Source: a virus
Virus record (IMG/VR): IMGVR_UViG_3300042558_005069
Coordinates: 32,001 to 96,000 of that record
Strand: one strand, 5' to 3'
DNA length: 64,000 bases
Numbering within the stretch: position 1 is the stretch's first letter; the number at the start of each line of letters is the position of its first letter. Position numbers and translations under genes: made by a program. Shown one piece after another: positions 1 to 64,000 of this stretch. Under the pieces are notes generated by a model, which worked only from the letters and a program-made list of their open reading frames with translations, searched no databases and was not told where the DNA came from.

Positions 1-196
1 TGACAGAGGCCACAATTCGCTCAGGAGAGCTTTGCTCGATATCAAATTCTATTCCCATTGTCTCCATCATGTCGTCAACTATATCCTCAACGGCTCTTCT
101 TGCATCGGGATTATCATATTCATTGAAAAAGGTAATCGCTTCTGTCATCTTGTCTGACAGTAGTAATCGTAAATCTGCTGATGATGTTTTGTCCAT
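1..196 (-). CDS. hypothetical protein, partial (runs off the window start)
   Basis: Open frame read by hand: MDKTSSADLRLLLSDKMTEAITFF...; TAGGAT -10-like box 7 nt before the ATG at 196 (alternative ATG at 205). Confidence 0.55.
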   Translation of the reverse strand, partial: MDKTSSADLRLLLSDKMTEAITFFNEYDNPDARRAVEDIVDDMMETMGIEFDIEQSSPERIVASV

Positions 197-253
197 GGTT
201 GACATCCTAGTACATCGTGTGTATGATTACTTCCTACGTAAACATTTAAGGAG

Positions 254-763
254 ATGGAAATAATGAACTTAGCACCAATAACATTAATTGGGAACTTGAC
301 TAGTGACCCAGAAATCACATTTACAAGCTCTGGGCAGGCACGTCTGGCTTTCTCGGTAGCAGTAAACCACATCTGGTACGACCAAAATCAGGAAAAGCAA
401 GAGAAGCCTAGCTATTTTAACGTTGTTGCGTGGCGATACCTTGCAGACAACTCTGCTAGAACCTTGGAAAAAGGAATTGGAGTCGTAATTGTCGGCCGTT
501 TGGAACAGCGTTCCTATGACGACAAAGAAGGCAATAAGCGCTCAGTTGTTGAGGTTATCGCAGAAGAAATAGGCATCGCAACAAAATCACTAGAGACCGT
601 TACTCGGCGTACGGCAAAGGCTGGGGAAGGTGGTTCGCCACAAGGTGGTTCACCACGGTCAGCACAGCAGGGATCGGCGCAACGTCGTCAACGTCCAGCG
701 ATGTCCGGGGTTGCTTCTCTCATAAAGACTGAAGAAGAAGTACCGAGCGGTGATCCGTTTTAG
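254..763 (+). CDS. ssb: single-stranded DNA-binding protein, actinobacterial type
   Basis: ITLIGNLTSDPE, VVAWRYLADN, GRLEQRSYDDKEGNKRSVVEV, acidic C-terminal DPF; AGGAGA SD. Confidence 0.95.
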   Translation: MEIMNLAPITLIGNLTSDPEITFTSSGQARLAFSVAVNHIWYDQNQEKQEKPSYFNVVAWRYLADNSARTLEKGIGVVIVGRLEQRSYDDKEGNKRSVVEVIAEEIGIATKSLETVTRRTAKAGEGGSPQGGSPRSAQQGSAQRRQRPAMSGVASLIKTEEEVPSGDPF

Positions 764-785
764 TAATAAATAAAATTTAAATATT

Positions 786-832
786 AAAACGCTCGTCGTC
801 TGTCCGAATCGTCAGATGACGAGCGTTTTTTA
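786..832 (+). terminator. intrinsic terminator after ssb, possibly bidirectional
   Basis: AAAACGCTCGTCGTCTG ... CAGATGACGAGCGTTTT inverted repeat followed by a T-tract. Confidence 0.85.
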
Positions 833-931
833 TTGTGTAAAAATATTTTTGAAAGGTTGTTATTTTAAAATCTGTGTTGGTAATATTCACTTGTACTTAC
901 ACCTTCAATACTAAAATGCTAAGGAGAAAAA

Positions 932-1207
932 ATGACAGAGTACAGTAAACTCAAAGAAAAAGGAATGGGCAGGGGAAGGCCGAAACACACCGCAGAACAA
1001 AAGGCGGCTGCGGAAATAAAAAATCGCGCAAGAACCGAATCTCGCCGTCGTGCCGTTCTGGTGCTAGTGGATAGGCACAGGGAAGAATTTCAAGATATTT
1101 CAGATGTTGAATTCTTGGCTTGCGTTAAAGAAATCGAGGCCGCTATGAACAAAGGGCAGCAAGCGAGCGCTTCGCCAAAAAAGTCCAGCAAGAGTACGCG
1201 CAAATAA
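932..1207 (+). CDS. hypothetical basic protein with an AT-hook-like GRGRPK motif
   Basis: AAGGAG SD; GMGRGRPKH. Confidence 0.65.
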   Translation: MTEYSKLKEKGMGRGRPKHTAEQKAAAEIKNRARTESRRRAVLVLVDRHREEFQDISDVEFLACVKEIEAAMNKGQQASASPKKSSKSTRK

Positions 1208-1223
1208 CTAAAACAATCTAAAT

Positions 1224-1412
1224 CTATTCATTAATTGGCGGGGTCCCTATTTGGGTCTCGCCAATTTTTGCATCTAGTTGCCCTATGAGTTCATTCATGA
1301 CAAGTATTGCATCAAGTTGTTTTTCGAAGTCACGACGTTGCTTTGCATGAATTTTATTAATATCTTCAAGTTGATCTTCCATTGGCTTGCTGTCGTCCAT
1401 TGGCATAGGCAT
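1224..1412 (-). CDS. hypothetical protein
   Basis: Start overlaps the stop of the upstream ORF; part of the minus-strand run. Confidence 0.55.
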   Translation of the reverse strand: MPMPMDDSKPMEDQLEDINKIHAKQRRDFEKQLDAILVMNELIGQLDAKIGETQIGTPPINE

Positions 1413-1603
1413 TATATTTGGTCCCTTTGTTTAATTATTTTTTTACCGTTTTTTTTATGCGTTTTTGACTTTGATCTTCCGTACTCTATTTCTAGCCAAT
1501 CATCGAAATCTTCATATGCTCCAGGGGAGGTTTTAATGTATCGCTCATACTCTGCAAGAAGTTCGATATATTCTTCGTCTGTTTCGTCGAAATAGCTTCC
1601 CAC
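1412..1603 (-). CDS. hypothetical protein
   Basis: Tightly packed in the minus-strand run; GTG start. Confidence 0.6.
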   Translation of the reverse strand: MGSYFDETDEEYIELLAEYERYIKTSPGAYEDFDDWLEIEYGRSKSKTHKKNGKKIIKQRDQI

Positions 1604-1605
1604 TT

Positions 1606-2100
1606 TTATTTCCTCACACTCCTTGAAGCCGACTCTGCAGCTCTTGTATTCTTTATGAATTGAGCTCCGGATCTACTCCCGAGAAGTTTTTTTCTATTTG
1701 TTGCTCGACGCTGAGCAGGAGTAAGGCGGCTCCAGGCTTTTGCTGGTAAATATCTTCTCGTTCCGCCCTTGCGAATAGCTGGCTTCCCGTCGCTTGTCGT
1801 CCATTTTTCTCGAGTCCATTTTTTCAATGATCGTTGAGTTTTCTTAACTCCACCCCTGTACCCGCCACCAGCTTTTCTGTACTCAATCGCTACAAGTTGA
1901 GCTTTTCTGGCTGACCACTGCCCAGGCTTCCCACCTTTAGACCCGGCCATAATGCGCTTCTTGATTCTTTCTCGCACTTCTGGTTTCGTATAAGACATTT
2001 TTGCAGACTTGACAATAAAATCCGGAGCATTATTTATAAAATCCGATGCTGACTGATCTACCCATGCTGGAGCATTCTCTGTCTGTGTTGTTTCACGCAC
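1606..2100 (-). CDS. basic phage protein, DUF5872-like
   Basis: YTKPEVRERIKKRIMAGSKGGKPGQWSARKAQL and SLKKWTREKW motifs; start moved to the GTG at 2100, directly after the upstream stop. Confidence 0.7.
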   Translation of the reverse strand: MRETTQTENAPAWVDQSASDFINNAPDFIVKSAKMSYTKPEVRERIKKRIMAGSKGGKPGQWSARKAQLVAIEYRKAGGGYRGGVKKTQRSLKKWTREKWTTSDGKPAIRKGGTRRYLPAKAWSRLTPAQRRATNRKKLLGSRSGAQFIKNTRAAESASRSVRK

Positions 2101-2101
2101 T

Positions 2102-2350
2102 TTAGTTATCCTTTGATTTTTTTTCAAGTCGCTTAACTTCCGTATCCATAATGCTTCTGATGGATATAGGAAGAGCTTTGTACCAAACGTAATTTCGTTG
2201 TATCCTTTTAATTGACTCAAGCCTGGATTTTCCATTTTTAGGAATATTCATAATTTTTTGCAGAGAGTCCCAAGTCACGTCTCCTGGAATGTCAAGACCC
2301 CGATACTTGATCCAGTCTGAATTTTGTGGATTATTGTCTATGTTTATCAT
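2102..2350 (-). CDS. hypothetical protein
   Basis: Fills the gap in the minus-strand run. Confidence 0.6.
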   Translation of the reverse strand: MINIDNNPQNSDWIKYRGLDIPGDVTWDSLQKIMNIPKNGKSRLESIKRIQRNYVWYKALPISIRSIMDTEVKRLEKKSKDN

Positions 2351-2372
2351 ATAAATCTACAATCAGTTTACT

Positions 2373-2573
2373 CTAGTTTTTTACCGTGTTTTGCCAATCT
2401 GGTTCAATTAAGTCCCAGTTTGAGCGCATCAGTACATCGTCCATATCTACACTAATTTTTTTTCCATTCCCAAAGATTATGTGCCCAAATCTTTTCTTAC
2501 CAAAAACTGTATCGATTGTTTTATCGTAGTAAAGAGTATCTTTTCCTCTTTTGGCCACTAGGAGATTATTCAT
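2373..2573 (-). CDS. hypothetical protein
   Basis: AAGGA SD; directly downstream of the giant ORF. Confidence 0.6.
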   Translation of the reverse strand: MNNLLVAKRGKDTLYYDKTIDTVFGKKRFGHIIFGNGKKISVDMDDVLMRSNWDLIEPDWQNTVKN

Positions 2574-2592
2574 TGTCGTCCTTTATTTGTTT

Positions 2593-5500
2593 TTACTCTA
2601 AAAAATTAGATTCGTCAATGTAGACGACTCCACTATTGTAATCTTGATCACTCAATGATATTTCCTCTTCAAATCTACGAACTGGCACCCCGAGTTTCTC
2701 TTGCATTTCAAGCTGTTGTTCTGCGGAAATCTCATCATCATCGCGCAGTAAGATGTAAGCAATGTCGTCTTTTGTAACCCCGCTTTTACCATTCCCTGGG
2801 TGAACTTGGGCCTCTATGTAGTCAACTGCTGTTTTAATTTCTCCACCAAATATGTCATCATCTAAGTCTATGTACTGATCAGACATTGCCCTCATTCCAA
2901 ATCCTGGAGCATTGAATGATGACGCAGATGCCATTGTCGAAAGTGAGTCAACCTCAGAAACGGTAGATCTAGAATTTACGCTCGGCTTAAGAACTACAAG
3001 GAACTGCCCATACCCTAAGCCTATGTCCTCCATCTCTTCACCTATTCCTCCGTAGGTTGCGAAACCGTATATCGGACGCAGGCGAGGCTCCATCGATGGA
3101 TGATAGCCGAACATCGATACTTCTTGAGCAGCCCTGTAGCCAGGGTCGTATGCACCATTTGATCTTCCTGCTTCAAATTGAGAAAGTATTCTTCGATCGT
3201 CTCCAGTGCCATCAAAAATTTCTTCTAGCGCGTCCATGTCAAGAGCAATGACCACTCTGTCCTCTTTGAATGGACCTCGGCGCATTGTTCCGAATGTTTT
3301 AGGAACAAAATCAGAATCTGTTAGCTGGAAGTAATAATCTGTAAGTCTTCTAGTCTGATTTATCATTTTTTCGATTAGTGACGATACTGTAACTCCCAAT
3401 TCTTTAGCTTCTCTTTCTGCCCATAGCGTGCGCGTTGCAATAGTTGTTGCACGCTGGAGTAGTCCATTGGCAATGATGTCAGCTTCAAATTCGCGCAAGT
3501 CTGAATACTTTCTTTGCAATATTTCAAGCATTTTAATTTTAGATATCAATAACTGGCGCCTGACTTCACCAGTTATATCTGGAGTCCGAACGGAGGCATA
3601 AGGGTGTATTTGATTGTATTTGAAGTAAAATTTAAAATCTTTATTATTCAACAGTTCATCGATTAGTTCACCCATGGATTCGCCTATCTCCGGGTCTATT
3701 GTCTCGTTGAGTAGCCAAGAAAGTGGTCTTCCTTCGTTTTTTGCCACCTCTAAAGAATTTGTTGGTTTTCTGAAATCAGCATCTACTGATTTCTTACCTT
3801 CTTCAAGACCTAATCCAGCAATCACTCTTGCATTTGTATTCTTTATATGACTGTATATTTCACCAGATTTAAATCGGTTACGCCCAGTGTTTTCTCGTTT
3901 CCCACTGCCTGAATACTCATCGCTACCGCTAGATAGTCTTGCTTCTGGAAGGTCGTATGTTCCCCAGTCAACGTCTCCTGATATGAATTTTCTTTCAATT
4001 TCGGCAAACTTGTCTGATAGCGCAGAGGGCCCATTGGGAAGTTCATGTATCTGAGTAACAATTGCTTTTCTTTTTTTGCCGAGGGTTACGATCTCGGACT
4101 CATTTAGGCACCCCATGCCGGTAAATGGGTTGGCTAGAATTTCCTCTATGGGAATATAGGTGAAATATATGTGTGGAACTTCTTCTTCTACTCCGGCCAT
4201 GCGTAAATCTGCAAAATCAAAAGCCGTATTTCGGTTAGTGGACCAAGATGAAATCGGTCTACTTTCAATCGAAGCCTCGAATAAGAGTGGTTCATTAGTT
4301 TCTGGAATTTTCGTTATTCTTCTAGAATCGTAACCGGATTGTTCTACTGTCATAAGTGATCCACGATAAGCCGGGACATGTGTGATGCCTTTTGACTTAT
4401 AGTATTCCTGCGTTGACTGATACATCGATGAAATAAACTCTTGCAATACTTGCGCTTGAGAAGGGGTCAACTCTGGCGCAGAATCATATTTTTGTGATCC
4501 GTTTGAGATGATGTCTTCTTCTGCCAAGGTACGAAGAAATCCAGGCTTACTTAACGATAAAGCAGAAGATTGAAAAAGATCGGCCGTGGTTGCTGAAGGC
4601 TTTACTTGCCATCCTACCGCTTCATCCAGAGAGAACATCCCCCTTGCTACATGCTGTATTGCTAAAGACACTGGGTTTTCGTCATTTGCTGATATTGACC
4701 ATGAACGAATTAGTTCGGAAACAATTTGTTCCTTTAGTATATTTTCAAAATCAGAACTATCTTTTGAAATAATGTCTTGACCGAAGTAGCTCTTTATGAA
4801 AGTTTCTTGGTCAATAAACCCCGACAAATAATACCTATTTTCAGAAAGCGGGAACGGGGTCCCCTTCAACGGCAGTTCCCCATCGACGAATGCTTCCCAG
4901 AATTGATCAGCTTTGATTTTTCCGGTTTTCACGTATTGGTAAAAACCTAAATTTAACGCACTTGTGAAGTTTGTATTGTACATGAGTGAACTAAGCTGCT
5001 CAAAAAACTTAGGAAATTTTTCGTAGTTTTCTACAATCGAATCCATTAACTTAACGTCAACTTCTTCAGGATTGCCAGAAATTGTAGAATAAATTTTTGT
5101 CATTGCTTCCGTTTGAAAGTCAAAATAAAACTTTTTATTTTCCCAGTAGTTTATTGTTTCTAGTTTAGACACAACACTGTAGATCTCTTCGTCTACCCTG
5201 TTTCTGTATTCGTCTTCGCCCATATCTATAATTGGCTGAACAAATATTTCATGCAGCTCTTTTCTTTTTTCTAGGGTCAGATCTGTTACTTCGTCTACTC
5301 TTGTTTTCTCATTAAATATTTGTCCATCGGTGATATTCAACAAGAATTTGCCTGTTCCGCCATCTTCTACGTCAACCAGTATCTCAACTACTCTCTGAAA
5401 AGAGTCACCGTCCGTGATGAAGGGGAGTCTATCAAAATCTCTTGGATCATCAGAAAGAAAGTTTTGAATTACTGGCTTAGCTCTTCCTTTTTCAACAAAA

Positions 5501-8500
5501 GCGTCCACAATTTCACGCAATGAAACGTTCATTTGTCGAGAAATGTTTTTAGCTATAAAAGATTTTGCTCGAGACGCTGGACTAACTGCCATATCCATGT
5601 CTTGTTGTCTTGTAATTTTATGGATGTCGTCTAGCAAGTCTGAGTTTATGTCCCAAGTCGAAGCAGTAACTTGCCCATTATTTGTTTTTTGTGCTTTTAG
5701 CTTAGGAGATGCTCCTGGCTTGAAGAAAATCTGCCCATTATCGTCTTCGACCATGTATTTTGATTTCTTAGCCTCTTCCCCTGAAGAGAAACTGTCGCTT
5801 ATTTTTTCGAGGACTACGACATCTCGATCCATCATTCTTTTGCTGTATGGATTTTTTATTTGTCGTTTTTCAATCCCTGATACCTTGAACTTCCCTGAAA
5901 CAATGCCTTCCACAATCCCGTAATTTCCACCTTCGGCGCTTGGCTTGCCTCTTGCTGACAATCCTTGCTCGTCGAAAAAAATTCCTCTTGTATCATCGGG
6001 GAATTCAAATATAAACTTTTCAGGAATTGAACGAATAGCTGACAATTCATCGTACTCATATTTGATGGCGTCATTTATCCCGGAAGCAACAGCTGCTGCT
6101 CTAAAATTCAGTTCTTCTCCAATATTTACTACTGACCCAACATCGGGAGTCAGTCTTGCCACCCTGTATGTCCTGTGGCCGATAGGAGGGGCAGACTCAA
6201 GACCATTCCTGATTATCTCAGCAGCTCGATAAAGGGCGGCGTCTTCGGGTACATTCTCTAGATTTTCGACCTCACCAGCTAGATGTCGACTAATCTTCCT
6301 ACTTTCAGCAAAGCTACTGCGCCACAAATTGAGAGTATCTCCCAATTCGGTATCACTCGGTACAATGCCAGGATGCCAGTGTGAGCGAATTAAGAAATTG
6401 CTCATCCTGTTTCTGTCGTTCAGCTTGTCAAGGGCATCTGAAGAACTGTCCAACTCTCCGCTTGTCGGCACGTATCTATACTGATTGCCATATCCAGACT
6501 CTTTTCTAAAATGCATATTTGGGAATCTTGCGATCATCACACTCATTGGGAATTCGTCTTTGAACCATGCTTCTGGAATAGAGATGCGTTCCGGGCCAGT
6601 TCCGGCAGATCTAATTTGGCTTCGGGCTGAGTCGGGATCTACAATTTCGTTTATGTTCGACAATATCTCGCCACCAGAAAAAAAAGCAGTTTGACCGGAC
6701 TCGTCAACTGGGGTTGAATAATCGTTTCTAGATGTTGAAAATCTGTCATTATTTGCAATTCTTAGAATTGCGTTTTCGCTCAATAGGTAAAGAAGCGTAT
6801 CTTGCTGTAATCGATCGTCTTCTCCGATTCTGAATATATCTTTTATTTTAGGGTCAGATGTGAAAGCCGTTATACTTTCTAACTTTAATTGCGTGCTTCC
6901 AGAGTGCGGTCTTGAATCAACTCTTAGATCAAAAGCAATGTCGCGCATTTTTAGATCTATATTTTCCTTTGATCCATCTTCCCCACCGGGGAGTATCGGC
7001 GTTACGTATTTTGAGTTACCGGTCGCTTGTACTCCTGCTTCCCCGAGAGCTTCGTTTACAAGTCTTTGTCGCTCTTTCATAGTTTCGGCAAAAGCTGATT
7101 CCCAAACTTGTTGCTGTTCTGGAGTCCACTCATATTGGAGACCTTCAGGTTTTTCAACCTTAGAGTAGTCGGCTACGGCTGGTAGCTCGATTACGCGATA
7201 GGTGCCTGCTGAAAATAAAATTCCATCTTCGGGTGGGGGCGTTAAGTAGCTGTCGACGACATACAGGTTCTCTAGAGACCCGGGATTATCCTCGTTTACT
7301 TTTTTCATCTGACTTACGATTGCATAACTTTTTCCCTGTGCGCTGGGCCTGTACAGATGACCTTGAACAAGGTGATTTAATGAAAAATGGACACTGTGCC
7401 TATTCGTCCTTAGTGGCTCCCCGGTATATGGGTTTATTACGACTTGTTGAGTATCTTGATTTACTACATCGTAATCGCCATTTGGGTAAATTCTTAAATT
7501 TCCATCTTTGTCAATTTGTGGCTTATGAACAGTTTCATGGACCAGGAATAAGTCATCAAATTTTAGTATCCGAGTTTTGGACTCATATTGATCTTTTTCA
7601 GTGGTAACCATGATATCGCCTGCGCGGTAGTTATTTACCCACCATGCATCGTCTCTATCTTCCGGTCTTACTCCTCCAAGGGAATACCTAGGGCTTGAAC
7701 TGAAGAAATTTTCTCTTCTGTCTGTGAATATTTTTTCAGCAACGGCACTCAGTCTTTCAAGTTCTGCTAAGGCATCCCTGTCTCCACGGGCCGCAGCATA
7801 CAGTAAGGCTGATGTTCTTGATTCCCGAGAACGGTCTTCATCTACTTGCGCAACTGTGGCCATAAACCAAAGACGAGCGAATTCTCGCCCCTCCTTTGAC
7901 TTTGGTGAGGTATTGGAAATGACATATGGGTTCACTGGGAGTCGAAGCACACCTGGGGCATCAATTGAATCTCTTGTGAATGCTATTTGTTTTCCATTTA
8001 TGTCGTGAACTGGAACAAGTGTATCTGTCGTTTCGTTTCTGTCAGGCCTTGCGTATATCTTTCCTTTTACTTCTGCCACTGGATCTTTGGATACAGTTCC
8101 TATTCTGTCGATATCGTTTGCCCCAGAGGAGAGCCGCATGCGTTGTTCTCTAAATGAATTGCGTTGTCTAGTTGAAACCCCAGACCTCTTTGAAGGTCTT
8201 CTTAGAACTATCCTATCCCGTGGGCCAAGATAAACCCCACCCACTGTTCTGCCGGTAATTTCATCTATTCTTCTATCCGATCCGCTTGCAAAATTTCTTC
8301 TTTCCGCGCTGCCTTCTTCGTATTCGTCATGGGTTATAAAGCGGTCGGATGTATTTGCAATTCTTGCTCGATGATTGTCCGACAATACTGCCCAACTAAT
8401 AGGGTCGACAATTAAATTCCTCAATTTGTCTTCGTCGTCTGTGACTTTCTCTATGTCATGGGAGTTTGAGTTGAAATGTCCCCTGGCAGTGACCATTAAT

Positions 8501-11500
8501 TCAGTTGCGATTTGTCCGACCTTGAGGTCCTGATGATCATTCGAGCTCGATCCTCCGGTCTCTCCACCATCAAACGAGTTAGTACCGAAAGATAAAAGCA
8601 ACTGTCTCAACTCTTCATCTACATTTTCAGATGACTCGTTATTTTCAAGTATTGTTGCTCCACGTAATACGAGTGGTTTTTCTGGTTCTGGGACAAACCA
8701 TGAATCAATAACGAACAAGTTTTCAAGAGCTCCTGGATTATCCTCTATAACACTTCTTAAAGGAGTTACGATAATATTGGATTTAGATTTTCTTTCCCTG
8801 AATGAATGTCCCCTGGCTAGGTGATTCAACGTAAAGTGAATGGTTTGTCTGTGATGCTTATATACACCACCATCTTCCGTTGGGATATAACCATAGTCTC
8901 CGGCTGGTCTAAGAAGTACGTTTCCAGCTTCATCTTTTACTATGTCGTATGTTGTTTCATGAACGACATAAAGATCATCTATTGAAAGATTTCCTATACC
9001 TTTTTCATCTGCGGTAGCTTGAAAATACTTTATTTGCGCTGGAGAAAGACGTCCTTCTGTTTGTATTCTTCTTTGTTCTTCTATTAGAAGCTCGCCCTTT
9101 TTCGCAAGATCTTCAAACTCCAACATCGAATCTGCGTCTCCACGCATTCCAGCATAAAGTAAAGCGTCTACATATGTTGATGCTTGGTCCCCGGAACTTT
9201 CGTAACGAGCAGCTCTTGCCGCTATCCAACGGATGGCCGTGTCGCGCCCCTCTGCCGAAGTTGGCGAAAGGCCACTTATGACGTACGGGTTTAATGGAAT
9301 AATCTTTATTTCTTTATCAGTAATTTGGCTCTTTATTTTTTCAGGAATATGACCAAAATAAATTTTATCGTTCCCTATGGCGTGAACTTCTCCACGCATG
9401 CGGACATCTTTACCATTTCTGTCCTGATAAACATTAGACAATAACGTTTTTTGAGTCTGTTTATTAAAAGCTCCAGCTGGGTATACTTGAGCTGGGCCTC
9501 CTGAAGAAAATCTTAAATCTTCGTTTTTGAGTATCTCTCTTCTGTTTGGTCCAAGCATCTCCATTGCAAGAGAGGAAGCTGGCCCGGATCGATCACGACC
9601 CTTTGGATTATTAACAAGCCTAAGTTTTGAAGAGGAGCTTTGATTTGTATTCTGTGGAATCCGACGTTGACGTTCAGCACCAGATGACAAACGCATATCT
9701 ATGACTTTTCTAATTTGACTTCTAGCTACGTCGATGCGGTCTCTGGCTGCGCTTCTTAAATTTGTACCAATAGAAGTTCTTTTGATTAACCTATCTCTCT
9801 CTTCTATTTCTTTCCACGGCGTCTCTCCGTCCCGCAATCCAAGAAATGCACGAGCATCATCTCGTAGTTTTTTTGTAATCCATCTTTCTTGAGCGGTTGG
9901 GTCTGGATGGAGAACCGCTACTGCTCCTTCTGCCAATGCCTCTATCAGGTTTGTGTTCCCGTAACTGTGCGCCGTGCTTGCAAAAGGAAGATTTAACCAT
10001 TGCTCGTCAAATCCTGCTCCGTTCGGGTCTTTGGCTAGCGTGCTCTTTTGAATACTCTGTTGATCTATTAATGGTTCGAAACTATAATATTCTTCCGCGA
10101 CACGTAGACCTCGGTAGCGTGCCGCTCTTCCCTCAGCGGTGCCGTAGTCTCGAATGTACTGACGACCCGTCGCTTTTAGGTCTCTGTAAGGAAGTGCGGC
10201 TGGGTTAGTAGCAAAAACCCCTCCCAGCTCAGCCTCAATCATTGCCCGCATATGTATGTAATGAACGAGTTCGTGTTTAAAAACAGCAGATATAGATCGA
10301 TCCATCACTGTTGTGCTGCCAATACTGAATTCCGAGGTAAGATCTATTTCTCCCTGAGATGTTCTTCCGGTTTCAATTGCTTCCCACGCAGCAACAATGT
10401 TCAGAGTTGGGACAAGTTGATCCAGCCAGGCTGCAGAAAGCGAATCATCTGTCTGAATGTTTTTTACTATAGGGGGAGACCCGAATGTCTCCATTAGCCA
10501 TTTAAGCTCAGGACTCGCATCGAGTGAAGCTTCAACAGCTTTTCTCAAAAGATTTACATTTTGCGGAGAAAAATCAATTTCTGTCTTGCGCGATTTTAGC
10601 AATTCAATTATTAGTTTTCTCATTAATGTTCGTATTTCTTCTGGTGAAGCCCAATTGCTCGGAGGAATTGGAAACAAATCAAAAATAATTTCCATGTATT
10701 CATCTTCACTAGAAGGCACCATTAAGTTTGCAATCTGACTTGATGATAGCCCCTGCAAGAAACCAGGAGTTGATATTCTTAGTTCAACACCCATCTCCGT
10801 TATCTGCCCATATCTATAATCCATAGATTGATGCCTCTTGAGCTGCTCTAACTCATCGCGACGCAGTGGCTTAAGGAGAGGATCAATCTTTATTATTGGC
10901 CTGTCTCTATCTGGTTTTGCAGGAGGTATTCCGACATCCAGTATTGGTCGGTCATCGTCCCCCGAGGAAAACCTTGCAGTTTCACTTTCAAAATTTATAA
11001 ATCTTCTCTTAGCTGCGTCAAATTCTTCACGTGCAGTTTGAAAATTCTTTGTTCTCTCGTCTAGGAAATCTTCTCTTTGGGCCCTGTCTAGAATTCTGTT
11101 ATCCCAACCGCGACTTTCTGCCTGATTAATCATCGCGTGCATGACCATTCCGGCAGCAGTTGCATCCTGTTCCGCTGAATGATGCCTATCGAGGCGCACT
11201 TCAAGATATTCGGCTAGAGCGCTTAGTGTAGTAGATGCGACTCTTGTGTCTCCGCGGATGACTGATGGACCATCTTTGTTTTCTTCAGAATATTTTGGAA
11301 GAACCATTTGAGCCATATCAAGAGAATCAATGTATCCAGATGGACGCCACATAATCCCGGCCTCCGCGAGAGCATCCTCAAGGACGTTTTTGTCAAATAT
11401 TGCGTTTTGTACGCCCATTATTGCGCCCGGGCCAGCGAACTCAGCGACCATGCGATGAGCGTCCTGAATACTCATCTGCTGTGCAAGCCACTCATCGGTA

Positions 11501-14500
11501 AGCGGCTCTCCGTCTGTTCTGTAAAGATTCAACCTTGACCACTCTCTCAATGGTTCGGTCGGATTCATAAACAAATTTAATTTGTCTATAACTTTTCCAC
11601 CTCTCATCTTCACAAGAGCTATTTCTACTGGCTTACCATTGCTCGCACGTTCCCTGAAGCGGTCAAAGTCAATACCTGTAGTTTCGTAATCAATAAAAAT
11701 TATGTCTCTATTGTTAAATATTTCTCTTAGCTCGCGCCAAGTTTTTGCTTCACCAAATATGAAGTCAGCCTCACCTATAAACGGTCCGTAACTTGGTTCG
11801 CGGGGAAATGACGGCATTTTTACTTCACCACTGCTAAGGCGTCGGGGGTTATCGTCTGGATCATAACCAAATTCGAGAAGAGAATTTCCTTCAGTGAAAA
11901 GGTGCTTTGCTTTTACTCGCTGACTTACTATTCTGTATTTTCCTTTTCCTCCCAGATTGGAGTCTCCGTGAAGTTTTGCGTATGACCGCAATGGGCTAAC
12001 CCAGTCGCCAGCGTTTATTTTTAGATTTTTGTCAATGTGCTTTGCATTCCTAAGCATTTCTATTTCTCGACTAATTTCGTCATAGTATTCGTTTATGTCT
12101 GATATATCTGCAGAAACATACTTTGGAACTCGGCCATATTGTAAAATATGTGATTTCTGTGTTTCTAGTTCTTTTATTCTCTCATTGGGGAGTAAAGGAA
12201 CAGCACGATAGACCGTAACTAGCGCTTCAGGCTTGCCCTTGATTTGCTTTATAATTCTAAGTGCTTCTGGAGCCAACGGGTCGGTACTGGCGTAGAGGGC
12301 AGCACCGTTTGGCCCATAGACTTCTTCTGGATACATTCCGTCAGCAATATTGTGCATCGGAGCGCCACTGTTCCTATCGGGAGCCTGGTGGAAACCTCTG
12401 TAGTCTTCGTCCTTACTAAATGGAACATCGGAAGTACCGCTTGAAAATCTGTCAGACCCAAGTTTGCTATCGAAACGCCTATCAGTCACATTAATTAACG
12501 CCGAGCGACGAGGCCCCTTTACGGGACCAGTCCCTCCAGTTGCGGCCTTCCACCATTTGTCGCCATCGTCTGTTGTCGCTCCCGCTGAAATCTCATAAGT
12601 TGGCATACTGATGCGTAATGCGTCAAGGAGGGCCGACCCAATCCCCATCCTTTTAAAATCTTCGCCTACTTCTATCATCGCCACAACAGCAGTACTGTCG
12701 ATACTTTCGGAATTGTAATCAATGTATCCTGCTAGCTTCCCACTTTCATCGAAAGCAGCTAAGTATCCGTTGTACTGATCACGACCGGGGGAGTCACCGC
12801 CATGAGACAAAGTAAACCTTTTGCCCCCAACATTGAATCCGACCGGGTCATCAAACGGTTTATCTTTTCCTAGCCGCTCAATTTCTATCGTTACTTTCTG
12901 GCCTGAGGAAAATTTATTATCGTGATCCTTAACTGCTGATGAAAGAAATTTTATTGGGCTTATTTCCCCCGATGCTAGCGGAAGTTTGTTTTTAGTTGCA
13001 GCGTTCCGTGAGTTCATTTCGCTTGTAGACCATTCGTCGACTACTGACGCAGGGAGCCGATCAAGCAATAGCTTTAAGCGGAGATCTTGATTTTTTTGAT
13101 ATCGCTCCTTATCTATTACTCTGCGATAGCCAACTTCTATGCCATTTCCGTTATTCAATTCCGAAAAGAAAGTAGATAAAGATTCTTTATTTGCTTTTGA
13201 CAGCATCTCTTCAGGATTCTTAAAGGATGAATAAGTCATTCCGTTTTCAGTGTAGTAACCGCTTAGGAGTTGTTCTCTTTCTGTTTTTGTAAAATATTTT
13301 TTTGTTGCGGTGTCGTTGTTTTCTGCCAAAAGCTGCCTATGCAGCGCCCCGACCATTTTTGATCTAGAGGCGGCCCCATTCCACTCAAAACCGTTCATGC
13401 CCCAATAGGTTGCTCCGTTTGAGGAATAGGCATCTCCAAATGGAGAGTCCTTCACTATGTCGGATCTGCCGGTGAGACTTATTGAATCAACTTCTAGAGC
13501 TTTCCATATATTTTCAGAGTAAGCCATGAAAGAAGTGCTAATCCCTGAATTCCTAAGCTCAGGCTTTACGAAAATTTGGTTTAAATCAACCGAGAGACCG
13601 GTATTTGTAATTGATAATTTAAAGCTAGCCGTACCAACGTCTGACAATTCTTGAACATTTGTTCCAGCTACATTTTCTTGAGGAAAACTTAATTTTACAT
13701 CAACATAAACGGGCAAAGATTCTCCCGATGCAACAACGCTCGCTCCGTAGTCCACGCTGCTTACTTGAGATGATAAAGGCAATTCTTCTTGTGCGAATAT
13801 GTTTGATCGAGAAACATCGATCAACAATTCTGATCCAAGATTGAACCTCTCTCCACTAGAGCTTTCTACTACAACATTATTTCTTAGAGGAATAGAAATA
13901 TTGTTAAATAATTTATTCAGTGATTGCAAAAAGTTGTCTTTTAGGCTGTCGTCATCGGCAAATTCTAAGTATGAAAATCTTTCTGGCTGCTCAATATTCT
14001 TGTTTTCTGGAGTAAATAATTTTCCAGAACGCCATTGAATCGATGGTAAAACAAAGTTGACAATCATGTCTCTTGTGTCGAAAGCGTTGGTAAGTTTTTC
14101 ACCATCTAGTTTTTGTCTTTCGACTTCTGTTTCATAATTGGCACCAGAAGAAAAGGTGTCCGAGCCACCATCGACGGAGCTAATTTCTCTATCTTCAAAG
14201 TCTATTGAAGTATTTTTATCTAAATTATAAAACTCGTGAAGGTTAGAAATTGTATTTAGCAAACCATTTAATGGTCGATTAGCAGGGGTTGCCTCTGCGA
14301 ATGCTCTACCGTCATCGCTAAGTGCGTTGCTGTGTTGAAGGTTGAATTCTGGAAAAGCTTCTCTTTGCGTGTAGAACATCTCTGCCGCAATACCGCGCCT
14401 GCGGTGACCGCGTCTTGTCTGGATTTCCAAAACTTCTAGCTGGCCATCATTTGGAGCCCAAACTGACATCCTTGCTATGACTGGTGCGGTTCCTTTTCCC

Positions 14501-16287
14501 GTAAGGCTCCGAAGTACGTCCTGGTCATCGACATCATTTGGACCAATTGGTGATTTCTTTTTATTAAAAGGGTTTTCGCCTTGTTCGTCAAATATTTTTG
14601 CAAGAGAATTGCGTTCTTTTTCAATGTCTGACTCCAAATAGGATACGACATCTCCATTTTGCGTGACGATTATTCTATATTCAGTATCTTTATTTTTAAC
14701 TTTTTTTGAAGCGAATATATCTCCATAGTCGTGAAGATTCAGTGGTGACAGTTGCTCCATACCGCTGGAAAACGCACCAACAAGCTCTCTGTCGTTACTT
14801 AATCTGCGCTCGTACCCAATTGTTACGTTTTTCTCCTGAAACAAACTAGTTGCCTGTTCAAAAGCAAGAAGTTCTTCCGCGCTTGAATCTGTTTCAAACA
14901 CAGAATTACCATCTACTCTTCTTTCTTCTATTAGGAGAGATATCCGTTTTCTCTCTTCTTCGCTAAACCAATTTTGCGTTTGGTCGTCAAGTCCATCTTT
15001 AATTACGCGAAGAAAATCTTGTTTTGCTTTTTCTCCAGACCACGTAAATCCATTTTTTGGCCAGTGCGTTGCCCCAATTCGATTTCCCTCTTTGTCGGAC
15101 AACCCGCCCGTATATATTCTTTTTGCGTCAATCGCATTATATATTTTTTCATTACTTGCATTAAATAAGCTACCTATGCCAAGACCCTGTGATGGCTCGT
15201 TTAGAAAGAAAGTATCGTGGATAACTGTTATTCCAGAGTCTTTTTCTCTAGTATTAAACATTATTGTCCTGGAAGATGAACCAAACTGGATTCGGTCAAG
15301 TTCCGGAGTTCCTTCTGGGAGTGCATAAGCGTTTTCGAGCATTTCTTCTGGCACTCCGGCTTTCGCCAACCGATCCATTGCTTCCTCTGACGGAGCCAAC
15401 CTCATGCGAAGCTTTATATTCATAAATGTTTGTTTTTCGGAATCTTCATCAAAAATTGTTGTATATAGCTGTTCTTCTGCCTGTTCATTAATATCATTTA
15501 AATTTATGTCCGCTAGCTCAATATCCCAGCCCTTATATTTATTACCTGGCCGGACAGAAATGCGAACCGTTTTTCCTAAATTTATTTTTTCACCGTTTTT
15601 GGCGGTAACTACAATGTCTTTTTCCAGTTCTATTTCGCTATTAAAAATTTCCGCGAGCAAATCATGTATTCTTTTTTTTGCTTCCAACCGCTCCGGTGAG
15701 TCGGCCAGTTCTTTCGTGTCTTCGTCAAAAATGTCTTTGATTGTCGTGAATTCATCTTGCTCAACAAGCAAATCACTTCTTAGTAGTTCTTTTAGTTCTT
15801 CTATTTTCTGTAATTTTTCTTGCGTTAATTCGGGCCGGGAATCAACAAGCTCTTGATATGTTGCTCCAGAAGAAAAAGTGGTTGACCTATCTGGAGATTC
15901 CTCACCGCCAAAAAGCTGACTTCCTGACGATGGTCTGGTTTTTTTGGGGGAAAGTTCCGAATCCCTAGTGCTCTGTTTTGGTTTTTTACCCTCGGATGCA
16001 GTGCCAACATATATTGGCTTTGTTGTTCCTTCGTCAGCCCAGCCGTCACCGTCTGGGTCTCTTCTTGAGCCAGTCGGCTTTCTTGTGCCGGGCTTACCTC
16101 CGGTGGGTAGGTCTATGTCTCCCTGGCTGCGCCCGCCGCGACGACGGCCAAGGCTAGGAATCCCGGAAAGCCTGTTTGAAGCATAGGAAGCAAGACGTCG
16201 ACCAAGAGCTTTTTCCTCAAGGTCTGGTTCGCGGCCTTTGCGTGATTCATCAAAGGGGATGAGAAATTCATTTTCTTCACTTGACAT
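2593..16287 (-). CDS. giant polyvalent protein, 4564 aa: 4 GNAT-like, several ART-like, DEDDh exonuclease, HExxH zincin and DUF3626-like modules
   Basis: Uninterrupted 13.7 kb ORF; motifs QGLGIG, RRRGIA, RNSGIS, KRMGIG (GNAT motif A); IDYETTG..HSAEQD (DEDDh); HELVH; YRG..SSWS..ESE; SQFE..RPIYG..YIEAQVH. Confidence 0.85.
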   Translation of the reverse strand: MSSEENEFLIPFDESRKGREPDLEEKALGRRLASYASNRLSGIPSLGRRRGGRSQGDIDLPTGGKPGTRKPTGSRRDPDGDGWADEGTTKPIYVGTASEGKKPKQSTRDSELSPKKTRPSSGSQLFGGEESPDRSTTFSSGATYQELVDSRPELTQEKLQKIEELKELLRSDLLVEQDEFTTIKDIFDEDTKELADSPERLEAKKRIHDLLAEIFNSEIELEKDIVVTAKNGEKINLGKTVRISVRPGNKYKGWDIELADINLNDINEQAEEQLYTTIFDEDSEKQTFMNIKLRMRLAPSEEAMDRLAKAGVPEEMLENAYALPEGTPELDRIQFGSSSRTIMFNTREKDSGITVIHDTFFLNEPSQGLGIGSLFNASNEKIYNAIDAKRIYTGGLSDKEGNRIGATHWPKNGFTWSGEKAKQDFLRVIKDGLDDQTQNWFSEEERKRISLLIEERRVDGNSVFETDSSAEELLAFEQATSLFQEKNVTIGYERRLSNDRELVGAFSSGMEQLSPLNLHDYGDIFASKKVKNKDTEYRIIVTQNGDVVSYLESDIEKERNSLAKIFDEQGENPFNKKKSPIGPNDVDDQDVLRSLTGKGTAPVIARMSVWAPNDGQLEVLEIQTRRGHRRRGIAAEMFYTQREAFPEFNLQHSNALSDDGRAFAEATPANRPLNGLLNTISNLHEFYNLDKNTSIDFEDREISSVDGGSDTFSSGANYETEVERQKLDGEKLTNAFDTRDMIVNFVLPSIQWRSGKLFTPENKNIEQPERFSYLEFADDDSLKDNFLQSLNKLFNNISIPLRNNVVVESSSGERFNLGSELLIDVSRSNIFAQEELPLSSQVSSVDYGASVVASGESLPVYVDVKLSFPQENVAGTNVQELSDVGTASFKLSITNTGLSVDLNQIFVKPELRNSGISTSFMAYSENIWKALEVDSISLTGRSDIVKDSPFGDAYSSNGATYWGMNGFEWNGAASRSKMVGALHRQLLAENNDTATKKYFTKTEREQLLSGYYTENGMTYSSFKNPEEMLSKANKESLSTFFSELNNGNGIEVGYRRVIDKERYQKNQDLRLKLLLDRLPASVVDEWSTSEMNSRNAATKNKLPLASGEISPIKFLSSAVKDHDNKFSSGQKVTIEIERLGKDKPFDDPVGFNVGGKRFTLSHGGDSPGRDQYNGYLAAFDESGKLAGYIDYNSESIDSTAVVAMIEVGEDFKRMGIGSALLDALRISMPTYEISAGATTDDGDKWWKAATGGTGPVKGPRRSALINVTDRRFDSKLGSDRFSSGTSDVPFSKDEDYRGFHQAPDRNSGAPMHNIADGMYPEEVYGPNGAALYASTDPLAPEALRIIKQIKGKPEALVTVYRAVPLLPNERIKELETQKSHILQYGRVPKYVSADISDINEYYDEISREIEMLRNAKHIDKNLKINAGDWVSPLRSYAKLHGDSNLGGKGKYRIVSQRVKAKHLFTEGNSLLEFGYDPDDNPRRLSSGEVKMPSFPREPSYGPFIGEADFIFGEAKTWRELREIFNNRDIIFIDYETTGIDFDRFRERASNGKPVEIALVKMRGGKVIDKLNLFMNPTEPLREWSRLNLYRTDGEPLTDEWLAQQMSIQDAHRMVAEFAGPGAIMGVQNAIFDKNVLEDALAEAGIMWRPSGYIDSLDMAQMVLPKYSEENKDGPSVIRGDTRVASTTLSALAEYLEVRLDRHHSAEQDATAAGMVMHAMINQAESRGWDNRILDRAQREDFLDERTKNFQTAREEFDAAKRRFINFESETARFSSGDDDRPILDVGIPPAKPDRDRPIIKIDPLLKPLRRDELEQLKRHQSMDYRYGQITEMGVELRISTPGFLQGLSSSQIANLMVPSSEDEYMEIIFDLFPIPPSNWASPEEIRTLMRKLIIELLKSRKTEIDFSPQNVNLLRKAVEASLDASPELKWLMETFGSPPIVKNIQTDDSLSAAWLDQLVPTLNIVAAWEAIETGRTSQGEIDLTSEFSIGSTTVMDRSISAVFKHELVHYIHMRAMIEAELGGVFATNPAALPYRDLKATGRQYIRDYGTAEGRAARYRGLRVAEEYYSFEPLIDQQSIQKSTLAKDPNGAGFDEQWLNLPFASTAHSYGNTNLIEALAEGAVAVLHPDPTAQERWITKKLRDDARAFLGLRDGETPWKEIEERDRLIKRTSIGTNLRSAARDRIDVARSQIRKVIDMRLSSGAERQRRIPQNTNQSSSSKLRLVNNPKGRDRSGPASSLAMEMLGPNRREILKNEDLRFSSGGPAQVYPAGAFNKQTQKTLLSNVYQDRNGKDVRMRGEVHAIGNDKIYFGHIPEKIKSQITDKEIKIIPLNPYVISGLSPTSAEGRDTAIRWIAARAARYESSGDQASTYVDALLYAGMRGDADSMLEFEDLAKKGELLIEEQRRIQTEGRLSPAQIKYFQATADEKGIGNLSIDDLYVVHETTYDIVKDEAGNVLLRPAGDYGYIPTEDGGVYKHHRQTIHFTLNHLARGHSFRERKSKSNIIVTPLRSVIEDNPGALENLFVIDSWFVPEPEKPLVLRGATILENNESSENVDEELRQLLLSFGTNSFDGGETGGSSSNDHQDLKVGQIATELMVTARGHFNSNSHDIEKVTDDEDKLRNLIVDPISWAVLSDNHRARIANTSDRFITHDEYEEGSAERRNFASGSDRRIDEITGRTVGGVYLGPRDRIVLRRPSKRSGVSTRQRNSFREQRMRLSSGANDIDRIGTVSKDPVAEVKGKIYARPDRNETTDTLVPVHDINGKQIAFTRDSIDAPGVLRLPVNPYVISNTSPKSKEGREFARLWFMATVAQVDEDRSRESRTSALLYAAARGDRDALAELERLSAVAEKIFTDRRENFFSSSPRYSLGGVRPEDRDDAWWVNNYRAGDIMVTTEKDQYESKTRILKFDDLFLVHETVHKPQIDKDGNLRIYPNGDYDVVNQDTQQVVINPYTGEPLRTNRHSVHFSLNHLVQGHLYRPSAQGKSYAIVSQMKKVNEDNPGSLENLYVVDSYLTPPPEDGILFSAGTYRVIELPAVADYSKVEKPEGLQYEWTPEQQQVWESAFAETMKERQRLVNEALGEAGVQATGNSKYVTPILPGGEDGSKENIDLKMRDIAFDLRVDSRPHSGSTQLKLESITAFTSDPKIKDIFRIGEDDRLQQDTLLYLLSENAILRIANNDRFSTSRNDYSTPVDESGQTAFFSGGEILSNINEIVDPDSARSQIRSAGTGPERISIPEAWFKDEFPMSVMIARFPNMHFRKESGYGNQYRYVPTSGELDSSSDALDKLNDRNRMSNFLIRSHWHPGIVPSDTELGDTLNLWRSSFAESRKISRHLAGEVENLENVPEDAALYRAAEIIRNGLESAPPIGHRTYRVARLTPDVGSVVNIGEELNFRAAAVASGINDAIKYEYDELSAIRSIPEKFIFEFPDDTRGIFFDEQGLSARGKPSAEGGNYGIVEGIVSGKFKVSGIEKRQIKNPYSKRMMDRDVVVLEKISDSFSSGEEAKKSKYMVEDDNGQIFFKPGASPKLKAQKTNNGQVTASTWDINSDLLDDIHKITRQQDMDMAVSPASRAKSFIAKNISRQMNVSLREIVDAFVEKGRAKPVIQNFLSDDPRDFDRLPFITDGDSFQRVVEILVDVEDGGTGKFLLNITDGQIFNEKTRVDEVTDLTLEKRKELHEIFVQPIIDMGEDEYRNRVDEEIYSVVSKLETINYWENKKFYFDFQTEAMTKIYSTISGNPEEVDVKLMDSIVENYEKFPKFFEQLSSLMYNTNFTSALNLGFYQYVKTGKIKADQFWEAFVDGELPLKGTPFPLSENRYYLSGFIDQETFIKSYFGQDIISKDSSDFENILKEQIVSELIRSWSISANDENPVSLAIQHVARGMFSLDEAVGWQVKPSATTADLFQSSALSLSKPGFLRTLAEEDIISNGSQKYDSAPELTPSQAQVLQEFISSMYQSTQEYYKSKGITHVPAYRGSLMTVEQSGYDSRRITKIPETNEPLLFEASIESRPISSWSTNRNTAFDFADLRMAGVEEEVPHIYFTYIPIEEILANPFTGMGCLNESEIVTLGKKRKAIVTQIHELPNGPSALSDKFAEIERKFISGDVDWGTYDLPEARLSSGSDEYSGSGKRENTGRNRFKSGEIYSHIKNTNARVIAGLGLEEGKKSVDADFRKPTNSLEVAKNEGRPLSWLLNETIDPEIGESMGELIDELLNNKDFKFYFKYNQIHPYASVRTPDITGEVRRQLLISKIKMLEILQRKYSDLREFEADIIANGLLQRATTIATRTLWAEREAKELGVTVSSLIEKMINQTRRLTDYYFQLTDSDFVPKTFGTMRRGPFKEDRVVIALDMDALEEIFDGTGDDRRILSQFEAGRSNGAYDPGYRAAQEVSMFGYHPSMEPRLRPIYGFATYGGIGEEMEDIGLGYGQFLVVLKPSVNSRSTVSEVDSLSTMASASSFNAPGFGMRAMSDQYIDLDDDIFGGEIKTAVDYIEAQVHPGNGKSGVTKDDIAYILLRDDDEISAEQQLEMQEKLGVPVRRFEEEISLSDQDYNSGVVYIDESNFLE

Positions 16288-16330
16288 TTAGAGCAATAAT
16301 ACCATTTGTTGATGGCTTAAAATGCGGAAA

Positions 16331-16645
16331 CTAAAGCCTTTGGCCACACTTTGTGCATATTTTTGCCCAAGGGTAAAAACGCGTCATATTCATAGGGTGA
16401 TCACATTCTAAAATACGCTTAGCCTCTACGTTTAGCGCATTTCTTATCCACGCTGACAGCGATATCTGCTCATGTGTTGACGCTTCTTTCCATCTATTGC
16501 GTTCAGCATCCGTTGTTCGTATTAGGACCTGCTTGTCGGAAGGATTGCCATTCTCGTTTGGGTTCCCTCGGGCAATCGTCGGTTCAAGGTTTTCAGCAAC
16601 CTTGTTCATGGCTGCAACTATGTTGTTTTCTTCGTCGCTACTCAT
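16331..16645 (-). CDS. ribbon-helix-helix-like DNA-binding protein with a C-terminal Cys/His zinc motif
   Basis: KQVLIRTTDAERNRWKEAS..ISLSAWIRNAL; CDHP..CTKCG; start placed at MSSDEE (16645). Confidence 0.6.
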   Translation of the reverse strand: MSSDEENNIVAAMNKVAENLEPTIARGNPNENGNPSDKQVLIRTTDAERNRWKEASTHEQISLSAWIRNALNVEAKRILECDHPMNMTRFYPWAKICTKCGQRL

Positions 16646-17270
16646 TCTCTTCCTCGGTCTCGTTGATATCTTCAACAATCTCAGCATCAATTATTTCCGA
16701 TTCGCTCTCTCCCATGAGGGCTTTTACAGTTCCTTCAGGCAAAACTCCTGCTATTGCCATTAGTTCTAGAAGTTTTCTTGCCTCTGATTCTGGATCAAAC
16801 CCGGTAGATGGCTTTATAACACCAGGCTGGCCAGCGATTGTCGCTCTAACTTGTTGATTATTATTGTCAACCTGAACATTTACATTTGTCTGCTCCATGC
16901 CCATTAGCTTACTTCTTCTGTCCATGATGGATAGGACTTGCTGAATGGCTTTCATGTCTGGTTCGACTTGAACTTCTGTCCCGTCATCCATGACCACTCG
17001 TCGATGCTGTGTCATCGGCCAAATTGCTTGTTGCAGGTTGTCAAGCCTTTCAAGCTCCAGCCTGAGAACCTCGGGGTAGGCAAGAATTGCCTCTCTGTTC
17101 ATTTTTTGGAGCTGTCGCTCAATGGACCTAGAGACGCTAGGGGCAGACATACCAAATCTTCTTGCTATCTCGGTTACAGAAGTTCCAGCTTGTCGCATCT
17201 TGAATATGCGAAGATCACGTTCGCTTAGGAATTCTTTTGTAGTTATTGGCTTAGCTTTATCGTCACTCAT
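16638..17270 (-). CDS. HTH DNA-binding protein, probable terminase small subunit
   Basis: N-terminal HTH (SVTEIARRFGMSAPSVSRSI), then LELERLDNLQQAIWP..KAIQQVLSIMDRRSKLMG, a pattern typical of actinophage TerS-like proteins. Confidence 0.55.
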   Translation of the reverse strand: MSDDKAKPITTKEFLSERDLRIFKMRQAGTSVTEIARRFGMSAPSVSRSIERQLQKMNREAILAYPEVLRLELERLDNLQQAIWPMTQHRRVVMDDGTEVQVEPDMKAIQQVLSIMDRRSKLMGMEQTNVNVQVDNNNQQVRATIAGQPGVIKPSTGFDPESEARKLLELMAIAGVLPEGTVKALMGESESEIIDAEIVEDINETEEENE

Positions 17271-19107
17271 TGCTTATTTTGGCCCACTCCGTAACTTCGA
17301 AGGGGAACATCCCTCCACGTTTCATTTTAGTCGGCCAATTACGTTCGTCACGTGCACCACGAAAATGCTTAATATCGTAACCATACTCACCGACACACAT
17401 CGGATCAGGCTGAAGTGAAATTCCAAATTCAGGCCACCTAGACCAGACTGCAGACCCAAAAGGGCGCAGATCGCGAGAGCTCCCAGAGGCGCCGAGAGGG
17501 GCATGATGCTCAATCCAAAGAGCACAGCCATAAATCACCCGAATCTGATCTAAATACCTTGCCATCTCAATCGCCACCGCCTCGGAAGTCCGAGAACCAG
17601 GGTCGACAAAAGCTTTGTAAAGTGGACCAATAAGGAGCAATTCTGGCTGTATTTCCTCTAGTGCATTTTCGAGCAGGGCCCTGTCTGCCCCTCTGAGCAG
17701 ATCCATGCCGGACGGTTTTGTATAAAGATATGAATCAAGTCTTTTGCTGCCAGACCGAGTCATCGCTACGTTGGCGATCTTTCTACTTGTTCTTCTAATA
17801 ATTGTGTCTGGATTTTCCAAGTCAATAGTCAAAGTTCTTATTGGGCGCATCGGCTGGTAAGAGAATGGATGTATTCCTGCCCCTCCGAGTATGGCTACCT
17901 GCCTGGCTAACATTGTCTTGCCGACGCCCTCCGCTGCAACCACTATTACGCGTTCCCCACGCTCGATGATATGCGGAATGACCCATTCGTACGTGTCTCG
18001 ATCTGCTTCGGCAAGAAGATCATTCCACTGGATTAATCGACCTGCGTCAAGAACTGGACCCGATCCCGAAGACGAGATGATCAAACTTGATTTAGCCAAC
18101 TTGAGTTTTGAACTTAAATCTTCCCTAGATAAAAGATCCTGAAGCTTTTCGATGGCTTCATCTTCAAACGATATTTCGTGTTCAGGCTCTTCTGATTCAT
18201 TCAAAACAGCAGAATCTTGATTTTCATTGGACAGGGCTGTGTGGTCGACGAAGACGCCTTCGTCTTCGACGGGTTCCAACTCGTCTATTCCTTTCCCCGC
18301 TTCAATGTGATCTGTAATGTCTTTATGAGTGGGAGAAATCCAAACTTGAGCTTCACACCCAGCTGCTCGCAACCTACGACAAACATCAACCGCATGCTGT
18401 ATCCCAACGTCGTCGTGGTCAGCAATTATTTCTACTGTTTTAGCTCCACTGAGGGTTTCTGTATGAAGATCAAGCCAGCTTCCAGCACCATTAGGCATTG
18501 TCGTTGCAACTTGGCCTAGCGAAATGAGGGTATTTGCGTCTTTTTCTCCTTCGACTACCCATATTGTTTCGTCATTATTTTTAGCGCGAACAACTTCTGG
18601 CAAGTTATAAAGAACTTTTGGGATATCCGAAGCGCTATAAATCCAACCTCCGTTACCGTCTGGTTTCCTTTGTCTAAAAGTTTTCCGTCCAGCATCGTCG
18701 ACCAGTCGTATTTTCTGAAAGAGTAAATTGCCGTCTTCATCCGTATAGTCGTAAGACTCAACGAACTTTGTTTTAGGAGCCGCTTTCACGGCTTTTTGTT
18801 GCCTTGGAATGATGGGTGGCTTTTCCCCACTAAAACGAGAAATATCAAGAACGCTTGGCGGGTCAGATTGAGGCATCAGATCGGATACCTTGATCCCCAC
18901 TGAAGTACATATCTTTTCGACGTCGCAGGAAAGCCCCCGGTGGCACTTTATGAGTGTTCTACCATCATCCCCTTGCCCCACGGACAGCGACGGGTTGTCG
19001 TCGTCGTCTCTACAAGGGCAGCATGCCTGCCATCCCCCTGAAGTTTTTCTCACACCCTGCAATCTGTTAAGAAAGTTAAGAGTTTGCGTCGAAGGCGAGG
19101 TCGTCAT
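17263..19107 (-). CDS. DNA primase-helicase (zinc finger, TOPRIM, RepA/AAA_25-type helicase)
   Basis: CPC..DDNPSLSV..CHRGLSC; VVEGEKDA; ADHDDVG; Walker A AAEGVGKT. Confidence 0.9.
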   Translation of the reverse strand: MTTSPSTQTLNFLNRLQGVRKTSGGWQACCPCRDDDDNPSLSVGQGDDGRTLIKCHRGLSCDVEKICTSVGIKVSDLMPQSDPPSVLDISRFSGEKPPIIPRQQKAVKAAPKTKFVESYDYTDEDGNLLFQKIRLVDDAGRKTFRQRKPDGNGGWIYSASDIPKVLYNLPEVVRAKNNDETIWVVEGEKDANTLISLGQVATTMPNGAGSWLDLHTETLSGAKTVEIIADHDDVGIQHAVDVCRRLRAAGCEAQVWISPTHKDITDHIEAGKGIDELEPVEDEGVFVDHTALSNENQDSAVLNESEEPEHEISFEDEAIEKLQDLLSREDLSSKLKLAKSSLIISSSGSGPVLDAGRLIQWNDLLAEADRDTYEWVIPHIIERGERVIVVAAEGVGKTMLARQVAILGGAGIHPFSYQPMRPIRTLTIDLENPDTIIRRTSRKIANVAMTRSGSKRLDSYLYTKPSGMDLLRGADRALLENALEEIQPELLLIGPLYKAFVDPGSRTSEAVAIEMARYLDQIRVIYGCALWIEHHAPLGASGSSRDLRPFGSAVWSRWPEFGISLQPDPMCVGEYGYDIKHFRGARDERNWPTKMKRGGMFPFEVTEWAKISNE

Positions 19108-19445
19108 CTCGCATCTCGCAATCTTGGAATCACTGGATCAAATGGCTCTCTTTGAACCATGAGAATATTGTGTCGTTTTCTTAATAGTTTGCGCTCACGC
19201 TCCGTGGTTCCGCCCCAGATGCCAAAAATTTCATGATACAGCGCATAATTTAAACACGGATCGATTTGCTTGCAGTCACTGCATATCGCTTTTGCTAAGT
19301 TCGTTTGCTCATTTGCTTTTCGATACTGGACAGAGAAATCTCTTCCCTTGCTTCTTTCCGCATGAGGAAACCACATTTTTACATCTTTACCGATGCAGTC
19401 GCCTCCAGTTGGGGGTGTATCGATCCGTTCGTGTGTTGGTCTCAT
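19104..19445 (-). CDS. whiB: WhiB-family transcription factor
   Basis: C..WFP..AKAICSDCKQIDPCLNYAL..GIWGGTTERER; start at MRPTHE with a GGAGG SD. Confidence 0.93.
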   Translation of the reverse strand: MRPTHERIDTPPTGGDCIGKDVKMWFPHAERSKGRDFSVQYRKANEQTNLAKAICSDCKQIDPCLNYALYHEIFGIWGGTTERERKLLRKRHNILMVQREPFDPVIPRLRDAR

Positions 19446-19474
19446 TTCCCCTCCTATGGATTTAATTTTGCATA

Positions 19475-19897
19475 CTACCTTGGCGTTACGATTCTTGTCA
19501 CATCTGCAGCAGATAAATATATAACACAATTTCTAACAACCAAAGATCCAGCAACATCTTCAACCGAAAGACCGATTGCGTCAATTGGGACATTGAACCT
19601 AGCGGCCAATGTGGCACGAATTTTTTCCACTCTTAGTTCTTCATCAACAAGACTTGGTCCATCATCGTACGAGGAGAGAGGAGTTGGTTGAGGAGAAAAA
19701 AGACCCCTTAATTCTTCTTCTCGCCCATCTGTGCGCAAACACAAGACACAAGTTATCTCCTCTGTCCTGGCTGCTCTTTTTCTACTTTCTGTATGTCCAC
19801 AGTCAAGCGTGTGTAGATACTGAAATTTACCCCAGGCACCAACGCGATCGACGCTGACAACACGGCGACGTGGGGCGCGCCTGTGTTCAGTTGTCAT
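19475..19897 (-). CDS. hypothetical protein with a Cys/His zinc-ribbon-like motif
   Basis: LDCGH...CVLC. Confidence 0.65.
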   Translation of the reverse strand: MTTEHRRAPRRRVVSVDRVGAWGKFQYLHTLDCGHTESRKRAARTEEITCVLCLRTDGREEELRGLFSPQPTPLSSYDDGPSLVDEELRVEKIRATLAARFNVPIDAIGLSVEDVAGSLVVRNCVIYLSAADVTRIVTPR

Positions 19898-19906
19898 TTA
19901 AGGTCT

Positions 19907-20271
19907 TTATTTTTTTTTCGATTTAGTCAATCGAATTTTATTTAGGAATCTACGAATCCAGCTTTTTACGGCAACTACTTCAATATTCACTCCAGCTATT
20001 TCTTCAACATTCGACTCGACGCGGTTAATGACAGAATCAATAACTTCGACCATCTCTGTATGAAGTTTTTCGCTCTCTTTGTCAATTGCTAAAGCTGCCG
20101 AGGTGATTGTGTCATCGATAACTTCTTCGATGAACTTTGGGGCTTTGGGCTTGGCTGGTTTTTTGCTAGCTGTTGACTTGCTTGGCTGGCTCTTCTTTGT
20201 TTGTGCACTTGATTTTTTATGAGCACTTTTTTTAGAAGTTGTTTTTTTTGTTATTTTTTTATCTTCGGTCA
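19907..20271 (-). CDS. hypothetical protein with a Lys/Ser-rich N-terminus
   Basis: KKTTSKKSAHKKSS..KKPAKPKAPK; start at MTEDKK with TATTGT 6 nt upstream. Confidence 0.6.
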
Positions 20272-20358
20272 TGCCACAACAATAGCCGAAATTTTGCCTC
20301 CCGTGCAACACATAAACTATTTACGATTTTTTTTAAAATCCATGTTTAGTATTTAGTC

Positions 20359-20994
20359 ATGGAGGAGTATGTCAACGATTTTGCCAAAATGGCGCTGGCC
20401 CTTGCCTCGGCGCAGCTTGCCAAAGAAACGGCAATCAAGGAGCAAGGAATTGGGGAAGACCTTAAAGCGCATTTTATGGGATGGAATGAAGAAGACTTAA
20501 CGATCGTCGCCCAGATGAAAGAAGATGTTTCCAGGTACTCCCAGGCAGACAGATTTGAAAGATGTGCAATACTCTGTAAAATCCTTAGAAAACATTGGTG
20601 GGTGTCTTCCCTGACGATGGTGAGTGAAGGCTATTGCTCCCTGGACTACCCAACGACGGAAAATTACGATTTAGCAGTTGCCTATGCCGACACGTCACTT
20701 CCTGTTTTTGAGTGCATTACTGTAATTCACGTCACCCTTGACGAGTCTGGAATAATTTCCCCTGTATCTATGGTGGCCGCCCCTTACGTGACGAAGATTG
20801 GGAGGGTTGTGGAGTGGCAGGACGTTCTAGTGTATCCGGAAATAACTGCCAAAAACCTTAGACAATACAAGTACCCATTAATGCTCACAAATTCTATGAT
20901 GGAGCGATTGTCGGAAGATTCAAACGAAGAAACAATAATGCAAGCAAGAGCAGAAGTCGAACAATGCGGTTTCTTATTGCAAGAATTATATTAA
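20359..20994 (+). CDS. hypothetical protein
   Basis: 211 aa ORF; TAGTAT 6 nt before the ATG. Confidence 0.7.
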   Translation: MEEYVNDFAKMALALASAQLAKETAIKEQGIGEDLKAHFMGWNEEDLTIVAQMKEDVSRYSQADRFERCAILCKILRKHWWVSSLTMVSEGYCSLDYPTTENYDLAVAYADTSLPVFECITVIHVTLDESGIISPVSMVAAPYVTKIGRVVEWQDVLVYPEITAKNLRQYKYPLMLTNSMMERLSEDSNEETIMQARAEVEQCGFLLQELY

Positions 20995-21007
20995 GTACAA
21001 TAATTAA

Positions 21008-21334
21008 ATGAACGCGTTTTATGAAAGCCCTAGCTTCGGAGGAAGCGAAGATTACGAAATTCTTGACGGGGTTAAAGTATCGCGAGCCGATAGAGCCCCT
21101 TGCCCGGTCTGTGGTCACTCCACCGGCGATTGCGCACCGCCTGACGAAGTAGGCCCAGGCATCATTTTTGGGTACAACACAAATTCCACATTGGACGATA
21201 CTCAAACGTTCGTTGTCCCTGAAGACATCTATGATCAAAGAGAAATTGCGCCAGGCGTAACTATGCGGCTACTTCTTTACAAGCAAGGAAAAGTAATTCC
21301 GCTTATCAAGGCCAAGGAGTTGGGGCTTATTTAA
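21008..21334 (+). CDS. hypothetical protein with a CPVCGH..C motif
   Basis: TACAAT 6 nt before the ATG. Confidence 0.7.
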   Translation: MNAFYESPSFGGSEDYEILDGVKVSRADRAPCPVCGHSTGDCAPPDEVGPGIIFGYNTNSTLDDTQTFVVPEDIYDQREIAPGVTMRLLLYKQGKVIPLIKAKELGLI

Positions 21335-21423
21335 AAATTTTTATTTCGCTGGACTTTTTCACTATTCAATATTGGGCTACACTGAACAGTTCCAAATCAA
21401 AACAATATTAGCTAGGAAAAAAA

Positions 21424-23349
21424 ATGGCATTTATCGAAGATAGCTTTGTAAAAGATTACTTGACACAGAAATCTCCGTGGGGATTTAACGGAATGGGCGA
21501 AATAGTTTTTTTGCGAACATACAGCCGCAAGAAAAATGATGGAACAACAGAAGTCTGGCCAGAGACGATCCAGCGCGTTGTAAACGGAGCAATTGCTATC
21601 GGAGTTCCCTACACGCAGGATGAGGCTGAAAGGTTGTTTGATCACATGTTCAACCTTCGCTGCTCAATGAGTGGAAGAGCGCTATGGCAGCTAGGAACGC
21701 CAATGGTTGAAAAGTTTGGCGGAGCTTCTTTAAATAACTGTTATTTTACTAATATCGAAAAAGTGGAAGATTTTGAATTTTTGTTTGAGTATTTAATGCT
21801 GGGTGGCGGTGTCGGTTTTTCTGTAGAGCGCTCAAAAATACACGACTTGCCTAAAGTGAAAAATGCAGTAGTAATCACTCACGAGCGATCAAACGACGCT
21901 GACATAATTGTTCCCGATAGTCGAGGTGGATGGAAGAGACTCCTCCACAGCGTTTTAAAATCTTATTTTGAAACAGGAAAATCTTTTACATATTCGACAA
22001 TTCTGGTGCGCGAATACGGCGCTCCGCTTAAGGGATTTGGCGGCACAGCGTCTGGTCCGGGTGCTTTGATTGACGGAATTGCGGATATATGTAAAGTCCT
22101 AGATAATAGAGCTGGAAAAAAATTACGCTCTATTGATGTCCTCGACATCTGTAACATCATTGGGCGCATCGTTGTCTCGGGCTCATCAAGAAGATCAGCA
22201 CAAATCTCAATGGGTGATCCGGATGATGCTTTGTTCATTAGGGCAAAGAACTGGGCGTCGGGCTCGATCCCTGCATGGAGAGCAAATAGCAATAACTCGC
22301 TCTATGCTGATGGGTGGGACGAGATCCCCTCGGAGCTCTGGAAGGGCTATGACGGTACGGGGGAGCCATATGGCCTTGTGAACCGAAAGCTCGCACGTCG
22401 CTATGGGCGGTTAGGTGAAGTCAGGGTAGATAATAGTATTGAGGGCTTCAACCCATGCGCCGAGATAGGTCTAGCTGATGGAGAATCATGTAATTTGGCG
22501 ACTGTTTTCCTGCCGAATATCGAATCCATAGAGCAATTCAAGGAGATATCCCGTCTTCTTTATCTAACGCAGAAGCAGATTACTCGTTTGCCGTATCCGT
22601 ATGAAAAAACAACACAAATTGTCCGTCAGAATGCAAGACTTGGACAAAGCGTGACAGGGATTCTTCAATCAACAGCAGAACAGTTGTCTTGGCTGTCCGC
22701 TGGATACGTAGCCCTAAGAGAGCTAGACAAGAAGTATTCCGCCGAAAACGGGTTCCCGGAGTCTGTTCGTATGACGACCGTACAGCCCTCTGGGACGCTC
22801 TCTCTGCTTCCAGGGGTAACCCCCGGCATACATCCGGCCTATGCTCCGTATTATATCCGTCGCGTTCGTTTTGGCTCCAGTGACCCTCTAGTCGATGCCT
22901 GCCGCAAGCGTGGATACAAGGTGATTTGGGATATCGGAATCGATGGACGGGAAGACCATACTCGCTATGTGGTCGAGTTCCCTTGCCGGTCTCCAGAGGG
23001 TTCTGTTCTCGCAGTTGACATGACAGCGGTTGAGCAGCTCGAATGGGTGAGGAAGATGCAAACAGAGTGGGCCGATAATGCAGTTTCCGTGACTGTTTAC
23101 TACCGCAAGGAAGAGCTCCCGTTAATTAAAGAATGGCTTGAAAAGAACTACGACAAGAGCGTTAAATCCGTTTCTTTCCTGCTGCATAGCGATCATAATT
23201 TTTCCCTTCCTCCCTACGAGGAAATTACAAAAGAATCCTATGAAAAACTTTCAGCGCGGGTTGACATGTCCATTCCCCTTGTCCAGTCAGCATTTGACGG
23301 AGAAATAATGGTGGATGATTGCGCTACTGGAGCTTGCCCTGTAAAGTAA
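21424..23349 (+). CDS. nrdJ: class II (adenosylcobalamin-dependent) ribonucleotide reductase, RTPR type
   Basis: RTYSR, SGRALW, LNNC, GGGVG, RRSA, NPCAEI, CNL, TVQPSGT, C-terminal CATGACP. Confidence 0.95.
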   Translation: MAFIEDSFVKDYLTQKSPWGFNGMGEIVFLRTYSRKKNDGTTEVWPETIQRVVNGAIAIGVPYTQDEAERLFDHMFNLRCSMSGRALWQLGTPMVEKFGGASLNNCYFTNIEKVEDFEFLFEYLMLGGGVGFSVERSKIHDLPKVKNAVVITHERSNDADIIVPDSRGGWKRLLHSVLKSYFETGKSFTYSTILVREYGAPLKGFGGTASGPGALIDGIADICKVLDNRAGKKLRSIDVLDICNIIGRIVVSGSSRRSAQISMGDPDDALFIRAKNWASGSIPAWRANSNNSLYADGWDEIPSELWKGYDGTGEPYGLVNRKLARRYGRLGEVRVDNSIEGFNPCAEIGLADGESCNLATVFLPNIESIEQFKEISRLLYLTQKQITRLPYPYEKTTQIVRQNARLGQSVTGILQSTAEQLSWLSAGYVALRELDKKYSAENGFPESVRMTTVQPSGTLSLLPGVTPGIHPAYAPYYIRRVRFGSSDPLVDACRKRGYKVIWDIGIDGREDHTRYVVEFPCRSPEGSVLAVDMTAVEQLEWVRKMQTEWADNAVSVTVYYRKEELPLIKEWLEKNYDKSVKSVSFLLHSDHNFSLPPYEEITKESYEKLSARVDMSIPLVQSAFDGEIMVDDCATGACPVK

Positions 23350-23417
23350 AGGCACGCTAGAAGTCATATCTCAATACGTGATCTTCTTGGCAATTAATGG
23401 TCAGATAAAAATCATTA

Positions 23418-23490
<73 letters not shown>

Positions 23491-23492
23491 CT

Positions 23493-24647
23493 ATGGAAAA
23501 TGACATTTTTAACAAAGAACTGTATCGTGACCCTTTTGCCATGTTCGCACAGTGGCGCGCAAGTCCTACTTTGCCGTACGACAAAAAAACAAATACCTAT
23601 GCATTGTCTCGGCACGCTGACGTAAATTTCGCATTGCGAAGTCCTGAAATATTTACCAGTTCGTTTGGGGGCAGGGCAAACTCAATAGCACAGCCTTTTA
23701 TGGTTGACGTAGACGACCCAGGGCACAGAGTGCAACGTTCAGTTATTGAAAAAATGCTCACTCCAAGTGCGGTTAGCAAGCATTCTGAATATGTTACCGC
23801 AGTGATCGACATAGCAGTAAAAGGGATAATCGGAGCTGGCAGCGTCGAGGTCGTAAATGCCATTGCTCAGACACTTCCCGTAACTTTTATCGGTTCCTTG
23901 CTGGGCGTAAGGGATTCTGACTTTCCTCTACTCAGGAAGTGGGGTGAAGCCATGGTGGAGGGAGCCGATGGATGGGAAAACGTCACAGAAGAAGTGGTTG
24001 AGGCTGTAATAAACTGGTTTGACTATTTTGACGATCTGTCGAAAACGGGATATTGGGACGACAAAGAAGGAATAATATCTCTGCTCTTGAATGCTTCAAA
24101 AGAAAATGGGAGCATAACCTACGAAGAGGCTAGAGGTAATTCGTTGGCGATTCTCATCGGTGGAAACGAAACAGCAAAATATCTACTTTCTGGGGCTATC
24201 GATCTTTATGTAGAAAATCCAGACATAGCCACAATCTACAAAGATGTAGGACCGGAAAAATTCATCAATGAGGTATTGCGATACCTGAGTCCTGTAGTTA
24301 GTTCAGCTAGAAGAACGACAACGGATGTTGCGGTTGGTGAGAATATCATCCCTGCTGGAGCTCAGGTGATGCTGTTCTTGACATCTGCAAACATGGACGA
24401 ATCTGTATTTGAGAATCCAGAACTATTTAACCCAGCGCGTAATAGTTCAGCGCATTTGTCTCTTGGCTTCGGGCCCCACTTCTGCATTGGAGCATCCTTG
24501 GCGAAGATACAGCTTCAAGCGTTGTTTGAATATTTTATAAATAACAAAATAAAAATAACAAAAGACGAAAGCGCTCCGATGAAGTTTAAGTACTCAACAT
24601 TCTTGCGTGGTATAAAAGAAATGCGTGCATTCGTTGAGAAAAATTAG
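23493..24647 (+). CDS. cytochrome P450
   Basis: DDPGH, I-helix GGNETA, ExxR (EVLR), FNPAR, heme ligand GFGPHFCIG. Confidence 0.95.
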   Translation: MENDIFNKELYRDPFAMFAQWRASPTLPYDKKTNTYALSRHADVNFALRSPEIFTSSFGGRANSIAQPFMVDVDDPGHRVQRSVIEKMLTPSAVSKHSEYVTAVIDIAVKGIIGAGSVEVVNAIAQTLPVTFIGSLLGVRDSDFPLLRKWGEAMVEGADGWENVTEEVVEAVINWFDYFDDLSKTGYWDDKEGIISLLLNASKENGSITYEEARGNSLAILIGGNETAKYLLSGAIDLYVENPDIATIYKDVGPEKFINEVLRYLSPVVSSARRTTTDVAVGENIIPAGAQVMLFLTSANMDESVFENPELFNPARNSSAHLSLGFGPHFCIGASLAKIQLQALFEYFINNKIKITKDESAPMKFKYSTFLRGIKEMRAFVEKN

Positions 24648-24649
24648 AA

Positions 24650-25048
24650 TTATTTAAACTCGGACCAAGTTTTGTTTCCAACCCCAAAGTACTCTCGAGC
24701 GTAACCTGACTCTATGATATCCAAATTCAAGCAAGCAGTTTTTACATCATCAATGTCTTCTGAGGAAAATATCCTTGCGAGAACCCGTCCGTATTTGTCA
24801 TTTTTGTCTGGGATTGTATTCACGTAAACCCATTTATGCTTGGAAATCCAGTCTTCTGTGAATTTCTTTGCGCTCAGACCCATCTGCTTTTCGGCTAGGT
24901 CTTTTGTTCTTGTCTCGGGCGTGTTGACGCCATATAGGCGAACTCTAATTTTGTGGTGAATATTGAAACCAAGATCAATCATTAGATCGACAGTGTCTCC
25001 GTCTACAACCCTCAGTACGGTAGCTCCGTACCAAAAGCGAGCACTCAT
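24650..25048 (-). CDS. thermonuclease (SNase-like)
   Basis: RVVDGDTVD, RVRLYGVNTPE, DKYGRVLA. Confidence 0.92.
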   Translation of the reverse strand: MSARFWYGATVLRVVDGDTVDLMIDLGFNIHHKIRVRLYGVNTPETRTKDLAEKQMGLSAKKFTEDWISKHKWVYVNTIPDKNDKYGRVLARIFSSEDIDDVKTACLNLDIIESGYAREYFGVGNKTWSEFK

Positions 25049-26043
25049 TACGAGGCCTGTGCCGGAATTAGTTTTTCTCCAGTTAGTGTAACTCTGTTAA
25101 CCAAACGTGGGGAATGTCCAATATCTCCGACTACAGCGTGCTGTGTCGATATATTGTCAGAGAATATAACGTCTCCCTGAGTCCAGTGATGGCGGACAGT
25201 AAATTCGTAGCGAGTTGTATGTTTGAAAAGGAATTGAAGGATTGCGTCGCTTTCAGGTTTTGAAAAGTCCACAATTCTTCTTGTGAACCCCGGATTTATG
25301 AATAATGATTCTTCTCCAGTTTCCGGATGGACTATAACAACTGGATGACGAGCGGTAACTTGCGCAGCACGCTTCAGGTAATCCCAGTGGTCGACTAGTC
25401 CGTTTTCTTCTTTGCCGTTAATTCCTTCTATCTTTGCTCCAGTATTGGACATTCCACCTTTACCCATGCCCATGTCAGAAACTTCAGACGCATCGTGAAT
25501 AGCCATTGTGCCTCGTAGTGCATCTTTCATTCTCTTGCTTAGAGATCTGAATGCCGCTTCTTGGTCGCACCACATGGTGTCTCCGCCAGCGTAGGGGATG
25601 ATGACGCCATTCAGTATTGAACATTTTGGCGGATTTTCAATAAACGTTATGTCAGTATGCCAGGCAACGCCACGTTCCTGAAACTTTGTTTTATCACTGT
25701 TCTCATATTCTGGATACTGCACACCCGGAATGGTGTAATCAACTTCGAATATGTTTGGAAAATCTTTTTTACCAGGAAGAAGTGGATGAGCGCTTCTTGG
25801 TGTTCCAAAGAGCGCTGCAAAAGCTTCATGCTGTACAGGATTAAGATTTTGTTTTCTAAAAAAAACAACCTTATGACGCAACATCAGGTTATAAATTGTC
25901 TCAATAATTCCTGCATCTTTATGGTCAATCAAGTCAATTAAATTAACTCCCTCGATTTCTGCTCCAAGCTTTCCGGCTACTGGCTTTACCAACAAGCCAG
26001 CTTCGGTATATTCTACGTGATGCTCTTTAACCATTATTGACAT
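25048..26043 (-). CDS. tauD: TauD/TfdA-family Fe(II)/2-oxoglutarate dioxygenase
   Basis: LGAEIEGVNL, HKVVFFRKQ, WHTDITF (HxD), GGDT, HPVVIVHPETG, DNISTQH, RLVNRVT. Confidence 0.92.
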   Translation of the reverse strand: MSIMVKEHHVEYTEAGLLVKPVAGKLGAEIEGVNLIDLIDHKDAGIIETIYNLMLRHKVVFFRKQNLNPVQHEAFAALFGTPRSAHPLLPGKKDFPNIFEVDYTIPGVQYPEYENSDKTKFQERGVAWHTDITFIENPPKCSILNGVIIPYAGGDTMWCDQEAAFRSLSKRMKDALRGTMAIHDASEVSDMGMGKGGMSNTGAKIEGINGKEENGLVDHWDYLKRAAQVTARHPVVIVHPETGEESLFINPGFTRRIVDFSKPESDAILQFLFKHTTRYEFTVRHHWTQGDVIFSDNISTQHAVVGDIGHSPRLVNRVTLTGEKLIPAQAS

Positions 26044-26920
26044 TTTTTTTGGCCTTTGCTATCTTTGATTTTTTATTTTTTTTCTTTTTTCTTATTCGCA
26101 TCATATCAGTATGTGCTTGCCCCATGCGCTTAACGTCCCGAATGGATCCACCAACATATGATCCATACCCAGTCTTCGCTGCTATGACACTATTGGAAAG
26201 TTCTTCCAATACAAGCCTTCTTCTCCTGCTGTCGGTTATCTGATTCAAGTCCGAATCGTATACCGAATCGATCCCCTTCCCCGTCATGCCTTTCATATAT
26301 GAAGGAACCTCAACATTTATTAATGCTTTTGTTGATAAATGAGAAGTTACAACAACGTCTTCTGATAACGACTTCTTTTTTTTCTTAGCGTTTGCGTATC
26401 GCTCAAGGAGGCGTCGTCCCTTGGCAGCAAGAGCTGCCGCGTCGGAAGAGTTCTGGGGAACAGGCTCCCCCCACGCTGCAGCAGAAAGAGCCAATCTAGT
26501 AGAGCGCCCTTTGTCATCTTTCATCGGCCCAGATGGATTTGTAAAAAATCTTGTTAAGAAAGAACCTTTGCGACGCATCTTTTCAGGAGTGTTCGCTGGC
26601 CCCATTACACCAGGTTTCAGATTTGATCCTTCTTTTCTTTTGAAGTAAGCCCTGCCCGCTGCGGTAAGCCCCCCCTTCGGATCGCGAAGCACTGGACGTC
26701 TTTTTGCCGCTTTGGAGTTCAGTTCATCAGCAGATATTTTTATTTCTCCGACAACAGTAGATCCCCAATATTCATCATAAATAGGCATCATTGAAGAGGA
26801 CTTGAACTCCACAAAAGATTGCTCAATCAATTGATTAAATTCTTCTTCCTGGTCAAGTTTTTCTGAAAACTGCAAAAGCGAATCAAATAGTTCTTCATCT
26901 TTTTCATTTGTCATTTCCAT
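26027..26920 (-). CDS. hypothetical head-region protein with a DUF6321-like basic domain
   Basis: LRDPKGGLTAAGRAYFKRKEGSNLKPGV..RRKGSFLTRF. Confidence 0.7.
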   Translation of the reverse strand: MEMTNEKDEELFDSLLQFSEKLDQEEEFNQLIEQSFVEFKSSSMMPIYDEYWGSTVVGEIKISADELNSKAAKRRPVLRDPKGGLTAAGRAYFKRKEGSNLKPGVMGPANTPEKMRRKGSFLTRFFTNPSGPMKDDKGRSTRLALSAAAWGEPVPQNSSDAAALAAKGRRLLERYANAKKKKKSLSEDVVVTSHLSTKALINVEVPSYMKGMTGKGIDSVYDSDLNQITDSRRRRLVLEELSNSVIAAKTGYGSYVGGSIRDVKRMGQAHTDMMRIRKKKKNKKSKIAKAKKNVNNG

Positions 26921-26954
26921 TATCCAATTCTGGCACAGGTCAAGCCGTATAAGC

Positions 26955-26998
26955 GAAACCCCCTGGTTTCACTGCCAAAGCAATTACTCCCAGGGGGT
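26955..26998 (-). terminator. putative terminator or stabilising hairpin downstream of the major capsid gene
   Basis: ACCCCCTGG...CCAGGGGGT 9-bp stem with a long loop and a short T-tract. Confidence 0.5.
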
Positions 26999-27021
26999 CC
27001 GTTAATTAAGGGTATTGTTAA

Positions 27022-28407
27022 TTACGCAGTAGGAGCGGCGTCGAATTCAACCTTGACGAATGCTTCTGGACGCTTTACCGCAAGGGCGAGGCGTTGTTCG
27101 GCGAGAATAACAATCGCGTTGCGGATGAAGAAATCGCTGTGCTGCTCACTGATGCGGATAGATGCCTGCTCGCGGTCATAAAGCTGAGCACCGGTGCCAA
27201 ACGCGCCGACCAAAGCCATACCTTCCTGCATTGCTGGAGTATCAACAAGTGGCATTCTCCATACTCTTGGCTCGCCACCCATCGCAACAGAAACTGCGAT
27301 GAGGTACTGGCCATTGACGTCTTTTGTCAATTCGATGTCTTCCCAATCATTTGGGTGAACAACGATACCGCTTGGCTCGTAGTAAGCCAAGAAGGAGAGT
27401 GTAGCCGCACGGCGAATTGCGTCAGCTTTGGTGTCACCAGCCGTAACGTTTGCAACTCCAGCAACACCGTCAGACCAAGCGTATTCCTGGACTCCTGGGG
27501 TGTTCATCACGCCGAGCAAGTTTTCGCCCAGTCCGTCACCGTTGAGGATTTGATTGTCCTCAAGGAGGCGCAAGCCGTACATAAGCTCGTTGTCGATGAT
27601 TGAGCGAAGCTGTGGTTCATCGGCAAGAACGTTGCGGTGTGCTGCTTCCCAGTGAGCGAGTGTTCTAATTGGGGCCTGTTCACCAACGAACTGGAATGAA
27701 GATTGTGGCTTCAACCCAAATACTCCGCCAACTCTTTCAGCGACAGTAGACGCTGCGTTGTTGGTTGAGTAGGTGCTTGCAGTTACGCCTGGAGCAGAAA
27801 TCGTCGTAAAACCGATTTGACGGAAGTACTCAATAACTGCTGCTGTTGTAGTCCGAACAGGGAACAAGTCACGAACGCGCTTTGTGCGTGTTGGTGGTGT
27901 TACCATCGGATCGCGCTGAACCGTACCGAAAGAGCCGAGACGGCTGTCAGCTACGGTTGTTGAAGGCAAGCCAGAGAAGACATCCTTCACATTGTAGCCA
28001 CTCAAAGAGATGTTTGCCATCCATGGAGCTGCCATGTTTGCGCCGTTACGGCCACCAGCAAGTGCCTTGAACTCTACTGAGTCAAGGAACATCTGACCGA
28101 TGCTCTTGATCTCGCTTGAGGTCAATTGGCTGATTTCTGATGCTGCAGCTGAATAGCTTGATGCGACCGACTCTGATGCTGGCTGCGAAGACCAGCTGTC
28201 AACGTCACCCATTGTCTGCAAGTCAGAAAGGAGTGATTTAATTTCCTTAATGTCACGCATGTTCTTGTCGAATGCTGTTTTTTGTTCTGAAGAAACAACA
28301 ACTGTTCCTTCTTCTACCTTGAATGAGTCAGCAATGGCCTTATTGTCAGCCATTTTAACTCTGAGAGCTGATTGCAGCTCATCAATTCTTCCATTGTCTT
28401 GCGACAT
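27022..28407 (-). CDS. major capsid protein, HK97 family, with an N-terminal delta domain
   Basis: VRDLFPV, IRTLAHW, QILNGDG..NLLGV, IVVHPNDW, FIRNAIVILAEQRLALAVKRPEAFV; AGGAG SD. Confidence 0.95.
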   Translation of the reverse strand: MSQDNGRIDELQSALRVKMADNKAIADSFKVEEGTVVVSSEQKTAFDKNMRDIKEIKSLLSDLQTMGDVDSWSSQPASESVASSYSAAASEISQLTSSEIKSIGQMFLDSVEFKALAGGRNGANMAAPWMANISLSGYNVKDVFSGLPSTTVADSRLGSFGTVQRDPMVTPPTRTKRVRDLFPVRTTTAAVIEYFRQIGFTTISAPGVTASTYSTNNAASTVAERVGGVFGLKPQSSFQFVGEQAPIRTLAHWEAAHRNVLADEPQLRSIIDNELMYGLRLLEDNQILNGDGLGENLLGVMNTPGVQEYAWSDGVAGVANVTAGDTKADAIRRAATLSFLAYYEPSGIVVHPNDWEDIELTKDVNGQYLIAVSVAMGGEPRVWRMPLVDTPAMQEGMALVGAFGTGAQLYDREQASIRISEQHSDFFIRNAIVILAEQRLALAVKRPEAFVKVEFDAAPTA

Positions 28408-28566
28408 ATTGACTCCTGTTTGTTGAAGGGTTGGTTTTATGATGCTTTTCTTTGCTCGGCTTAGGTAAGCACCCAGCCCTAGTAATAATCAAAAATAACA
28501 GATTATTCACTACCTCTATTGCAACTAATTATATTTTGCAATTAAAGTGTGTAAATAGTAAATGAA

Positions 28567-29310
28567 TTACTTATTTTTGAGTTGTTCTATTAGGGCAACT
28601 TTCCTCTTCGGACGTCTTGAATCAAGGTCTGCAACAACTGTTCTAGTTGCTCTTTCCATTTCTCTTTTTTTATTTTTTTCAATATTTCTGCGGCCTAACG
28701 ATGTTGTCCCGACCCTATTTGCATAGTCCGTCATGTTTGTGCATGGCATCCAGACCGCTCTGCCATTTTTGCTTACTCGCCTACTAATTCCAATACAGCC
28801 AATTTGCCTTGACCGCGCACGAGCTGATTCCGGATCGAGGAAAACATCAGAATCTGATTCCCTAACAAATTCAGGGCCTACTGCAGATTTAGTTTTTATT
28901 GGAACACAATTGGGGACAAGTTTTCCCTTTTTGCCTTTTTTCATACCCTGCATGACATACCCATCCCAGCAGGGGTTCACTTCTTTTGCCCCAAAAAGAT
29001 TACCGGACACTAGACCACTATCTATAGAGACAATCCCCATGATTGGTTTTTCGGTAAGGTTCTCCCAATCTTTAGGTCTTTTTTTTCGCTTTCCTTTGCT
29101 TCTGCTTTTGTCTTCACTTTTTTTATAGCCAGGGACAACCGACCTCCATTTACCGGTTTCGGCTGTCTCGGAAATTCTATTTAGCTCATCCATTGACGAG
29201 CATGGCATCCATTCCCCATCTGAAGACTTGTGCGCCCCAGAGCACCCAATTTGCGCAGCAACTTTTAGAGCTTCAGCTTTTTTGGTTAATTCTGATTTTT
29301 CTTTTGCCAT
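28567..29310 (-). CDS. hypothetical head-region protein with three small Cys-pair motifs
   Basis: IGCSGAH..WMPC, PCWDGY..VPNCVP, IGCIG..WMPC. Confidence 0.7.
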   Translation of the reverse strand: MAKEKSELTKKAEALKVAAQIGCSGAHKSSDGEWMPCSSMDELNRISETAETGKWRSVVPGYKKSEDKSRSKGKRKKRPKDWENLTEKPIMGIVSIDSGLVSGNLFGAKEVNPCWDGYVMQGMKKGKKGKLVPNCVPIKTKSAVGPEFVRESDSDVFLDPESARARSRQIGCIGISRRVSKNGRAVWMPCTNMTDYANRVGTTSLGRRNIEKNKKREMERATRTVVADLDSRRPKRKVALIEQLKNK

Positions 29311-29319
29311 TGCCTATCC

Positions 29320-30060
29320 TTAATGAAGACGCGATTTTAATGATTCTTTAAACTTGTGAGAAAATTGTTTTGTTGATGAGCTTTCATCGTCAACTGCCGT
29401 AAGTGAGTTTGCTCTTCTATTTGCTCTTCTATTTACGTTTGAAGTGCTGTCTTGGACCGTAATTGACTTTCGTTGCATAAATCTTCTTACTGTCCCAGCC
29501 CCAGTCAGCCGTATGACGCGATCTATGATCGCATTTGACATTGGATCGTCTTTTTTGGCAACGAGGATGTTTTTATTTGAGTCAAAAGAGATCTTGTTGC
29601 TATTTAAAGTGGCAACTACGCTTCCGAGGCTGCTGGTTGTTACAAATTTTGACGCTTTGTAGTCAATCAGGTTCAATTTTGAATCAACGCTATTGGCAAG
29701 TCTGATGGGGACGGCAGACGAAGACATGCGCAACCTAGAACGCATAATAACGTTTCGCTCATTGTGTGATTTTGCAGTTTGTGAAGAACTTGCTTTATTT
29801 ATTAACTTAATTCTTTCAATTTCCGGGTCGACGTATGTTTCTAAAACCATATTTGCAATGTTGTCACTCACGTGCTTGAAGTCGGTTGCTCCAAACCCAT
29901 CAGGCAGGCCTTTATGGTTTATTTTGCCATTTGTTTGGATCGCCATAGCTATGCCTGCCCCAAACTCCGTTACTGACTTTGCAAGAATCGAGTCGCCTGT
30001 TCTTGCAACCACTACGTGAGGCGTTCCTCTTAGCAGATCTTTTATTATTGATATTTCCAT
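29320..30060 (-). CDS. hypothetical protein
   Basis: 246 aa ORF coupled to the upstream gene. Confidence 0.7.
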   Translation of the reverse strand: MEISIIKDLLRGTPHVVVARTGDSILAKSVTEFGAGIAMAIQTNGKINHKGLPDGFGATDFKHVSDNIANMVLETYVDPEIERIKLINKASSSQTAKSHNERNVIMRSRLRMSSSAVPIRLANSVDSKLNLIDYKASKFVTTSSLGSVVATLNSNKISFDSNKNILVAKKDDPMSNAIIDRVIRLTGAGTVRRFMQRKSITVQDSTSNVNRRANRRANSLTAVDDESSSTKQFSHKFKESLKSRLH

Positions 30061-32075
30061 TACCTACCACCCATCAATATTGTTCGAATATCATTTTTTT
30101 GCGAGCTCAAAGAGTCCAAACGGCTTTCAAACAACTTAGTAATGATATTTAGATGTATTTTTTCCCCAGTTGACATTCCGTAATTTTTAGAGCCAGAGAA
30201 CGAATTCCTTGGATTATAAGTTCTTGCTCTTCTTATTAATTGATTTATATACTTGATAAAAAGAACTCGTTGATCAGCTTTTAATTGCTGGTAATAATCA
30301 CTGTAAGCTGGGACTAGCTCAGCTTCGTAGAAATCTCTAAGACGTGCTTTCATCCTCTCTGTTATCTGCACTTTAGACAGATCGACTAATCCGGAAGATG
30401 TATTTTGTGCAAGTGCAGCCCTTAGTTCCTGTCCACTTGTTATTGGATAAATTGAAGTAGATGGACGAGATCTTTGATCAGTTAGATAATCAGAGATCAT
30501 TATTCTTGCTACGTCCTCTGGGCTTAGATCTGTAAATTTTTTAGATGAGTCAAACTTTGCATCGGGGAATGTCATTTCAACGTCTTGTCGAATATACTGT
30601 CTTACTTCCCCTGGCTTGCCAATAGGCAGAACTTCCGGAGCAGGCAACCCAAGATACCGCTGCAGGTCGGAAGCAAACATCTCTCCCATGTGCTGAAATT
30701 TGGCAGGATTTTCGTACACGAAATACTTGCCAGCCGAATCCTCTATTATCGATATGGTTTCATTTATTTTCTGTCGCTTCACAGCCTGCGTTTTGCTAAG
30801 GACATCGCCGATTATCTTCGGATCTAAGTCTGACAGCGTTCCGCCATTTTCTAGGTGCTGTATCGCGTTGTCGATATTGGATATTTTTTTCCTGGTACGA
30901 CCAATGTCAATATCTTCTTCTTCATCCTGGCTTGCCTTCGGAGTTTTAATTTTTTTACCTGAAAGCAAGGCGGAAGCCCATTTTGGTTTTCCCGACTTTC
31001 CGATACTATTAGGGTCGGAAACTCCAATAATATTCTCGGAAAAAGCAATCGCTCCTTCGAGTTCTTGTGAAACGTTCTTTAGTCGCGCAGAAGGGTCTTT
31101 TGAATTATCGACTTCCATTGAACTGTTCACAACTCTGCCGAGCTTTCTTCTTTCGCCAACTGAAAGTTTTCTTGCTTTTTCAAGAGTTAGGGTTGATCCT
31201 CCTGGAAGGACATAGAGCAGTTTCTGCACGCCGGTGTTAGAAAGCAAGCCGAGCTCTTCAGAACCTATTGAAGGAGAATCAAGTACGCCCATCATGAAGG
31301 TTGCTCCCTCCATGTCTCTATTGTCGGGGATTGCTCTTAGTACGTTATTGGCCACAACGGGCTCCAGAACAAAGCCATCGCGCCGTATCATTCTTCTTGT
31401 CGGCTCCGAGCTCTGAGAAAGGAAAGATCCTATTTCTTTTGTTAAAGTTTTGGCTTTTGCGGATGAAACTTGCCTGTTTTCATTTCCAACTCTTGGGATT
31501 TGAGCCTGTCTGGACTGAATTATGGAACTATCAGCCTGCTCTCCAGTTGCTATTCTCCCAGTAATTGTAGGGGTGGCTACACCTGAAACTGCTCTCCGTA
31601 CTGCCGAAATTGCAGCTCCCAAAATTGAAGGGATCGCAAAAAGTTGAGCTCCGCAAGTTGTAAACCTATTATCTGTAAATCTTCCGCCATACTGATAGCC
31701 CTCGGGGCATCGATGAGCTCTGTTCTCTCCAGGTCTTGACCCACCTCTTCTGCCTCCGCCAAATCCAGGCGTCAAAGTTCGGTAGATTGACGACCTCACG
31801 GGGGATCTAAGAGGGCTTGAGTCACCAGGGATAGCTGAGCTTAAGATGCTACTTCCAATTTGACGTAAAGCGTTTGCCTTAAATTTTATTTCTCCATATT
31901 TAGAAACGGAAGTTTTTTTTCTAGTGTTTCCGTTTAATCTGGAAAGAGCTTTATACGTAACTAATTGCTGCGTTTCTGCTGGAGCTCCACGAATGTAGTC
32001 AGTAAATTCTTTTTGCTCCAGGTCTGAAACAACGACCCGGATGACATAAGTAACTTCTTCATCCACAGCAGTCAA
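30060..32075 (-). CDS. hypothetical protein with a degenerate HipA/PI3K-like kinase region near the C-terminus
   Basis: EMFASDLQRYLGLPAPE..IMISDYLTDQRSR; N-terminal RCPEG..GGRFTD..C motif. Confidence 0.6.
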   Translation of the reverse strand: MTAVDEEVTYVIRVVVSDLEQKEFTDYIRGAPAETQQLVTYKALSRLNGNTRKKTSVSKYGEIKFKANALRQIGSSILSSAIPGDSSPLRSPVRSSIYRTLTPGFGGGRRGGSRPGENRAHRCPEGYQYGGRFTDNRFTTCGAQLFAIPSILGAAISAVRRAVSGVATPTITGRIATGEQADSSIIQSRQAQIPRVGNENRQVSSAKAKTLTKEIGSFLSQSSEPTRRMIRRDGFVLEPVVANNVLRAIPDNRDMEGATFMMGVLDSPSIGSEELGLLSNTGVQKLLYVLPGGSTLTLEKARKLSVGERRKLGRVVNSSMEVDNSKDPSARLKNVSQELEGAIAFSENIIGVSDPNSIGKSGKPKWASALLSGKKIKTPKASQDEEEDIDIGRTRKKISNIDNAIQHLENGGTLSDLDPKIIGDVLSKTQAVKRQKINETISIIEDSAGKYFVYENPAKFQHMGEMFASDLQRYLGLPAPEVLPIGKPGEVRQYIRQDVEMTFPDAKFDSSKKFTDLSPEDVARIMISDYLTDQRSRPSTSIYPITSGQELRAALAQNTSSGLVDLSKVQITERMKARLRDFYEAELVPAYSDYYQQLKADQRVLFIKYINQLIRRARTYNPRNSFSGSKNYGMSTGEKIHLNIITKLFESRLDSLSSQKNDIRTILMGGR

Positions 32076-32706
32076 CCTTTGTCTCTAGTGTCGAATCATA
32101 AGGAAAAGCTACTTTTTTGCTTGAGCCGATTTCTTCTCCTTCAATTTCCCAGTTTTCGTCCCCCTGTAAAAATTTAACAAATTTTTGTTCCATCGCACAA
32201 AACTCGCCAAGTACTTCAATGGCATTTTTCATATCACTTTCGGTAACTACTTGACTCTCAGACTTAATATCGGGATCAATGAAGTCATAAAAAAATATGT
32301 CTTCATATTGGTCGTCGGATTTTTTTGATCCTCGTATAACGTTTTTGGGTTTTTTTCCAGCTAGTGCAGATAAGAATTGAGAATCAGTCCAGTTTGTCAA
32401 CTTTTTTAATTTCTTCTTGCAGTTTTTCATTCCTGGATGGTGGCAACCTTCATTTGGCCACAATCCAGTCGTTTCATGGTGTAGCCACGCGCATATATTG
32501 CTTAGCGGGTATAGTTCTGGATGATTTGCAAGTATGACTCTGCATCTCGTAAAGCCACCTGGCTTTTTCATTATGGGACGCCAGTAACGAAGGAGTCTTT
32601 CCAGATTTCCTCGTCGGGGGCCATATCCACGCAGGATATCCCCAGTGACCAATTCTTGCGGCAAGATACCGCCAAGTGGGTCAGCTTTTTCGTTAACGTT
32701 TGACAT
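32059..32706 (-). CDS. hypothetical head-region protein
   Basis: LLRYW..PGGFTRC..CAWLHHETTGLWP Cys/His motif. Confidence 0.7.
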   Translation of the reverse strand: MSNVNEKADPLGGILPQELVTGDILRGYGPRRGNLERLLRYWRPIMKKPGGFTRCRVILANHPELYPLSNICAWLHHETTGLWPNEGCHHPGMKNCKKKLKKLTNWTDSQFLSALAGKKPKNVIRGSKKSDDQYEDIFFYDFIDPDIKSESQVVTESDMKNAIEVLGEFCAMEQKFVKFLQGDENWEIEGEEIGSSKKVAFPYDSTLETKVDCCG

Positions 32707-32709
32707 CTA

Positions 32710-33213
32710 TTATTTACCTTCCAGATTACGCATAATCTTCATAGCCATCCACGCTTCTTTTCTTTCAGTTTGTGTCCCAAAAGAATAAGTTCCGCCTACT
32801 GACTTTAGCATTTCTCCGCAGCATGTAGAAGTAGCAGCAAGTTTATCGTCACTATTTGCAAGGAAAAGAAGAGCTCTTGCGTCTTTCGTTTTAATTTTAC
32901 TGCGAGCTTCTCCGACTGAAGTAAGGATTACGGCTTGCTCTAAAGATTTTTCTGGAATTTCTTTTTCTTTTGTTACAAAAGTCTTATACCAAGAACCATT
33001 GACAACGTTCTTTGGTTTATCCCATAGAAAGCGATGAAACCGAGTCGTTCTAAATTTTTTGAGACCAGAAACTTTTGATGTTGTTGATATGAAGTTCACT
33101 TTAATCGAAGACCCATTTTGTCTTTCTATAATTCCATCTTTTTCTCCAGGGCCAGCGTCTGTTATGTAATACAACTTGTCATTATGAATAGAGCCCACAA
33201 GTACAGCCTTCAC
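32710..33213 (-). CDS. hypothetical protein
   Basis: GTGA overlap with the upstream stop; GGAGG SD. Confidence 0.7.
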   Translation of the reverse strand: MKAVLVGSIHNDKLYYITDAGPGEKDGIIERQNGSSIKVNFISTTSKVSGLKKFRTTRFHRFLWDKPKNVVNGSWYKTFVTKEKEIPEKSLEQAVILTSVGEARSKIKTKDARALLFLANSDDKLAATSTCCGEMLKSVGGTYSFGTQTERKEAWMAMKIMRNLEGK

Positions 33214-36200
33214 AAGAGGCCTCCTTTTTTGCCAACCAGAGATGGAGTTTTGCCATCCCTCATTGTTTTAATCATTGTTTTTGCTTGCTGGGTTATCTCG
33301 TTTAGTATTCTTTCCGCAAGAAGGGATTCTATTGAGTTTGCTGAATCGGCCCCCTTGTAAAAAGACCTAGGGTCATCCATGTCGATCCCTGTGGGGTGGG
33401 CAATCTTTACTTTGCTGAATCCTTTTGCACCGAGATCTTTTTTAATCTTATTTGCCGTTCGGTATTCTCTCAGGAGACGCATTGCATCGGTGTTTAATGA
33501 GCCTTCTCGGTTTACAGAATAAAAATACTGTATCTCCTCGTCGGAAAACCCTGCTTTGCGCAATCTTTCGGCAATTGACGTAGGGTTGACCACATCTTCA
33601 ATCTTCTCACTACTTGCCATCTCGGATATTTTTGAGTAAGGAAAGTTTATTTGTTCGACTTCGCTCATATCAAAACCACCAAGGACCATAGCTTCTATTT
33701 GCTTACGCTCGGTAGCGTCAAGAGTATTGCTATCTGGAGTTAGCATTTTAGATTTTTCATCAAATGACGCGTTCACGATCGACAAGTCATTAGATTTATC
33801 CGCGGCGAGCATATGCAACATGGTTTCAACATTGCTTGAGGGAGAATTCTTGTTTGTAGAACCAAGAATAGCGTCTGATATATCTTCCCTGTTGGTTGAA
33901 TTTAACCTTACAGGTCTTGCCCCAGACGTCAAGGAATCTCCGACCGAATAAGCTGTTCTGTTCGATACCTGTGGTTTGAGGACCACCTCGATATCCCCTA
34001 AGGCCGTGAGCCCGTCGCCGATTTCATCTTCGTCCCCTACTTCAAACACGGCATTAGCCAAAGAATTACCGACGCCATTTTTCTTGACTTTATTTTTTTT
34101 AGCATCAATGTGAGATTTGTGCACTACGTATCCCGGTACTGGTAACATCTCATCGCTCATTTCTTCTGGAAGCCCTATGCGCGAGTAATATTCTTTGGTA
34201 ATCCCATCGATGGCAAAGCCAACGTTTTTTCCAGAAATGACGTCTCTTTCTTCACTTACTGAACCACGCTTCATCTGACGTCGTACTTTGGCCAACCTGC
34301 TTGGCCCTCCTGTCCTTCCCGTGTCAATATCTTCGCTTGCGGCATTGTCTGTAGACTCTTTCAGAGCCTTCAATGCAGATTTAAATGCTCTTTCTATTGA
34401 TTGAGCTTGATCCGGTAAAATATTTTGATCCGCAGAATAATCGATCGATCCGAGTATCTCAGCTATATCGTTCTTGTTTATCTTCCCGCGGTCGGCCATT
34501 TCCAGTAAGGCAAGTTTTGCAATGTCATTGCCTGAGCGCCTTGCAATTTCTGCCCCTATCTGCTCAATGCTTTCCCTTGGTAGTCGCCTTTCAGAGGATC
34601 CGTCGATTAATCCAAGTGCAAATTTTATTGATTCTTTTGTTTTTTTGTCTACATTTGTTCGAGAAATTGCAGCATCAACTATTGCTTCTGACTTTCTGAT
34701 TCTTTGAGCGCTAGTGATAGATGTTGTACGGCCCGAACTAAATGAATTAGCGGAGTCCCTAGATTCAAATTCTAATGCTTCTTCGATTTCGCGCTGTCTT
34801 GCTCGGGCAGCTGGGCCTGGCCTTCTCTCCGCGGCAAGTCTCTGTCTGTTTCTTGCTGCTTCAGCGTAATCTGGGTTATTCTTAAGACCAACTGATCCAA
34901 GCTGTATGAAGTCTCCACTGTCGTACAATTCATCAATGCGCTCTCCGACTGTTTCGTCAAGGTTTGCCTTAACCATCGCTACTTCTTCAGGGGTAGCTGG
35001 AGCTACTTCTCCTTTAACCCATGGATTTTCCACACCAAGACGAGCTTCTTTTATTCCAAATACATCTTGAAATACTTTTCCAAGGGTTAGCCCTTGAATT
35101 ATGTCAGTCTGGACTTCGTTAACTCGCAATGGTATTTGCATGTCTTCATCCAGGGTACGGTTCGCTACGGTGTAGGCTGCCCACCTGTGATGGCCGTCAA
35201 GAATGAAACCATCATTGGTCGCGAGGATAGCGCCAGTCCACCAATGCTTACGGGCTCCATTGTCATCTTCTTCAAATATTCTCTTAATGTATTCTTCTCT
35301 AAATTCTGGAGTCCCCCTTTGGAATCCATCTTTCTCCATACTGGCGACAACGTTTAGTGAGTCCGATAAAATTGCTTCATTTATTTCGTCAACTTTTGAT
35401 GCCACCAACTGGGACTGCGACGGAGCATAGCTAGAAGGAACTACTTCTTTTCTTCTAACTGCGTTTCCTCCGTCTGGTTGTTTAATAACATCTTCTAGAA
35501 AATCCATAAATTCAGATTCAAGGTCAACTTCTGTATCTTGCCAGTTTGTATTCTGATAAAACCATGCTTTATCTTCTTCGCCTAGCGGTTCCTGCGGCCC
35601 CCCTTTTGATGGGTGCATTTTGGAAAGTCTGTCATATCTAGTAGCATTTATGTAATCGTTAATGATCTCCGGATCTATTCCTTCAGAGCGCAGGCGAGAA
35701 AGATATTGTTCACTGTTTTCGGTATTGGACTGCTCTGGCAACAATTTTGTTATATCTTTTAGCTTTTTACCTGCATATGCCCATTTTCCTTTTGCTTGGC
35801 CAGATACGAGCATTTTTATAGCTAGAGACTCGTTTCCAAATGTTCGACCATTCAGCTGAGGCATTTTTTCACGCAAAATACCAATATGCCCAGAACATAA
35901 TAGATTTTTTTCTGGGTTGTACAACTTGCAAAGGTCTGCTGTCCATTTTTCAATGTATTGTCTTTTTGCTTCTTTTAGATCTTTGTCGTTTCCAATATCC
36001 ATCTGTGGATTGGATTTAGCAAATTCCTGCTTAAATTTAAGCCAATCAGGGTGCTCTGCTTCTATCTTGGCAGAGGCTCCTTCTTTTATTAATTTTTCAA
36101 ATTGAGATTGAGACTGCTTAGTTAAAGTTTGATCTTCGTATCTAACGGCAACGTGATGTCCAGCCATCATCAGAGCAAGTGCGCTTTGAACGTTGTCTGC

Positions 36201-39200
36201 CTCGTATACAAATTCAATTCGTTCGCTTATGGCGAGCCTGTCTGTGCGCTTGACTCTTCCCTGGAAAAGGTTGGTCAATTCACCTTCTGTCATGTCGTCG
36301 ACATTTTTACCACTATTTATAATTTCATCAAAAATCGTTAACGCTTCAGCAGCTGTCTTTTTCTCGATTTCACGACGCTCTAACAGCGAAGCCGAATCTT
36401 GAATTGCTCCCGAACTAAAGCGAGCAGATCTTTCCGATGAACCCATCGCGGCGAGTCTTTCAACTCTTCTTCCTCCAGGTATTTGACTTCCTCCGGGGGC
36501 GGACATGTTTGATCTAAATTTACCCGATCTAGAGAATTCCTCAAGATCAGCTTCGCGCATTCTTACGCGCACCCGTCTATCTAGTCCGGAGTGAAATCTG
36601 TATCCAATTTCATCAAGCTTCGTCTGCAGTTCAGCCGTAGAAAGAGAAAGTAGCATATCCCTCACGTCAGGGCTTATCGAATCAGCAGACAATTCTGGAT
36701 ATTTCTTAGACCCTCTTCCAGCCAAGACCGATCTTAGTTCGTTTACGTCAGAGGAAATTTGTTTAGTTCTTCGTCGTGTTCTTTGTTGCCGACTCTCTCT
36801 TGACCCTAAAACGTCGTCCCTGACTGCTCCGCTGGAAAACCTTCCGTCATCGGCCAGTATCCCCTCGCCAAAATATCCATCAAGGTCAGCCAGGTCCCCA
36901 TTTATGCGTGAGTTTGTTTCTCCTATTGATGAGTTGTCATCTGAACTAGGGCCTACTACCCGACCACTTGAGCGCATGTCAAGGATTGCTTGATCTATCA
37001 CTGGTCTTATTTTTCTTACTGCGCCGTCACGCCATATTTTGTCATCTACTATGCGAGCAGATCCTCGATCGTATCCTTCAGTGAGCGTTTGAACAAATCT
37101 GTCGGCGACCTCGACCGTATCCATCTGGCGAGCAGCTTCGACTATTAGCGATCCGTCATCAGAGCGACCGATTATCCTAAAGGAACCCGGAGGCATGACA
37201 AAATTCTGAGCACCGGAATCTTGCTGACCAGGAAATATTCCCCTATCCCCTTCTCGAACTCGAATAATTACTCGCACTCTATTCTTTAAGGTTGCTTCGT
37301 TCTTTTTGTCTGCCCTTGAGACCGCTGGAATCACGGCGTTGCTTCTAGATACAACCCCAGAAACAAAACCATCCTGCTCGACAATTCTGCCGATGGAATT
37401 CCCCATGGTTTTTCCGGGAGCTATTTCCATTATGGCTTCCATCTCGAAACCTTCCGATGCGGAAGATCTGTCAAATGCCTCAAGTGCTGGAAGTAGTATG
37501 TTCTTCACTTGCGCCGTAAGGTCTGCTTGCCCGGACTTGCTGTCATTTACCGCTAAGTTATTCCTAATTCTTCTTGCCGTAACTCTGTTGATCGCTCTGC
37601 CTGTTTGAACCTGAAGCTCGGGAGAAAGCATCAAAGCAATCGGATTCTCCTCAAAATCTGCAATTTCCCTTAAAGCTGCCGCTTGCTGTTTGTTGATTGA
37701 CCTGCGATGTCTTGCTCTCTCAGCAGTCGCAAAGTCCGCTACGTCTTGAGCCTTTTTAAATTTCTTGGATGGTTTTGGCTTTGGAGAGATTGTTTCTTCA
37801 ATTTTCTCTTCAAGATCGCGCAGAATCCTTGCCCTGCTACGCTTGTCTCCGTTTTTAACAGATCTTTCTACATGCTCATTTTTCAGGATTTCTATTCCTG
37901 TTGCGATTTCTAGAGCTTGTGTTGAACCAGGCTCAATTGAAGGAAAGAGCCTGGTTGATCGAACAACTTCAGACAAGATGTCATCTTCCGACATGTCCTT
38001 AGCTCTATCGGTTAGCTCGTTCAGGGATAGTTGCTGAGCTGCCATTCTGGCTTGATCCGGAGTCCAGAGTCCAGCCCTCTCTCTGGCAGATACAACGTCG
38101 TCATCGAATCTTTCCAGCTCTCCGCGGGCACCTACCCCATATTTCTTGCGCCAAGCTTTTTTAACGTCATCATATTTTTTTTGATTAATATCAGAACGCT
38201 TTTGCCATGCGCTCATTAACATGTCTCTGTGTTGGCGTTTTAGATCTGTAAGGCGAGGGTCTTCATTTGGATCATCTAGGATGTCCTGCTCGCGCAATGG
38301 TTTTAAGGAGAATTCTTCAATCGTGTCAACATTTAACGAATGTAATGCAGCCTCGTCTATCATCTCATTTTCGGAAAGATTGGCTATATTGGATATGTAT
38401 TCTTTGAGTTGTTCTCTTTCAATCTCTTGCGTTGCTTCCATGTCTGAAGCTAGATTAACAAGATACTCATCTAACTGGTCAGCGTCCATTTGAGATACAG
38501 GAGTAGCAACTCCTCCTGCTTGAGTAGACGGAGCTCCTGCAGTGCTTGCTAAATCTGCTGCATCAGCATCAACATCTGAATCGACTCGCGCAACCCGAGA
38601 CGGCCTAGCTGCTGCATCATCTATAAAACTAAGTGCGGAATCTACGTCCTCCCCCCATACCAAACCAGCTTCGCGTAAACCCCAAATTTCGGCGGAAGCC
38701 TCAAGGCCCCATCTTTCGCTTCCAGCATAAGTGTCAGGATAAATACCAGCAAGCATTCTGACGTTTTCAATTTTAGACAATGCATTGTCAAGGTCTTTAA
38801 CGTCTATCGAATCATTCATCTTATCCATTAGGTTAAATAAATCTGTACCAGTCATTTCTTCGATGCTTGATACAGTTTTAATCCCTAGAAACTTATTATC
38901 TCTGTCATAAACGGGAACGTCAAGGCCCTCGGGTGATTGCATTTTTCTTTCGGCTTCCCTTAAGAACGCCAGACCTTGATACACGTGAGCAAATTCGTGT
39001 GCTCCAATAAATGCTGCAAATGTTTTTGGACCGCCTACGAGTCCAGCCATCCTTTTAGCAAAATGATTAGAGTTCACTAAGAAGTCGGCTACGGCTTCTT
39101 GCCCCGCTGCATCCGTTGCTGCTCCTACAGCGGCCACTCCTAATCGCTGGTCTGGCCTCAACGAAGGAAGCATTAATTCTTGATTGCTGAGAATCCTATT

Positions 39201-40784
39201 CATATTGACATTTATAGTTGCGTATATCGGCGCTCCACCCCTTCCCCCCCGGAATCCTGTCGAAGCTTCGTCGGTCGAGTTTGGGGTGTATTCTATTTTT
39301 TTGACGAATCTAGCTGCTGCTGGATTTTTAATAAATTGATCCAAAATTGATTCTAAAAAACCACGCTCTGTTTCGTAATATCTGCTCACGTCCGCTTCAA
39401 GCATTGCTTCTTTTTGTTTTGCATCAAGCCTTACCCAGTTGGGTATTTTTGCTAAACGCTCTTCCATTAATTGGCGAACCTGCAGGGGAGTAAGTCTTGT
39501 TGTGTCAAGCTCTATATCCCAGATACCGCGTTCCCGAAGGGCTTCAAAAGTGTTAACCAAGTCTTCGTTTACCAACCGAGAAGATTCAGATGTGTCTACC
39601 CCTAGATCTCTTTGAAGTTGATTTACGCTAGCGTCCCTCGCGGCAGCAACTCGTTGAGCATTTGCCATTCCGTGCTTGAATAGCCGCATGTTTTCTGGGA
39701 GGTCGATCCCGGACCAGTCAGTACTGGGAATGCGCTCACCGGTGGCCATGTCATAGGAAACTGTTCTTCCTATTCTTGCTCTATCGATATCCTCTAAGGC
39801 GATAATCTCTTGTTGCAACTCAGGAAAGTCACTAAAATCAATTTGAGACCGAGAAGTTGGTCTAGTTTCTGAAGTATAAAGCCACCTGAAGAAACTGGAA
39901 GCTTTATTCCTGAATCCGCCAGTATCTTCCTGCTGTGAATCCGGATATAGATCTTGCGCTTGTCGTGCTGCGTATTTGGCAAATCTTGAACCACTGAACC
40001 CAAAGCAATTGGATCCAAACATGTCGGTAAACTGATTTGCTGCCGGAGTTCCCGGAGGGCAGCGAAATTTATTTCTTTCATCCATCAGAACGCCAAAGCG
40101 ACCTGAAAATCTTCTTATCAAAGACCCACCGGGGATCATACTTCCAAGAGAACGACCAGGAAGTTTTTTGGTCTGGATATCCGGACGCAGAATCTTCAAA
40201 GCGCTTAAAGCTTTTTGTCTTTCCTCAAATGTCATACCAGATATTTGAGCTAACTGATCTACTTTTTTTGCTGATTCGGGTTTTACCTGTCCCGTTTTTT
40301 TATCAACATCATAAATTGTTAACTGAATTGACGGTTTTCGTTTTTCCTCTTCAAGAATTTGTTGAAATGACAACTTGGGGGGATCATCCAACCAGCCCAT
40401 ATTTGGCAACGTAGAAATACTGTTTTGCGAAACATTAGAAGGAAACAAAACAAGTCTTTTACCTGGTCCTCCTTTTGATGCTGTTTCAACGCGATGACCA
40501 GGAATTAGTTCTTTTACTCCTGGACGCGAGTCAGCGGTGAACTCTCGCTTTCTGTTGTCAGTATCCTCGTAAGCTTTCTTTCTTACTCCCGGGAACATGT
40601 CTGACAATGCTTTTGTTGCTACTCCAGCGTCTAACTTTTCAGATTTTACGGAAACAAGAACGGAAGATTTAAAAGCTGTTGCCCTTTCATCAATCGATTG
40701 ACCGCAGCATTTTTGAGGAGCGACAAGACGCGAAGAGACAATTATTCTTTCTTTTTCAATGCTAATACCCGTCATGGCGGGCAC
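33210..40784 (-). CDS. giant polyvalent protein, 2524 aa: HExxH zincin, ART-like, ParB/Srx-like and DUF3626-like modules
   Basis: HEFAH..EASAE; PSQ..ILDGHHRWAA; GDIEVVLKPQVSNRT..GDSL..IEAMVLGG. Confidence 0.8.
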   Translation of the reverse strand: MPAMTGISIEKERIIVSSRLVAPQKCCGQSIDERATAFKSSVLVSVKSEKLDAGVATKALSDMFPGVRKKAYEDTDNRKREFTADSRPGVKELIPGHRVETASKGGPGKRLVLFPSNVSQNSISTLPNMGWLDDPPKLSFQQILEEEKRKPSIQLTIYDVDKKTGQVKPESAKKVDQLAQISGMTFEERQKALSALKILRPDIQTKKLPGRSLGSMIPGGSLIRRFSGRFGVLMDERNKFRCPPGTPAANQFTDMFGSNCFGFSGSRFAKYAARQAQDLYPDSQQEDTGGFRNKASSFFRWLYTSETRPTSRSQIDFSDFPELQQEIIALEDIDRARIGRTVSYDMATGERIPSTDWSGIDLPENMRLFKHGMANAQRVAAARDASVNQLQRDLGVDTSESSRLVNEDLVNTFEALRERGIWDIELDTTRLTPLQVRQLMEERLAKIPNWVRLDAKQKEAMLEADVSRYYETERGFLESILDQFIKNPAAARFVKKIEYTPNSTDEASTGFRGGRGGAPIYATINVNMNRILSNQELMLPSLRPDQRLGVAAVGAATDAAGQEAVADFLVNSNHFAKRMAGLVGGPKTFAAFIGAHEFAHVYQGLAFLREAERKMQSPEGLDVPVYDRDNKFLGIKTVSSIEEMTGTDLFNLMDKMNDSIDVKDLDNALSKIENVRMLAGIYPDTYAGSERWGLEASAEIWGLREAGLVWGEDVDSALSFIDDAAARPSRVARVDSDVDADAADLASTAGAPSTQAGGVATPVSQMDADQLDEYLVNLASDMEATQEIEREQLKEYISNIANLSENEMIDEAALHSLNVDTIEEFSLKPLREQDILDDPNEDPRLTDLKRQHRDMLMSAWQKRSDINQKKYDDVKKAWRKKYGVGARGELERFDDDVVSARERAGLWTPDQARMAAQQLSLNELTDRAKDMSEDDILSEVVRSTRLFPSIEPGSTQALEIATGIEILKNEHVERSVKNGDKRSRARILRDLEEKIEETISPKPKPSKKFKKAQDVADFATAERARHRRSINKQQAAALREIADFEENPIALMLSPELQVQTGRAINRVTARRIRNNLAVNDSKSGQADLTAQVKNILLPALEAFDRSSASEGFEMEAIMEIAPGKTMGNSIGRIVEQDGFVSGVVSRSNAVIPAVSRADKKNEATLKNRVRVIIRVREGDRGIFPGQQDSGAQNFVMPPGSFRIIGRSDDGSLIVEAARQMDTVEVADRFVQTLTEGYDRGSARIVDDKIWRDGAVRKIRPVIDQAILDMRSSGRVVGPSSDDNSSIGETNSRINGDLADLDGYFGEGILADDGRFSSGAVRDDVLGSRESRQQRTRRRTKQISSDVNELRSVLAGRGSKKYPELSADSISPDVRDMLLSLSTAELQTKLDEIGYRFHSGLDRRVRVRMREADLEEFSRSGKFRSNMSAPGGSQIPGGRRVERLAAMGSSERSARFSSGAIQDSASLLERREIEKKTAAEALTIFDEIINSGKNVDDMTEGELTNLFQGRVKRTDRLAISERIEFVYEADNVQSALALMMAGHHVAVRYEDQTLTKQSQSQFEKLIKEGASAKIEAEHPDWLKFKQEFAKSNPQMDIGNDKDLKEAKRQYIEKWTADLCKLYNPEKNLLCSGHIGILREKMPQLNGRTFGNESLAIKMLVSGQAKGKWAYAGKKLKDITKLLPEQSNTENSEQYLSRLRSEGIDPEIINDYINATRYDRLSKMHPSKGGPQEPLGEEDKAWFYQNTNWQDTEVDLESEFMDFLEDVIKQPDGGNAVRRKEVVPSSYAPSQSQLVASKVDEINEAILSDSLNVVASMEKDGFQRGTPEFREEYIKRIFEEDDNGARKHWWTGAILATNDGFILDGHHRWAAYTVANRTLDEDMQIPLRVNEVQTDIIQGLTLGKVFQDVFGIKEARLGVENPWVKGEVAPATPEEVAMVKANLDETVGERIDELYDSGDFIQLGSVGLKNNPDYAEAARNRQRLAAERRPGPAARARQREIEEALEFESRDSANSFSSGRTTSITSAQRIRKSEAIVDAAISRTNVDKKTKESIKFALGLIDGSSERRLPRESIEQIGAEIARRSGNDIAKLALLEMADRGKINKNDIAEILGSIDYSADQNILPDQAQSIERAFKSALKALKESTDNAASEDIDTGRTGGPSRLAKVRRQMKRGSVSEERDVISGKNVGFAIDGITKEYYSRIGLPEEMSDEMLPVPGYVVHKSHIDAKKNKVKKNGVGNSLANAVFEVGDEDEIGDGLTALGDIEVVLKPQVSNRTAYSVGDSLTSGARPVRLNSTNREDISDAILGSTNKNSPSSNVETMLHMLAADKSNDLSIVNASFDEKSKMLTPDSNTLDATERKQIEAMVLGGFDMSEVEQINFPYSKISEMASSEKIEDVVNPTSIAERLRKAGFSDEEIQYFYSVNREGSLNTDAMRLLREYRTANKIKKDLGAKGFSKVKIAHPTGIDMDDPRSFYKGADSANSIESLLAERILNEITQQAKTMIKTMRDGKTPSLVGKKGGLL

Positions 40785-40789
40785 CTCTA

Positions 40790-42499
<1,710 letters not shown>

Positions 42500-42634
42500 A
42501 TGGCTCCTATTGTGTGGGTGAATGACCATCGGGACATTGACCTATAAACTGTGTGGCAAACTATAACGTATCACGTTCCGAGCCTTAAAATTAGCAACAT
42601 TCAATGGCTTTAAGAAAAATAGTTTTTATCTTCC

Positions 42635-45600
42635 TTATTTGTTGATTATTTCTGGCGAGGTTTTTCTTTTTCCCTTACGTCCAGGAGCAGAAGGCTTGTA
42701 CACCGTCGTGCCTTCCCTTAAGCGGGTCTGGGCATTCCTCAACTGCTCACCGCTGAAGATGTCTTCTATTGTGTGGTTTGTGCCAAATATTTTATTAAAT
42801 TGATCAACGAATTCCTGCAATTCGGACCTCGAGAATCTAGGCACGTCGCCTAATCTTTTTGAAAAAGTCTTACCTCTTCTTTTTGCGGCAGCCTGCAGTA
42901 CGGTCCCCATTTCCCTGCTATTGATAATAAATTGCCTACTTTGAACACTGTTAAGGCTTGAACCAGGGAATGACCTATCAATGAATTCTGTTAAAGCTTC
43001 ATACACGTTGGCCTTGGATGCCAAAAGCTCCTCATCCAGCTTTTGGCCTGCCTTATTTACGCCGAATACATCGCGAGCATTCGGGATGACCCCAGTTCTG
43101 ATCATTTCCGCAATATAGGCAATGGGTACTCCATCTTTTTTCCACTCTTTCACGGCGTCTTCACCAAGTCCAACGTCTACCTTCTTCACGTCGTCTGGAT
43201 CAAGTTCGGCGTCTACCTTCTTCACGTCGTCTGGATCAAGTTCGGCGTCTAAATCCTCTCCAAAAGCTTTTTCCAGGATTGGCTTAAGTTGCTTCGGCCA
43301 TTCATCTTCCGATATGCCGAGATGGTCAAGAAGTTGCGATAAAGTAAAATCTGCTCGCTGAACACGGCTACCCTTGCCTCTGCGGGCGTTGCTGGCAATA
43401 TCAGGGGGAAGGGCCTCGAAAGCCTCGCCCATAGTTCCTTGATAGCTTAATTCTACCTCTGCCTCTGAGTCGTCCCTTGCGGCAGGAGAATTCTCGAACT
43501 TGCCTACGGCGTTGAATCGTCTTGCTCCGTCCTCCAGGTCATCAAACTCTTCCGCGGTAAGCATCTTCCCTGACCCATAGATCTCCTCCTCGGCGATCCC
43601 CCCTATAAAGTCTCCCCTGTCGTGCCAGTATGGATAAGCGTCTGCTCCAAATGTTTCGATAATAAAACGATCTCTCATGTTTGCACGGCCGGTATTTTCG
43701 ACGAGTCTTTCTATGGCGTTCATGCCTTCTTCTTCGGCTTCCATATCGGATACTGGAGAAAACAATCTCCACCCGCTAAATTCTGGCTGACTACCAATTT
43801 CGGCCAATAGATACCTTACGGTGTCGTGCGTGAGCGCAGCCGTATCGCCCTTAAGCTTTGCTTCTTCCGTAACGTTAAGTCCAAGGAGTTTTGCTAGTTT
43901 CGGGATGGTAAGCGGCTCTGACTGGGTCCAATATACCCCCACTTTGGGAGTAGCCACGTCCACGACCTCCTCCCCTTGTAGCTCCGAAGTTATAGTTCCT
44001 CTGGATATATCTTCTTGCCTGCGCCATCCAGTAGGGATTCTGACGGTGTCAAGTAGTTTGCTTATCGAAAGCATCCATGAATCACCGGAAGGATCATTGT
44101 TTGCAAAATTGTCGGTTGTTTTACCGATCTTAACGACTCTTGATCCGTCGCTTTGCTTTCTTGCTCGCATCCTTTCTCCGACTTTTATGATGTTGTCATT
44201 AATTTTTTTTGCACGATCATTCTTCGATGTTGAATTTTGATCTGCTGGCATATCTAAGGCAATGCCTGTCTGATTGAAGGCGTTCCAGAATTGCATCGCA
44301 TAACGAGTTACTCTGTCTCTATCTTGAGGGTCAATGCGCACATCTGTACGTATTCCTGCGAGCTCTAGGGCAGATAGGCGCTGCTGCATTCCTGCCCTAT
44401 TCTCAAATCTGCTCACGCGTCTTCCGAACCTGCCCTCTGGAGTTCCAGTTATTTTTGAAGCCCTACTCGAACCTTTTGCTACATCAGGAGCTTCCTCGGA
44501 TGTTTCCGAAGGTTCCGCACCTGAAGAGAATCCAGCATCAAAATCTTCATCAAAATCATCATCATCATCATCTTCAGCCTCGATCGTGCTTATTTCGTCA
44601 AGCTCGTCAAGCACATTGTCAGCGTCGTCCACAGTCAGGTCCTCGTCTGAAATCCCCCGCCCGTCATCTTCTCCCTCTGGAAACTGAGCGGCTGGGTCAA
44701 ACATTGGACCATCGATAATTTCGCGTGCTCGTTCTCTCATTATGCGGACGGAAGCATCACGTAACGTTTCTTCCGAAACATTTGCGTCGGCAAATTCATC
44801 CATCACTTCTTTTCTTCGTTTGATGAACCCTTGTGTTGCTACGTCAGGTACGCCTATTCGTCTCATTTCAGCAATTAATTCATCATCCGGAAGACTCAGG
44901 ACGCTTCTTCTTGAAGCGTTAAAATCGGTTAGGTCTTTCCCTTCCGCGGCATACTCTTCTATTTCTCTATACACTTTTGGCAATTTGTCGAGTGATAATT
45001 CACTCTCTCTGTCAAAATCTTCTGGCAAAATTTTACGTTCGACACCGTCGCGAATGAGGTCTGCAATTTCTTTACGCTTTTGACCTTCGGCAAAGTGCGC
45101 CATCCACATTCTCGGTGATAGTGATATCGCTCTCATAGCCCTAGTTACGACCACGTGTTGAAGATTCATTTCTTCTATCCAGCCCGGAGGTCCCGAACCG
45201 TTGCGCTTAGCTGCTTCAAGAATGTCTACGTTTAAGTCATCGTCAGGATCTGTAAAGTCATCAAGCACCAGAACAAATTTTCCTTCTTTGCCTTTTGCTG
45301 TTGTTCCAGTTTGTATGACGACATCACCACCGCGTTTTTTTGCACTTTTGCGAACAGCATCACCAATGAGGTTTATTATTCTTGTAGCTTCTTCTGGGTC
45401 ATCTTTTGCATCTATGACGAATCCGTCATAATCTCTGCCCTTTGCGCGGCTCACCTTCGGGCCAACTCCGAAGCTCAGTCTCGTCCTCGACTGAAGCCCT
45501 AGGCGATCAAGTATCCCTAAAGTGTCGGACAGGTATGCTCCATCGAAGTTCCTTCCGGAAGTATCCGGGTACTTGTTCGGATCTGCATATACCGCCTGAG

Positions 45601-48600
45601 GTCTTCCAGTATCGACTCCGTCACCAGAAAGAATTAATTTTCCAGTCCATTTAAATTGTTTAGTTGCATAAAAAGTTTCACGTGGATCTGTGCCCGTGTT
45701 TGATCTGCCAGCTGTAGCTGTCATAACAAGTTTATTTCGCATTCTTCGAAAAGCGATTTTTTCTAGTTCTTCTACCGTTTCAGCTTCTCCAAACTCAGCA
45801 ATTGTCTCAAACTTTGGGGTTCCGTCAGCCTTTGTCCACTTCGATGTGACTCTTAATCTTTCTCCAGGCTGATCTGGTATTTTTTCTACAATAACCTGAA
45901 AGTCATCTGGGTTAATAGCATCTTGGCCGTCTTTGAAATCATATTCAAGTTCAAAATAAACAGCATCCTTGGTTCCTTTTGCATCAGGCTGTACAACAAA
46001 TATTTTTGTTGCGGCGTTAACATCTGATGATTTTGAACTCCTATCTGTACTTGACAGAATCTGACTAAGAGTTTTTTCTTCAAACTCCATCAAGCCTAGA
46101 TCAAGGCTGTCCCTCATTGGCCTGATGCTAGAAGAACGGTGCGACTTTGTCCCATCCGCAAGCACTACTCCGCCACCCCTTAGGGAAACAAGCATCTGGC
46201 TTGCAAACATTGTCTGAGATCCGGCTGGTTGTCCGTCTACTGGTTGAAACAACAATTGATACAATGAATTTCCTGGAGATTTTGATTTTAATTTAAATCT
46301 TTCTCTTATTGTTGCCATATCCCAATAATCTCCGATTAAAGGTGATTTTTCTGGTTTTCTTCCAGGGTTTAAACCGGCTGCAGTTTTTTCAGCCCAGTCA
46401 ATATGTTGAAAGAAATCAACAGCTTCTTGCCATGCTGACTGAGTTAACATTATTTGAGGTTTGTCTTTTGAACTTAAAGGCTTAACGAGTTGATCAAATT
46501 CATTTTGAGTTAGATTCTGGGAATCACGCAGTGTTTCTGGATTGTCGATTCTTCCGCCAAGGAAAACTGCACTTTCAAGGAATAAGTCTTTCCATGTTTG
46601 AACTGCTAAATGGACAGTTTGAACTTTTCCACGCGACAGAGCCATGTCTGGCAAATTACCAAAATAAACTTCTTCTTTTTCATCGACAACTCGAGTGCTT
46701 AAGGCTTTTGCAATTTTAGTTTTTGCGTCGTCTATTTCTTTTCTTAATTCAGTAAGCGCTTTTGCTCTTGCTTTTGGCGTCATTCCTGCAAAGTTTTCAC
46801 CGTTTAAATATGAATCAAAACTAACTCCATAAAGTCGCTTAACAGTATCGTTAACGCTGTTTGCTGCACCAAAATCGCCAGCTTTAACAAATGAAAAAAT
46901 ATTTTCTATGTGTCGTTTAGCTGCCGTGTCAGCAGCCCCTTCAACGTATTTCCACTGCTCTGCAGTTAACGGTTTGCCTTCATCCAAGAGATCCTGAAGT
47001 AACTTATTTTCCCGACCAAGAATGAGCGTCGCCATGTACCCGAGAAGACTACCAAAGCGAAATGACTGTGTTAATTTCGGCACAAAATCGGGAGAAATTG
47101 ACTGCATTATATTCTTTGAACCGTTGAAGCCAAGTATCTGCTGTCTGTCGTCGCCGACTGCTATTGTAGAAACTCTTTCTTTATTTCTGTTTAGTAATTC
47201 TTCCCAAACTTCATTAAGGTCTTGTGCTTCGTCGATCGCAAAAAGAGATATAGGTTTTTCTTTTGATGCGTATTGTTTTTTCAATTTGCCACGACTTCCA
47301 TCGATAGAGACCACAACCCATGGTTCTCCTTCCGATTTGTCCCATTGACGTATAGACGAAATTCTTCCAGTTTGCGGATCTATTACTTCATCATAAAATT
47401 TATTATTTTTTCCATAATAGACAACATCGCCCCTGCGTATATTAAATTGTGCAGGTATTTTTTCATTCGCTAGGCTGTCTTTGCTTCCGTGCCCAAGAGC
47501 ACCAGGATTTGTTGATAGATCCGGATCGGCGAGCAGTAGCAGTTTTGGCAACTGCCCCTGAGTTGGGAGCAACATGCCGTTTCCATCAACCAATTCATCT
47601 GCGGCTTTTTTGACATATGAAAGCCATTCATCCATCAGTTTATCTGGAACGTTTTGAAGTTGTTCATCGATTGCTTGTGTTTTTTTCTGTGCCTTTTTAG
47701 TTGAGAATCTGCCGGTCATCGTGTCAGTTTGCTCGCGGAAGCTTAGATTAAAAACATCTTTTGTGACTTCCGGGTTTGAAGACAATGACCACCTTCTGAA
47801 TGCCATTGCAAGGTATTCGCCAAAAAAGTCTACTTCGATCCAATTATTCCCGTCAGGCATGGTAAAAGGGACATCATACACTTCAATATTTTTAGTTTTT
47901 GCCTTTTTGCCTTTTCCTCTTGTAACGCTTATTGTTCTTCTGGGAAGACTCACACCAGCTTTTTCGAGAAATGCAAGCATGTCCTTGCCAGTTTCCACGG
48001 TTGAATAGCCAAGATCTTTGTAGTTAGGCCTGTATCCAATGAATTGCATACTCTCTGAGTCATGCTGTCTTCTTGCTTGGTCATAACCATCCACAGTTAT
48101 GGGTTGGTTTCTATTTTTAAACGATCTTCTTCTTGCATAGTCAGTTAGTAGTTCTATTTTTCTTCTCATCGACGGCGCATTTAATATTCTATTTTCCGGG
48201 CTGTCATTTTCTGCGATTCCTTGACGCAAGGACCAGTAAGCAAGCTGAGTAGTCGTTCCTATTCCTGTGTTCCCAGGAAATGATTCAGCTGCTTCTAGGC
48301 GGTTTTCTTTACCGAAAACCGTGTAGTAGATTGTCGGTTTATTATCTTCCGTTACTCCACGAGATTCTCCCAATTCCCTGATTGCTTGGATTAGGGTTTT
48401 TTCATCTGTGCTCTCTGGCCAAAAAACATCAACGTCTTCAAAACCTTTTGCTGGGTACTTAGCTGCAAGATAATTTGCTTTTTTTAGTAGCTGTTGCTTT
48501 CTAGTAACAGCATCTCCGGCAAATCTTTGTAGAATGTCATCAACGCTAAATTCAGCATTGATTGCTGCTGCGAGCATCTTCATTGTGGTTGTTTTACCGG

Positions 48601-51600
48601 AACCCGCTGCCGCATCAACTCCGATAACTAATTTTTCTTGACCGTATACAGCTGCTAATCCAAGATCAATAATGTCTCGCTGTTCATCCGTAGGAGGAAC
48701 AAGAAGATTAAGAAGAGACTTAACGTCTGTTGAAGCAGGAGTTCTTCTTACGGGTCTTTTTTTCGATCCACTACGAGCATTTATTGGATTTCCGCCACTG
48801 GCGAATCTTCCGTCGAGCGTAAGCGCCCTGCCCTGAGAGTCGGACACAGAGGCAATATCGCCATACATACGCTCTTCTTTTGACTGAGAGCCATATTTTC
48901 TTCTGTCTTTTGAAGAAGAAAGGTCTGAAGTGTCAGTAACGTCGTCCTCTTTGTCGAGGAAGGGAATTCCACTGGAGAAACGTTTGTCGATGTTGTCCGC
49001 TCTATCAATAAGGTCAATGTCTCCCATTGGGCCGCTGATTGGTCTGCTTGTTGGTACTTTTGGTGAATCCTCATACCCTTCTAACATTGAAAGCGGAACG
49101 GTGTCTCTTGATGACTTTTTAGCTTTTCTTTCGTTATCCTCCATGCCCGATAGACGCCGCAATGTTTTGGATCTATTTAGCATCCAGTCAACGGCTTGCT
49201 GCGCTTGACCCATGGCAGTCTTGATAGCGTTTGGATCGTTTCTAATCTTTTCTGCCCAGAATTTTAGATATCCTATGTGATCTTCTCTAACCATGGGCGA
49301 AATGCCAAGCATTCCCAGCAAAAAGGAAGACCCAACTTCTGCTATGAGCTCCTCAAACGCGTACGCCGGTGACCCATATTTTGCAACTTGAGGTCTATTG
49401 TTCCGGCTTGGATGCCCAGTCCAGTGCGTCATTTCGTGCAATAGGGTTGAGTAATAACTTTCCGCATCATTAAACGTTTCGAACGGCGGCATATTTATGA
49501 AGTCGCCGTTTGGAGAGAAAAATGGCCCGCCAACATTTGACTCTCTTAATCTTGGATTTAATTCTTTAACTATCGCTTCTGCATTTTTAACACGAGCTTT
49601 TGGACTCAGGTTTTCCAGGTCGATTTCTGGCTTATACATTTCAGGAGGCAGACCATCAATATCCGCTACGTTATAGACTTCTTCAACTTTGTACTGACGT
49701 GGATCTGATCCAAGTATCGGAACTAAGATATTTACAGGACGAGCATTCGGCGATGCTTTCCCTTTAAATTTTTTCCATTGACTTATCCCTGCCCATTTAT
49801 TGGTTTCGTAACCACGTGATACCGCTATGGAGTTTAACAACATACGGTTGGTCCCCTGGTAGGACCAGCTTTTTTGACCTTGGTTCTTCTTTGTTGGGTT
49901 TCGGGGGTTGTGCTCCCCTTCTCTCCATGGCATATTCCATTTGAATTTTTCTGGATTATTTACAGCTTCTTGAAGCATTTCAAGAATTTGTTTGCCAATT
50001 TGAGCGTAGTATTCATCGATTACGGCTCTGCCCTCAGCTGTTGCCGTATCTACTATGTCGCCAGGCTTTAGAGAATTATTACCGTCTCCTCCTGAAGAAA
50101 ACTTTCCAGTAGAAGAAACTTGGTTAAAAAAGCCATCGAACTTAAACCGCTCATCTATGGTTTTGTCGCTTTCGCGTTTTCTTAGAAAATCCAAATAGTT
50201 TTTGTTTTTTGCCTGAGCCTGCTTCCTGGCCGCAGACATAGATCTACTTATCTCTTTTTTTGGTTTTGCTGTTACTATTTCCCGCGAACCACTGCCTAGC
50301 GGCCGAGCTTCTGTTCCCGCTACCGAGGAGCGCTCTGGGGCTTCAATTTTACCGGGGACTTTTGGATTATTGATTGAGCCTGGACCGTCTGGTGTTGGGT
50401 CGGGCTGCTCAAGAGAAGTACCACGAAGGAATATACCTTCGCCCACAATCCCATTGAGGTTGCGGTCAATAGCTGTCCTTGGATCAAAATTCTCAGCATT
50501 TGGGGTCGAGAAAAATCTACCTGCAGATCTTGCTCCCCCGATGCCGGGTTTATTATTGGCTCTACTTCCTATGGCTCTTCCGAGCCTGTAGGCGGATACC
50601 TTAAATTCTAGATCGTCACTGATTAAACTTTTTTTTTTTAAATTATCTAAAGCTGTATCGATAGCGTCAATCAACTCATAAGAAACACCATTTGTTATTA
50701 CTATTCCTTCTGGGTCAACATACGTATCTACCTTATGGTAGTCAAATACTGGATCTAACGCTTGCTTTACGTGAAAAGCATAATCTGTGGATACTGGCAG
50801 GAAATACGGCTTTTCTGGTTCAAAAGAATCTTCAAACGTACCGAACTCGGCTAGATGTTTGAATTTCCGCTTTTTTCTTCTTTTTCTTTTTACTATTCCA
50901 CGCAGTCCGGCAATAAACAGCTCTCCTGGATACTTGAACTCAAAGTCAGCAATATATTCGTTTTCGTTATCCTCTGTCTCGAATTCGTATTCTTTTTTGG
51001 CCATAAAGTCGCCTTTTACAACACCTGGTGGGATTATGGCAAAGCGACACTTCCCTTCAGGCTCTATTGCCATGTCGATAATCTGGCAGCTGTTGTCCTT
51101 GTTATAAAAAACGCAGTTTGAGCATTTAACCCCAATTCCAGCAACTGGATTTTGTGCAGCTGGTTTGTAGCCTGCCCAAATTCCATCAGAATCTTCGTTT
51201 ATTTTTCCGTGACGCTTTACGATCTTTAGTAGTGCGTCTCTGAGGTCTGACTCTTCTTGATCCAGGTCATCGGCACTAATTGGCTTGCGGCTCTGCCCTT
51301 CGTACTGCACTGCTGGTAGGGGTACCACCGTCATTCCGTTTGGCCCTGGCTTTATGGCAATGGGAATCGATGGCATCTGGCTCGGACGAACAACCCTCTG
51401 AGGATCTACCGGAGGCAACCCGCCAACAGGCATAACTGGAGGTGAAGTTTGAGGCTTAGCAACGATCACTATTCTTTCTGGAGCGCCAAACATAAAGCGG
51501 CCATTGCCACCTCTGGAAAAATGACATTTATACTTTTCCATTGAATTTGACTGGTCTGTTCTGTTGAAGGAGACCATTCCGTTGTCTTCGTCAACTTCCG

Positions 51601-52258
51601 TCACAGAGACTTGATTTCCAAGAACTTTTTGCAATTCTATTTCTAGCTCATCGCTCATGGATGGACGTTGCTGAACCATAGGGCCGGAAGGGCTCTCGAC
51701 GTCGTAAGTTCCTGGCATCCCTGCTTTTACCGAAATAGTGCCTGTTAGTTGATTTGCTCCGTGGAGAACTGGGCTAACTTCGTAGAGTTCAAGCTCGTAG
51801 ATTACGTTTGCTTGAGATTTTTGGTCAAATTGAGCTCTAAGAGTTTTGTAGCCTATTGACCACTCTTGGTCTTCGCCAAAAAAAGCAACATTAGCGAATG
51901 CTTCTTTGCCCTTTTCTGAATTTAAATTAAACTGGACACGGGCAAAAAGTCCTCCTATGCCAGCCATTTTCATTTTCATTGGCAGTCTTGGATCGGTGGA
52001 CGGAACTTCGTATATCTCTAGAACTTTGCCAATCGGGTCATTCCAGTTATGACCCCACACCACACGAGGCTTGCGCCGCATCAGGCTTTTGGTAAATGCT
52101 CCGCTCTGAACGATATCGCCAACAGAATCTTTGTTCCCTATTCCGGAAACGAAGCACTCGACCATGCCTTGAGCCTCGTCAAGATTCAGTACGCCGGATT
52201 TTCCGTTGACAACGGACGACATTGAACCAGCTTTATATTCAAAAGAATTTCCGGACAT
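42635..52258 (-). CDS. HK97-type prohead protease fused to a HiPIP-like 4-Cys domain, ArdC-like antirestriction module, UvrD-like SF1 helicase and an unknown C-terminal region (3207 aa)
   Basis: GNKDSVGDIV..GAF..WGHNW..PIG..EWSIGY..LYEVSPVLHGAN; WNMPW..YQGTN..YYSTLLHEMTHWTGHPSR..YAFEELIAE; AAAGSGKTT, DEAQD, VGDDRQQI, LTQSFRFG, VVTRA. Confidence 0.9.
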   Translation of the reverse strand: MSGNSFEYKAGSMSSVVNGKSGVLNLDEAQGMVECFVSGIGNKDSVGDIVQSGAFTKSLMRRKPRVVWGHNWNDPIGKVLEIYEVPSTDPRLPMKMKMAGIGGLFARVQFNLNSEKGKEAFANVAFFGEDQEWSIGYKTLRAQFDQKSQANVIYELELYEVSPVLHGANQLTGTISVKAGMPGTYDVESPSGPMVQQRPSMSDELEIELQKVLGNQVSVTEVDEDNGMVSFNRTDQSNSMEKYKCHFSRGGNGRFMFGAPERIVIVAKPQTSPPVMPVGGLPPVDPQRVVRPSQMPSIPIAIKPGPNGMTVVPLPAVQYEGQSRKPISADDLDQEESDLRDALLKIVKRHGKINEDSDGIWAGYKPAAQNPVAGIGVKCSNCVFYNKDNSCQIIDMAIEPEGKCRFAIIPPGVVKGDFMAKKEYEFETEDNENEYIADFEFKYPGELFIAGLRGIVKRKRRKKRKFKHLAEFGTFEDSFEPEKPYFLPVSTDYAFHVKQALDPVFDYHKVDTYVDPEGIVITNGVSYELIDAIDTALDNLKKKSLISDDLEFKVSAYRLGRAIGSRANNKPGIGGARSAGRFFSTPNAENFDPRTAIDRNLNGIVGEGIFLRGTSLEQPDPTPDGPGSINNPKVPGKIEAPERSSVAGTEARPLGSGSREIVTAKPKKEISRSMSAARKQAQAKNKNYLDFLRKRESDKTIDERFKFDGFFNQVSSTGKFSSGGDGNNSLKPGDIVDTATAEGRAVIDEYYAQIGKQILEMLQEAVNNPEKFKWNMPWREGEHNPRNPTKKNQGQKSWSYQGTNRMLLNSIAVSRGYETNKWAGISQWKKFKGKASPNARPVNILVPILGSDPRQYKVEEVYNVADIDGLPPEMYKPEIDLENLSPKARVKNAEAIVKELNPRLRESNVGGPFFSPNGDFINMPPFETFNDAESYYSTLLHEMTHWTGHPSRNNRPQVAKYGSPAYAFEELIAEVGSSFLLGMLGISPMVREDHIGYLKFWAEKIRNDPNAIKTAMGQAQQAVDWMLNRSKTLRRLSGMEDNERKAKKSSRDTVPLSMLEGYEDSPKVPTSRPISGPMGDIDLIDRADNIDKRFSSGIPFLDKEDDVTDTSDLSSSKDRRKYGSQSKEERMYGDIASVSDSQGRALTLDGRFASGGNPINARSGSKKRPVRRTPASTDVKSLLNLLVPPTDEQRDIIDLGLAAVYGQEKLVIGVDAAAGSGKTTTMKMLAAAINAEFSVDDILQRFAGDAVTRKQQLLKKANYLAAKYPAKGFEDVDVFWPESTDEKTLIQAIRELGESRGVTEDNKPTIYYTVFGKENRLEAAESFPGNTGIGTTTQLAYWSLRQGIAENDSPENRILNAPSMRRKIELLTDYARRRSFKNRNQPITVDGYDQARRQHDSESMQFIGYRPNYKDLGYSTVETGKDMLAFLEKAGVSLPRRTISVTRGKGKKAKTKNIEVYDVPFTMPDGNNWIEVDFFGEYLAMAFRRWSLSSNPEVTKDVFNLSFREQTDTMTGRFSTKKAQKKTQAIDEQLQNVPDKLMDEWLSYVKKAADELVDGNGMLLPTQGQLPKLLLLADPDLSTNPGALGHGSKDSLANEKIPAQFNIRRGDVVYYGKNNKFYDEVIDPQTGRISSIRQWDKSEGEPWVVVSIDGSRGKLKKQYASKEKPISLFAIDEAQDLNEVWEELLNRNKERVSTIAVGDDRQQILGFNGSKNIMQSISPDFVPKLTQSFRFGSLLGYMATLILGRENKLLQDLLDEGKPLTAEQWKYVEGAADTAAKRHIENIFSFVKAGDFGAANSVNDTVKRLYGVSFDSYLNGENFAGMTPKARAKALTELRKEIDDAKTKIAKALSTRVVDEKEEVYFGNLPDMALSRGKVQTVHLAVQTWKDLFLESAVFLGGRIDNPETLRDSQNLTQNEFDQLVKPLSSKDKPQIMLTQSAWQEAVDFFQHIDWAEKTAAGLNPGRKPEKSPLIGDYWDMATIRERFKLKSKSPGNSLYQLLFQPVDGQPAGSQTMFASQMLVSLRGGGVVLADGTKSHRSSSIRPMRDSLDLGLMEFEEKTLSQILSSTDRSSKSSDVNAATKIFVVQPDAKGTKDAVYFELEYDFKDGQDAINPDDFQVIVEKIPDQPGERLRVTSKWTKADGTPKFETIAEFGEAETVEELEKIAFRRMRNKLVMTATAGRSNTGTDPRETFYATKQFKWTGKLILSGDGVDTGRPQAVYADPNKYPDTSGRNFDGAYLSDTLGILDRLGLQSRTRLSFGVGPKVSRAKGRDYDGFVIDAKDDPEEATRIINLIGDAVRKSAKKRGGDVVIQTGTTAKGKEGKFVLVLDDFTDPDDDLNVDILEAAKRNGSGPPGWIEEMNLQHVVVTRAMRAISLSPRMWMAHFAEGQKRKEIADLIRDGVERKILPEDFDRESELSLDKLPKVYREIEEYAAEGKDLTDFNASRRSVLSLPDDELIAEMRRIGVPDVATQGFIKRRKEVMDEFADANVSEETLRDASVRIMRERAREIIDGPMFDPAAQFPEGEDDGRGISDEDLTVDDADNVLDELDEISTIEAEDDDDDDFDEDFDAGFSSGAEPSETSEEAPDVAKGSSRASKITGTPEGRFGRRVSRFENRAGMQQRLSALELAGIRTDVRIDPQDRDRVTRYAMQFWNAFNQTGIALDMPADQNSTSKNDRAKKINDNIIKVGERMRARKQSDGSRVVKIGKTTDNFANNDPSGDSWMLSISKLLDTVRIPTGWRRQEDISRGTITSELQGEEVVDVATPKVGVYWTQSEPLTIPKLAKLLGLNVTEEAKLKGDTAALTHDTVRYLLAEIGSQPEFSGWRLFSPVSDMEAEEEGMNAIERLVENTGRANMRDRFIIETFGADAYPYWHDRGDFIGGIAEEEIYGSGKMLTAEEFDDLEDGARRFNAVGKFENSPAARDDSEAEVELSYQGTMGEAFEALPPDIASNARRGKGSRVQRADFTLSQLLDHLGISEDEWPKQLKPILEKAFGEDLDAELDPDDVKKVDAELDPDDVKKVDVGLGEDAVKEWKKDGVPIAYIAEMIRTGVIPNARDVFGVNKAGQKLDEELLASKANVYEALTEFIDRSFPGSSLNSVQSRQFIINSREMGTVLQAAAKRRGKTFSKRLGDVPRFSRSELQEFVDQFNKIFGTNHTIEDIFSGEQLRNAQTRLREGTTVYKPSAPGRKGKRKTSPEIINK
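43174..43251. repeat. perfect 36-bp in-frame tandem duplication (DAELDPDDVKKV twice)
   Basis: CGTCTACCTTCTTCACGTCGTCTGGATCAAGTTCGG twice plus CGTCTA. Confidence 0.95.
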
Positions 52259-52354
52259 TTAAGCACCTTTTCTCGTCTAATGAGATGATAGGTTAAATTG
52301 CTAATCTGAAACGGAAAGTATTGTTATATTTTTTAAAGAAATAATATAAAGAAA

Positions 52355-54457
52355 CTATACTGTTTGAGCAAAAAGCCAGACCGATCGAGCTTCTGATTCA
52401 GCTATCTCAAACTGATCATGAGCAAGAAGGTTGGCATACATCTCTCCAATTCCTTGCCTAAACGCTCTGAGTCTTTCTTCTTCGTTTGAAAAATCAAAAG
52501 ACTTAATCATCAGATTGTATATTTCTGAAGATATATCGCTGTTAAGAGATTTTATTTTCATCAGGTGAGACTCGATAGTTTTTACAACATCAATTGTCGG
52601 AATGGACTTAACTTTAATCCCATTTTCTGATTTAAATTCTTTTCGTGAATCGAAAGAATCATTAATGATCGATGTGAGCACGGGCTTTATGTCGTCTTCC
52701 ATCTGTCTATTCCAAACATCAACAGCCAGTACCTGCTCAATATCGAGAGTCCCAGCAGAAAGGGCTTTTTTGGCTTTTGCTCCAGAAGATTTCTCCATGA
52801 CAACTCTTTGCTGACGCTCTAGCAGTCTTTCGATACTGCGAGCTAGTATCTCCGACCATCTCTCGATGGCTGTTTGACATTTTTCATCGTATGTCTCGCT
52901 GAGCGATTTTGTCTCGATGGAGGCTTGACGTTCCCCCGCTGTTGCCATTTGCTGCTGCGGCATCCCCTGCGTGATTGCTTCCGATGGGATTGTAGTCTGA
53001 GCCAAATCGCCAGCTGGAGGAGTTGCCTGCCCGGCCATGGATTCGGCGATTGCCCCTTGCATAGTGTTTGGATCGAGCGGAGGAGGTGCTCCTTCCATCC
53101 CTGGCTGTCCTGGCATACCTGGGGGCATCCCTGGCATACCTGGGGGCATACCTGGCATACCTGGGGGCTGTCCTGGCATACCTTGCTGCTCCCCCATCAT
53201 CGCCTGATTTTCTTCCATTTTTTTCTTTGTGTTGGCAATTGGAATAAGATTTGGATTCATAAGCAAAGAGTCAGCGAGGTCTGCTTCTACTTCTTTTCTT
53301 GAAGAGCCGGTCCGGTATTCGTTTGCACTGATTAATCCAGTCTGAAATTCCTGGAGCAAATACCTGTCTCGCTCCTGCTTGTAGAGCATTAGGATTGGAA
53401 CTTCGGAGGTGTCGAAGTCTAAATAGTACTTATCGTCTAACTCGTCTAGCCCCCGAGCGAGTGGCTCTAAATGTGGAAGCATTGTTTCCATCCAGAAAAC
53501 ACGGATTTCTTCTGCGGCATTGCTAAAAGTACGACCGGACGCATTTCCGATAACAGACTCAGGAACTCCGAAAGCTGAAAGAATTTCTTCTTTTGTTATT
53601 TGTCGCATTTGTATGTATGCGGCGTCTCTGGGACTTGCAGATGTGTCGACAAAATCAACACCATCGTCTGATGAGATTACGGTTGTGTGACCGGCTTTAG
53701 ACAAGTTTCCCCTAAATCTATTACGTAGCTCTTCTTTGTCATCGTCATCTATTTCTCCTCTTACTACGAGAAGACCGCCAGGTCTTCCATCGTTAAGTAA
53801 ATAGTTCCTATTGTAAAGTTTTGCTAAGTTTTCTATTTCTATTGCCACCCCAGAAGCTTCAAGTGGAGTCAGTGAAAGATAAGGGTCAAGGGGGTGAGGT
53901 CTACGAATCCAGCAGACGTCGTCTGGCTTCATAATAACCTTGTCTCCGGTTGGCATCATGACTTCATAGCCTGAAACAAAAGTTTTTGGGTGAGGAATCG
54001 GAGATGTGGATTGTGGCGGAAGAAGGTTTAGGGCGACAATTCCTCCATCGCGGCCACGAATTTTCTCTATAAACGCTCCTCGCGTTCCGAGAAGAAGCTG
54101 AGCTGAAAGCCTGTATCTGAAAATAAAAGAGTTTTCGCCTATGTTTGATTTTGTGTTCAGAAGCTCAAGGAGGGTTGATCTTTTGGCTTCTCTGCCAACA
54201 ACCAGTTCACCCATATTGGAGTTATCTTTACGCAAAACTATAGGTAGTCGCGCTTGGTTTCCTGCGATCGCATCAATGCATCGATTAACCCAGGTTATCT
54301 TAGACATTCCCTCGCGGTATGCGCGCTCTATGTCCCACGAGTCCCTGTATGGCTTTCCTGCAAATGAGGGATTCATCGAAACGGGAGCGCCGTATACACC
54401 TAACTCTTTAGAGCTAGTGCTTTTAATTGATTTGTTTTGTGGTGTATTCCAGCCCAT
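52355..54457 (-). CDS. portal protein, HK97 family, with a long C-terminal extension
   Basis: WVNRCIDAIA, YLSLTPLEA, NDGRPGGLL, EILSAFGVPESVIG, SANEYR. Confidence 0.93.
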   Translation of the reverse strand: MGWNTPQNKSIKSTSSKELGVYGAPVSMNPSFAGKPYRDSWDIERAYREGMSKITWVNRCIDAIAGNQARLPIVLRKDNSNMGELVVGREAKRSTLLELLNTKSNIGENSFIFRYRLSAQLLLGTRGAFIEKIRGRDGGIVALNLLPPQSTSPIPHPKTFVSGYEVMMPTGDKVIMKPDDVCWIRRPHPLDPYLSLTPLEASGVAIEIENLAKLYNRNYLLNDGRPGGLLVVRGEIDDDDKEELRNRFRGNLSKAGHTTVISSDDGVDFVDTSASPRDAAYIQMRQITKEEILSAFGVPESVIGNASGRTFSNAAEEIRVFWMETMLPHLEPLARGLDELDDKYYLDFDTSEVPILMLYKQERDRYLLQEFQTGLISANEYRTGSSRKEVEADLADSLLMNPNLIPIANTKKKMEENQAMMGEQQGMPGQPPGMPGMPPGMPGMPPGMPGQPGMEGAPPPLDPNTMQGAIAESMAGQATPPAGDLAQTTIPSEAITQGMPQQQMATAGERQASIETKSLSETYDEKCQTAIERWSEILARSIERLLERQQRVVMEKSSGAKAKKALSAGTLDIEQVLAVDVWNRQMEDDIKPVLTSIINDSFDSRKEFKSENGIKVKSIPTIDVVKTIESHLMKIKSLNSDISSEIYNLMIKSFDFSNEEERLRAFRQGIGEMYANLLAHDQFEIAESEARSVWLFAQTV
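53093..53180 (-). repeat. PPGM/PGM/PGQ coding tandem repeats in the portal
   Basis: Repeated CCTGGCATA and CCTGGGGG units; GMPGQPPGMPGMPPGMPGMPPGMPGQPGM. Confidence 0.85.
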
Positions 54458-54465
54458 AATTTTAT

Positions 54466-54684
54466 TTACTCAAGCCCCAAGATGAATCCAAAAAGTCCGC
54501 AACCTATACCCGCAACCACTATTCCAGCCGGTGGGAATATTAAGCCAACACCAATACTAGTAAGTATTATAAATGACAACATAAATACATAAGCGAAGGT
54601 AGTGCGATTTAGCTTTATTCTTTGCTGAATCGCTAATCGCCAATTATTCTGTCGTTGTTTCTTTTTTTTGTCCTGCACTGGCAT
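54466..54684 (-). CDS. small membrane protein upstream of the portal
   Basis: Basic N-terminus and two hydrophobic stretches; start at MPVQDK with TACTGT 7 nt upstream. Confidence 0.65.
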   Translation of the reverse strand: MPVQDKKKKQRQNNWRLAIQQRIKLNRTTFAYVFMLSFIILTSIGVGLIFPPAGIVVAGIGCGLFGFILGLE

Positions 54685-54738
54685 ATAACATACAGTAGCG
54701 CACAATTTTGTCGCAGGAACAACTAAAGGTCTTTTACA

Positions 54739-56052
54739 ATGGATAATAAACCCAATTGGGCGGAGGTCCTCGAATACCTTCAACCTAAGGAACCTCCATT
54801 TTGCCCCGAGGAACCCTCTATTAACCAAAAAGTATTTCTTCGCACGAACGCTCTAGAAGCGTTGTTCGGGGGAGCGGCTGGCGGTGGAAAAAGTTCAGCA
54901 TTGCTAATGGCAGCATTGCAGTACGTTGACGTACCTGGATATTCTGCACTTCTTTGCCGTCGTACATTTGCCGACTTATCGCTCCCTGGAGCATTGATGG
55001 ACCGTTTTAAGTCATGGATGAGCAACTATGACGATATCCATTGGAATAACAACACTTTTATTGCTACGTTTCCATCGGGAGCAAGAATATCCTTCGGTTA
55101 CCTCAATAATGTCAACGATTATCTTAGATATAAGGGTTCGGAATTTCAGTTCATAGGGATGGACGAAGTTACGGAAATACGTGAATCTGACTACAGGTAT
55201 TTGTTTTCTCGCCTCCGTCGCCCAGCTAACGGTCCAGTTTCGCAAGTCCCACTAAGAATGCGATGTGCGTCAAACCCTGCTCCAAACTGGGTGCGTCAAA
55301 GATTTATAGTTGAAGGAAAAGAAACAAATAGAATTTTTGTACCCTCTACGCTGAAGGACAACCCAGGAATTGACGCCGACTCGTACAGGCAGTCATTGTC
55401 CGCACTCGACCCCGTTGAGCGGCGAAGACTGGAAGAAGGAGACTGGTGGTCTACGACTCTTGGCACAATGTTTGACAGAACATCATTTGAGATAATAGAC
55501 CCAATTGACATCCCGATAATAACCAGCGCAGCAAGAGTGGTTCGTTTTTGGGACCTTGCAGCTACGGAACCAAGTGCCTCAAACCCTGACCCAGACTGGA
55601 CTGTCGGCACTTTAATGCTTTTCAATGGCGGCGTAGCTTATGTTTTGGACGTAAGGAGAGCAAGAGTTCGGGGAGAAAAAGTAGAACAATTAATTTCTCA
55701 GACATCAATAGAAGATGGGCATGGGGTAGCGATACGCATGGAACAAGAACCAGGCTCCTCCGGAAAAGCATTGCTGGATCAATACGCTAGATACGTAGTT
55801 CCTGGCTACGATTTCGGCGCTGTACGCGCTACGGGGGACAAAGTGACCCGCGCTAGACCATTCGCTGCAGCGGTAGCCAATGGAAACGTTCGGTTAGTTC
55901 GAGGTCCGTGGATAACTGGATGGCTTGATGAATTTGCCTCTTTCCCGGAAGCCTGCGACCACGACGACCAAGTCGACTCGGCTGTTGGAGCATTTACTCA
56001 TTTAACGGGCCTTGGGTTGCCACAGAGAAAACGAGCATCTATACTCATCTAG
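54739..56052 (+). CDS. terL: terminase large subunit
   Basis: Walker A GGAAGGGKS, Walker B FIGMDE, ASNP, DNP, nuclease WDLA..DWTVG..HDDQVD. Confidence 0.95.
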   Translation: MDNKPNWAEVLEYLQPKEPPFCPEEPSINQKVFLRTNALEALFGGAAGGGKSSALLMAALQYVDVPGYSALLCRRTFADLSLPGALMDRFKSWMSNYDDIHWNNNTFIATFPSGARISFGYLNNVNDYLRYKGSEFQFIGMDEVTEIRESDYRYLFSRLRRPANGPVSQVPLRMRCASNPAPNWVRQRFIVEGKETNRIFVPSTLKDNPGIDADSYRQSLSALDPVERRRLEEGDWWSTTLGTMFDRTSFEIIDPIDIPIITSAARVVRFWDLAATEPSASNPDPDWTVGTLMLFNGGVAYVLDVRRARVRGEKVEQLISQTSIEDGHGVAIRMEQEPGSSGKALLDQYARYVVPGYDFGAVRATGDKVTRARPFAAAVANGNVRLVRGPWITGWLDEFASFPEACDHDDQVDSAVGAFTHLTGLGLPQRKRASILI

Positions 56053-56078
56053 CAAATAACTAAACAAAAGGGGTATTA

Positions 56079-56570
56079 ATGCTAGATAAAATAAAAACTT
56101 TACAAAAAGAGCTTGTAAATCTCGACAATGAACTTCAAGATTTTCTGAAAACAGCAACAACGCCAGAAGAAGCTTGCTTAATTTTGTCAGAGATTAATTT
56201 TCTTAAACGTGATCTTTCCATTGTCTACGATGGGTACTGCGCCGGAGTGCTTCAACTTATGGGAGAGAGCGACGGCTATACGCTTGAGAACGGTGCGGAG
56301 ATTGAAAGAAAATCAGGCTACGACAGAAAAGCTTGGAAACACAAGGATCTCGGCGCTGAAGTTGTCGATAAACTAATCTCCATGTCTGTTGACATGGACA
56401 CTGGGGAAGTGACAAAATCTACCAGACAAATAGCATTAGAAATTCTCGACTACTGCGCCCCCTCGTACTGGAGGATTAAAGAATTGGGCAAAATTGGCGT
56501 GAACCCAGACAACTACTGTGAAGTAGGCGAGCTCAAAACCAGTCTCATCGTTCGTAAATCAAAAAACTAG
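56079..56570 (+). CDS. hypothetical protein
   Basis: 163 aa ORF in the recombination operon. Confidence 0.7.
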   Translation: MLDKIKTLQKELVNLDNELQDFLKTATTPEEACLILSEINFLKRDLSIVYDGYCAGVLQLMGESDGYTLENGAEIERKSGYDRKAWKHKDLGAEVVDKLISMSVDMDTGEVTKSTRQIALEILDYCAPSYWRIKELGKIGVNPDNYCEVGELKTSLIVRKSKN

Positions 56571-56592
56571 AAACAGAACAAGGAAAATAAAA

Positions 56593-57294
56593 ATGGAAAT
56601 TAATGTAACTGAAATGTCCGCTGCCCTTAGTGCTCAATTTCCTCAGGAAATGGAACGAGTTATTGTAAAAAGCGGGGTCGAACTAATTTACCTCCCTATC
56701 AGCGAAGTTATTAACAGACTAAACAAAGTAATCGGTGTTGATAATTGGTCCTTTCAAGTCATCTCGGTTGAGCGTGACTCCGTAGACCAAGACGAGATCA
56801 TCGCCCACGTCAGCTTGACAGCGGTTATTGATAATAAAAAAGTTGTTAAACATGGCGTTGGTGGACAGCAGGTAAAACGTTCCAAGAAAGATGGTCGAGT
56901 AATTGACTTGGGGAATGACTTCAAGGGTGCCGTATCGGATGCGCAAAAAAAAGCAGCGCAACAACTAGGAATTGGGCTATATCTAGCTCGTTCTGCTGAC
57001 GCCCTTGATGCGGAAGAAGCAATAGAAGCCCACGTCGCCCCTGAGATCTCTAGCTCTAAACCAGTCTCGTCAGAAGTTGACGAAAGATGGGAAGCATTTG
57101 TCGAGATCGTTGGTGGGTTGACAAAAGAACAAAAAGATCAGCTCAACACATTTTGGGCAGAACATGCAGGGGGCCGCGCAAAGCCAACCAAGGCAAGTGC
57201 CACTCTGGAAGATCTTGAACCACTTACCGTAGAAGCACTTCGTCTTCGTTTTGGTGGTTCTTATGTCAACAATGCGACTAGCAGCCCTGCATGA
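56593..57294 (+). CDS. Rad52/Sak-family single-strand annealing protein
   Basis: YLPISEVINRLNKVIGVDNWS..KGAVSDAQKKAAQQLGIGLYL. Confidence 0.88.
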   Translation: MEINVTEMSAALSAQFPQEMERVIVKSGVELIYLPISEVINRLNKVIGVDNWSFQVISVERDSVDQDEIIAHVSLTAVIDNKKVVKHGVGGQQVKRSKKDGRVIDLGNDFKGAVSDAQKKAAQQLGIGLYLARSADALDAEEAIEAHVAPEISSSKPVSSEVDERWEAFVEIVGGLTKEQKDQLNTFWAEHAGGRAKPTKASATLEDLEPLTVEALRLRFGGSYVNNATSSPA

Positions 57295-58064
57295 GCGATA
57301 AAGAACTCATAGCTCCAGAATATTTATCACCATCCTCTGTCTCAACATTTAATCAATGTCCACTTAAGTTCAAATACAGTAAAATCGATGGCCTTCAGGA
57401 CTCCGGAACAGAAGCAACAATGCTTGGTAACTTCGTTCATGAAGTTCTTGAAGCAATGTACGGGTTGGCTCCTGATTTAAGAACACAAGAAACTGCAAAG
57501 GTTCTTGCTCGGGAGTTGTGGGCTTCAAAATGGAGCGACGAAATATCAACCTTAATTCACGACGAAAAGAATCTAAATCGCTTCCGCTGGACCGCATGGT
57601 GGTGTATCGAAAATCTTTGGCGCTTAGAGGATCCAGCCTTAGTTATTCCCCACTCTGTTGAATCTCACGTTAGAGGAGAGATTGGCGGAGTAAAAATACA
57701 CGGCTTCATAGATCGTCTCGCTTTTGAAAACGACACAGCAACCGTAACTGACTACAAAACTGGCAAGACCCCTCGCAAAGGGGATCTAAATGACAGATTT
57801 TTTCAGCTAATAATTTACACACAGCTACTTGAAAGCGTTGACATATTTGCTGCAAATAATTTAGTAGAGCTACTTTATCTCAAAGATGGGATCCGCTTCC
57901 AAAAAGAGATAAATAAAGAAGATATAAATCAGATTACCGAAAAGCTTCAGTCCACTAGGGTTGGCATTGAAGAAAGATGCAAGGCTGGGTACTTTGAGCC
58001 TTCAACTTCATTTTTGTGCAATTGGTGTGGATTCAAGCCTATCTGCCCAGCCTGGAAACGATAA
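57291..58064 (+). CDS. PD-(D/E)XK RecB/Cas4-like exonuclease
   Basis: LSPSS..CP, GNFVHEVLE, GFIDRL, DYKTGK, QLIIY, CNWCGFKPIC. Confidence 0.92.
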   Translation: MSDKELIAPEYLSPSSVSTFNQCPLKFKYSKIDGLQDSGTEATMLGNFVHEVLEAMYGLAPDLRTQETAKVLARELWASKWSDEISTLIHDEKNLNRFRWTAWWCIENLWRLEDPALVIPHSVESHVRGEIGGVKIHGFIDRLAFENDTATVTDYKTGKTPRKGDLNDRFFQLIIYTQLLESVDIFAANNLVELLYLKDGIRFQKEINKEDINQITEKLQSTRVGIEERCKAGYFEPSTSFLCNWCGFKPICPAWKR

Positions 58065-58066
58065 AA

Positions 58067-58600
58067 ATGCAACAACAAGAAAGATTCAAAATGAAAGTAA
58101 ATGACGACGCCTTTGCTCGCATGGTTGCCGAAGAAGTAAAAAATAAACTTTCCCCTCTCCATAAAAGCGAATTAATGAAAGAGGAGAACTGGCATTTGTG
58201 GCAAGCAGCGCTTATTGCTCTTTCTGAAAACCTTCAAAGTCAAATCTTAACCATTGAATCAGATGCTGAGTCAGATGAAAAAAGGTACTCCTCCCTTGGG
58301 GTTGGCGGTAAAAAACTTTCACATCAGGCCGCCTCTTACTACGGCGACAAAGCAACGCGAATCAAAAGATTCAAGTTTCACGTCGACAAACGATTAGATG
58401 AAGTATCTTTAATGATTGAAACTGGTCAGGAGATGGAATCAGACGGCTGGGAAAAAGTAGATTTTTTTAGGCGAGCCATAACTAAGCATAGGAGCATGCT
58501 TAGGGAGTACGACATGGAAGATACGGCCATAGATAGATCCCTATGGGCTACACTTGACTACAAGTGGACGTTTGACGCTATTACTGAAGAAGATCTTTAA
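58067..58600 (+). CDS. hypothetical protein
   Basis: Open frame; start taken at the ATG just after the upstream stop (alternative 58091). Confidence 0.65.
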   Translation: MQQQERFKMKVNDDAFARMVAEEVKNKLSPLHKSELMKEENWHLWQAALIALSENLQSQILTIESDAESDEKRYSSLGVGGKKLSHQAASYYGDKATRIKRFKFHVDKRLDEVSLMIETGQEMESDGWEKVDFFRRAITKHRSMLREYDMEDTAIDRSLWATLDYKWTFDAITEEDL

Positions 58601-58660
58601 TAATATTTATTATTATTTATAAATCAAATTTGCGTTCACTTTTAGCAATGGAGATTTATT

Positions 58661-59023
58661 GTGATCAGACGGAACAAACCACTTAAAAATAAAACCGGCC
58701 TAAAACGTCAACAGACCCCAATTGCAAAACGTTCAAAAAAAACTGAAGAAAAATATCTTGAACGTCGCCCTTTTGTTGAGAGAATTCTTAAGGAAAGGCC
58801 ACTTTGTGAAGCCTGCAAAGTTTTTGCAAAACATGATGATAAATCTATATACAATCATCATATGAGCAAAGACGTACACGAAATTATTCGTCGGTCGCAG
58901 GGGGGCTCAATCTTGGATGACGATAATGTTCTTGCTGTGTGCAGGCCATGTCACGTCAGAATAGGCAATTATCCTCAGCTTGCGTTTGACCTTGGATTGG
59001 CAAAGCATGGGTGGGAAAAATAA
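58661..59023 (+). CDS. HNH endonuclease
   Basis: CEAC..DVHEIIRRSQGG..NVLAVCRPCH; GGAG SD with GTG start. Confidence 0.88.
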   Translation: MIRRNKPLKNKTGLKRQQTPIAKRSKKTEEKYLERRPFVERILKERPLCEACKVFAKHDDKSIYNHHMSKDVHEIIRRSQGGSILDDDNVLAVCRPCHVRIGNYPQLAFDLGLAKHGWEK

Positions 59024-59059
59024 TTAGCAGAACTATTACTCTTTTCTGTAAAATGTTTT

Positions 59060-59240
59060 AACCTAAAATCTTCTTAGGTACCTAATTCAGCGATAACTTT
59101 CGAGAATAGAAAGGTCAGGTGGTCCAATGTCTAGTGGTCTTATCCACGGCAAGGAAGCTGGAGTCGCGTCGAACTCATAGTCACAGTCGACTAACGCCCA
59201 CAACCGCTGGCTCGCTCTGCAGGCCCCAGCGGTTGTTTGC
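59060..59240 (+). ncRNA. candidate small RNA 1
   Basis: TAAAAT -10 box at 59049-59054, no credible ORF, ends in an 11-bp perfect hairpin (59200-59236). Confidence 0.35.
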
Positions 59241-59307
59241 TGTCTAGGAATAAAAATTGTTCTAACATATAGTTCTGGGCGCAACCAAAACCTTAGGATC
59301 GTTACAG

Positions 59308-59347
59308 ATGCAGAAGCCGGGAGATTAATTTCTTCCGGCTTCTGCAT
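59308..59347. terminator. 17-bp hairpin, terminator-like, ending candidate small RNA 2
   Basis: ATGCAGAAGCCGGGAGA-TTAATT-TCTTCCGGCTTCTGCAT with one G-U pair. Confidence 0.65.
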
Positions 59348-59364
59348 ATAGTAGGATCGATTTT

Positions 59365-59925
59365 ATGAACGTAATGGGGCTAGACCTTTCCTTGACATCG
59401 ACAGGATGTTCCATAAACTCAAGAACATGTGTGGTTGGCACTAAAACAAAAAGTGCCGAAAGACTGTCCGTTATTTCTAAGTTAATATTAAATTTGGCAC
59501 TAGATAATTCAGTCGATGTTGCAATAATAGAGGGATACTCATTTGCCTCTCGCAACAGTCAAGCTCACAGTATCGGGGAACTCGGCGGAGCAGTAAGGAT
59601 GAGGCTATGGGAAAACGGTATTCCCTTTATAAATGTCCCCCCAACATGCAGAGCTAAGTTTGCTACAGGAAAAGGAAATGCCGGAAAGAACGAAGTTATT
59701 TCAGCTATTTCTGCAAGGACAGGAATAGTCTGGTCAGGAGCGGGGGCAGACGACATGTGCGACGCCTGGATACTTGAGCAAATGGCTAAACAATTTCTCA
59801 ATGAATCCTCTTTTAGTTGGCCAAAAGTAAATATTGAATCTTTAGAAAAAATTGATTGGTCTCCGCTGGTAGGATTACCTAAAATAAAAAAGAAAAAAGG
59901 TTTTGATGCGCAACTCCCCGATTAG
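59365..59925 (+). CDS. ruvC: RuvC-like Holliday junction resolvase
   Basis: MGLDLSLTSTG, IIEGY, ELGG, KFATGKGNAGK, DDMCDA. Confidence 0.9.
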   Translation: MNVMGLDLSLTSTGCSINSRTCVVGTKTKSAERLSVISKLILNLALDNSVDVAIIEGYSFASRNSQAHSIGELGGAVRMRLWENGIPFINVPPTCRAKFATGKGNAGKNEVISAISARTGIVWSGAGADDMCDAWILEQMAKQFLNESSFSWPKVNIESLEKIDWSPLVGLPKIKKKKGFDAQLPD

Positions 59926-60241
59926 CCAAGTCGATATTGAAAATGAAATTTTACGTCTTTTGGATAGGCTTGAAAAAGAAACAGAGTCTTTTGAGTCACT
60001 TTCTGTTGACTCATCAAAAAAAGAAGCACACTACAAATCTAATTGGGCAAAAGAATATCTTGGGGCAAATGGAGCTATAAAGCAAAGAGAAGCATGGGCG
60101 GATTATAAGTTGGAACAAGATTATTATGAATATAAAATTGCCGAGGCTTTAGTTAAATCAAAAAGAGAAGTGCTTCTAAGCTTACGGTCATCAATTGACG
60201 CAATGAGAACACTAAATGCGAATGTAAGGGTCCAAGTATGA
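59906..60241 (+). CDS. coiled-coil protein, possibly a UvsY-like recombination mediator
   Basis: Helical about 110 aa; QREAWA..AEALVKSKRE..IDAMRTLNANVR; recombination gene context. Confidence 0.45.
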   Translation: MRNSPISQVDIENEILRLLDRLEKETESFESLSVDSSKKEAHYKSNWAKEYLGANGAIKQREAWADYKLEQDYYEYKIAEALVKSKREVLLSLRSSIDAMRTLNANVRVQV

Positions 60242-60528
60242 AATTTATAAAAAGAAATAAATCACTATTCCCAGAAAAACTAACAACGCATTGGGATTCC
60301 TTGCCTCATAAAAGATATTCAAGCATGAACGACGATGATCTTTGTCCTTGGAACCTGAGCCCAAAAACAATTGACGAGTTTGTGTTGGCATGTGATCAAC
60401 GAAATGAGTGGCACAAGAATAATGCTGGAGATCCTCGTTACTCCTGGTGGTCATGTCTATTGACCCACGATCTAATGGAAGACATCGCAAGAACGTTAAA
60501 GGAAATTAAAGATGAACAACATTCATAA
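60238..60528 (+). CDS. hypothetical protein
   Basis: ATGA overlap with the upstream gene. Confidence 0.6.
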   Translation: MKFIKRNKSLFPEKLTTHWDSLPHKRYSSMNDDDLCPWNLSPKTIDEFVLACDQRNEWHKNNAGDPRYSWWSCLLTHDLMEDIARTLKEIKDEQHS

Positions 60529-61372
60529 TTCTCTACAGCACTTGGCGGTTGACATATTGGACCTAATTCCACTTGAGGACAATCCCAGAAAGGGAAATGT
60601 TGACGCGATAGCATCTTCTTATCTTGAGTTTGGGCAGATTAAGCCTATTGTAATTCGACCAAACGATGACGGAACTGCAACAATCATTGCCGGAAACCAC
60701 CAAGTCCAAGCAGCAAAGAAATTGGGATGGGATAAAATTGCTGCGGTTCCTTACGAAGTGGATAATCTTCGGGCGATCGCATTCGCAATTGCTGACAACA
60801 GGACGATGGAACTTGGTTACACAGAGCCAGATCTGCTTAATAACGTTATTTTGGAGATTGGAGATTACTATCCTGAGCTGATTGAGGGCTTAGGATGGGA
60901 TGAATTTGAATTTGCCGAACTAGAACAAAAATCAATTCGAGAAGAAAATCAAGTGATTAGTTCAGGAAACTCCTACACTTCGCCTTCACTACAAACTCCC
61001 GCCAGCGATTTCGGAAACGGATTTGGAAACGGATTTGGAAGCCGCGAAGAAGAAGAAGAGCCACGTGCCCTACGAGAGTCTCCACGAATAGACATGAATG
61101 CAATTTCGATGACAAAAGACAGAGACGGCAAAACTGAATTAAACGTGAGGTCTGGAGTTAATCAAGACGATGCAGTCGTGAGGGGATCAACAACCGTTTC
61201 TCCTTCATCCGCACCTCAGGCAGTTGTCCAGTACACAATAGTTTTTGATACTCATCAACAGCAGGCAAGGTGGTATGAATTTATAAAATGGCTTCGATCT
61301 GACCCCGCAGTTGCTGGAACCACAACAGCAGAGCGAATAATAGACTTCATCGATCAGCACATCGAGCTATGA
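60512..61372 (+). CDS. ParB/Srx-like N-terminal domain protein
   Basis: LIPLEDNPRKG, FGQIKPIVI, IIAGNH, IADNRT. Confidence 0.9.
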   Translation: MNNIHNSLQHLAVDILDLIPLEDNPRKGNVDAIASSYLEFGQIKPIVIRPNDDGTATIIAGNHQVQAAKKLGWDKIAAVPYEVDNLRAIAFAIADNRTMELGYTEPDLLNNVILEIGDYYPELIEGLGWDEFEFAELEQKSIREENQVISSGNSYTSPSLQTPASDFGNGFGNGFGSREEEEEPRALRESPRIDMNAISMTKDRDGKTELNVRSGVNQDDAVVRGSTTVSPSSAPQAVVQYTIVFDTHQQQARWYEFIKWLRSDPAVAGTTTAERIIDFIDQHIEL

Positions 61373-62499
61373 CGCGTCAACGCCTATTCCTTGACATGTC
61401 GTGTGTTGACGCAGCACGTCAAAGAATAAGGCACGTTTACGACACTTTTGATACTGTTTGTGTCCAGTTTTCTGGAGGCAAGGACTCGACGGCCGTCTTG
61501 CACTTAGCGCGAGAAGTTCATGAGGAAAGAGGCCTAGGTCCAGTAAAAGTAATATTTCGTGACGAAGAAATGGTCAGCCCAACGGTGATCGACTACGTTG
61601 AGCGAGTCAGAAACTATCCCTGGGTTGATATGGAATGGTATTGCTTGCCATACCCTGCGGAAATATGGGTTCTTGGCAGAAGGCTAACAACTCTTTTGTG
61701 GAGTCAGGAAAGATATGAGCAAGGCCGTTGGGTTAGAGAGATGCCATCATGGGCTATAAGCGGTAAGAACTTTGGCCTATCTCACAATACATCACTCCCT
61801 GAGCAGACCGACTATTACACCATGCAGGGAAAAAAGGGGAATGTTGCATTTCTTACTGGCGTGCGCGCAAGTGAGTCAATGGTTCGCTACAGGTCGGTTG
61901 TCCAAAAACTTCACGAAAACTATATAAACATTCCTTATAGGTTGAAAAAGGGTATTCCGTTAAAGTTTGCAAAAGTTATTTATGACTGGAATACAAATGA
62001 TGTATTCAAGTACATAGCCGAAGAGTGCGGAGCCGAATATTGCGAATACTATGATTTAGCAGTACTAACTGGCAGCAACAACCGCATCGGTATTCCGCTG
62101 CACGCAACCGCCATCCGTAGAATCGGCGACGTAGTAGCAACTGAGCCTGAATTTTATGACCGACTATTTGAATGTTTTCCATATATCGATGCGCAGCGTA
62201 GACTATGGCCAGAATTTAATGTCGAAAAATTAATCTCTAGCTATTCAGCAGATGGATTCGATGGAGCGTCAAGGTTTATTGACGAGTACCTCATAGGGGA
62301 TCGACGAAAAATGGAAGCCAAAGTCTATGTTTCAAAATTTAGAAAAAAACATCTGACAGATCCTCATGGTTATCCTGTCAGTTGGCTTATAAGGAATTTA
62401 ATGCTGAACGAAATAGATGTTAATTCACCAACCCCGGTGGGGCCAAAGACACGAGCGTATACCGTCCGTGAATCAGAAATAGAGGATGCAACGGAATGA
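61369..62499 (+). CDS. PAPS-reductase-like PP-loop protein (IbrA/DUF3440-like)
   Basis: VQFSGGKDS, FRDEE, GVRASES..R, IYDW. Confidence 0.88.
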   Translation: MTRQRLFLDMSCVDAARQRIRHVYDTFDTVCVQFSGGKDSTAVLHLAREVHEERGLGPVKVIFRDEEMVSPTVIDYVERVRNYPWVDMEWYCLPYPAEIWVLGRRLTTLLWSQERYEQGRWVREMPSWAISGKNFGLSHNTSLPEQTDYYTMQGKKGNVAFLTGVRASESMVRYRSVVQKLHENYINIPYRLKKGIPLKFAKVIYDWNTNDVFKYIAEECGAEYCEYYDLAVLTGSNNRIGIPLHATAIRRIGDVVATEPEFYDRLFECFPYIDAQRRLWPEFNVEKLISSYSADGFDGASRFIDEYLIGDRRKMEAKVYVSKFRKKHLTDPHGYPVSWLIRNLMLNEIDVNSPTPVGPKTRAYTVRESEIEDATE

Positions 62500-63047
62500 T
62501 AGATATTCAGTATGTCGAGCATTCTCAGCTCTCGGTCCCTGCTTGGAGAGCAACCTACGTTCTTCGTCCGGAGATGTTAATAATCGCTGGTTCACTTTCT
62601 CAGCATGGATTCATACAGCCACTCCACGTAAGGAAGGATACTGGCGAAATAATCGATGGTTCAGAAAGATTCTTAATTGCTACGAGCATTCGTGAGCTTC
62701 TGAGAAAATCAGATGGCTTAATTCCCGTAGTTATGCACGACGTTGACCAAGCGGATGCGATGATGATGCACGTCCAGCTAAATAGAGGTCATTCGGTGAT
62801 GACTGCAGCAAAAGTTTCAACGATAATCAGAGCACTAAAGAGATCAGGAAAGTATTCTGCTAGAGATTTTGAGTCGATCTTATGTATGCGGTCAGAAGAA
62901 CTCTCATTAATGCTTGACGGAGACCTAATAAAAAATAGAAAAATACTTGAACATAACTATGCTCGCGCATGGATTCCCATAGAAGCCCCCTCTTCAAAGG
63001 TGGAAGATGTCTTCGTTATTGAAAGACCACCCAATCCTGACCGTTGA
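62496..63047 (+). CDS. ParB-like protein (IbrB-like)
   Basis: SLSQHGFIQPL, IIDGSERF, HVQLNRG, YARAWIP. Confidence 0.8.
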   Translation: MIDIQYVEHSQLSVPAWRATYVLRPEMLIIAGSLSQHGFIQPLHVRKDTGEIIDGSERFLIATSIRELLRKSDGLIPVVMHDVDQADAMMMHVQLNRGHSVMTAAKVSTIIRALKRSGKYSARDFESILCMRSEELSLMLDGDLIKNRKILEHNYARAWIPIEAPSSKVEDVFVIERPPNPDR

Positions 63048-63093
63048 GTAAAGCTTTTTCTGGTATATTTTTTAAAAGCCAGAGGAGTTAAAT

Positions 63094-63873
63094 ATGCCAG
63101 GCGTACGCTACGGTCCAGATATTGCTGATGATGCCGCTTATGTTATGAATAACCTCGTCGACATAAATCGTCGATACAGGGAAACCGGAAAACTTCCTAG
63201 AGAATTTCAAAAATTTGCAAAATTAGCTAGAGAAGTATTCGGAGTAAGGGAATCCGACATAAGAAAAGGCAAGTACGGAGACCTTTCTAGACTTGCGCAA
63301 TATAGCTCTGCAGGAAGAAGCGCACGCGGCAAGGCGTACCAGAGAGCAAAACTTGCACGAAGTTGGCGCACAAAGAAGATAATGAAACGCGGACTGCGCC
63401 AAGAGTTCCAAAAAAGGGGCGAGAAGCCATCTGGCCGAGCACAAAGCGGCGTACGTAAAACGAGCCGAGGAGATGCTATTTCGGGGATTTCCGGAGTAGA
63501 AAGGCAGGGCCGAGGTGGAGCCACTTATCTTGGCAGAACAAAGACCAAGACTTTTGATAAATTGGCAGATGCCGCCTATGCAAGAGCAAGAAGAAATAAA
63601 GTTCAAATAGGTGGAGCAAGAGTAACTCAAGCAACTGCTGCGTCAATAGACAAGCTAAATATAGCGCGAACAGGAAAATTTCTTCCAGGGTTTGATGGTC
63701 AGCCTTTTGGCGGCACTGGCCGCAGGAGCGGTTCCAGCATTAGACCTCCAAAATCTAAAACCGCTGCGGCAGCGTCTCAAGCAAAAAGAGCAAAGACCGT
63801 AAAGGGAGCAGGAAAACCAGGAAGAAACTCCACGGCAAGAGGTGGAAGATCTCCAAAGCGACCTAAAAAATAA
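63094..63873 (+). CDS. highly basic Arg/Lys/Gly-rich hypothetical protein
   Basis: AGGAG SD; TGGTATATT -10-like box upstream. Confidence 0.7.
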   Translation: MPGVRYGPDIADDAAYVMNNLVDINRRYRETGKLPREFQKFAKLAREVFGVRESDIRKGKYGDLSRLAQYSSAGRSARGKAYQRAKLARSWRTKKIMKRGLRQEFQKRGEKPSGRAQSGVRKTSRGDAISGISGVERQGRGGATYLGRTKTKTFDKLADAAYARARRNKVQIGGARVTQATAASIDKLNIARTGKFLPGFDGQPFGGTGRRSGSSIRPPKSKTAAAASQAKRAKTVKGAGKPGRNSTARGGRSPKRPKK

Positions 63874-63882
63874 AACACTTAA

Positions 63883-64000
63883 CTAAATAATCAAATGTTT
63901 TTCGTGCATCCCTATCAAGGGTTCATCGTCATTCTCGCACATGTCTTCTAGAAATGTTTGACTTTCATCTCCATAGTCCTCTTCGCACATGAATTTTTTA
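63883..64000 (-). CDS. 3' end of an acidic hypothetical protein (partial)
   Basis: Open frame ..KKFMCEEDYGDESQTFLEDMCENDDEPLIGMHEKHLII-stop, convergent with the previous gene. Confidence 0.45.
   Translation of the reverse strand, partial: KKFMCEEDYGDESQTFLEDMCENDDEPLIGMHEKHLII

Follow-up and report, generated by a model that had tools for sequence, protein, structure and literature searches.

A Phe/Leu-Ser/Ala-Ser-Gly peptide at the module joints of three giant phage proteins: a candidate cutting site for polyprotein processing

Described systems and their relation to the phage giants

Among the prohead proteases, T4 gp21 and phiKZ gp175 mature phage head proteins at a consensus motif, and the canonical substrate of such enzymes is the major capsid protein. 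MARTX toxins are secreted, very large precursors whose interchangeable effectors are freed inside the target cell by cuts after Leu in unstructured linkers, the protease domain being an inositol-phosphate-activated cysteine protease. In phage SPN3US a further prohead protease, gp245, cuts many head and ejection proteins at A-x-E (PMC10052503). For polyvalent proteins, processing by zincins was proposed by Iyer, Burroughs, Anand, de Souza and Aravind in 2017; the parts of their paper that bear on this matter also note fusions with assemblin-like peptidases, at the C-termini, and the full-length transfer of N4 virion RNA polymerase and plasmid ArdC (PMC5512222).

The window analysed here, a stretch of 64,000 nucleotides (positions 32,001 to 96,000 of the IMG/VR record IMGVR_UViG_3300042558_005069), belongs to an uncultured tailed phage, namely a myophage with a genome of about 150 kb, of which the contig read covers 104 kb. 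The three giant ORFs reported in the initial annotation (4564, 2524 and 3207 aa) are all present as described, on the minus strand, and are termed here A4564, B2524 and C3207. They and their context genes are:

2593..16287 (-) A4564, giant polyvalent protein of 4564 aa with 14 junction motifs; adjoins a primase/helicase gene and does not belong to the head module
27022..28407 (-) HK97-fold major capsid protein, extended at its N-terminus by about 145 aa, without junction motif
33210..40784 (-) B2524, giant protein of 2524 aa with 3 junction motifs; within the head module, without family match
42635..52258 (-) C3207, giant protein of 3207 aa with 4 junction motifs; directly after the portal gene
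52355..54457 (-) portal protein, start of the head module (context gene)
54739..56052 (+) large terminase (context gene)

C3207, which bears a Peptidase_S78 domain, thus lies between the portal and capsid genes, all three on the minus strand. For B2524, Pfam, PHROGs and NCBIfam yielded no usable annotation, and a phmmer search of PDB gave a single weak match, to a poly-gamma-glutamate hydrolase (E 0.0016); its residues 187-289 and 2177-2512 are kept in giants of related lineages. Among the NCBI/ENA homologues, a 154.5-kb contig carries an identical copy of a segment of A4564.

With their S78, ArdC-N, MPTase, P-loop/UvrD, GNAT, DEDDh and ParB-C-like domains in a phage context, the giants qualify as polyvalent proteins, which likewise combine ArdC-N, MPTase zincin, helicase, GNAT, nuclease and ParB-like modules in giant chains (PMC5512222). 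The passages of that paper on cleavage, processing, proteases and linkers contain no junction peptide, whereas here one genome-wide, lineage-varying code stands at every joint; and where the fused assemblin-like peptidases reported in those passages are C-terminal, the peptidase of C3207 is N-terminal. The likeness to maturation of the SPN3US type would consist in one protease and one short motif serving many virion proteins, including ejected ones, with the difference that cutting is predicted here. In systems of that type the capsid protein shares the motif and the cuts mostly remove N-terminal propeptides, whereas here the motif is missing from the capsid protein, separates enzyme modules and is also present in a tail protein. 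The protease also differs, being of the S78 family and not of the T4 gp21 type. With MARTX toxins the giants would share the large precursor of swappable effector modules joined by linkers predicted to be unstructured, but they have no such cysteine protease (Peptidase C80 had no Pfam match in the three giants at E <= 0.01), and delivery would be by the phage virion.

By capsid protein (46% identity), the closest relatives in culture are Gordonia myophages of the genus Chidieberevirus (ChisanaKitsune, NC_071006, and GMA6). Their portal-to-capsid interval is likewise occupied by effector-like genes, there for an RNA ligase, a VIP2-like ADP-ribosyltransferase and a 969-aa HNH protein, and their S78 protease is 42% identical to that of C3207. 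In contrast to the giants, their effectors are separate genes without the junction code, and the sole FSSG in 45 kb lies at capsid aa 154.

The junction motif and the modules between its copies

The pattern [FL][SA]SG occurs 21 times in the 10,295 residues of the three giants (14 FSSG, 4 LSSG, 2 FASG and 1 LASG), against about 1.1 sites expected from composition. For FSSG alone the expectation is 0.2, and 2000 residue shuffles gave at most 3 FSSG and 7 [FL][SA]SG, which rules out chance. FSSG is by far the commonest 4-mer of the giants, the next unrelated one occurring 4 times, and the pattern is absent from the other 45 window ORFs of at least 60 aa (10,570 residues). The 14 exact copies, their enrichment and their absence from the ordinary proteins of the window, all noted in the initial annotation, therefore hold against composition, shuffles and the remaining ORFs; each coordinate it gave is also correct as the low end of the 12-nt motif, including those of LASG (12967) and an FFSG variant (6673). 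Its view that the conservation is at the protein level is likewise borne out, since the 21 sites are encoded by 20 distinct 12-mers with both TCN and AGY serine codons, which rules out a DNA repeat, and sites are kept while their flanks diverge. The flanks are polar, the preceding residue is Arg at 11 of the 21 sites, and the invariant core of the motif is Ser-Ser/Gly. The sites are:

15865..15876 (-) FSSG, A4564 aa 138
14761..14772 (-) FSSG, A4564 aa 506
14143..14154 (-) FSSG, A4564 aa 712; kept in 5 homologues
12967..12978 (-) LASG, A4564 aa 1104; weak site, not conserved
12901..12912 (-) FSSG, A4564 aa 1126; conserved, in a pLDDT<50 stretch
12436..12447 (-) FSSG, A4564 aa 1281; F/L swap in homologues, in a pLDDT<50 stretch
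11827..11838 (-) LSSG, A4564 aa 1484; L/F swap in homologues, in a pLDDT<50 stretch
10960..10971 (-) FSSG, A4564 aa 1773; conserved, in a pLDDT<50 stretch
9679..9690 (-) LSSG, A4564 aa 2200; conserved, in a pLDDT<50 stretch
9499..9510 (-) FSSG, A4564 aa 2260; conserved, in a pLDDT<50 stretch
8281..8292 (-) FASG, A4564 aa 2666; F/I/L-ASG in homologues
8122..8133 (-) LSSG, A4564 aa 2719; L/F swap in homologues
5779..5790 (-) FSSG, A4564 aa 3500; F/L swap in homologues
3925..3936 (-) LSSG, A4564 aa 4118
36828..36839 (-) FSSG, B2524 aa 1316
36408..36419 (-) FSSG, B2524 aa 1456
34731..34742 (-) FSSG, B2524 aa 2015
50090..50101 (-) FSSG, C3207 aa 720; pLDDT<50 dip at 716-727, just before ArdC
48968..48979 (-) FSSG, C3207 aa 1094; pLDDT<50 stretch 1045-1156
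48794..48805 (-) FASG, C3207 aa 1152; pLDDT<50 stretch 1045-1156
44519..44530 (-) FSSG, C3207 aa 2577; the C-terminal module has homology blocks that begin at aa 2580-2600

Domain analysis of the giants identified the following modules:

51719..52186 (-) Peptidase_S78 (HK97-type prohead protease) domain, C3207 aa 25-180, by profile match
50339..51718 (-) conserved post-protease region, C3207 aa 181-640, without junction motif
49124..50014 (-) complete ArdC cassette (ArdC-N and MPTase zincin), C3207 aa 749-1045, flanked by the motifs at aa 720 and 1094
47048..48655 (-) P-loop/UvrD-type SF1 helicase module, C3207 aa 1202-1737, between the motifs at aa 1152 and 2577
12607..12777 (-) GNAT acetyltransferase core, A4564 aa 1171-1227, between the motifs at aa 1126 and 1281
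11842..12024 (-) ParB C-terminal-like segment, A4564 aa 1422-1482, ending 2 residues before the motif at aa 1484
11038..11718 (-) DEDDh (RNase T/DnaQ-like) exonuclease, A4564 aa 1524-1750, between the motifs at aa 1484 and 1773
10261..10275 (-) HELVH at A4564 aa 2005, resembling a second zincin signature

In related genomes a Cys-rich piece of the post-protease region (C3207 aa 322-416) is encoded as a small ORF of its own. The ArdC cassette, whose pairing of ArdC-N with an MPTase-PolyVal zincin is a hallmark of polyvalent proteins, matches PF08401 (E 1e-8) and PF18818 (E 7e-34) and has its HExxH as HEMTH at aa 941; between its flanking motifs C3207 matches the whole of the 297-aa ArdC of R388 (Foldseek E 1e-13, TM 0.67-0.73; PDB 6i89, 6sna). 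The R388 protein is free-standing, whereas the same fold and HExxH form here one bead on a 3207-aa chain. By sequence, one precursor, C3207, holds both an intact prohead protease domain and an intact zincin. GNAT, ParB-C-like, DEDDh, ArdC and P-loop/UvrD domains are thus confirmed between motifs. The initial annotation had listed GNAT, DEDDh, zincin, ArdC, helicase, ParB and an ART; all were recovered except the last (PF03496), which was seen only in the homologue P0138. Its figure of about 20 effectors agrees with the number of segments (24, about 20 of them of at least 130 aa), but only about 7 of these have an identified domain.

The placement of the motif was analysed with structure models and homologues. 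In two AlphaFold2 models all ten motifs covered fall into pLDDT<50 stretches between confident blocks, i.e. into predicted disordered linkers, although the assignment as "linker" may partly reflect low confidence from shallow alignments, as the models are modest (mean pLDDT 52-56). Of the ends of BLAST blocks, 29% fall no more than 15 aa from a motif, compared with 11% at random. Homologous giants show modules gained, lost and relocated at the motif, and the ArdC cassette relocates jointly with its flanking motifs. The motif is real and is under selection as a short linear motif in flexible linkers.

Lineage-specific dialects and the tape measure protein

LSSG occurs 1042 times in 120 homologues, i.e. 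95x the expected number, and almost every one of them has it as its most frequent 4-mer; the motif persists at orthologous columns at identities as low as 49%, with F and L interchanging and the flanks diverging. More than 100 metagenomic relatives use [LFM]SSG, mostly LSSG, while others use LASG, GFASR, ISGRMG or ITGAM. The giants of related complete genomes carry ISGRMG (G007), [ILV][TS]GxM (G006) or GFASR (G009), and orthologous DEDDh cassettes are flanked by ITGAM in G006 and by ISGRMG in G007. Single proteins mix F, L and M variants, and the dialects grade into each other (FASG, FASR, GFASR). Judged from these comparisons, the motif of the window is a Phe-rich dialect of a family-wide junction code.

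Just one other clear carrier exists on the 104-kb contig, and it lies beyond the window:

901-aa ORF running off the contig end: candidate tape measure protein, by position and homology, with 3 junction sites

It lies 1.3 kb after the gene for the tail sheath (phrog_23, E 2e-37) and has homologous ORFs of 1617-1698 aa in the related genomes G005, G006 and G007, of which the G006 copy also follows a sheath gene. A PHROG search with this ORF gave no match; we regard it as probably the tape measure protein. In four lineages the N-termini of these proteins carry, at one aligned place, each lineage's own dialect. The junction motif is thus confined to the three giants and the probable tape measure protein. 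Literature searches for LSSG together with phage, or with prohead protease, ArdC or polyprotein, found no description of it.

Possible readers of the motif and alternative explanations

The peptide is kept by relatives or swapped for a version of their own, which suggests that it is probably a protease cutting signal. We consider it somewhat probable that [FL]-[SA]-S-G is the cutting site of a phage-encoded endopeptidase in polyprotein processing of the giants; cleavage itself, head packaging followed by ejection, and the identity of the reader are steps that we infer within this explanation. The motif, usually preceded by Arg or Lys, marks the joints between cassette-like enzyme modules as well as sites in the probable tape measure protein, and a phage endopeptidase would recognise and cut it, so that the precursors become separate proteins, either during assembly or after delivery of the proteins with the DNA. 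What may speak for such delivery is confined to the head-module position of B2524 and C3207 and the prohead-protease fusion.

Two proteases encoded by C3207 come into question as readers. The S78 domain is detected as PF04586 (42 bits vs a cut-off of 21, aa 31-174) and phrog_80 (E 7e-26). It folded poorly in the AlphaFold2 model; residues H70, S134 and H166, putatively catalytic by analogy with the peptidase clan, are invariant in 50 homologues. Against it, lineages whose dialects are unrelated still have domains that are 70-79% identical, i.e. no more diverged than within one dialect, and a search for residues that track the dialect returned only clade-level differences (GHNWND, GHNWNE, GHSWND) that are inseparable from phylogeny. 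The MPTase zincin is present in all 11 complete genomes with a code of the [FLM][SA]S[GR] family and in none of the 3 with [ILV][ST]GxM (0 of 7 counting partial ones); against it, a junction code also exists in lineages that have no MPTase. The divergence of the MPTase (about 40% identity) does not follow the dialect. Neither candidate is separated from phylogeny, and clade and the fusion state of S78 both confound the occurrence of the MPTase. We regard the MPTase as a possible reader, put forward tentatively, and the S78 protease as a slightly less likely one; a role of another phage protease appears improbable. The HELVH module is a poorer candidate, because it is absent from one complete genome with the same code and weak in another.

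The capsid protein complicates matters. Neither [FL][SA]SG in this phage nor the code in 60 relatives was found in it. Its conserved segment S-L-S-G-Y-N-V-K-D-V-F-S-G-L-P is located where HK97 is cut, HK97 Ser104 aligning at about residue 148, and at the aligned place ChisanaKitsune has FSSG and this phage FSG. Across lineages with different codes the junction S-L-[ST]-[GS] ... V-K-D-V-[YF]-S-[AG]-[LM]-P is unchanged, so the segment was rejected as a carrier of the code and dropped as evidence for S78, save for a generic hydrophobic-small-small resemblance. A consensus shared with the capsid maturation site, as in substrates of the T4, phiKZ and SPN3US proteases, is not found here. To our knowledge the tape measure protein is never inside the head, and its sites disfavour exclusively intra-head cutting. 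A simple head-protease reading is thus complicated by the motif-less capsid, the motif-bearing tape measure protein and the 70-79% identical S78 domains that coexist with different junction peptides.

The same distribution could be read without proteolysis, the motif being a docking or handling signal for stowage in the virion and unfolded threading through the tail tube, or a site of Ser-directed modification, in proteins that stay full-length. The carriers, giants and tape measure protein, are proteins expected to exit via the tail, the motif is missing from the capsid protein, the invariant Ser-Ser/Gly core suits a modification or binding site, and the full-length transfer of N4 virion RNA polymerase and plasmid ArdC (PMC5512222) provides parallels. 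A handling signal, however, needs neither exact placement at module borders nor movement together with cassettes, and the use of LSSG in some lineages and ISGRMG in others, despite capsid and portal-side machinery that is 70-83% identical, fits a dedicated co-evolving enzyme better than a conserved channel; we hold this explanation to be rather unlikely.

Cutting by a host protease, after injection or before assembly, with dialects that mirror different hosts, would agree with the failure of both phage proteases to follow the dialects cleanly and with the presence of a tail protein among the carriers. It seems improbable to us as well, because each host shift would require joint changes at dozens of sites in four proteins, and because the coexistence of F, L and M in one protein and the graded dialects fit gradual co-evolution with a phage partner. 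That modules shuffle at these points is what would be expected of a functionless motif, i.e. a product of chance, of compositional bias or of DNA-level recombination. The excess of FSSG over expectation and shuffles, the variety of 12-mers and serine codons, the orthologous columns kept while flanks diverge and the abundance of LSSG in the homologues leave this with a negligible probability.

Polyvalent proteins are widespread, and the question is in what way a single chain carrying up to 15 enzymes is put to use. The zincin processing proposed in 2017 came, in the passages concerned, without a known site (PMC5512222), and the junction peptide provides a concrete target that can be mutated and detected by mass spectrometry. 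It also gives a rule for splitting thousands of unannotated giant phage ORFs into modules, and its dialects point to a possible system of protease-substrate co-evolution. If cutting by a phage endopeptidase is real, the peptide and its protease would form a natural toolkit to package several cargo proteins into phage capsids and release them. More tentatively, a family of uncultured phages of about 140-170 kb may encode much of its host-takeover arsenal as a few giant virion-delivered polyproteins, which would be cut, together with the tape measure protein, into about 20 free enzymes, while particles assemble or once the host is reached, by a co-evolving phage protease that reads a genome-wide, lineage-specific code, with cassettes exchanged at that code. 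If the polyprotein reading is true, a dsDNA phage would be using a polyprotein strategy like that of MARTX toxins or RNA viruses.

A recurrent peptide in three giant proteins

The source contig (104,099 bp, IMG/VR viral; completeness 65% as estimated by CheckV), of which the window covers bases 32001-96000, encodes three giant proteins, A4564, B2524 and C3207, named after their length in residues.

Head-module genes and the giant ORFs of the window
52355-54457, minus: portal gene, head module
minus: C3207, 3207-aa ORF, head module; residues 1-180 form a Peptidase_S78 / HK97-type prohead protease
minus: 579-aa ORF, head module
minus: B2524, 2524-aa ORF, head module
minus: several small ORFs, head module
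27022-28407, minus: major capsid protein, HK97-fold, head module
54739-56052: large terminase, divergent from the head module
2593-16287, minus: A4564, 4564-aa ORF, away from the head module, with a primase/helicase gene upstream

The motif coordinates of the initial annotation are all correct: the giants (10,295 residues) contain 21 [FL][SA]SG sites, 14 of them FSSG, against 1.1 and 0.2 expected from composition and maxima of 7 and 3 in 2000 shuffles. The other 45 ORFs of the window (10,570 residues) contain none, as had been noted for its ordinary proteins. The 21 sites are encoded by 20 different 12-mers using both serine codon families, so that selection acts on the peptide rather than on the DNA, and the motif is, as proposed, not a DNA repeat. 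Arg directly precedes it at 11 of the sites, and its flanks are polar.

At least 280 metagenomic homologues of C3207 (1.9-4.8 kaa) have in common the protease as well as the conserved stretch 181-640. Among the 120 homologues listed, LSSG occurs 1042 times (95-fold above expectation) and is the most frequent 4-mer in nearly every protein. FSSG or LASG is favoured in certain sublineages, and the flanks show lineage flavours (R/K/S/G upstream, R/K/A downstream). Homologues of A4564 retain the motif at identical alignment columns down to 49% identity, with free Phe/Leu exchange and diverged adjacent residues. The motif is very probably a real functional junction signal.

Among cultured relatives, Gordonia myophages of the genus Chidieberevirus come closest by capsid protein (46% identity). 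Their portal-to-capsid interval instead carries separate genes for RNA ligase, a VIP2-like ADP-ribosyltransferase and a 969-aa HNH protein, together with two maturation proteases; the fused giant form occurs in no record of the GenBank phage collection. In Gordonia phage ChisanaKitsune the sole FSSG within the first 45 kb is at aa 154 of the capsid protein (24080-25507), in a column that aligns with F-S-G of the window phage's capsid protein, near the HK97 gp5 cut position. Between the replication and head modules of the window (21424-26043) lie genes for a phage-borne, B12-dependent class II ribonucleotide reductase (21424-23349, plus), a cytochrome P450 (23493-24647, plus) and a TauD/TfdA-type dioxygenase (25048-26043, minus); the P450 and TauD pair is unusual auxiliary cargo in a phage.

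Module borders and linkers

The claim that the motifs fall between recognisable domains holds: all verifiable domains lie inside inter-motif stretches, and that between aa 720 and 1094 of C3207 matches ArdC of plasmid R388, a free-standing protein, over its whole length. Of the BLAST similarity block ends, 29% lie no more than 15 residues from a motif, compared with 11% of random positions. Module gain and loss at the motif is likewise seen in homologous giants, where the position of the ArdC cassette varies and flanking motifs are always present. In the G011 lineage (G011:C1:33155-33529, that of homologue P0109) the ArdC-MPTase cassette forms a separate 1104-aa ORF directly downstream of the protease giant, so that at this junction a gene was either split or fused.

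Two AlphaFold2 models, of C3207 aa 1-1200 (mean pLDDT 56) and A4564 aa 1100-2299 (mean pLDDT 52), place all 10 covered motifs in stretches of pLDDT<50 between confident blocks (chance about 5 in 10,000); this placement is supporting rather than decisive, because shallow alignments inflate the disordered fraction.

A Cys-rich segment inside the conserved post-protease region of C3207 (window 51011-51295, aa 322-416; C379, C382, C391 and C404 invariant) is a separate 113-125-aa ORF (52-59% identity) in the related genomes G005, G006 and G007, so that the C3207 core is itself a gene fusion without junction peptide. Only two pieces of B2524, a C-terminal one at aa 2177-2512 (window 33249-34256) and an N-terminal one at aa 187-289 (39918-40226), are kept in the giants of these genomes, whose middles hold different cargo, including the DEDDh cassette found in A4564 in the window phage; this suggests conserved end anchors and a swappable middle.

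Lineage-specific dialects and the probable tape measure

The only other clear motif carrier in the whole contig is a 901-aa ORF, cut off by the contig end, which follows the tail sheath gene at a distance of 1.3 kb and has homologous ORFs of 1617-1698 aa in relatives; by synteny it is probably the tape measure protein. Related complete genomes have their own junction peptides.

Junction peptides in the giants of complete related genomes
G007, 138 kb: ISGRMG
G006, 169 kb: [ILV][TS]GxM
G009, 151 kb: (D)GFASR, 13 copies in a 4905-aa protease-fused giant

The DEDDh cassette, for example, is flanked by LSSG/FSSG in the window phage and by the peptides of other dialects in related complete genomes. 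One aligned spot at the tape measure N-terminus reads RFASG/RFASR in the window phage, LAGRMG in G007, LTGAM in G006 and LTGAI in G005. Because each lineage's own dialect recurs in the giants and the tape measure, concerted change has affected dozens of sites in four proteins, a pattern that points to a single reader acting in trans.

The 3462-aa ORF L101 of G007 has NUDIX, HTH, DnaJ and Zeta-toxin kinase domains strung between ISGRMG sites. A 703-aa ORF of G006 (G006:C1:156147-158258, minus), probably a fibre or decoration protein, contains 13 copies of a ~40-aa repeat, each ending R-T-A-S-G-S-G; we rejected these as junction code, since they are a true tandem domain repeat.

Candidate readers of the junction peptide

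Both the S78 prohead protease and the ArdC-type MPTase zincin remain candidates for the reader. The S78 domain is intact, occurs universally and forms part of a motif carrier, and all dialects have in common a hydrophobic-small-small core, recalling the Ala|Ser sites of herpesvirus assemblins, which are homologous to S78. However, the capsid protein lacks the code and the tape measure carries it, and S78 is 70-79% identical between dialects, a divergence no greater than inside one dialect. All 11 complete genomes with a code of the [FLM][SA]S[GR] family encode exactly one MPTase, whereas the 3 complete and the 4 partial genomes of the [ILV][ST]GxM family encode none. Across the 14 complete genomes tabulated, the association is inseparable from clade and from whether S78 is fused. 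The GFASR dialect also occurs together with an MPTase, but lineages without MPTase still possess a code, and MPTase divergence does not track dialect. Not all relatives that use the same code have the second zincin-like module (HELVH).

Lineages with the [ILV][ST]GxM code have an unfused prohead protease ORF of ~800 aa (G007:C1:26255-28624, G006:C1:93891-96383, G005:C1:34470-36941). This ORF has a DUF6321-like insert behind the protease, and its conserved N-P-[AI]-[ST]-G-[RK]-M-G at aa 326-346 may serve for self-release. In the window phage DUF6321 is found in a separate 297-aa ORF (26027-26920).

The motif is best explained as a protease site, and we have moderate confidence in the putative cleavage; judged by gene position only, the giants would be packaged in the head. 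Among published concepts, the nearest are polyvalent proteins, for which zincin processing has been proposed (PMC5512222), and motif-directed maturation by the prohead protease (PMC10052503); the literature searched contained no description of a genome-wide, lineage-specific junction code. The window features a Phe-rich dialect of this code and its positional orthology in the tape measure.

Follow-up and report, generated by a model that had tools for sequence, protein, structure and literature searches.

Polyvalent proteins are considered one of the principal means by which phages disarm their hosts within the first seconds of infection, and how chains with ten or more enzymes are activated has so far only been guessed. 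In phage T4, the Alt protein is an ADP-ribosyltransferase. Alt, the T4 internal proteins IPI-III and the ejection proteins of phiKZ and SPN3US, among them enzymes and anti-restriction proteins, enter the prohead by way of an N-terminal targeting part; the prohead protease cleaves them at a short motif (L/I-x-E or A-x-E), and they are ejected with the DNA (PMC5694885; PMC10052503; PMC9503650). For polyvalent proteins, injection and release by embedded peptidases have been predicted (PMC5512222; PMC9503650), and the DdrB protein of phage P1 is processed before packaging (PMC5512222).

Here, a giant gene was analyzed in the window, a stretch of 64,000 nucleotides from a virus record of 104 kb. 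According to the ORF list and its translation, the gene is one open frame of 4564 aa (2593..16287; positions are those of the window, and all features named below lie on its minus strand). Its product is most likely a polyvalent effector polyprotein, belonging to an uncultured actinobacterial phage from fresh water. The source is lake-water metagenomes, and a WhiB-like gene (19185..19403; PF02467, 52.2 bits, above cut-off) serves as the marker for an actinobacterial host. None of the sequencing runs listed with this sequence was an RNA run. Contigs from four independent lake-water runs covered 14.1 kb of this region without indels or joints at ≥99% identity, by which an assembly chimera was ruled out. 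Polyvalent proteins are recognised by at least two unrelated effector domains, and GNAT, RNase_T, zincin and three ADP-ribosyltransferase (ART)-fold domains were identified in this single ORF. Zincin, ART and GNAT are hub domains of the class, with the zincin of this protein lying outside the PF18818 family. The host-takeover or anti-defence payload proposed in the original prediction matches this published class (PMC5512222), which had not been named there.

The protein has an N-terminal leader followed by about 14 modules, which are joined by disordered linkers bearing (R/K)-[LFM]-[S/A]-S-G. These comprise four GNAT or GNAT-like modules, one DEDDh exonuclease, one zincin, two modules of a family termed B, three ART-fold modules, one module of a phage-only family (C6) and two short basic peptides (C9 and C11). 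The division into 15 cassettes that had been put forward (C1 to C15, with 137, 364, 202, 410, 151, 199, 285, 423, 56, 402, 49, 479, 294, 614, and 443 aa) is exact in its lengths once the motif variants FASG (aa 2666) and FFSG (aa 3202) are counted. When compared with 50,697 cultured-phage records, DNA similarity was limited to a tRNA, and in protein searches of cultured-phage records only C6-like and exonuclease-like matches were obtained. Whole-protein and profile searches of PDB sequences returned the exonuclease only, and Pfam searches with ten separate segments (E ≤ 5) gained nothing beyond a hint of DUF3626.

The explanation preferred here, with a probability of about 0.55, is a packaged effector polyprotein that is cut at its motifs by a phage protease, most probably of the S78 type, and whose enzymes are ejected with the DNA. 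The steps that we infer, from cleavage and the identity of the protease to packaging in the capsid, ejection and the targets, would be as follows. The leader would carry the chain into the assembling prohead, alongside the two motif-bearing giants encoded in the head module. A phage protease would cleave every motif, the favoured candidate being the HK97-type S78 prohead protease at the N-terminus of a sibling giant of 3207 aa. The freed enzymes and basic peptides would then be ejected with the DNA and modify proteins as well as nucleic acids of the host as soon as infection begins.

The motif [FL]SSG was found 12 times in the 4564-aa protein (starting at aa 138, 506, 712, 1126, 1281, 1484, 1773, 2200, 2260, 2719, 3500, and 4118), compared with a mean of 0.28 expected from 2000 shuffles. 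At the FASG position, all five close homologues have [FIL]ASG. FFSG is kept in three of the five, and the boundary between C12 and C13 is therefore the weakest. A degenerate PSSG at aa 119 could be aligned with LSSG in relatives.

In 42 distinct related giant ORFs, drawn from 68 IMG/VR loci, 355 copies of the motif were counted versus 6.4 expected, with the consensus (R/K)-[LFM]-[S>A,T]-S-G. Position 1 is obligatorily L, F or M, substitution is tolerated at position 2 only, and R or K precedes 70% of the copies. Outside giants, nearly all copies belonged to giants that are truncated or to shadow ORFs on the antisense strand, with two single-copy ORFs as exceptions; in a scan of all ORFs of its own genome, the motif was found exclusively in four giant ORFs. 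The codons differ among the copies, with serine encoded by TCN or AGY and all four glycine codons in use, and homologues with 93–36% identity still carry the motif at corresponding junctions, whereas the flanks have diverged. As judged from this codon variation and from the conservation amid diverged flanks, the motif is under selection at the protein level. On the grounds of this codon variation, a DNA-level recombination site was rejected as its origin.

Structure prediction and fold searches with AlphaFold and Foldseek, which had been suggested as a check of the segments, resulted in separate domains with disordered linkers at both internal motif sites that were modelled. FFSG (aa 3202) falls among model residues 458–584, where pLDDT is < 50, and LSSG (aa 4118) in a disordered part (model residues 612–639), in AF2 models with a mean pLDDT of ∼63 each. 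Most of the families originally named for the segments hold. The flexible, polar character of the motif linkers would also suit a linker or docking element, acting as a handle for a partner or as a hinge for threading through the tail, in a giant that remains intact like the N4 virion RNA polymerase. This is regarded as quite improbable, since a strict consensus of 4–5 residues with a basic residue before it at every domain boundary is the signature of a protease site, another lineage swaps in a different short consensus, and conserved peptides of 49–56 aa between two motifs are hardly sensible as linkers. Most likely, the motif marks the sites at which a phage protease cuts the chain.

The leader C1 (aa 1–137; 15877..16287) has a conserved core at aa ∼22–118 (KALG...DPDGDGW), and its residues 1–95 are almost invariant in six homologues. 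Altogether, 35 giant ORFs contain a module of this type; in the protease-led giants of relatives it is located at aa ∼537–650, just before their first motif. C1 is proposed to be a head-targeting module that is cut off at the first motif. In its own, incomplete genome no paralogue of the leader was detected, and in a pairwise comparison it matched the 3207-aa sibling only marginally (E 0.05), both of which count against the packaged explanation.

Downstream of the leader, C2 (GNAT-like A, aa 142–505; 14773..15864, after FSSG at aa 138) and C4 (GNAT-like A-prime, aa 716–1125; 12913..14142, after FSSG at aa 712) are paralogues (hhalign 100%). GNAT signals were obtained with 2aj6 for C2 (E 0.19) and with Acetyltransf_7 for C4 (E 0.27), hhalign to GNAT gave 18%, and both modules may be GNAT-like, which is a weakly supported assignment. 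The two GNAT modules named in the original prediction could be confirmed. C3 (aa 510–711; 14155..14760, after FSSG at aa 506) aligned at hhalign 99% with a cassette of the homologue P0006 that matches Pfam GNAT models, and C5 (aa 1130–1280; 12448..12900, after FSSG at aa 1126), a GNAT acetyltransferase, is the sole PF00583 match in the genome (28.2 bits versus a cut-off of 20.7). C6 (aa 1285–1483; 11839..12435, after FSSG at aa 1281) belongs to phrog_2579 (E 2.6e-29), which is labelled 'ParB C-terminal', and has homologues in other phage records. In the ESM Atlas its neighbours were viral hypotheticals, and a PARP lead of 0.77 was the only hint of the ART-like nature named for this segment in the original prediction.

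C7 (aa 1488–1772; 10972..11826, after LSSG at aa 1484) is a DEDDh 3'-5' exonuclease (RNase_T), as had been predicted: PF00929 scored 44.6 bits versus a cut-off of 24, PolC exonuclease structures were matched by sequence, and D1533, E1535, D1632, H1703, and D1708 are invariant in six homologues. The HExxH zincin named for C8 (aa 1777–2199; 9691..10959, after FSSG at aa 1773) also held, as H2005, E2006, and H2009 of the HELVH motif (aa 2005–2009) together with E2116 and E2120 are invariant in two alignments. PF18818 did not match C8. The sequence, with HExxH and a downstream Glu ligand in an E..AE motif, supports its assignment as a gluzincin, and the profile of C8 aligned weakly with the C-terminal zinc-ligand region of anthrax lethal factor (E 0.054).

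Two short basic peptides follow, each placed between two motifs. C9 (56 aa, aa 2204–2259; 9511..9678) lies between LSSG at aa 2200 and FSSG at aa 2260, and its length is the same in six giants (cluster 19); many of its positions are invariant. C11 (49 aa, aa 2670–2718; 8134..8280) is Arg-rich and lies between FASG at aa 2666 and LSSG at aa 2719. The modules beside them, C10 ('unknown B', aa 2264–2665; 8293..9498) with an invariant R..H..NH...GH, and C12 ('unknown B-prime', aa 2723–3201; 6685..8121, after LSSG at aa 2719), are paralogues of each other (hhalign 100%). For this domain, 560 representative clusters were found at E ≤ 1e-3; a B profile (32 members) matched neither Pfam nor PDB sequences, and a search of the ESM Atlas yielded no usable match. 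The AF2 model of C12 was folded over aa 1–457, with pLDDT mostly 65–90, and the fold search returned weak ART-superfamily leads only (KptA, Z 3.9; PltA, Z 3.8). Going by these searches, B is a widespread uncharacterised domain family absent from Pfam.

The C-terminal part of the chain contains the three ART-fold modules. In C13 (aa 3206–3499; 5791..6672, after FFSG at aa 3202) the N-terminal ∼100 aa were predicted by AF2 as a disordered linker, followed by an ART fold at aa ∼3301–3499. Its Foldseek and VIA matches were C2-I, iota, CDTa, VIP2, and C3, the best structural match having Z 10.7 over 163 aligned residues at an rmsd of 3.7, and R3375 and E3460 are invariant and located on the expected strands. 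The VIP2-like ART predicted for this segment was thus borne out by the fold (C2-I/iota/VIP2, Z 10.7) and not by the PF03496 sequence HMM, for which there was no candidate in the genome at E ≤ 1; with the PF03496-positive cassette of P0006, hhalign gave 0.2%. C13 may be an inactive enzyme, because it has no clear STS and no Glu or Gln two residues before E3460, so that the first residue of ExE is missing.

C14 (aa 3504–4117; 3937..5778, after FSSG at aa 3500) consists of a helical N-terminal part and a C-terminal ART-like domain at aa ∼3943–4113, the confident alpha/beta region of the model being residues 440–610. Its assignment as an R-S-E ART was corroborated by the invariant motifs YRG (3974–3976, with R3975), SSW (4013–4015, with S4013/S4014, in the conserved context SSWST) and ESE (4063–4065, with E4063-x-E4065), together with weak fold matches (Z 4–5.8) that were nearly all ARTs. 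C15 (aa 4122–4564; 2596..3924, after LSSG at aa 4118) is a SopF/DUF3626-like member of the ART superfamily. Foldseek identified SopF (E 5e-4, probability 1.00), and VIA gave SopF with Z 8.6 over 198 residues, DarT with Z 7.3 and then Tpt1. Of the DUF3626-like assignment made before, the SopF-like fold stood, and the sequence family fell short: PF12294 reached 19.9–21.1 bits, under the curated cut-off of 27, with E-values of 1.7e-4 (library) and 1.5e-5 (genome). No hhalign match was found among C6, C13, C14, and C15, or between these and a validated VIP2-type cassette, and PF18760 had no candidate in the genome.

VIP2-like ARTs of freshwater actinophages have been proposed to act as 'Trojan-horse' toxins against eukaryotic grazers of the infected bacterium (PMC6802176), and the VIP2/C2-like fold of C13 is consistent with such a role for the ART modules of this protein. 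It is nevertheless a very remote explanation here, as neither a signal peptide nor a B/translocation component nor a receptor-binding part is present and PF03496 has no match in the 4564-aa protein. Moreover, the ARTs are embedded with GNATs, an exonuclease and a zincin, and the sibling carries ArdC and a helicase, which points to bacterial targets.

Two motif-bearing giants are located between the genes of the portal protein (52355..54457; PF04860, E 2e-50) and the major capsid protein (27022..28407; phrog_10, E 1.1e-56), and one of these starts with Peptidase_S78. This sibling of 3207 aa (42635..52258; FSSG at aa 720, 1094, and 2577) directly follows the portal gene and consists, in order, of an S78 prohead protease, ArdC-N with MPTase-PolyVal, a UvrD-like helicase and a C-terminal module; its Pfam matches include PF18818 and PF08401. 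Its S78 domain (aa 31–174) scored 42 bits with PF04586 versus a cut-off of 21 and is 71–79% identical among relatives, and His70 and Ser134 are invariant in nine of them. The second sibling, of 2524 aa (33210..40784; FSSG at aa 1316, 1456, and 2015), belongs to the head module as well and had no Pfam or PHROG match. The main inference, which had not been drawn in the original prediction, would be that the motif serves for processing, in this chain and in head-module proteins alike.

Proteases of the assemblin fold have sites defined by a hydrophobic P3 and by P1, such as L/I-x-E in T4 and V/L-x-A↓S in herpesviruses, and [LFM]-x-S↓G fits this pattern. In the scan of all ORFs, no motif was found in the capsid protein or in any candidate scaffold ORF, so that the S78 protease would have to recognise different sites in these. 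When a complex of the S78 domain and the C9 spacer, including the motifs on either side, was predicted without controls, the score was 0.00 and no answer was obtained.

A possible, if doubtful, alternative keeps the same polyprotein and the same sites and assigns the cuts to the zincin contained in the chain, which is C8 in this protein and MPTase-PolyVal in the 3207-aa sibling, acting in cis or in trans and possibly only after ejection. The chain would then be cut before the hydrophobic residue, (R/K)↓[LFM]SSG. Anthrax lethal factor, to which the C8 profile is weakly similar, favours sites with a hydrophobic P1' preceded by basic residues. The HExxH motif occurs in almost every complete giant, far above the chance rate of ∼0.1 per protein, C8 retains its HExxH and Glu ligands in all aligned homologues, and autoprocessing by the MPTase domain has been proposed for polyvalent proteins (PMC5512222). 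The near-universal HExxH zincin and the sites with a basic followed by a hydrophobic residue count against S78 as the cutting enzyme. Several motif-rich ORFs are without HExxH; all of them are cut off at the ends of their loci, and therefore they do not decide the question. On the other hand, different zincin families (C8-type and MPTase-PolyVal) would need one common specificity, whereas the motif is common to all giants of the genome and the conserved S78 domain is the one protease common to them.

The 4564-aa gene is located outside the head module, which is 10 kb off, and its neighbours are replication genes. The distance of about 10 kb to the capsid gene stated in the original prediction agrees with the 10.7 kb observed, and the -10-like box described in front of the gene is present at 16304..16296. 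This extended -10-like box, TGGTATTAT (16296..16304), was found as a single exact copy in the 104-kb record. It ends 8 nt 5' of the ATG, with no Shine-Dalgarno sequence, which gives it the look of a leaderless-type promoter; a sigma-70 consensus scan upstream of the gene returned no promoter and no terminator. The gene does not stand alone as had been stated, since an ORF on the same strand ends 43 nt upstream.

The location among replication genes and the promoter-like box count against the explanation as a packaged, S78-cut chain, and they would be expected if the protein were synthesised and processed inside the host during infection, from a promoter of its own and without packaging, supplying host-takeover enzymes in a fixed stoichiometry. 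This is unlikely, as transcription and translation of 13.7 kb would presumably be slow for an early function, the motif is also present in the two giants between portal and capsid, one of which is fused to the prohead protease, and the leader is common to the protease-led head proteins of relatives.

When the giants of relatives were parsed at the motif, 557 cassettes in 74 clusters were obtained, and the order and combination of the cassettes vary among relatives. In a second lineage, homologous giants are punctuated by (R)GFAS, with a similar leader in front; the three loci fetched for this lineage are too short to show a protease. Tentatively, and with not quite even odds, freshwater actinophages and at least one GFAS lineage are suggested to use a polyprotein strategy for an injected arsenal. 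It would combine a common head-targeting leader, shuffled cassettes and basic peptides, protease sites that are specific for the lineage, a prohead protease fused to cargo and the undescribed enzyme family B.

With a strict, conserved punctuation peptide, the question of how such chains become active has an answer that is concrete and can be tested: the peptide would mark where the chain is cut. It also allows hundreds of giants to be parsed automatically into functional cassettes, 557 of them here. In addition, a head-targeting leader could serve to load foreign proteins into capsids, and B is flagged as a large uncharacterised enzyme family. For the ADP-ribosyltransferase genes of abundant lake phages, a host-directed alternative to the reading as 'Trojan-horse' toxins is provided.

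Among known systems, the protein shares with the P1 proteins DarB and DdrB and the N4 virion RNA polymerase, which are head-packaged and injected, a very large size and enzymes of anti-defence or takeover; these proteins, however, have a single or few functions and no regular punctuation. Eukaryotic RNA-virus polyproteins likewise are single translation products, in which a short cleavage consensus recurs where domains meet and a protease is part of the chain, but the protein described here is encoded by a dsDNA tailed phage, contains accessory host-modifying enzymes instead of replicase or capsid, and has no homology to them. The conserved leader before the first motif may correspond to the N-terminal targeting part of the T4 internal proteins and Alt, and the phage likewise has a gene for a prohead protease. 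In T4, phiKZ and SPN3US, however, separate genes encode proteins with one or few cuts each, whereas up to 14 cuts are predicted here, which would free a whole set of proteins from a single chain; the protease is of the HK97/S78 type and not of the T4 gp21 type, and the motif is unrelated.

The closest resemblance is to the phage-encoded polyvalent proteins, which share many unrelated effector domains, including ART, GNAT, and zincin, and a predicted delivery with the DNA and release by embedded peptidases (PMC5512222). The sibling carries their signature pair of ArdC-N and MPTase-PolyVal, and with 2–15 domains reported for the class, the 4564-aa protein is at its upper end (PMC5512222). In contrast to polyvalent proteins, one short peptide common to all giants of the genome is present at every junction, and such a punctuation peptide was not found described in PMC5512222. 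One giant is led by, and does not end in, an assemblin-like prohead protease, and the modules are shuffled cassettes behind a common leader.

The 4564-aa protein is encoded by an ORF on the minus strand (2593..16287) that is open for 4564 codons, within bases 32001-96000 (the window) of a 104,099-bp IMG/VR virus record with a CheckV completeness of 65%. In four independent lake-water metagenome runs, contigs spanned the full 14.1 kb with at least 99% identity and without indels or joints, and the ORF recurred in 20 runs from 2018-2024. It is therefore concluded that the giant ORF is real and recurrent. In the sequencing-run search it was present exclusively in lake-water metagenomes. This fits a low-GC freshwater actinobacterial host; the GC content of the phage DNA is ∼43%. 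A WhiB gene (19185-19403, minus strand, 52 bits) likewise points to an actinobacterial host. A 384-aa ORF (23493-24647, plus strand) directly follows the sole tRNA gene, tRNA-Arg(TCT) at 23418-23491. Its match to cytochrome P450 (E 2e-22) covers the haem-binding C-terminal part; such a gene is unusual for a phage.

The giant gene had been described as standing alone behind its own -10-like box. An extended -10-like box, TGGTATTAT, is indeed present on the minus strand at 16296-16304, with 8 nt from its end to the ATG and no Shine-Dalgarno sequence. A box so close to the start codon without a Shine-Dalgarno sequence is the layout typical of leaderless actinobacterial genes, which suggests that the giant-gene transcript is leaderless. 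The gene is not isolated, however, because another ORF (16331-16690, without family match) ends 43 nt upstream. The flanks encode an RNase E-like protein (phrog_645; 16638-17270, minus), a primase (17263-19107, minus), a ribonucleotide reductase (21424-23349, plus) and an SSB (254-763, plus), so that its surroundings are those of replication and nucleotide metabolism rather than structural.

Copies of the tetrapeptide [FL]SSG begin at residues 138, 506, 712, 1126, 1281, 1484, 1773, 2200, 2260, 2719, 3500 and 4118 of the protein, 12 in all, whereas shuffled versions (n = 2000) had 0.28 on average. When FASG (2666) and FFSG (3202) were added, the 15 predicted segment lengths (C1-C15) were reproduced exactly. 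Codons varied among the copies, with Ser encoded by TCN or AGY and Gly by all four codons, and a DNA repeat or recombination site is ruled out for this reason. In seven full-length homologues (93% to 36% identity, 3373-4703 aa) the motif was kept at module junctions while its flanks had changed. Judged from these sequences, selection on the motif acts on the protein. A scan of IMG/VR yielded 68 related loci. Of the giant ORFs in them 42 were distinct, and in these (124,838 aa in total) [FL]SSG occurred 355 times versus 6.4 expected. Here, enrichment at position 1 was limited to L, F and M, A and T were tolerated at position 2, and S and G at positions 3 and 4 were essentially invariable. In 70% of copies the residue just before the motif was R or K; the one after it was usually R, A or K. 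Apart from two single-copy ORFs, occurrences of the motif outside the giants were almost all in antisense shadow ORFs or in giants truncated at a contig end. Across all giants the motif surroundings were more polar, with a fraction of disorder-promoting residues of 0.74 versus an average of 0.63 (SD 0.10), in a 21-residue window that counts the motif's own S-S-G. The largest member seen (locus L041:7160-30052, plus strand) is an ORF of at least 7631 aa with duplicate ART-type cassettes and 19 copies of [FL]SSG, or 20 with the broader pattern [FLM][SAT]SG.

Only four real ORFs of the phage's own genome carry the motif, two of them in the head module. There the portal gene (52355..54457, minus), divergent from the large terminase (54739..56052, plus), is followed by a 3207-aa giant (42635..52258, minus), a 579-aa ORF (40790-42529, minus), a 2524-aa giant (33210..40784, minus), several small ORFs and the capsid protein (27022..28407, minus). 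No Pfam or PHROG match was obtained for the 2524-aa and 579-aa proteins. The 2524-aa protein has a HEFAH motif and a first piece 1330 aa long; its punctuation consists of three FSSG by the strict pattern and four copies by [FLM][SAT]SG. A 901-aa ORF without family match, cut by the contig end (genome 101395-104099; locus L004:5395-8097, plus), is probably a fourth punctuated protein, with FASG at aa 36 and 594 and FSSG at aa 647. At its N-terminus the 3207-aa protein has a prohead protease of the Peptidase_S78 family (aa 31-174; 42 bits versus a Pfam cut-off of 21), whose His70 and Ser134 do not vary across nine relatives. ArdC-N and MPTase-PolyVal domains follow FSSG-720, a UvrD-like helicase follows FSSG-1094, and an uncharacterised C-terminal module of 630 aa follows FSSG-2577. 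An HK97-type S78 protease is thus joined in frame to ∼3000 aa of cargo. Many relatives, 2954-4740 aa long, share this layout. In the 3207-aa protein a Cys cluster (CxxC...C...C) lies within residues 175-570.

Whether the segments fold separately, as originally predicted, was addressed with two AlphaFold2 models, built from alignments of 11 and 19 rows. In the model of C12 and C13 (mean pLDDT 62.5), residues 1-457 were folded, 458-584 were disordered and 585-777 were folded at modest confidence only (pLDDT about 50-80). The model of C14 and C15 (mean pLDDT 63.0) showed a confident alpha/beta domain at 440-610, disorder at 612-639 and an additional folded unit at 640-1047. FFSG (model residue 480) and LSSG-4118 (model residue 615) both lie in the disordered stretches between folded units, in agreement with the prediction.

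Most of the proposed module identities were retained. C5 was confirmed as a GNAT by Pfam, C3 is a GNAT by profile comparison (99%) with a cassette of the homologue P0006 that is itself Pfam-positive, and C7 is an RNase_T/DEDDh exonuclease. C2 and C4 arose by internal duplication, as did C10 and C12 (hhalign 100% for each pair); the GNAT signals of the "GNAT-like" pair C2/C4 were weak. In the zincin C8, HExxH and E2116/E2120 are invariant; its profile gave a weak match to anthrax lethal factor, around the zinc ligands, and none to PF18818. For C13, predicted as a VIP2-like ART, fold matches were obtained with C2-I, iota, CDTa, VIP2, C3 and other ARTs of this kind, at Foldseek E 2e-4 and at Z up to 10.7 (163 residues, rmsd 3.7). 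Its Arg3375 and Glu3460 are invariant, but it has no clear STS motif and no PF03496 match; the family's only cassette with a PF03496 match is another one, in P0006. The R-S-E ART assignment of C14 applies to its C-terminal domain, with invariant YRG, SSW and ExE and ART matches of Z 4-5.8. For C15, the best fold match was SopF (Foldseek 5e-4; Z 8.6), then DarT and Tpt1, but the DUF3626 score of 19.9-21.1 bits was under the cut-off. C6 is a member of phrog_2579, with phage-only relatives. The domain shared by C10 (8293-9498, minus) and C12 (6685-8121, minus) has the signature R..H..NH...GH..R (R217, H221, N225, H226, G230, H231 and R234 invariant, C10 numbering). Its family is large and uncharacterised: a threshold of E <= 1e-3 gave 560 representative clusters (50% identity) and one of E <= 1e-30 gave 113, and the proteins concerned range from 160 to 6526 aa. 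Profile searches matched neither a Pfam family nor a PDB sequence, and the fold search gave only weak leads (Z 3.8-3.9) to two ART-superfamily members, KptA and PltA.

When 49 giants were cut at the motif, 557 pieces in 74 similarity clusters were obtained. The same cassette occurred at differing positions, the exonuclease for example at aa 131, 731, 874, 2466 or 3145. The Arg-rich pieces C9 (56 aa; 9511-9678, minus) and C11 (49 aa; 8134-8280, minus), each between two motifs, are conserved in length and sequence and, if released, could serve as small basic peptides of the head interior that associate with the DNA. In relatives, short cassettes (46-60 aa) recur. At the N-terminus, residues 1-95 hardly vary among homologues whose identity elsewhere is 45%, and the leader module (core aa 22-118, KALG...DPDGDGW) was detected in 35 giants. 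In the protease-led giants of relatives it also lies at aa ∼537-650, where it immediately follows the part orthologous to residues 1-571 of the 3207-aa protein and immediately precedes the first motif. Since this arrangement is found in both kinds of giant, the leader plus first site is a common unit. In the own genome, similarity of the leader to the 3207-aa protein was marginal (E 0.05), and no other paralogue was found in the incomplete record.

Among giants of at least 1000 aa that carry the C10/C12 domain, nearer relatives have several [FLM]SSG and many distant ones none. Four of the distant giants (P0080, P0064, P0054 and P0067) have (R)-G-F-A-S-[S/A/R] in its place, in 5-12 copies with comparable spacing, and this motif is limited to the giant within its contigs (loci L073-L075). 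At the N-terminus these four giants share the leader pattern (KALG...DPxxDGDGDG), and their first GFAS follows at aa ∼81-90. A change of punctuation with lineage is the outcome that a co-evolving protease and site would give. The GFAS giants have a GC content of about 49-50% and two to four HExxH motifs per protein.

The 4564-aa protein is best read as a polyvalent effector polyprotein, from which proteolysis at the punctuation motif would free the modules. It is favoured that the leader would load the chain into the prohead and that the S78 prohead protease would cut there; the hydrophobic-x-small pattern of the motif resembles the P3/P1 logic of assemblin-fold proteases. The main alternative is that the zincins, which are carried by nearly every giant, cut at the motif, in which case the cut would fall before L, F or M. 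For prohead loading and S78 cutting, analogues are the T4 internal proteins and Alt and the ejection proteins of SPN3US/phiKZ (PMC5694885, PMC10052503). Cleavage, packaging, ejection and targets of the polyprotein are all inferred.

A literature search found no description of a strict punctuation peptide common to all giants of one genome, its swap for another peptide in a second lineage, a leader common to giants, a prohead protease joined to the N-terminus of cargo, or cassette shuffling at the scale seen here. The polyvalent protein class has been defined (PMC5512222), ARTs are its commonest cargo (PMC9503650), and both the range of domains and the concept of a multi-enzyme protein that is injected are already described for known systems.

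What the first reader, a model, noticed from the sequence alone, without database searches (positions are those of the whole stretch)
42635..52258. Prohead protease fused to an ArdC antirestriction module and an SF1 helicase
The first roughly 180 aa are a complete HK97 prohead protease (His in WGHNW, Ser in WSIGY, EVSPV). FSSG/FASG motifs then bracket an ArdC-like module (50089-48980) and a UvrD-like helicase of about 1420 aa (48793-44531). The protease has to enter the procapsid, so the fusion gives a direct route for loading antirestriction and helicase cargo into the head. This is the best in-window support for the polyproteins being virion cargo.
Basis: partly seen in the sequence, partly recalled or inferred. 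Interest (0 to 1): 0.8.

Follow-up and report, generated by a model that had tools for sequence, protein, structure and literature searches.

The report
Head protease leading a cargo polyprotein
An uncultured lake-water phage encodes its only detectable capsid-maturation protease as the front end of a 3207-residue protein that also carries an anti-restriction enzyme and a DNA helicase. The gene looks built to load these enzymes into the virus head, cut them apart and deliver them with the DNA, but no experiment has shown this.

Summary
Window 42635-52258 (minus strand) is one 3207-aa ORF containing an HK97-type S78 prohead protease (aa 31-174, His70/Ser134), a complete ArdC (aa 724-1093, HExxH intact), a UvrD-like SF1 helicase (aa 1156-2576) and an unknown 627-aa tail. 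F-S/A-S-G peptides separate the modules.

It is not an assembly artefact. At least 280 protein clusters share the architecture, all 80 related viral loci have the portal gene directly upstream, and contigs from four independent lake runs cover the ORF without any difference.

It is the only prohead protease found in this record and in three complete relatives.

Three further results:
- An A11 run, the longest homopolymer in the window, ends the conserved 545-aa protease module. It is kept as pure A10/A11 in 20 of 22 distinct relatives (two carry A9 and are split), with stops in both other frames. This matches the Thermus dnaX slippage signature and predicts a short protease-only product as well.
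- The junction motif is about 26-fold enriched family-wide and changes with lineage.
- The only other structural-block protein (of 12 checked) matching a loosened motif is the major capsid protein, after its N-terminal helical region.

Packaging, cleavage and slippage are all inferred. The scan reported the same family earlier on other genomes.

The parts
42635..52258 (-). 3207-aa ORF: protease-led polyprotein
51737..52168 (-). S78 (HK97-type) prohead protease domain, aa 31-174. Catalytic His70 is at 52049-52051 and Ser134 at 51857-51859; invariant His166 is at 51761-51763.
   Evidence: Pfam 42 bits. Residues invariant in 62 sequences. Aligned to HK97 gp4. AlphaFold pLDDT above 90, and the top Foldseek hits are T4 gp21 and herpesvirus proteases.
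50624..52258 (-). Conserved N-terminal module, aa 1-545 (protease plus accessory domains at about aa 200-265 and 485-544). This is the predicted short product.
   Evidence: Homology blocks in relatives end at aa 537-542. The last modelled helix, 527-544, ends at the A-tract.
50629..50639 (-). A11 homopolymer on the coding strand (aa 540-544, LKKKS): candidate programmed slippage site
   Evidence: Longest homopolymer in the window. Losing one A gives a stop after 1 codon; gaining one A gives a stop after 3 codons. Of 22 distinct relatives, 20 keep A10/A11 and two have A9; all share the codon phase, and stops follow within 5 codons in both other frames.
50090..50101 (-). Junction motif 1, FSSG (aa 720-723)
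48980..50089 (-). Complete ArdC module (aa 724-1093): ArdC-N at 49739-50014, zincin MPTase at 49214-49585, HEMTH at 49424-49438
   Evidence: Pfam. Solved ArdC structures 6sna and 6i89 match at E 1e-31 over residues 27-293 of 305.
48968..48979 (-). Junction motif 2, FSSG (aa 1094-1097). This site is variable among relatives.
48794..48805 (-). Junction motif 3, FASG (aa 1152-1155). Its position is conserved.
44531..48793 (-). UvrD-like SF1 helicase with large inserts (aa 1156-2576). GSGKT is at 48590-48604, DEAQD at 47219-47233, GDDRQ at 47141-47155, and VVTRAMRA (motif VI-like) at 45128-45151.
   Evidence: Pfam UvrD-helicase and AAA_19. FBH1 helicase 9xzj at E 4e-4. Motif positions.
44519..44530 (-). 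Junction motif 4, FSSG (aa 2577-2580). Its position is conserved.
42638..44518 (-). C-terminal module of unknown function (aa 2581-3207)
   Evidence: No Pfam or Atlas match. 35-81% identical in nine relatives.
52355..54457 (-). Portal protein, directly upstream
   Evidence: PF04860 E 2e-50. The same neighbour is present in all 80 related loci.
40790..42529 (-). 579-aa protein of unknown function, directly downstream
   Evidence: A homolog (46-80% identical, mostly 65-80%) lies downstream in every locus whose polyprotein ORF is complete, except split L033 and distant L083 (35%). No family match.
27022..28407 (-). HK97-fold major capsid protein. It has an N-terminal helical region and L-T-S-S at aa 95-98 (28114-28125).
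   Evidence: PF05065. hhalign to HK97 gp5 at probability 100. L95, S97 and E99 are invariant or nearly so in 121 homologs, mostly as QLSSRE.

Best explanation
The gene is the phage's capsid-maturation protease gene, extended in frame into a cargo polyprotein.

Shown by sequence: an active-looking S78 protease at the N-terminus, then a 365-aa accessory region, a complete ArdC, a UvrD-like helicase and an unknown module. Short F/L-S-S-G peptides separate the modules.

Inferred mechanism:
1. The N-terminal 545-aa module enters the procapsid as HK97-type proteases do, and in the full-length form it brings the downstream modules with it.
2. Slippage on the A11 run, by RNA polymerase or by the ribosome, also yields a 544-547-aa protease-only product. 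The short-to-long ratio would then set the cargo dose, as in Thermus dnaX tau/gamma or retroviral Gag/Gag-Pol.
3. Inside the procapsid the protease cuts the capsid protein's N-terminal region and the junction peptides. This would free ArdC (about 41 kDa), the helicase (about 157 kDa) and the C-terminal module (about 69 kDa).
4. These enzymes leave with the DNA at infection, where ArdC would counter restriction. The helicase's role at entry is not known.
For: The fusion is real and widespread.

It is the sole prohead protease. There is one PF04586 match and no ClpP, S77 or S49 in the record. In three complete 150-160 kb relatives with terminal repeats, the only S78 match heads a 2984-, 4905- or 3567-aa frame and there is no ClpP match.

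The protease domain is 41-43% identical to the capsid maturation proteases of Gordonia myophages, whose capsid protein is also the closest cultured match. It is the best-conserved part of the protein, at 83-98% identity against 24-77% for the helicase.

Junction motif:
- 1366 copies of [FL][SA]SG in 252 family proteins, against 52 expected.
- Sites at about aa 720/730, 1152 and 2577 are conserved in position across ten homologs.
- Homologs with no HExxH anywhere still carry 5-11 motifs, while all but seven of the family proteins of 720 aa or less lack it.
- Distant protease-led giants use GFAS(R), GMRS, GLRS or GLAS instead.
- Among 12 other structural-block proteins (4738 aa), only the capsid protein matches a loosened motif. 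The match is at aa 95, after the N-terminal helical region, where most homologs read QLSSRE.

Slip site:
- A11 is the longest homopolymer in the window, and stops follow in both other frames.
- Of 22 distinct relatives, 20 keep A10/A11 in the same codon phase, although only 42% of other Lys codons are AAA.
- The two contigs with A9 are split into a 543- or 551-aa ORF plus an overlapping long ORF.
- Thermus dnaX uses the same design: a single long ORF with nearby stops in both other frames (PMC5009743).

Precedents: T4 and SPN3US head cargo are processed by the prohead protease (PMC7411985). The cultured Streptomyces phage Gilgamesh gp52 is an N-terminal S78 protease fused to a NUDIX domain.
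Against: - There are no proteomic, RNA or biochemical data for this phage or its close relatives. No listed sequencing run was RNA.
- The capsid protein's site reads LTSS in this phage, not FSSG. HK97's own cleavage position extrapolates to about aa 148 rather than 95, so the real capsid cut site is uncertain.
- All three giant proteins contain HExxH motifs, so a zincin acting in trans is not excluded.
- A lineage with GFASR motifs has no A-tract, so slippage is not universal in the family.
- The 355-kDa fusion might be cut free of the protease before assembly.
Confidence: 0.6

Rival explanations
1. The junction peptides are cut by a zincin metallopeptidase rather than by the S78 protease. This could be the ArdC MPTase domain or the HExxH domains of the other giant proteins. 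Iyer et al. proposed this for polyvalent proteins in general. A host protease is also possible.
For: P0001 has an intact HEMTH. The 4564-aa and 2524-aa giants also carry HExxH motifs. Iyer et al. 2017 propose MPTase autoprocessing (PMC5512222).
Against: Eighteen homologs with no HExxH still carry 5-11 motifs each. The motif type changes along with the protease-led lineage. A related peptide sits in the capsid protein, which is a classic prohead-protease substrate.
Confidence: 0.18
2. The polyprotein is only an expression device. The protease frees ArdC and the helicase in the producing cell, where they act late in infection, and they are not packaged.
For: No data on virion content. The helicase could serve replication or recombination. 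Nothing in the sequence proves encapsidation.
Against: ArdC-type anti-restriction is needed at DNA entry, before any phage gene is expressed; this rests on established knowledge of plasmid ArdC, which I did not test here. The gene lies in the head-morphogenesis block between portal and capsid. Cargo processed by the prohead protease is established in T4 and SPN3US.
Confidence: 0.12
3. The A11 run is only a Lys-Lys-Lys codon run with no recoding role, and only the full-length protein is made.
For: AAA makes up 71% of Lys codons in this ORF. The four laid metagenome contigs all show A11 with no indel.
Against: Across 22 distinct relatives AAA is only 42% of Lys codons, yet the tract is pure A throughout (A10/A11 in 20, A9 in two). 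It keeps the same phase despite diverged flanks, and stops follow within 5 codons in both other frames. Homology blocks end exactly at the tract.
Confidence: 0.15
4. The fusion is an assembly or frame artefact.
For: Two related contigs (L022, L033) are split at the tract.
Against: 280 clusters, 80 loci and 20 runs over 7 years hold the fusion, and contigs from four runs bridge it without any difference.
Confidence: 0.01

Closest known systems
Polyvalent proteins of phages and conjugative elements (Iyer, Burroughs, Anand, de Souza, Aravind 2017, PMC5512222)
   Same: Many effector domains sit in one polypeptide. ArdC-N and the MPTase zincin are the hub domains. The protein is encoded next to the portal/terminase head genes and is predicted to be packaged and delivered with the DNA.
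   Different: [quoted passage not shown] Here it is N-terminal in every listed match of the representative search and is the phage's only prohead protease. A recurring junction tetrapeptide and a slip site are not described in the passages I read.
T4 internal proteins and Alt, and SPN3US ejection proteins, processed by the prohead protease
   Same: Head cargo is loaded during prohead assembly, trimmed by the prohead protease and ejected into the host (PMC7411985).
   Different: In those phages each cargo protein has its own short targeting propeptide and is cut by an S77-type protease at a Glu motif. Here the cargo is covalently joined to an S78 protease and the motif is F/L-S-S-G.
Thermus thermophilus dnaX tau/gamma transcriptional slippage; retroviral Gag/Gag-Pol
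   Same: One gene gives a short and a long product that share the N-terminus. A homopolymer A run is followed by nearby stops in both other frames (PMC5009743). The long form carries enzymes into an assembling particle.
   Different: The in-frame product here is the long one, as in dnaX and unlike Gag-Pol. No RNA or protein evidence exists yet.
ArdC of IncW plasmids (PDB 6sna, 6i89)
   Same: Full-length similarity at E 1e-31, with both the ssDNA-binding N-domain and the HExxH metalloprotease domain.
   Different: Here it is an internal module of a phage polyprotein rather than a free protein transferred by conjugation.
Streptomyces phage Gilgamesh gp52 (cultured; annotated 'hydrolase')
   Same: An N-terminal S78 protease is fused to an enzyme domain (NUDIX), directly upstream of the capsid gene.
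   Different: It is only 641 aa with a single cargo domain. The phage's 4624-aa giant protein (gp48) is a separate gene.

Membership tests
Peptidase S78 (HK97-type prohead protease) | Match to PF04586 above the curated cut-off | tested here: met
   42 bits against a cut-off of 21, aa 31-174; phrog_80 at E 7e-26
Peptidase S78 (HK97-type prohead protease) | Catalytic His and Ser equivalent to HK97 gp4 His65 and Ser114 | tested here: met
   His70 and Ser134 are invariant in 62 sequences. Ser134 aligns with gp4 Ser114, and His70 lies two columns from His65 in the same motif.
Peptidase S78 (HK97-type prohead protease) | Assemblin/gp21-like fold | tested here: met
   The top Foldseek hits are T4 gp21 (5jbl, probability 0.99, TM 0.50 on the target) followed by EBV, HSV and HCMV proteases. 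E-values are weak (0.03) because the query has several domains.
Peptidase S78 (HK97-type prohead protease) | Cleaves the capsid protein inside the procapsid | not testable with these tools
   Indirect only: it is the sole protease gene and lies between portal and capsid.
ArdC anti-restriction protein | ArdC-N ssDNA-binding domain plus a C-terminal HExxH zincin, over the full length | tested here: met
   PF08401 at 35.6 bits, PF18818 at 117 bits, HEMTH at aa 941-945. PDB 6sna matches at E 1e-31 over residues 27-293 of 305.
ArdC anti-restriction protein | Protects incoming DNA from restriction in the recipient cell | not testable with these tools
   Needs an assay.
SF1 UvrD-like helicase | Walker A, DExQD, motif III and motif VI in order | tested here: met
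   GSGKT at aa 1219, DEAQD at 1676, GDDRQ at 1702, VVTRAMRA at 2370. PF00580 at 31 bits against a cut-off of 23, a partial match.
SF1 UvrD-like helicase | Recognisable C-terminal (2A) domain, PF13361 | tested here: inconclusive
   Not detected in this protein. It is listed for many homologs.
Polyvalent proteins (Iyer et al. 2017) | Two or more effector domains in one chain, including the hub domains MPTase and ArdC-N, in a portal/terminase phage | tested here: met
Polyvalent proteins (Iyer et al. 2017) | Assemblin-like peptidase, where present, at the C-terminus | tested here: not met
   It is N-terminal here and in every listed match of the representative search. The paper's statement was read.
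Programmed transcriptional slippage (Thermus dnaX type) | A/T homopolymer of 9 or more, in a single long ORF, with nearby stops in both other frames | tested here: met
   A11, with stops 1 and 3 codons after it. The design is as described in PMC5009743.
Programmed transcriptional slippage (Thermus dnaX type) | The tract is conserved at nucleotide level among diverged homologs | tested here: met
   Pure A-run in all 22 distinct sequences (A10/A11 in 20, A9 in two), against 42% AAA background use.
Programmed transcriptional slippage (Thermus dnaX type) | Heterogeneous mRNA and two protein products | not testable with these tools
   No RNA run was listed.
T4-type capsid-targeting-sequence cargo | Short N-terminal targeting propeptide removed at an L/I-x-E site by an S77 protease | tested here: not met
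   No S77 protease in the record. The junction motif is F/L-S-S-G. This system works in a similar way but is not a member.

The most novel reading that the evidence does not exclude
A large clade of freshwater phages with genomes of roughly 150-160 kb may use a Gag/Gag-Pol-like scheme. The sole capsid protease would double as the capsid-targeting head of an exchangeable anti-defence polyprotein. A slippery A-run would set the ratio of bare protease to cargo-laden protease. One protease specificity, evolving together with its junction peptide, would mature both the capsid and the cargo.
Probability: 0.45. Interest if true: 0.85.

Novelty: new variant of a known kind. Interest (0 to 1): 0.75.

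Why it matters
How phages get large enzymes into the capsid, and in what dose, is known for only a few model phages. This gene suggests a simple general answer: attach the cargo to the protease that must enter the procapsid anyway, mark the joints with the protease's own cut site, and set the dose by slippage.

If true, it gives:
- a way to predict virion-delivered anti-defence proteins in uncultured phages;
- a natural design for loading foreign proteins into HK97-type capsids;
- a directly testable case of recoding in a structural gene of a DNA phage.

The clade is abundant in lakes. More than 2300 capsid-protein clusters match at E below 1e-40. The cargo part evolves fast, which is what would be expected of counter-defence proteins.

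Tried and rejected
I used IMG/VR loci for context instead.
- No RNA holder was listed among the sequencing runs, so slippage could not be checked in RNA. All four laid runs were contigs and show A11 only.
- A single-sequence PDB search with the protease found nothing. The fold search did.
- The C-terminal module (aa 2581-3207), aa 181-722 and the 579-aa neighbour gave no Pfam, PHROG or Atlas lead.
- BLAST among the three giant proteins and their neighbours found no shared targeting segment.
- The AlphaFold model of the capsid protein was poor (pLDDT 47), so the boundary of its N-terminal region rests on helix prediction and homology only.
- A co-variation test on capsid proteins was suggestive but not decisive. 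LSSG-lineage phages read QLSSRE at the site, while GFASR-lineage phages read VPTRQ or IPTQQ.
- Two other capsid sites, VFSGL at about aa 144 and GSFGT at about aa 160, lie nearer the position equivalent to the HK97 cleavage point and cannot be excluded.
- ChisanaKitsune proteins between portal and capsid show no motif enrichment.
- Duda, Oh and Hendrix 2013, on targeting of the HK97 protease into the capsid, is not held. I used it only as background knowledge.
- Literature searches found no description of an N-terminal prohead protease leading a polyvalent protein, or of a slip site in such a gene.
Full report
**The object.** Window 42635-52258 on the minus strand is a single 3207-codon ORF with an AAGGTG-type ribosome-binding site upstream. 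The window is part of a 104-kb IMG/VR virus record estimated at 65% complete. The sequence recurs in lake-water metagenomes.

On the same strand the gene order is:
- portal (52355-54457);
- this ORF;
- a conserved 579-aa protein;
- a 2524-aa protein;
- five smaller genes;
- an HK97-fold major capsid protein at 27022-28407.

The large terminase is transcribed divergently at 54739-56052.

**Domains.**
- Pfam finds Peptidase_S78 at aa 31-174, ArdcN at 749-840, MPTase-PolyVal at 892-1015 and UvrD/AAA_19 at 1657-1716. PHROGs agree.
- His70, Ser134 and His166 are invariant in a 62-sequence alignment. Ser134 aligns with HK97 gp4 Ser114, and His70 lies two alignment columns from gp4 His65 in the same motif.
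- An AlphaFold model of aa 1-545 has pLDDT above 90 for the protease. Its best structural matches are T4 gp21 and the herpesvirus proteases.
- The ArdC module matches the solved ArdC proteins 6sna and 6i89 at E 1e-31 over almost their full length, and it keeps the HEMTH motif.
- The helicase has Walker A, DEAQD, GDDRQ and a motif VI-like VVTRAMRA in the right order, separated by large inserts.
- The last 627 aa have no recognisable family.

**Not an artefact, and not rare.**
- A word-indexed search restricted to proteins of 1763-5613 aa found 280 clusters matching aa 1-720. Nearly all carry S78 plus ArdcN/MPTase and/or UvrD domains, and some sit on contigs up to 170 kb.
- An exhaustive profile search found 3805 relatives of the N-terminal part. 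Of the 131 new representatives among the listed matches, 66 exceed 1000 aa and 27 exceed 2000 aa. The protease is at the N-terminus in every listed match.
- In all 80 IMG/VR loci fetched, the portal gene lies directly upstream. A homolog of the 579-aa gene (46-80% identical) lies downstream in every locus whose polyprotein ORF is complete, except split L033 and distant L083.
- Twenty lake metagenome runs from 2018 to 2024 hold 94-100% of the ORF's sampled words. Contigs from four of them cover it with no difference and bridge the protease/ArdC junction.

**Is it the working head protease?**
- It is the only PF04586 match in the record, and no ClpP, S77 or S49 protease is present.
- In three complete relatives (150-160 kb, terminal repeats, 100% CheckV), the only S78 match is again at the head of a 2984-, 4905- or 3567-aa frame, and there is no ClpP match.
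- The closest cultured matches of both the protease domain (41-43% identity) and the capsid protein (about 46%) are Gordonia myophages such as GMA6 and ChisanaKitsune. There the protease is a separate 501-aa gene next to the capsid gene.
- The protease domain is the most conserved part of the polyprotein (83-98% identity). The helicase is the least conserved (24-77%), as expected for a core function carrying fast-evolving cargo.

**Junction peptides.**
- With the Leu variant, the motif occurs 14, 3 and 4 times in the three giant ORFs. Among the annotated proteins of the block it occurs nowhere else; the only two other hits fall in short unannotated frames. Shuffles give 0.3-0.5 per protein.
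- In 252 family proteins it occurs 1366 times against 52 expected. The consensus context is R/K-L/F-S-S-G-R/K/A.
- The sites near aa 720/730, 1152 and 2577 are conserved in position in ten homologs even where the flanking sequence is not.
- Eighteen homologs that contain no HExxH at all still carry 5-11 motifs, whereas all but seven of the family proteins of 720 aa or less have none.
- More distant protease-led giants use other recurring peptides: GFAS(R), GMRS, GLRS and GLAS, up to 21 copies per protein. The motif therefore evolves with the lineage.

**A link to the capsid protein.**
- A loosened pattern, [FL][SAT]S[GSR], hits only the three giants and the capsid protein among the 15 structural-block proteins checked. 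The other 11 proteins have none.
- The single capsid hit is L95-T-S-S, just after the confidently predicted N-terminal helices (2-27 and 40-74) and at the start of the conserved body.
- In 121 capsid homologs L95 and E99 are invariant, S97 is present in 98%, and the usual reading is QLSSRE.
- Capsid proteins from GFASR-lineage phages read VPTRQ or IPTQQ there instead.
- This fits one protease specificity serving both capsid and cargo, but it is not proof. HK97's own cleavage point extrapolates to about aa 148, where this protein reads VFSGL and ChisanaKitsune reads VFSSGL.

**A slip site.**
- At aa 540-544 the coding strand has an A11 run (window 50629-50639), the longest homopolymer in the 64-kb window. 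Losing one A gives a stop after one codon (a 544-aa product). Gaining one gives a stop after three codons (547 aa).
- Of the 22 distinct related sequences, 20 keep A10 or A11 and two carry A9, all in the same codon phase. Stops follow within 0-5 codons in both other frames, although the flanks have diverged and only 42% of other Lys codons are AAA.
- Homology blocks of the N-terminal module end at aa 537-542. The last modelled helix ends at aa 544.
- The two A9 contigs are split there into a 543- or 551-aa ORF and an overlapping long ORF.
- This is the design of Thermus thermophilus dnaX: one long ORF, a homopolymer, and stops in both non-zero frames, yielding a long and a short product (PMC5009743).
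- The GFASR lineage lacks the tract, so in those phages the fused form would be the only protease.

**Comparison with the literature.**
- Iyer et al. 2017 defined polyvalent proteins, with ArdC-N and MPTase as hub domains, and predicted that they are packaged. They state that the assemblin-like peptidase is rare and always C-terminal (PMC5512222).
- T4 and SPN3US show that prohead proteases do process ejected head proteins (PMC7411985).
- I found no paper describing an N-terminal prohead protease leading such a protein, or a slip site within one.
- A simple cultured analogue exists. Streptomyces phage Gilgamesh gp52, annotated 'hydrolase', is an S78 protease fused to a NUDIX domain.

**Earlier scan notes.** Follow-up notes on other genomes reached the same reading of this family, including the run of A's and the LSSG peptide. 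I saw them after my own analysis. Notes on this genome had already flagged the shared motif.

**Verdict.** The cargo-loading interpretation is the best-supported reading, but packaging, cleavage and slippage are all inferences. I class it as a new variant of a known kind: a polyvalent protein, or protease-processed head cargo.

Noticed in passing
window 23493-24647 (+), 25048-26043 (-), 21424-23349 (+): The phage carries a cytochrome P450 (PF00067, E 2e-22), a TauD/TfdA-type dioxygenase (E 2e-55) and a class II ribonucleotide reductase just downstream of the capsid block. A P450 is unusual in a phage.
   Followed up: no
window 40790-42529 (-): The 579-aa gene right after the polyprotein is 77-80% identical in the closer relatives. 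That is more conserved than the portal (about 64-73%), yet it has no Pfam or PHROG family. The Atlas finds only viral hypothetical clusters.
   Followed up: partly
L004 (Streptomyces phage Gilgamesh, MN234216) 14950-16875 and 1-13638: gp52, annotated 'hydrolase', is an N-terminal S78 prohead protease fused to a NUDIX domain. The neighbouring 4624-aa gp48 has no Pfam match at all.
   Followed up: partly
L022 11576-11611; L033 11597-11647: Two related contigs carry A9 instead of A10/A11 at the slip site, so they are split into a protease-only ORF and an overlapping cargo ORF. This could be natural variation or a homopolymer error.
   Followed up: partly
L068, L069, L073, L076, L077, L079: A more distant lineage of protease-led giants (up to at least 3730 aa; 4905 aa in a complete genome) uses D-G-F-A-S-R-G as its recurring peptide and has no poly-A tract.
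   Followed up: partly
L003 (HK97) gp5, aa 64-67 and 381-384: HK97's own capsid protein contains LASG in its delta domain and FSSG at its C-terminal end. About 0.04 matches would be expected by chance in 385 aa. The meaning is unknown.
   Followed up: no
window 60512-62499 (+): A ParB_N-domain protein is followed by a PAPS-reductase-domain protein. This pairing may point to a DNA-modification module.
   Followed up: no
window 28567-29310 (-): A 247-aa protein with two DUF3721 repeats lies directly upstream of the capsid gene, where a scaffold or decoration protein might be expected.
   Followed up: no
window 2593-16287 and 33210-40784 (-): The other two giant proteins carry HExxH motifs (aa 2005 and 2917; aa 596). 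They share no BLAST-detectable segment with each other or with the protease fusion, so how they would be targeted to the capsid is open.
   Followed up: partly
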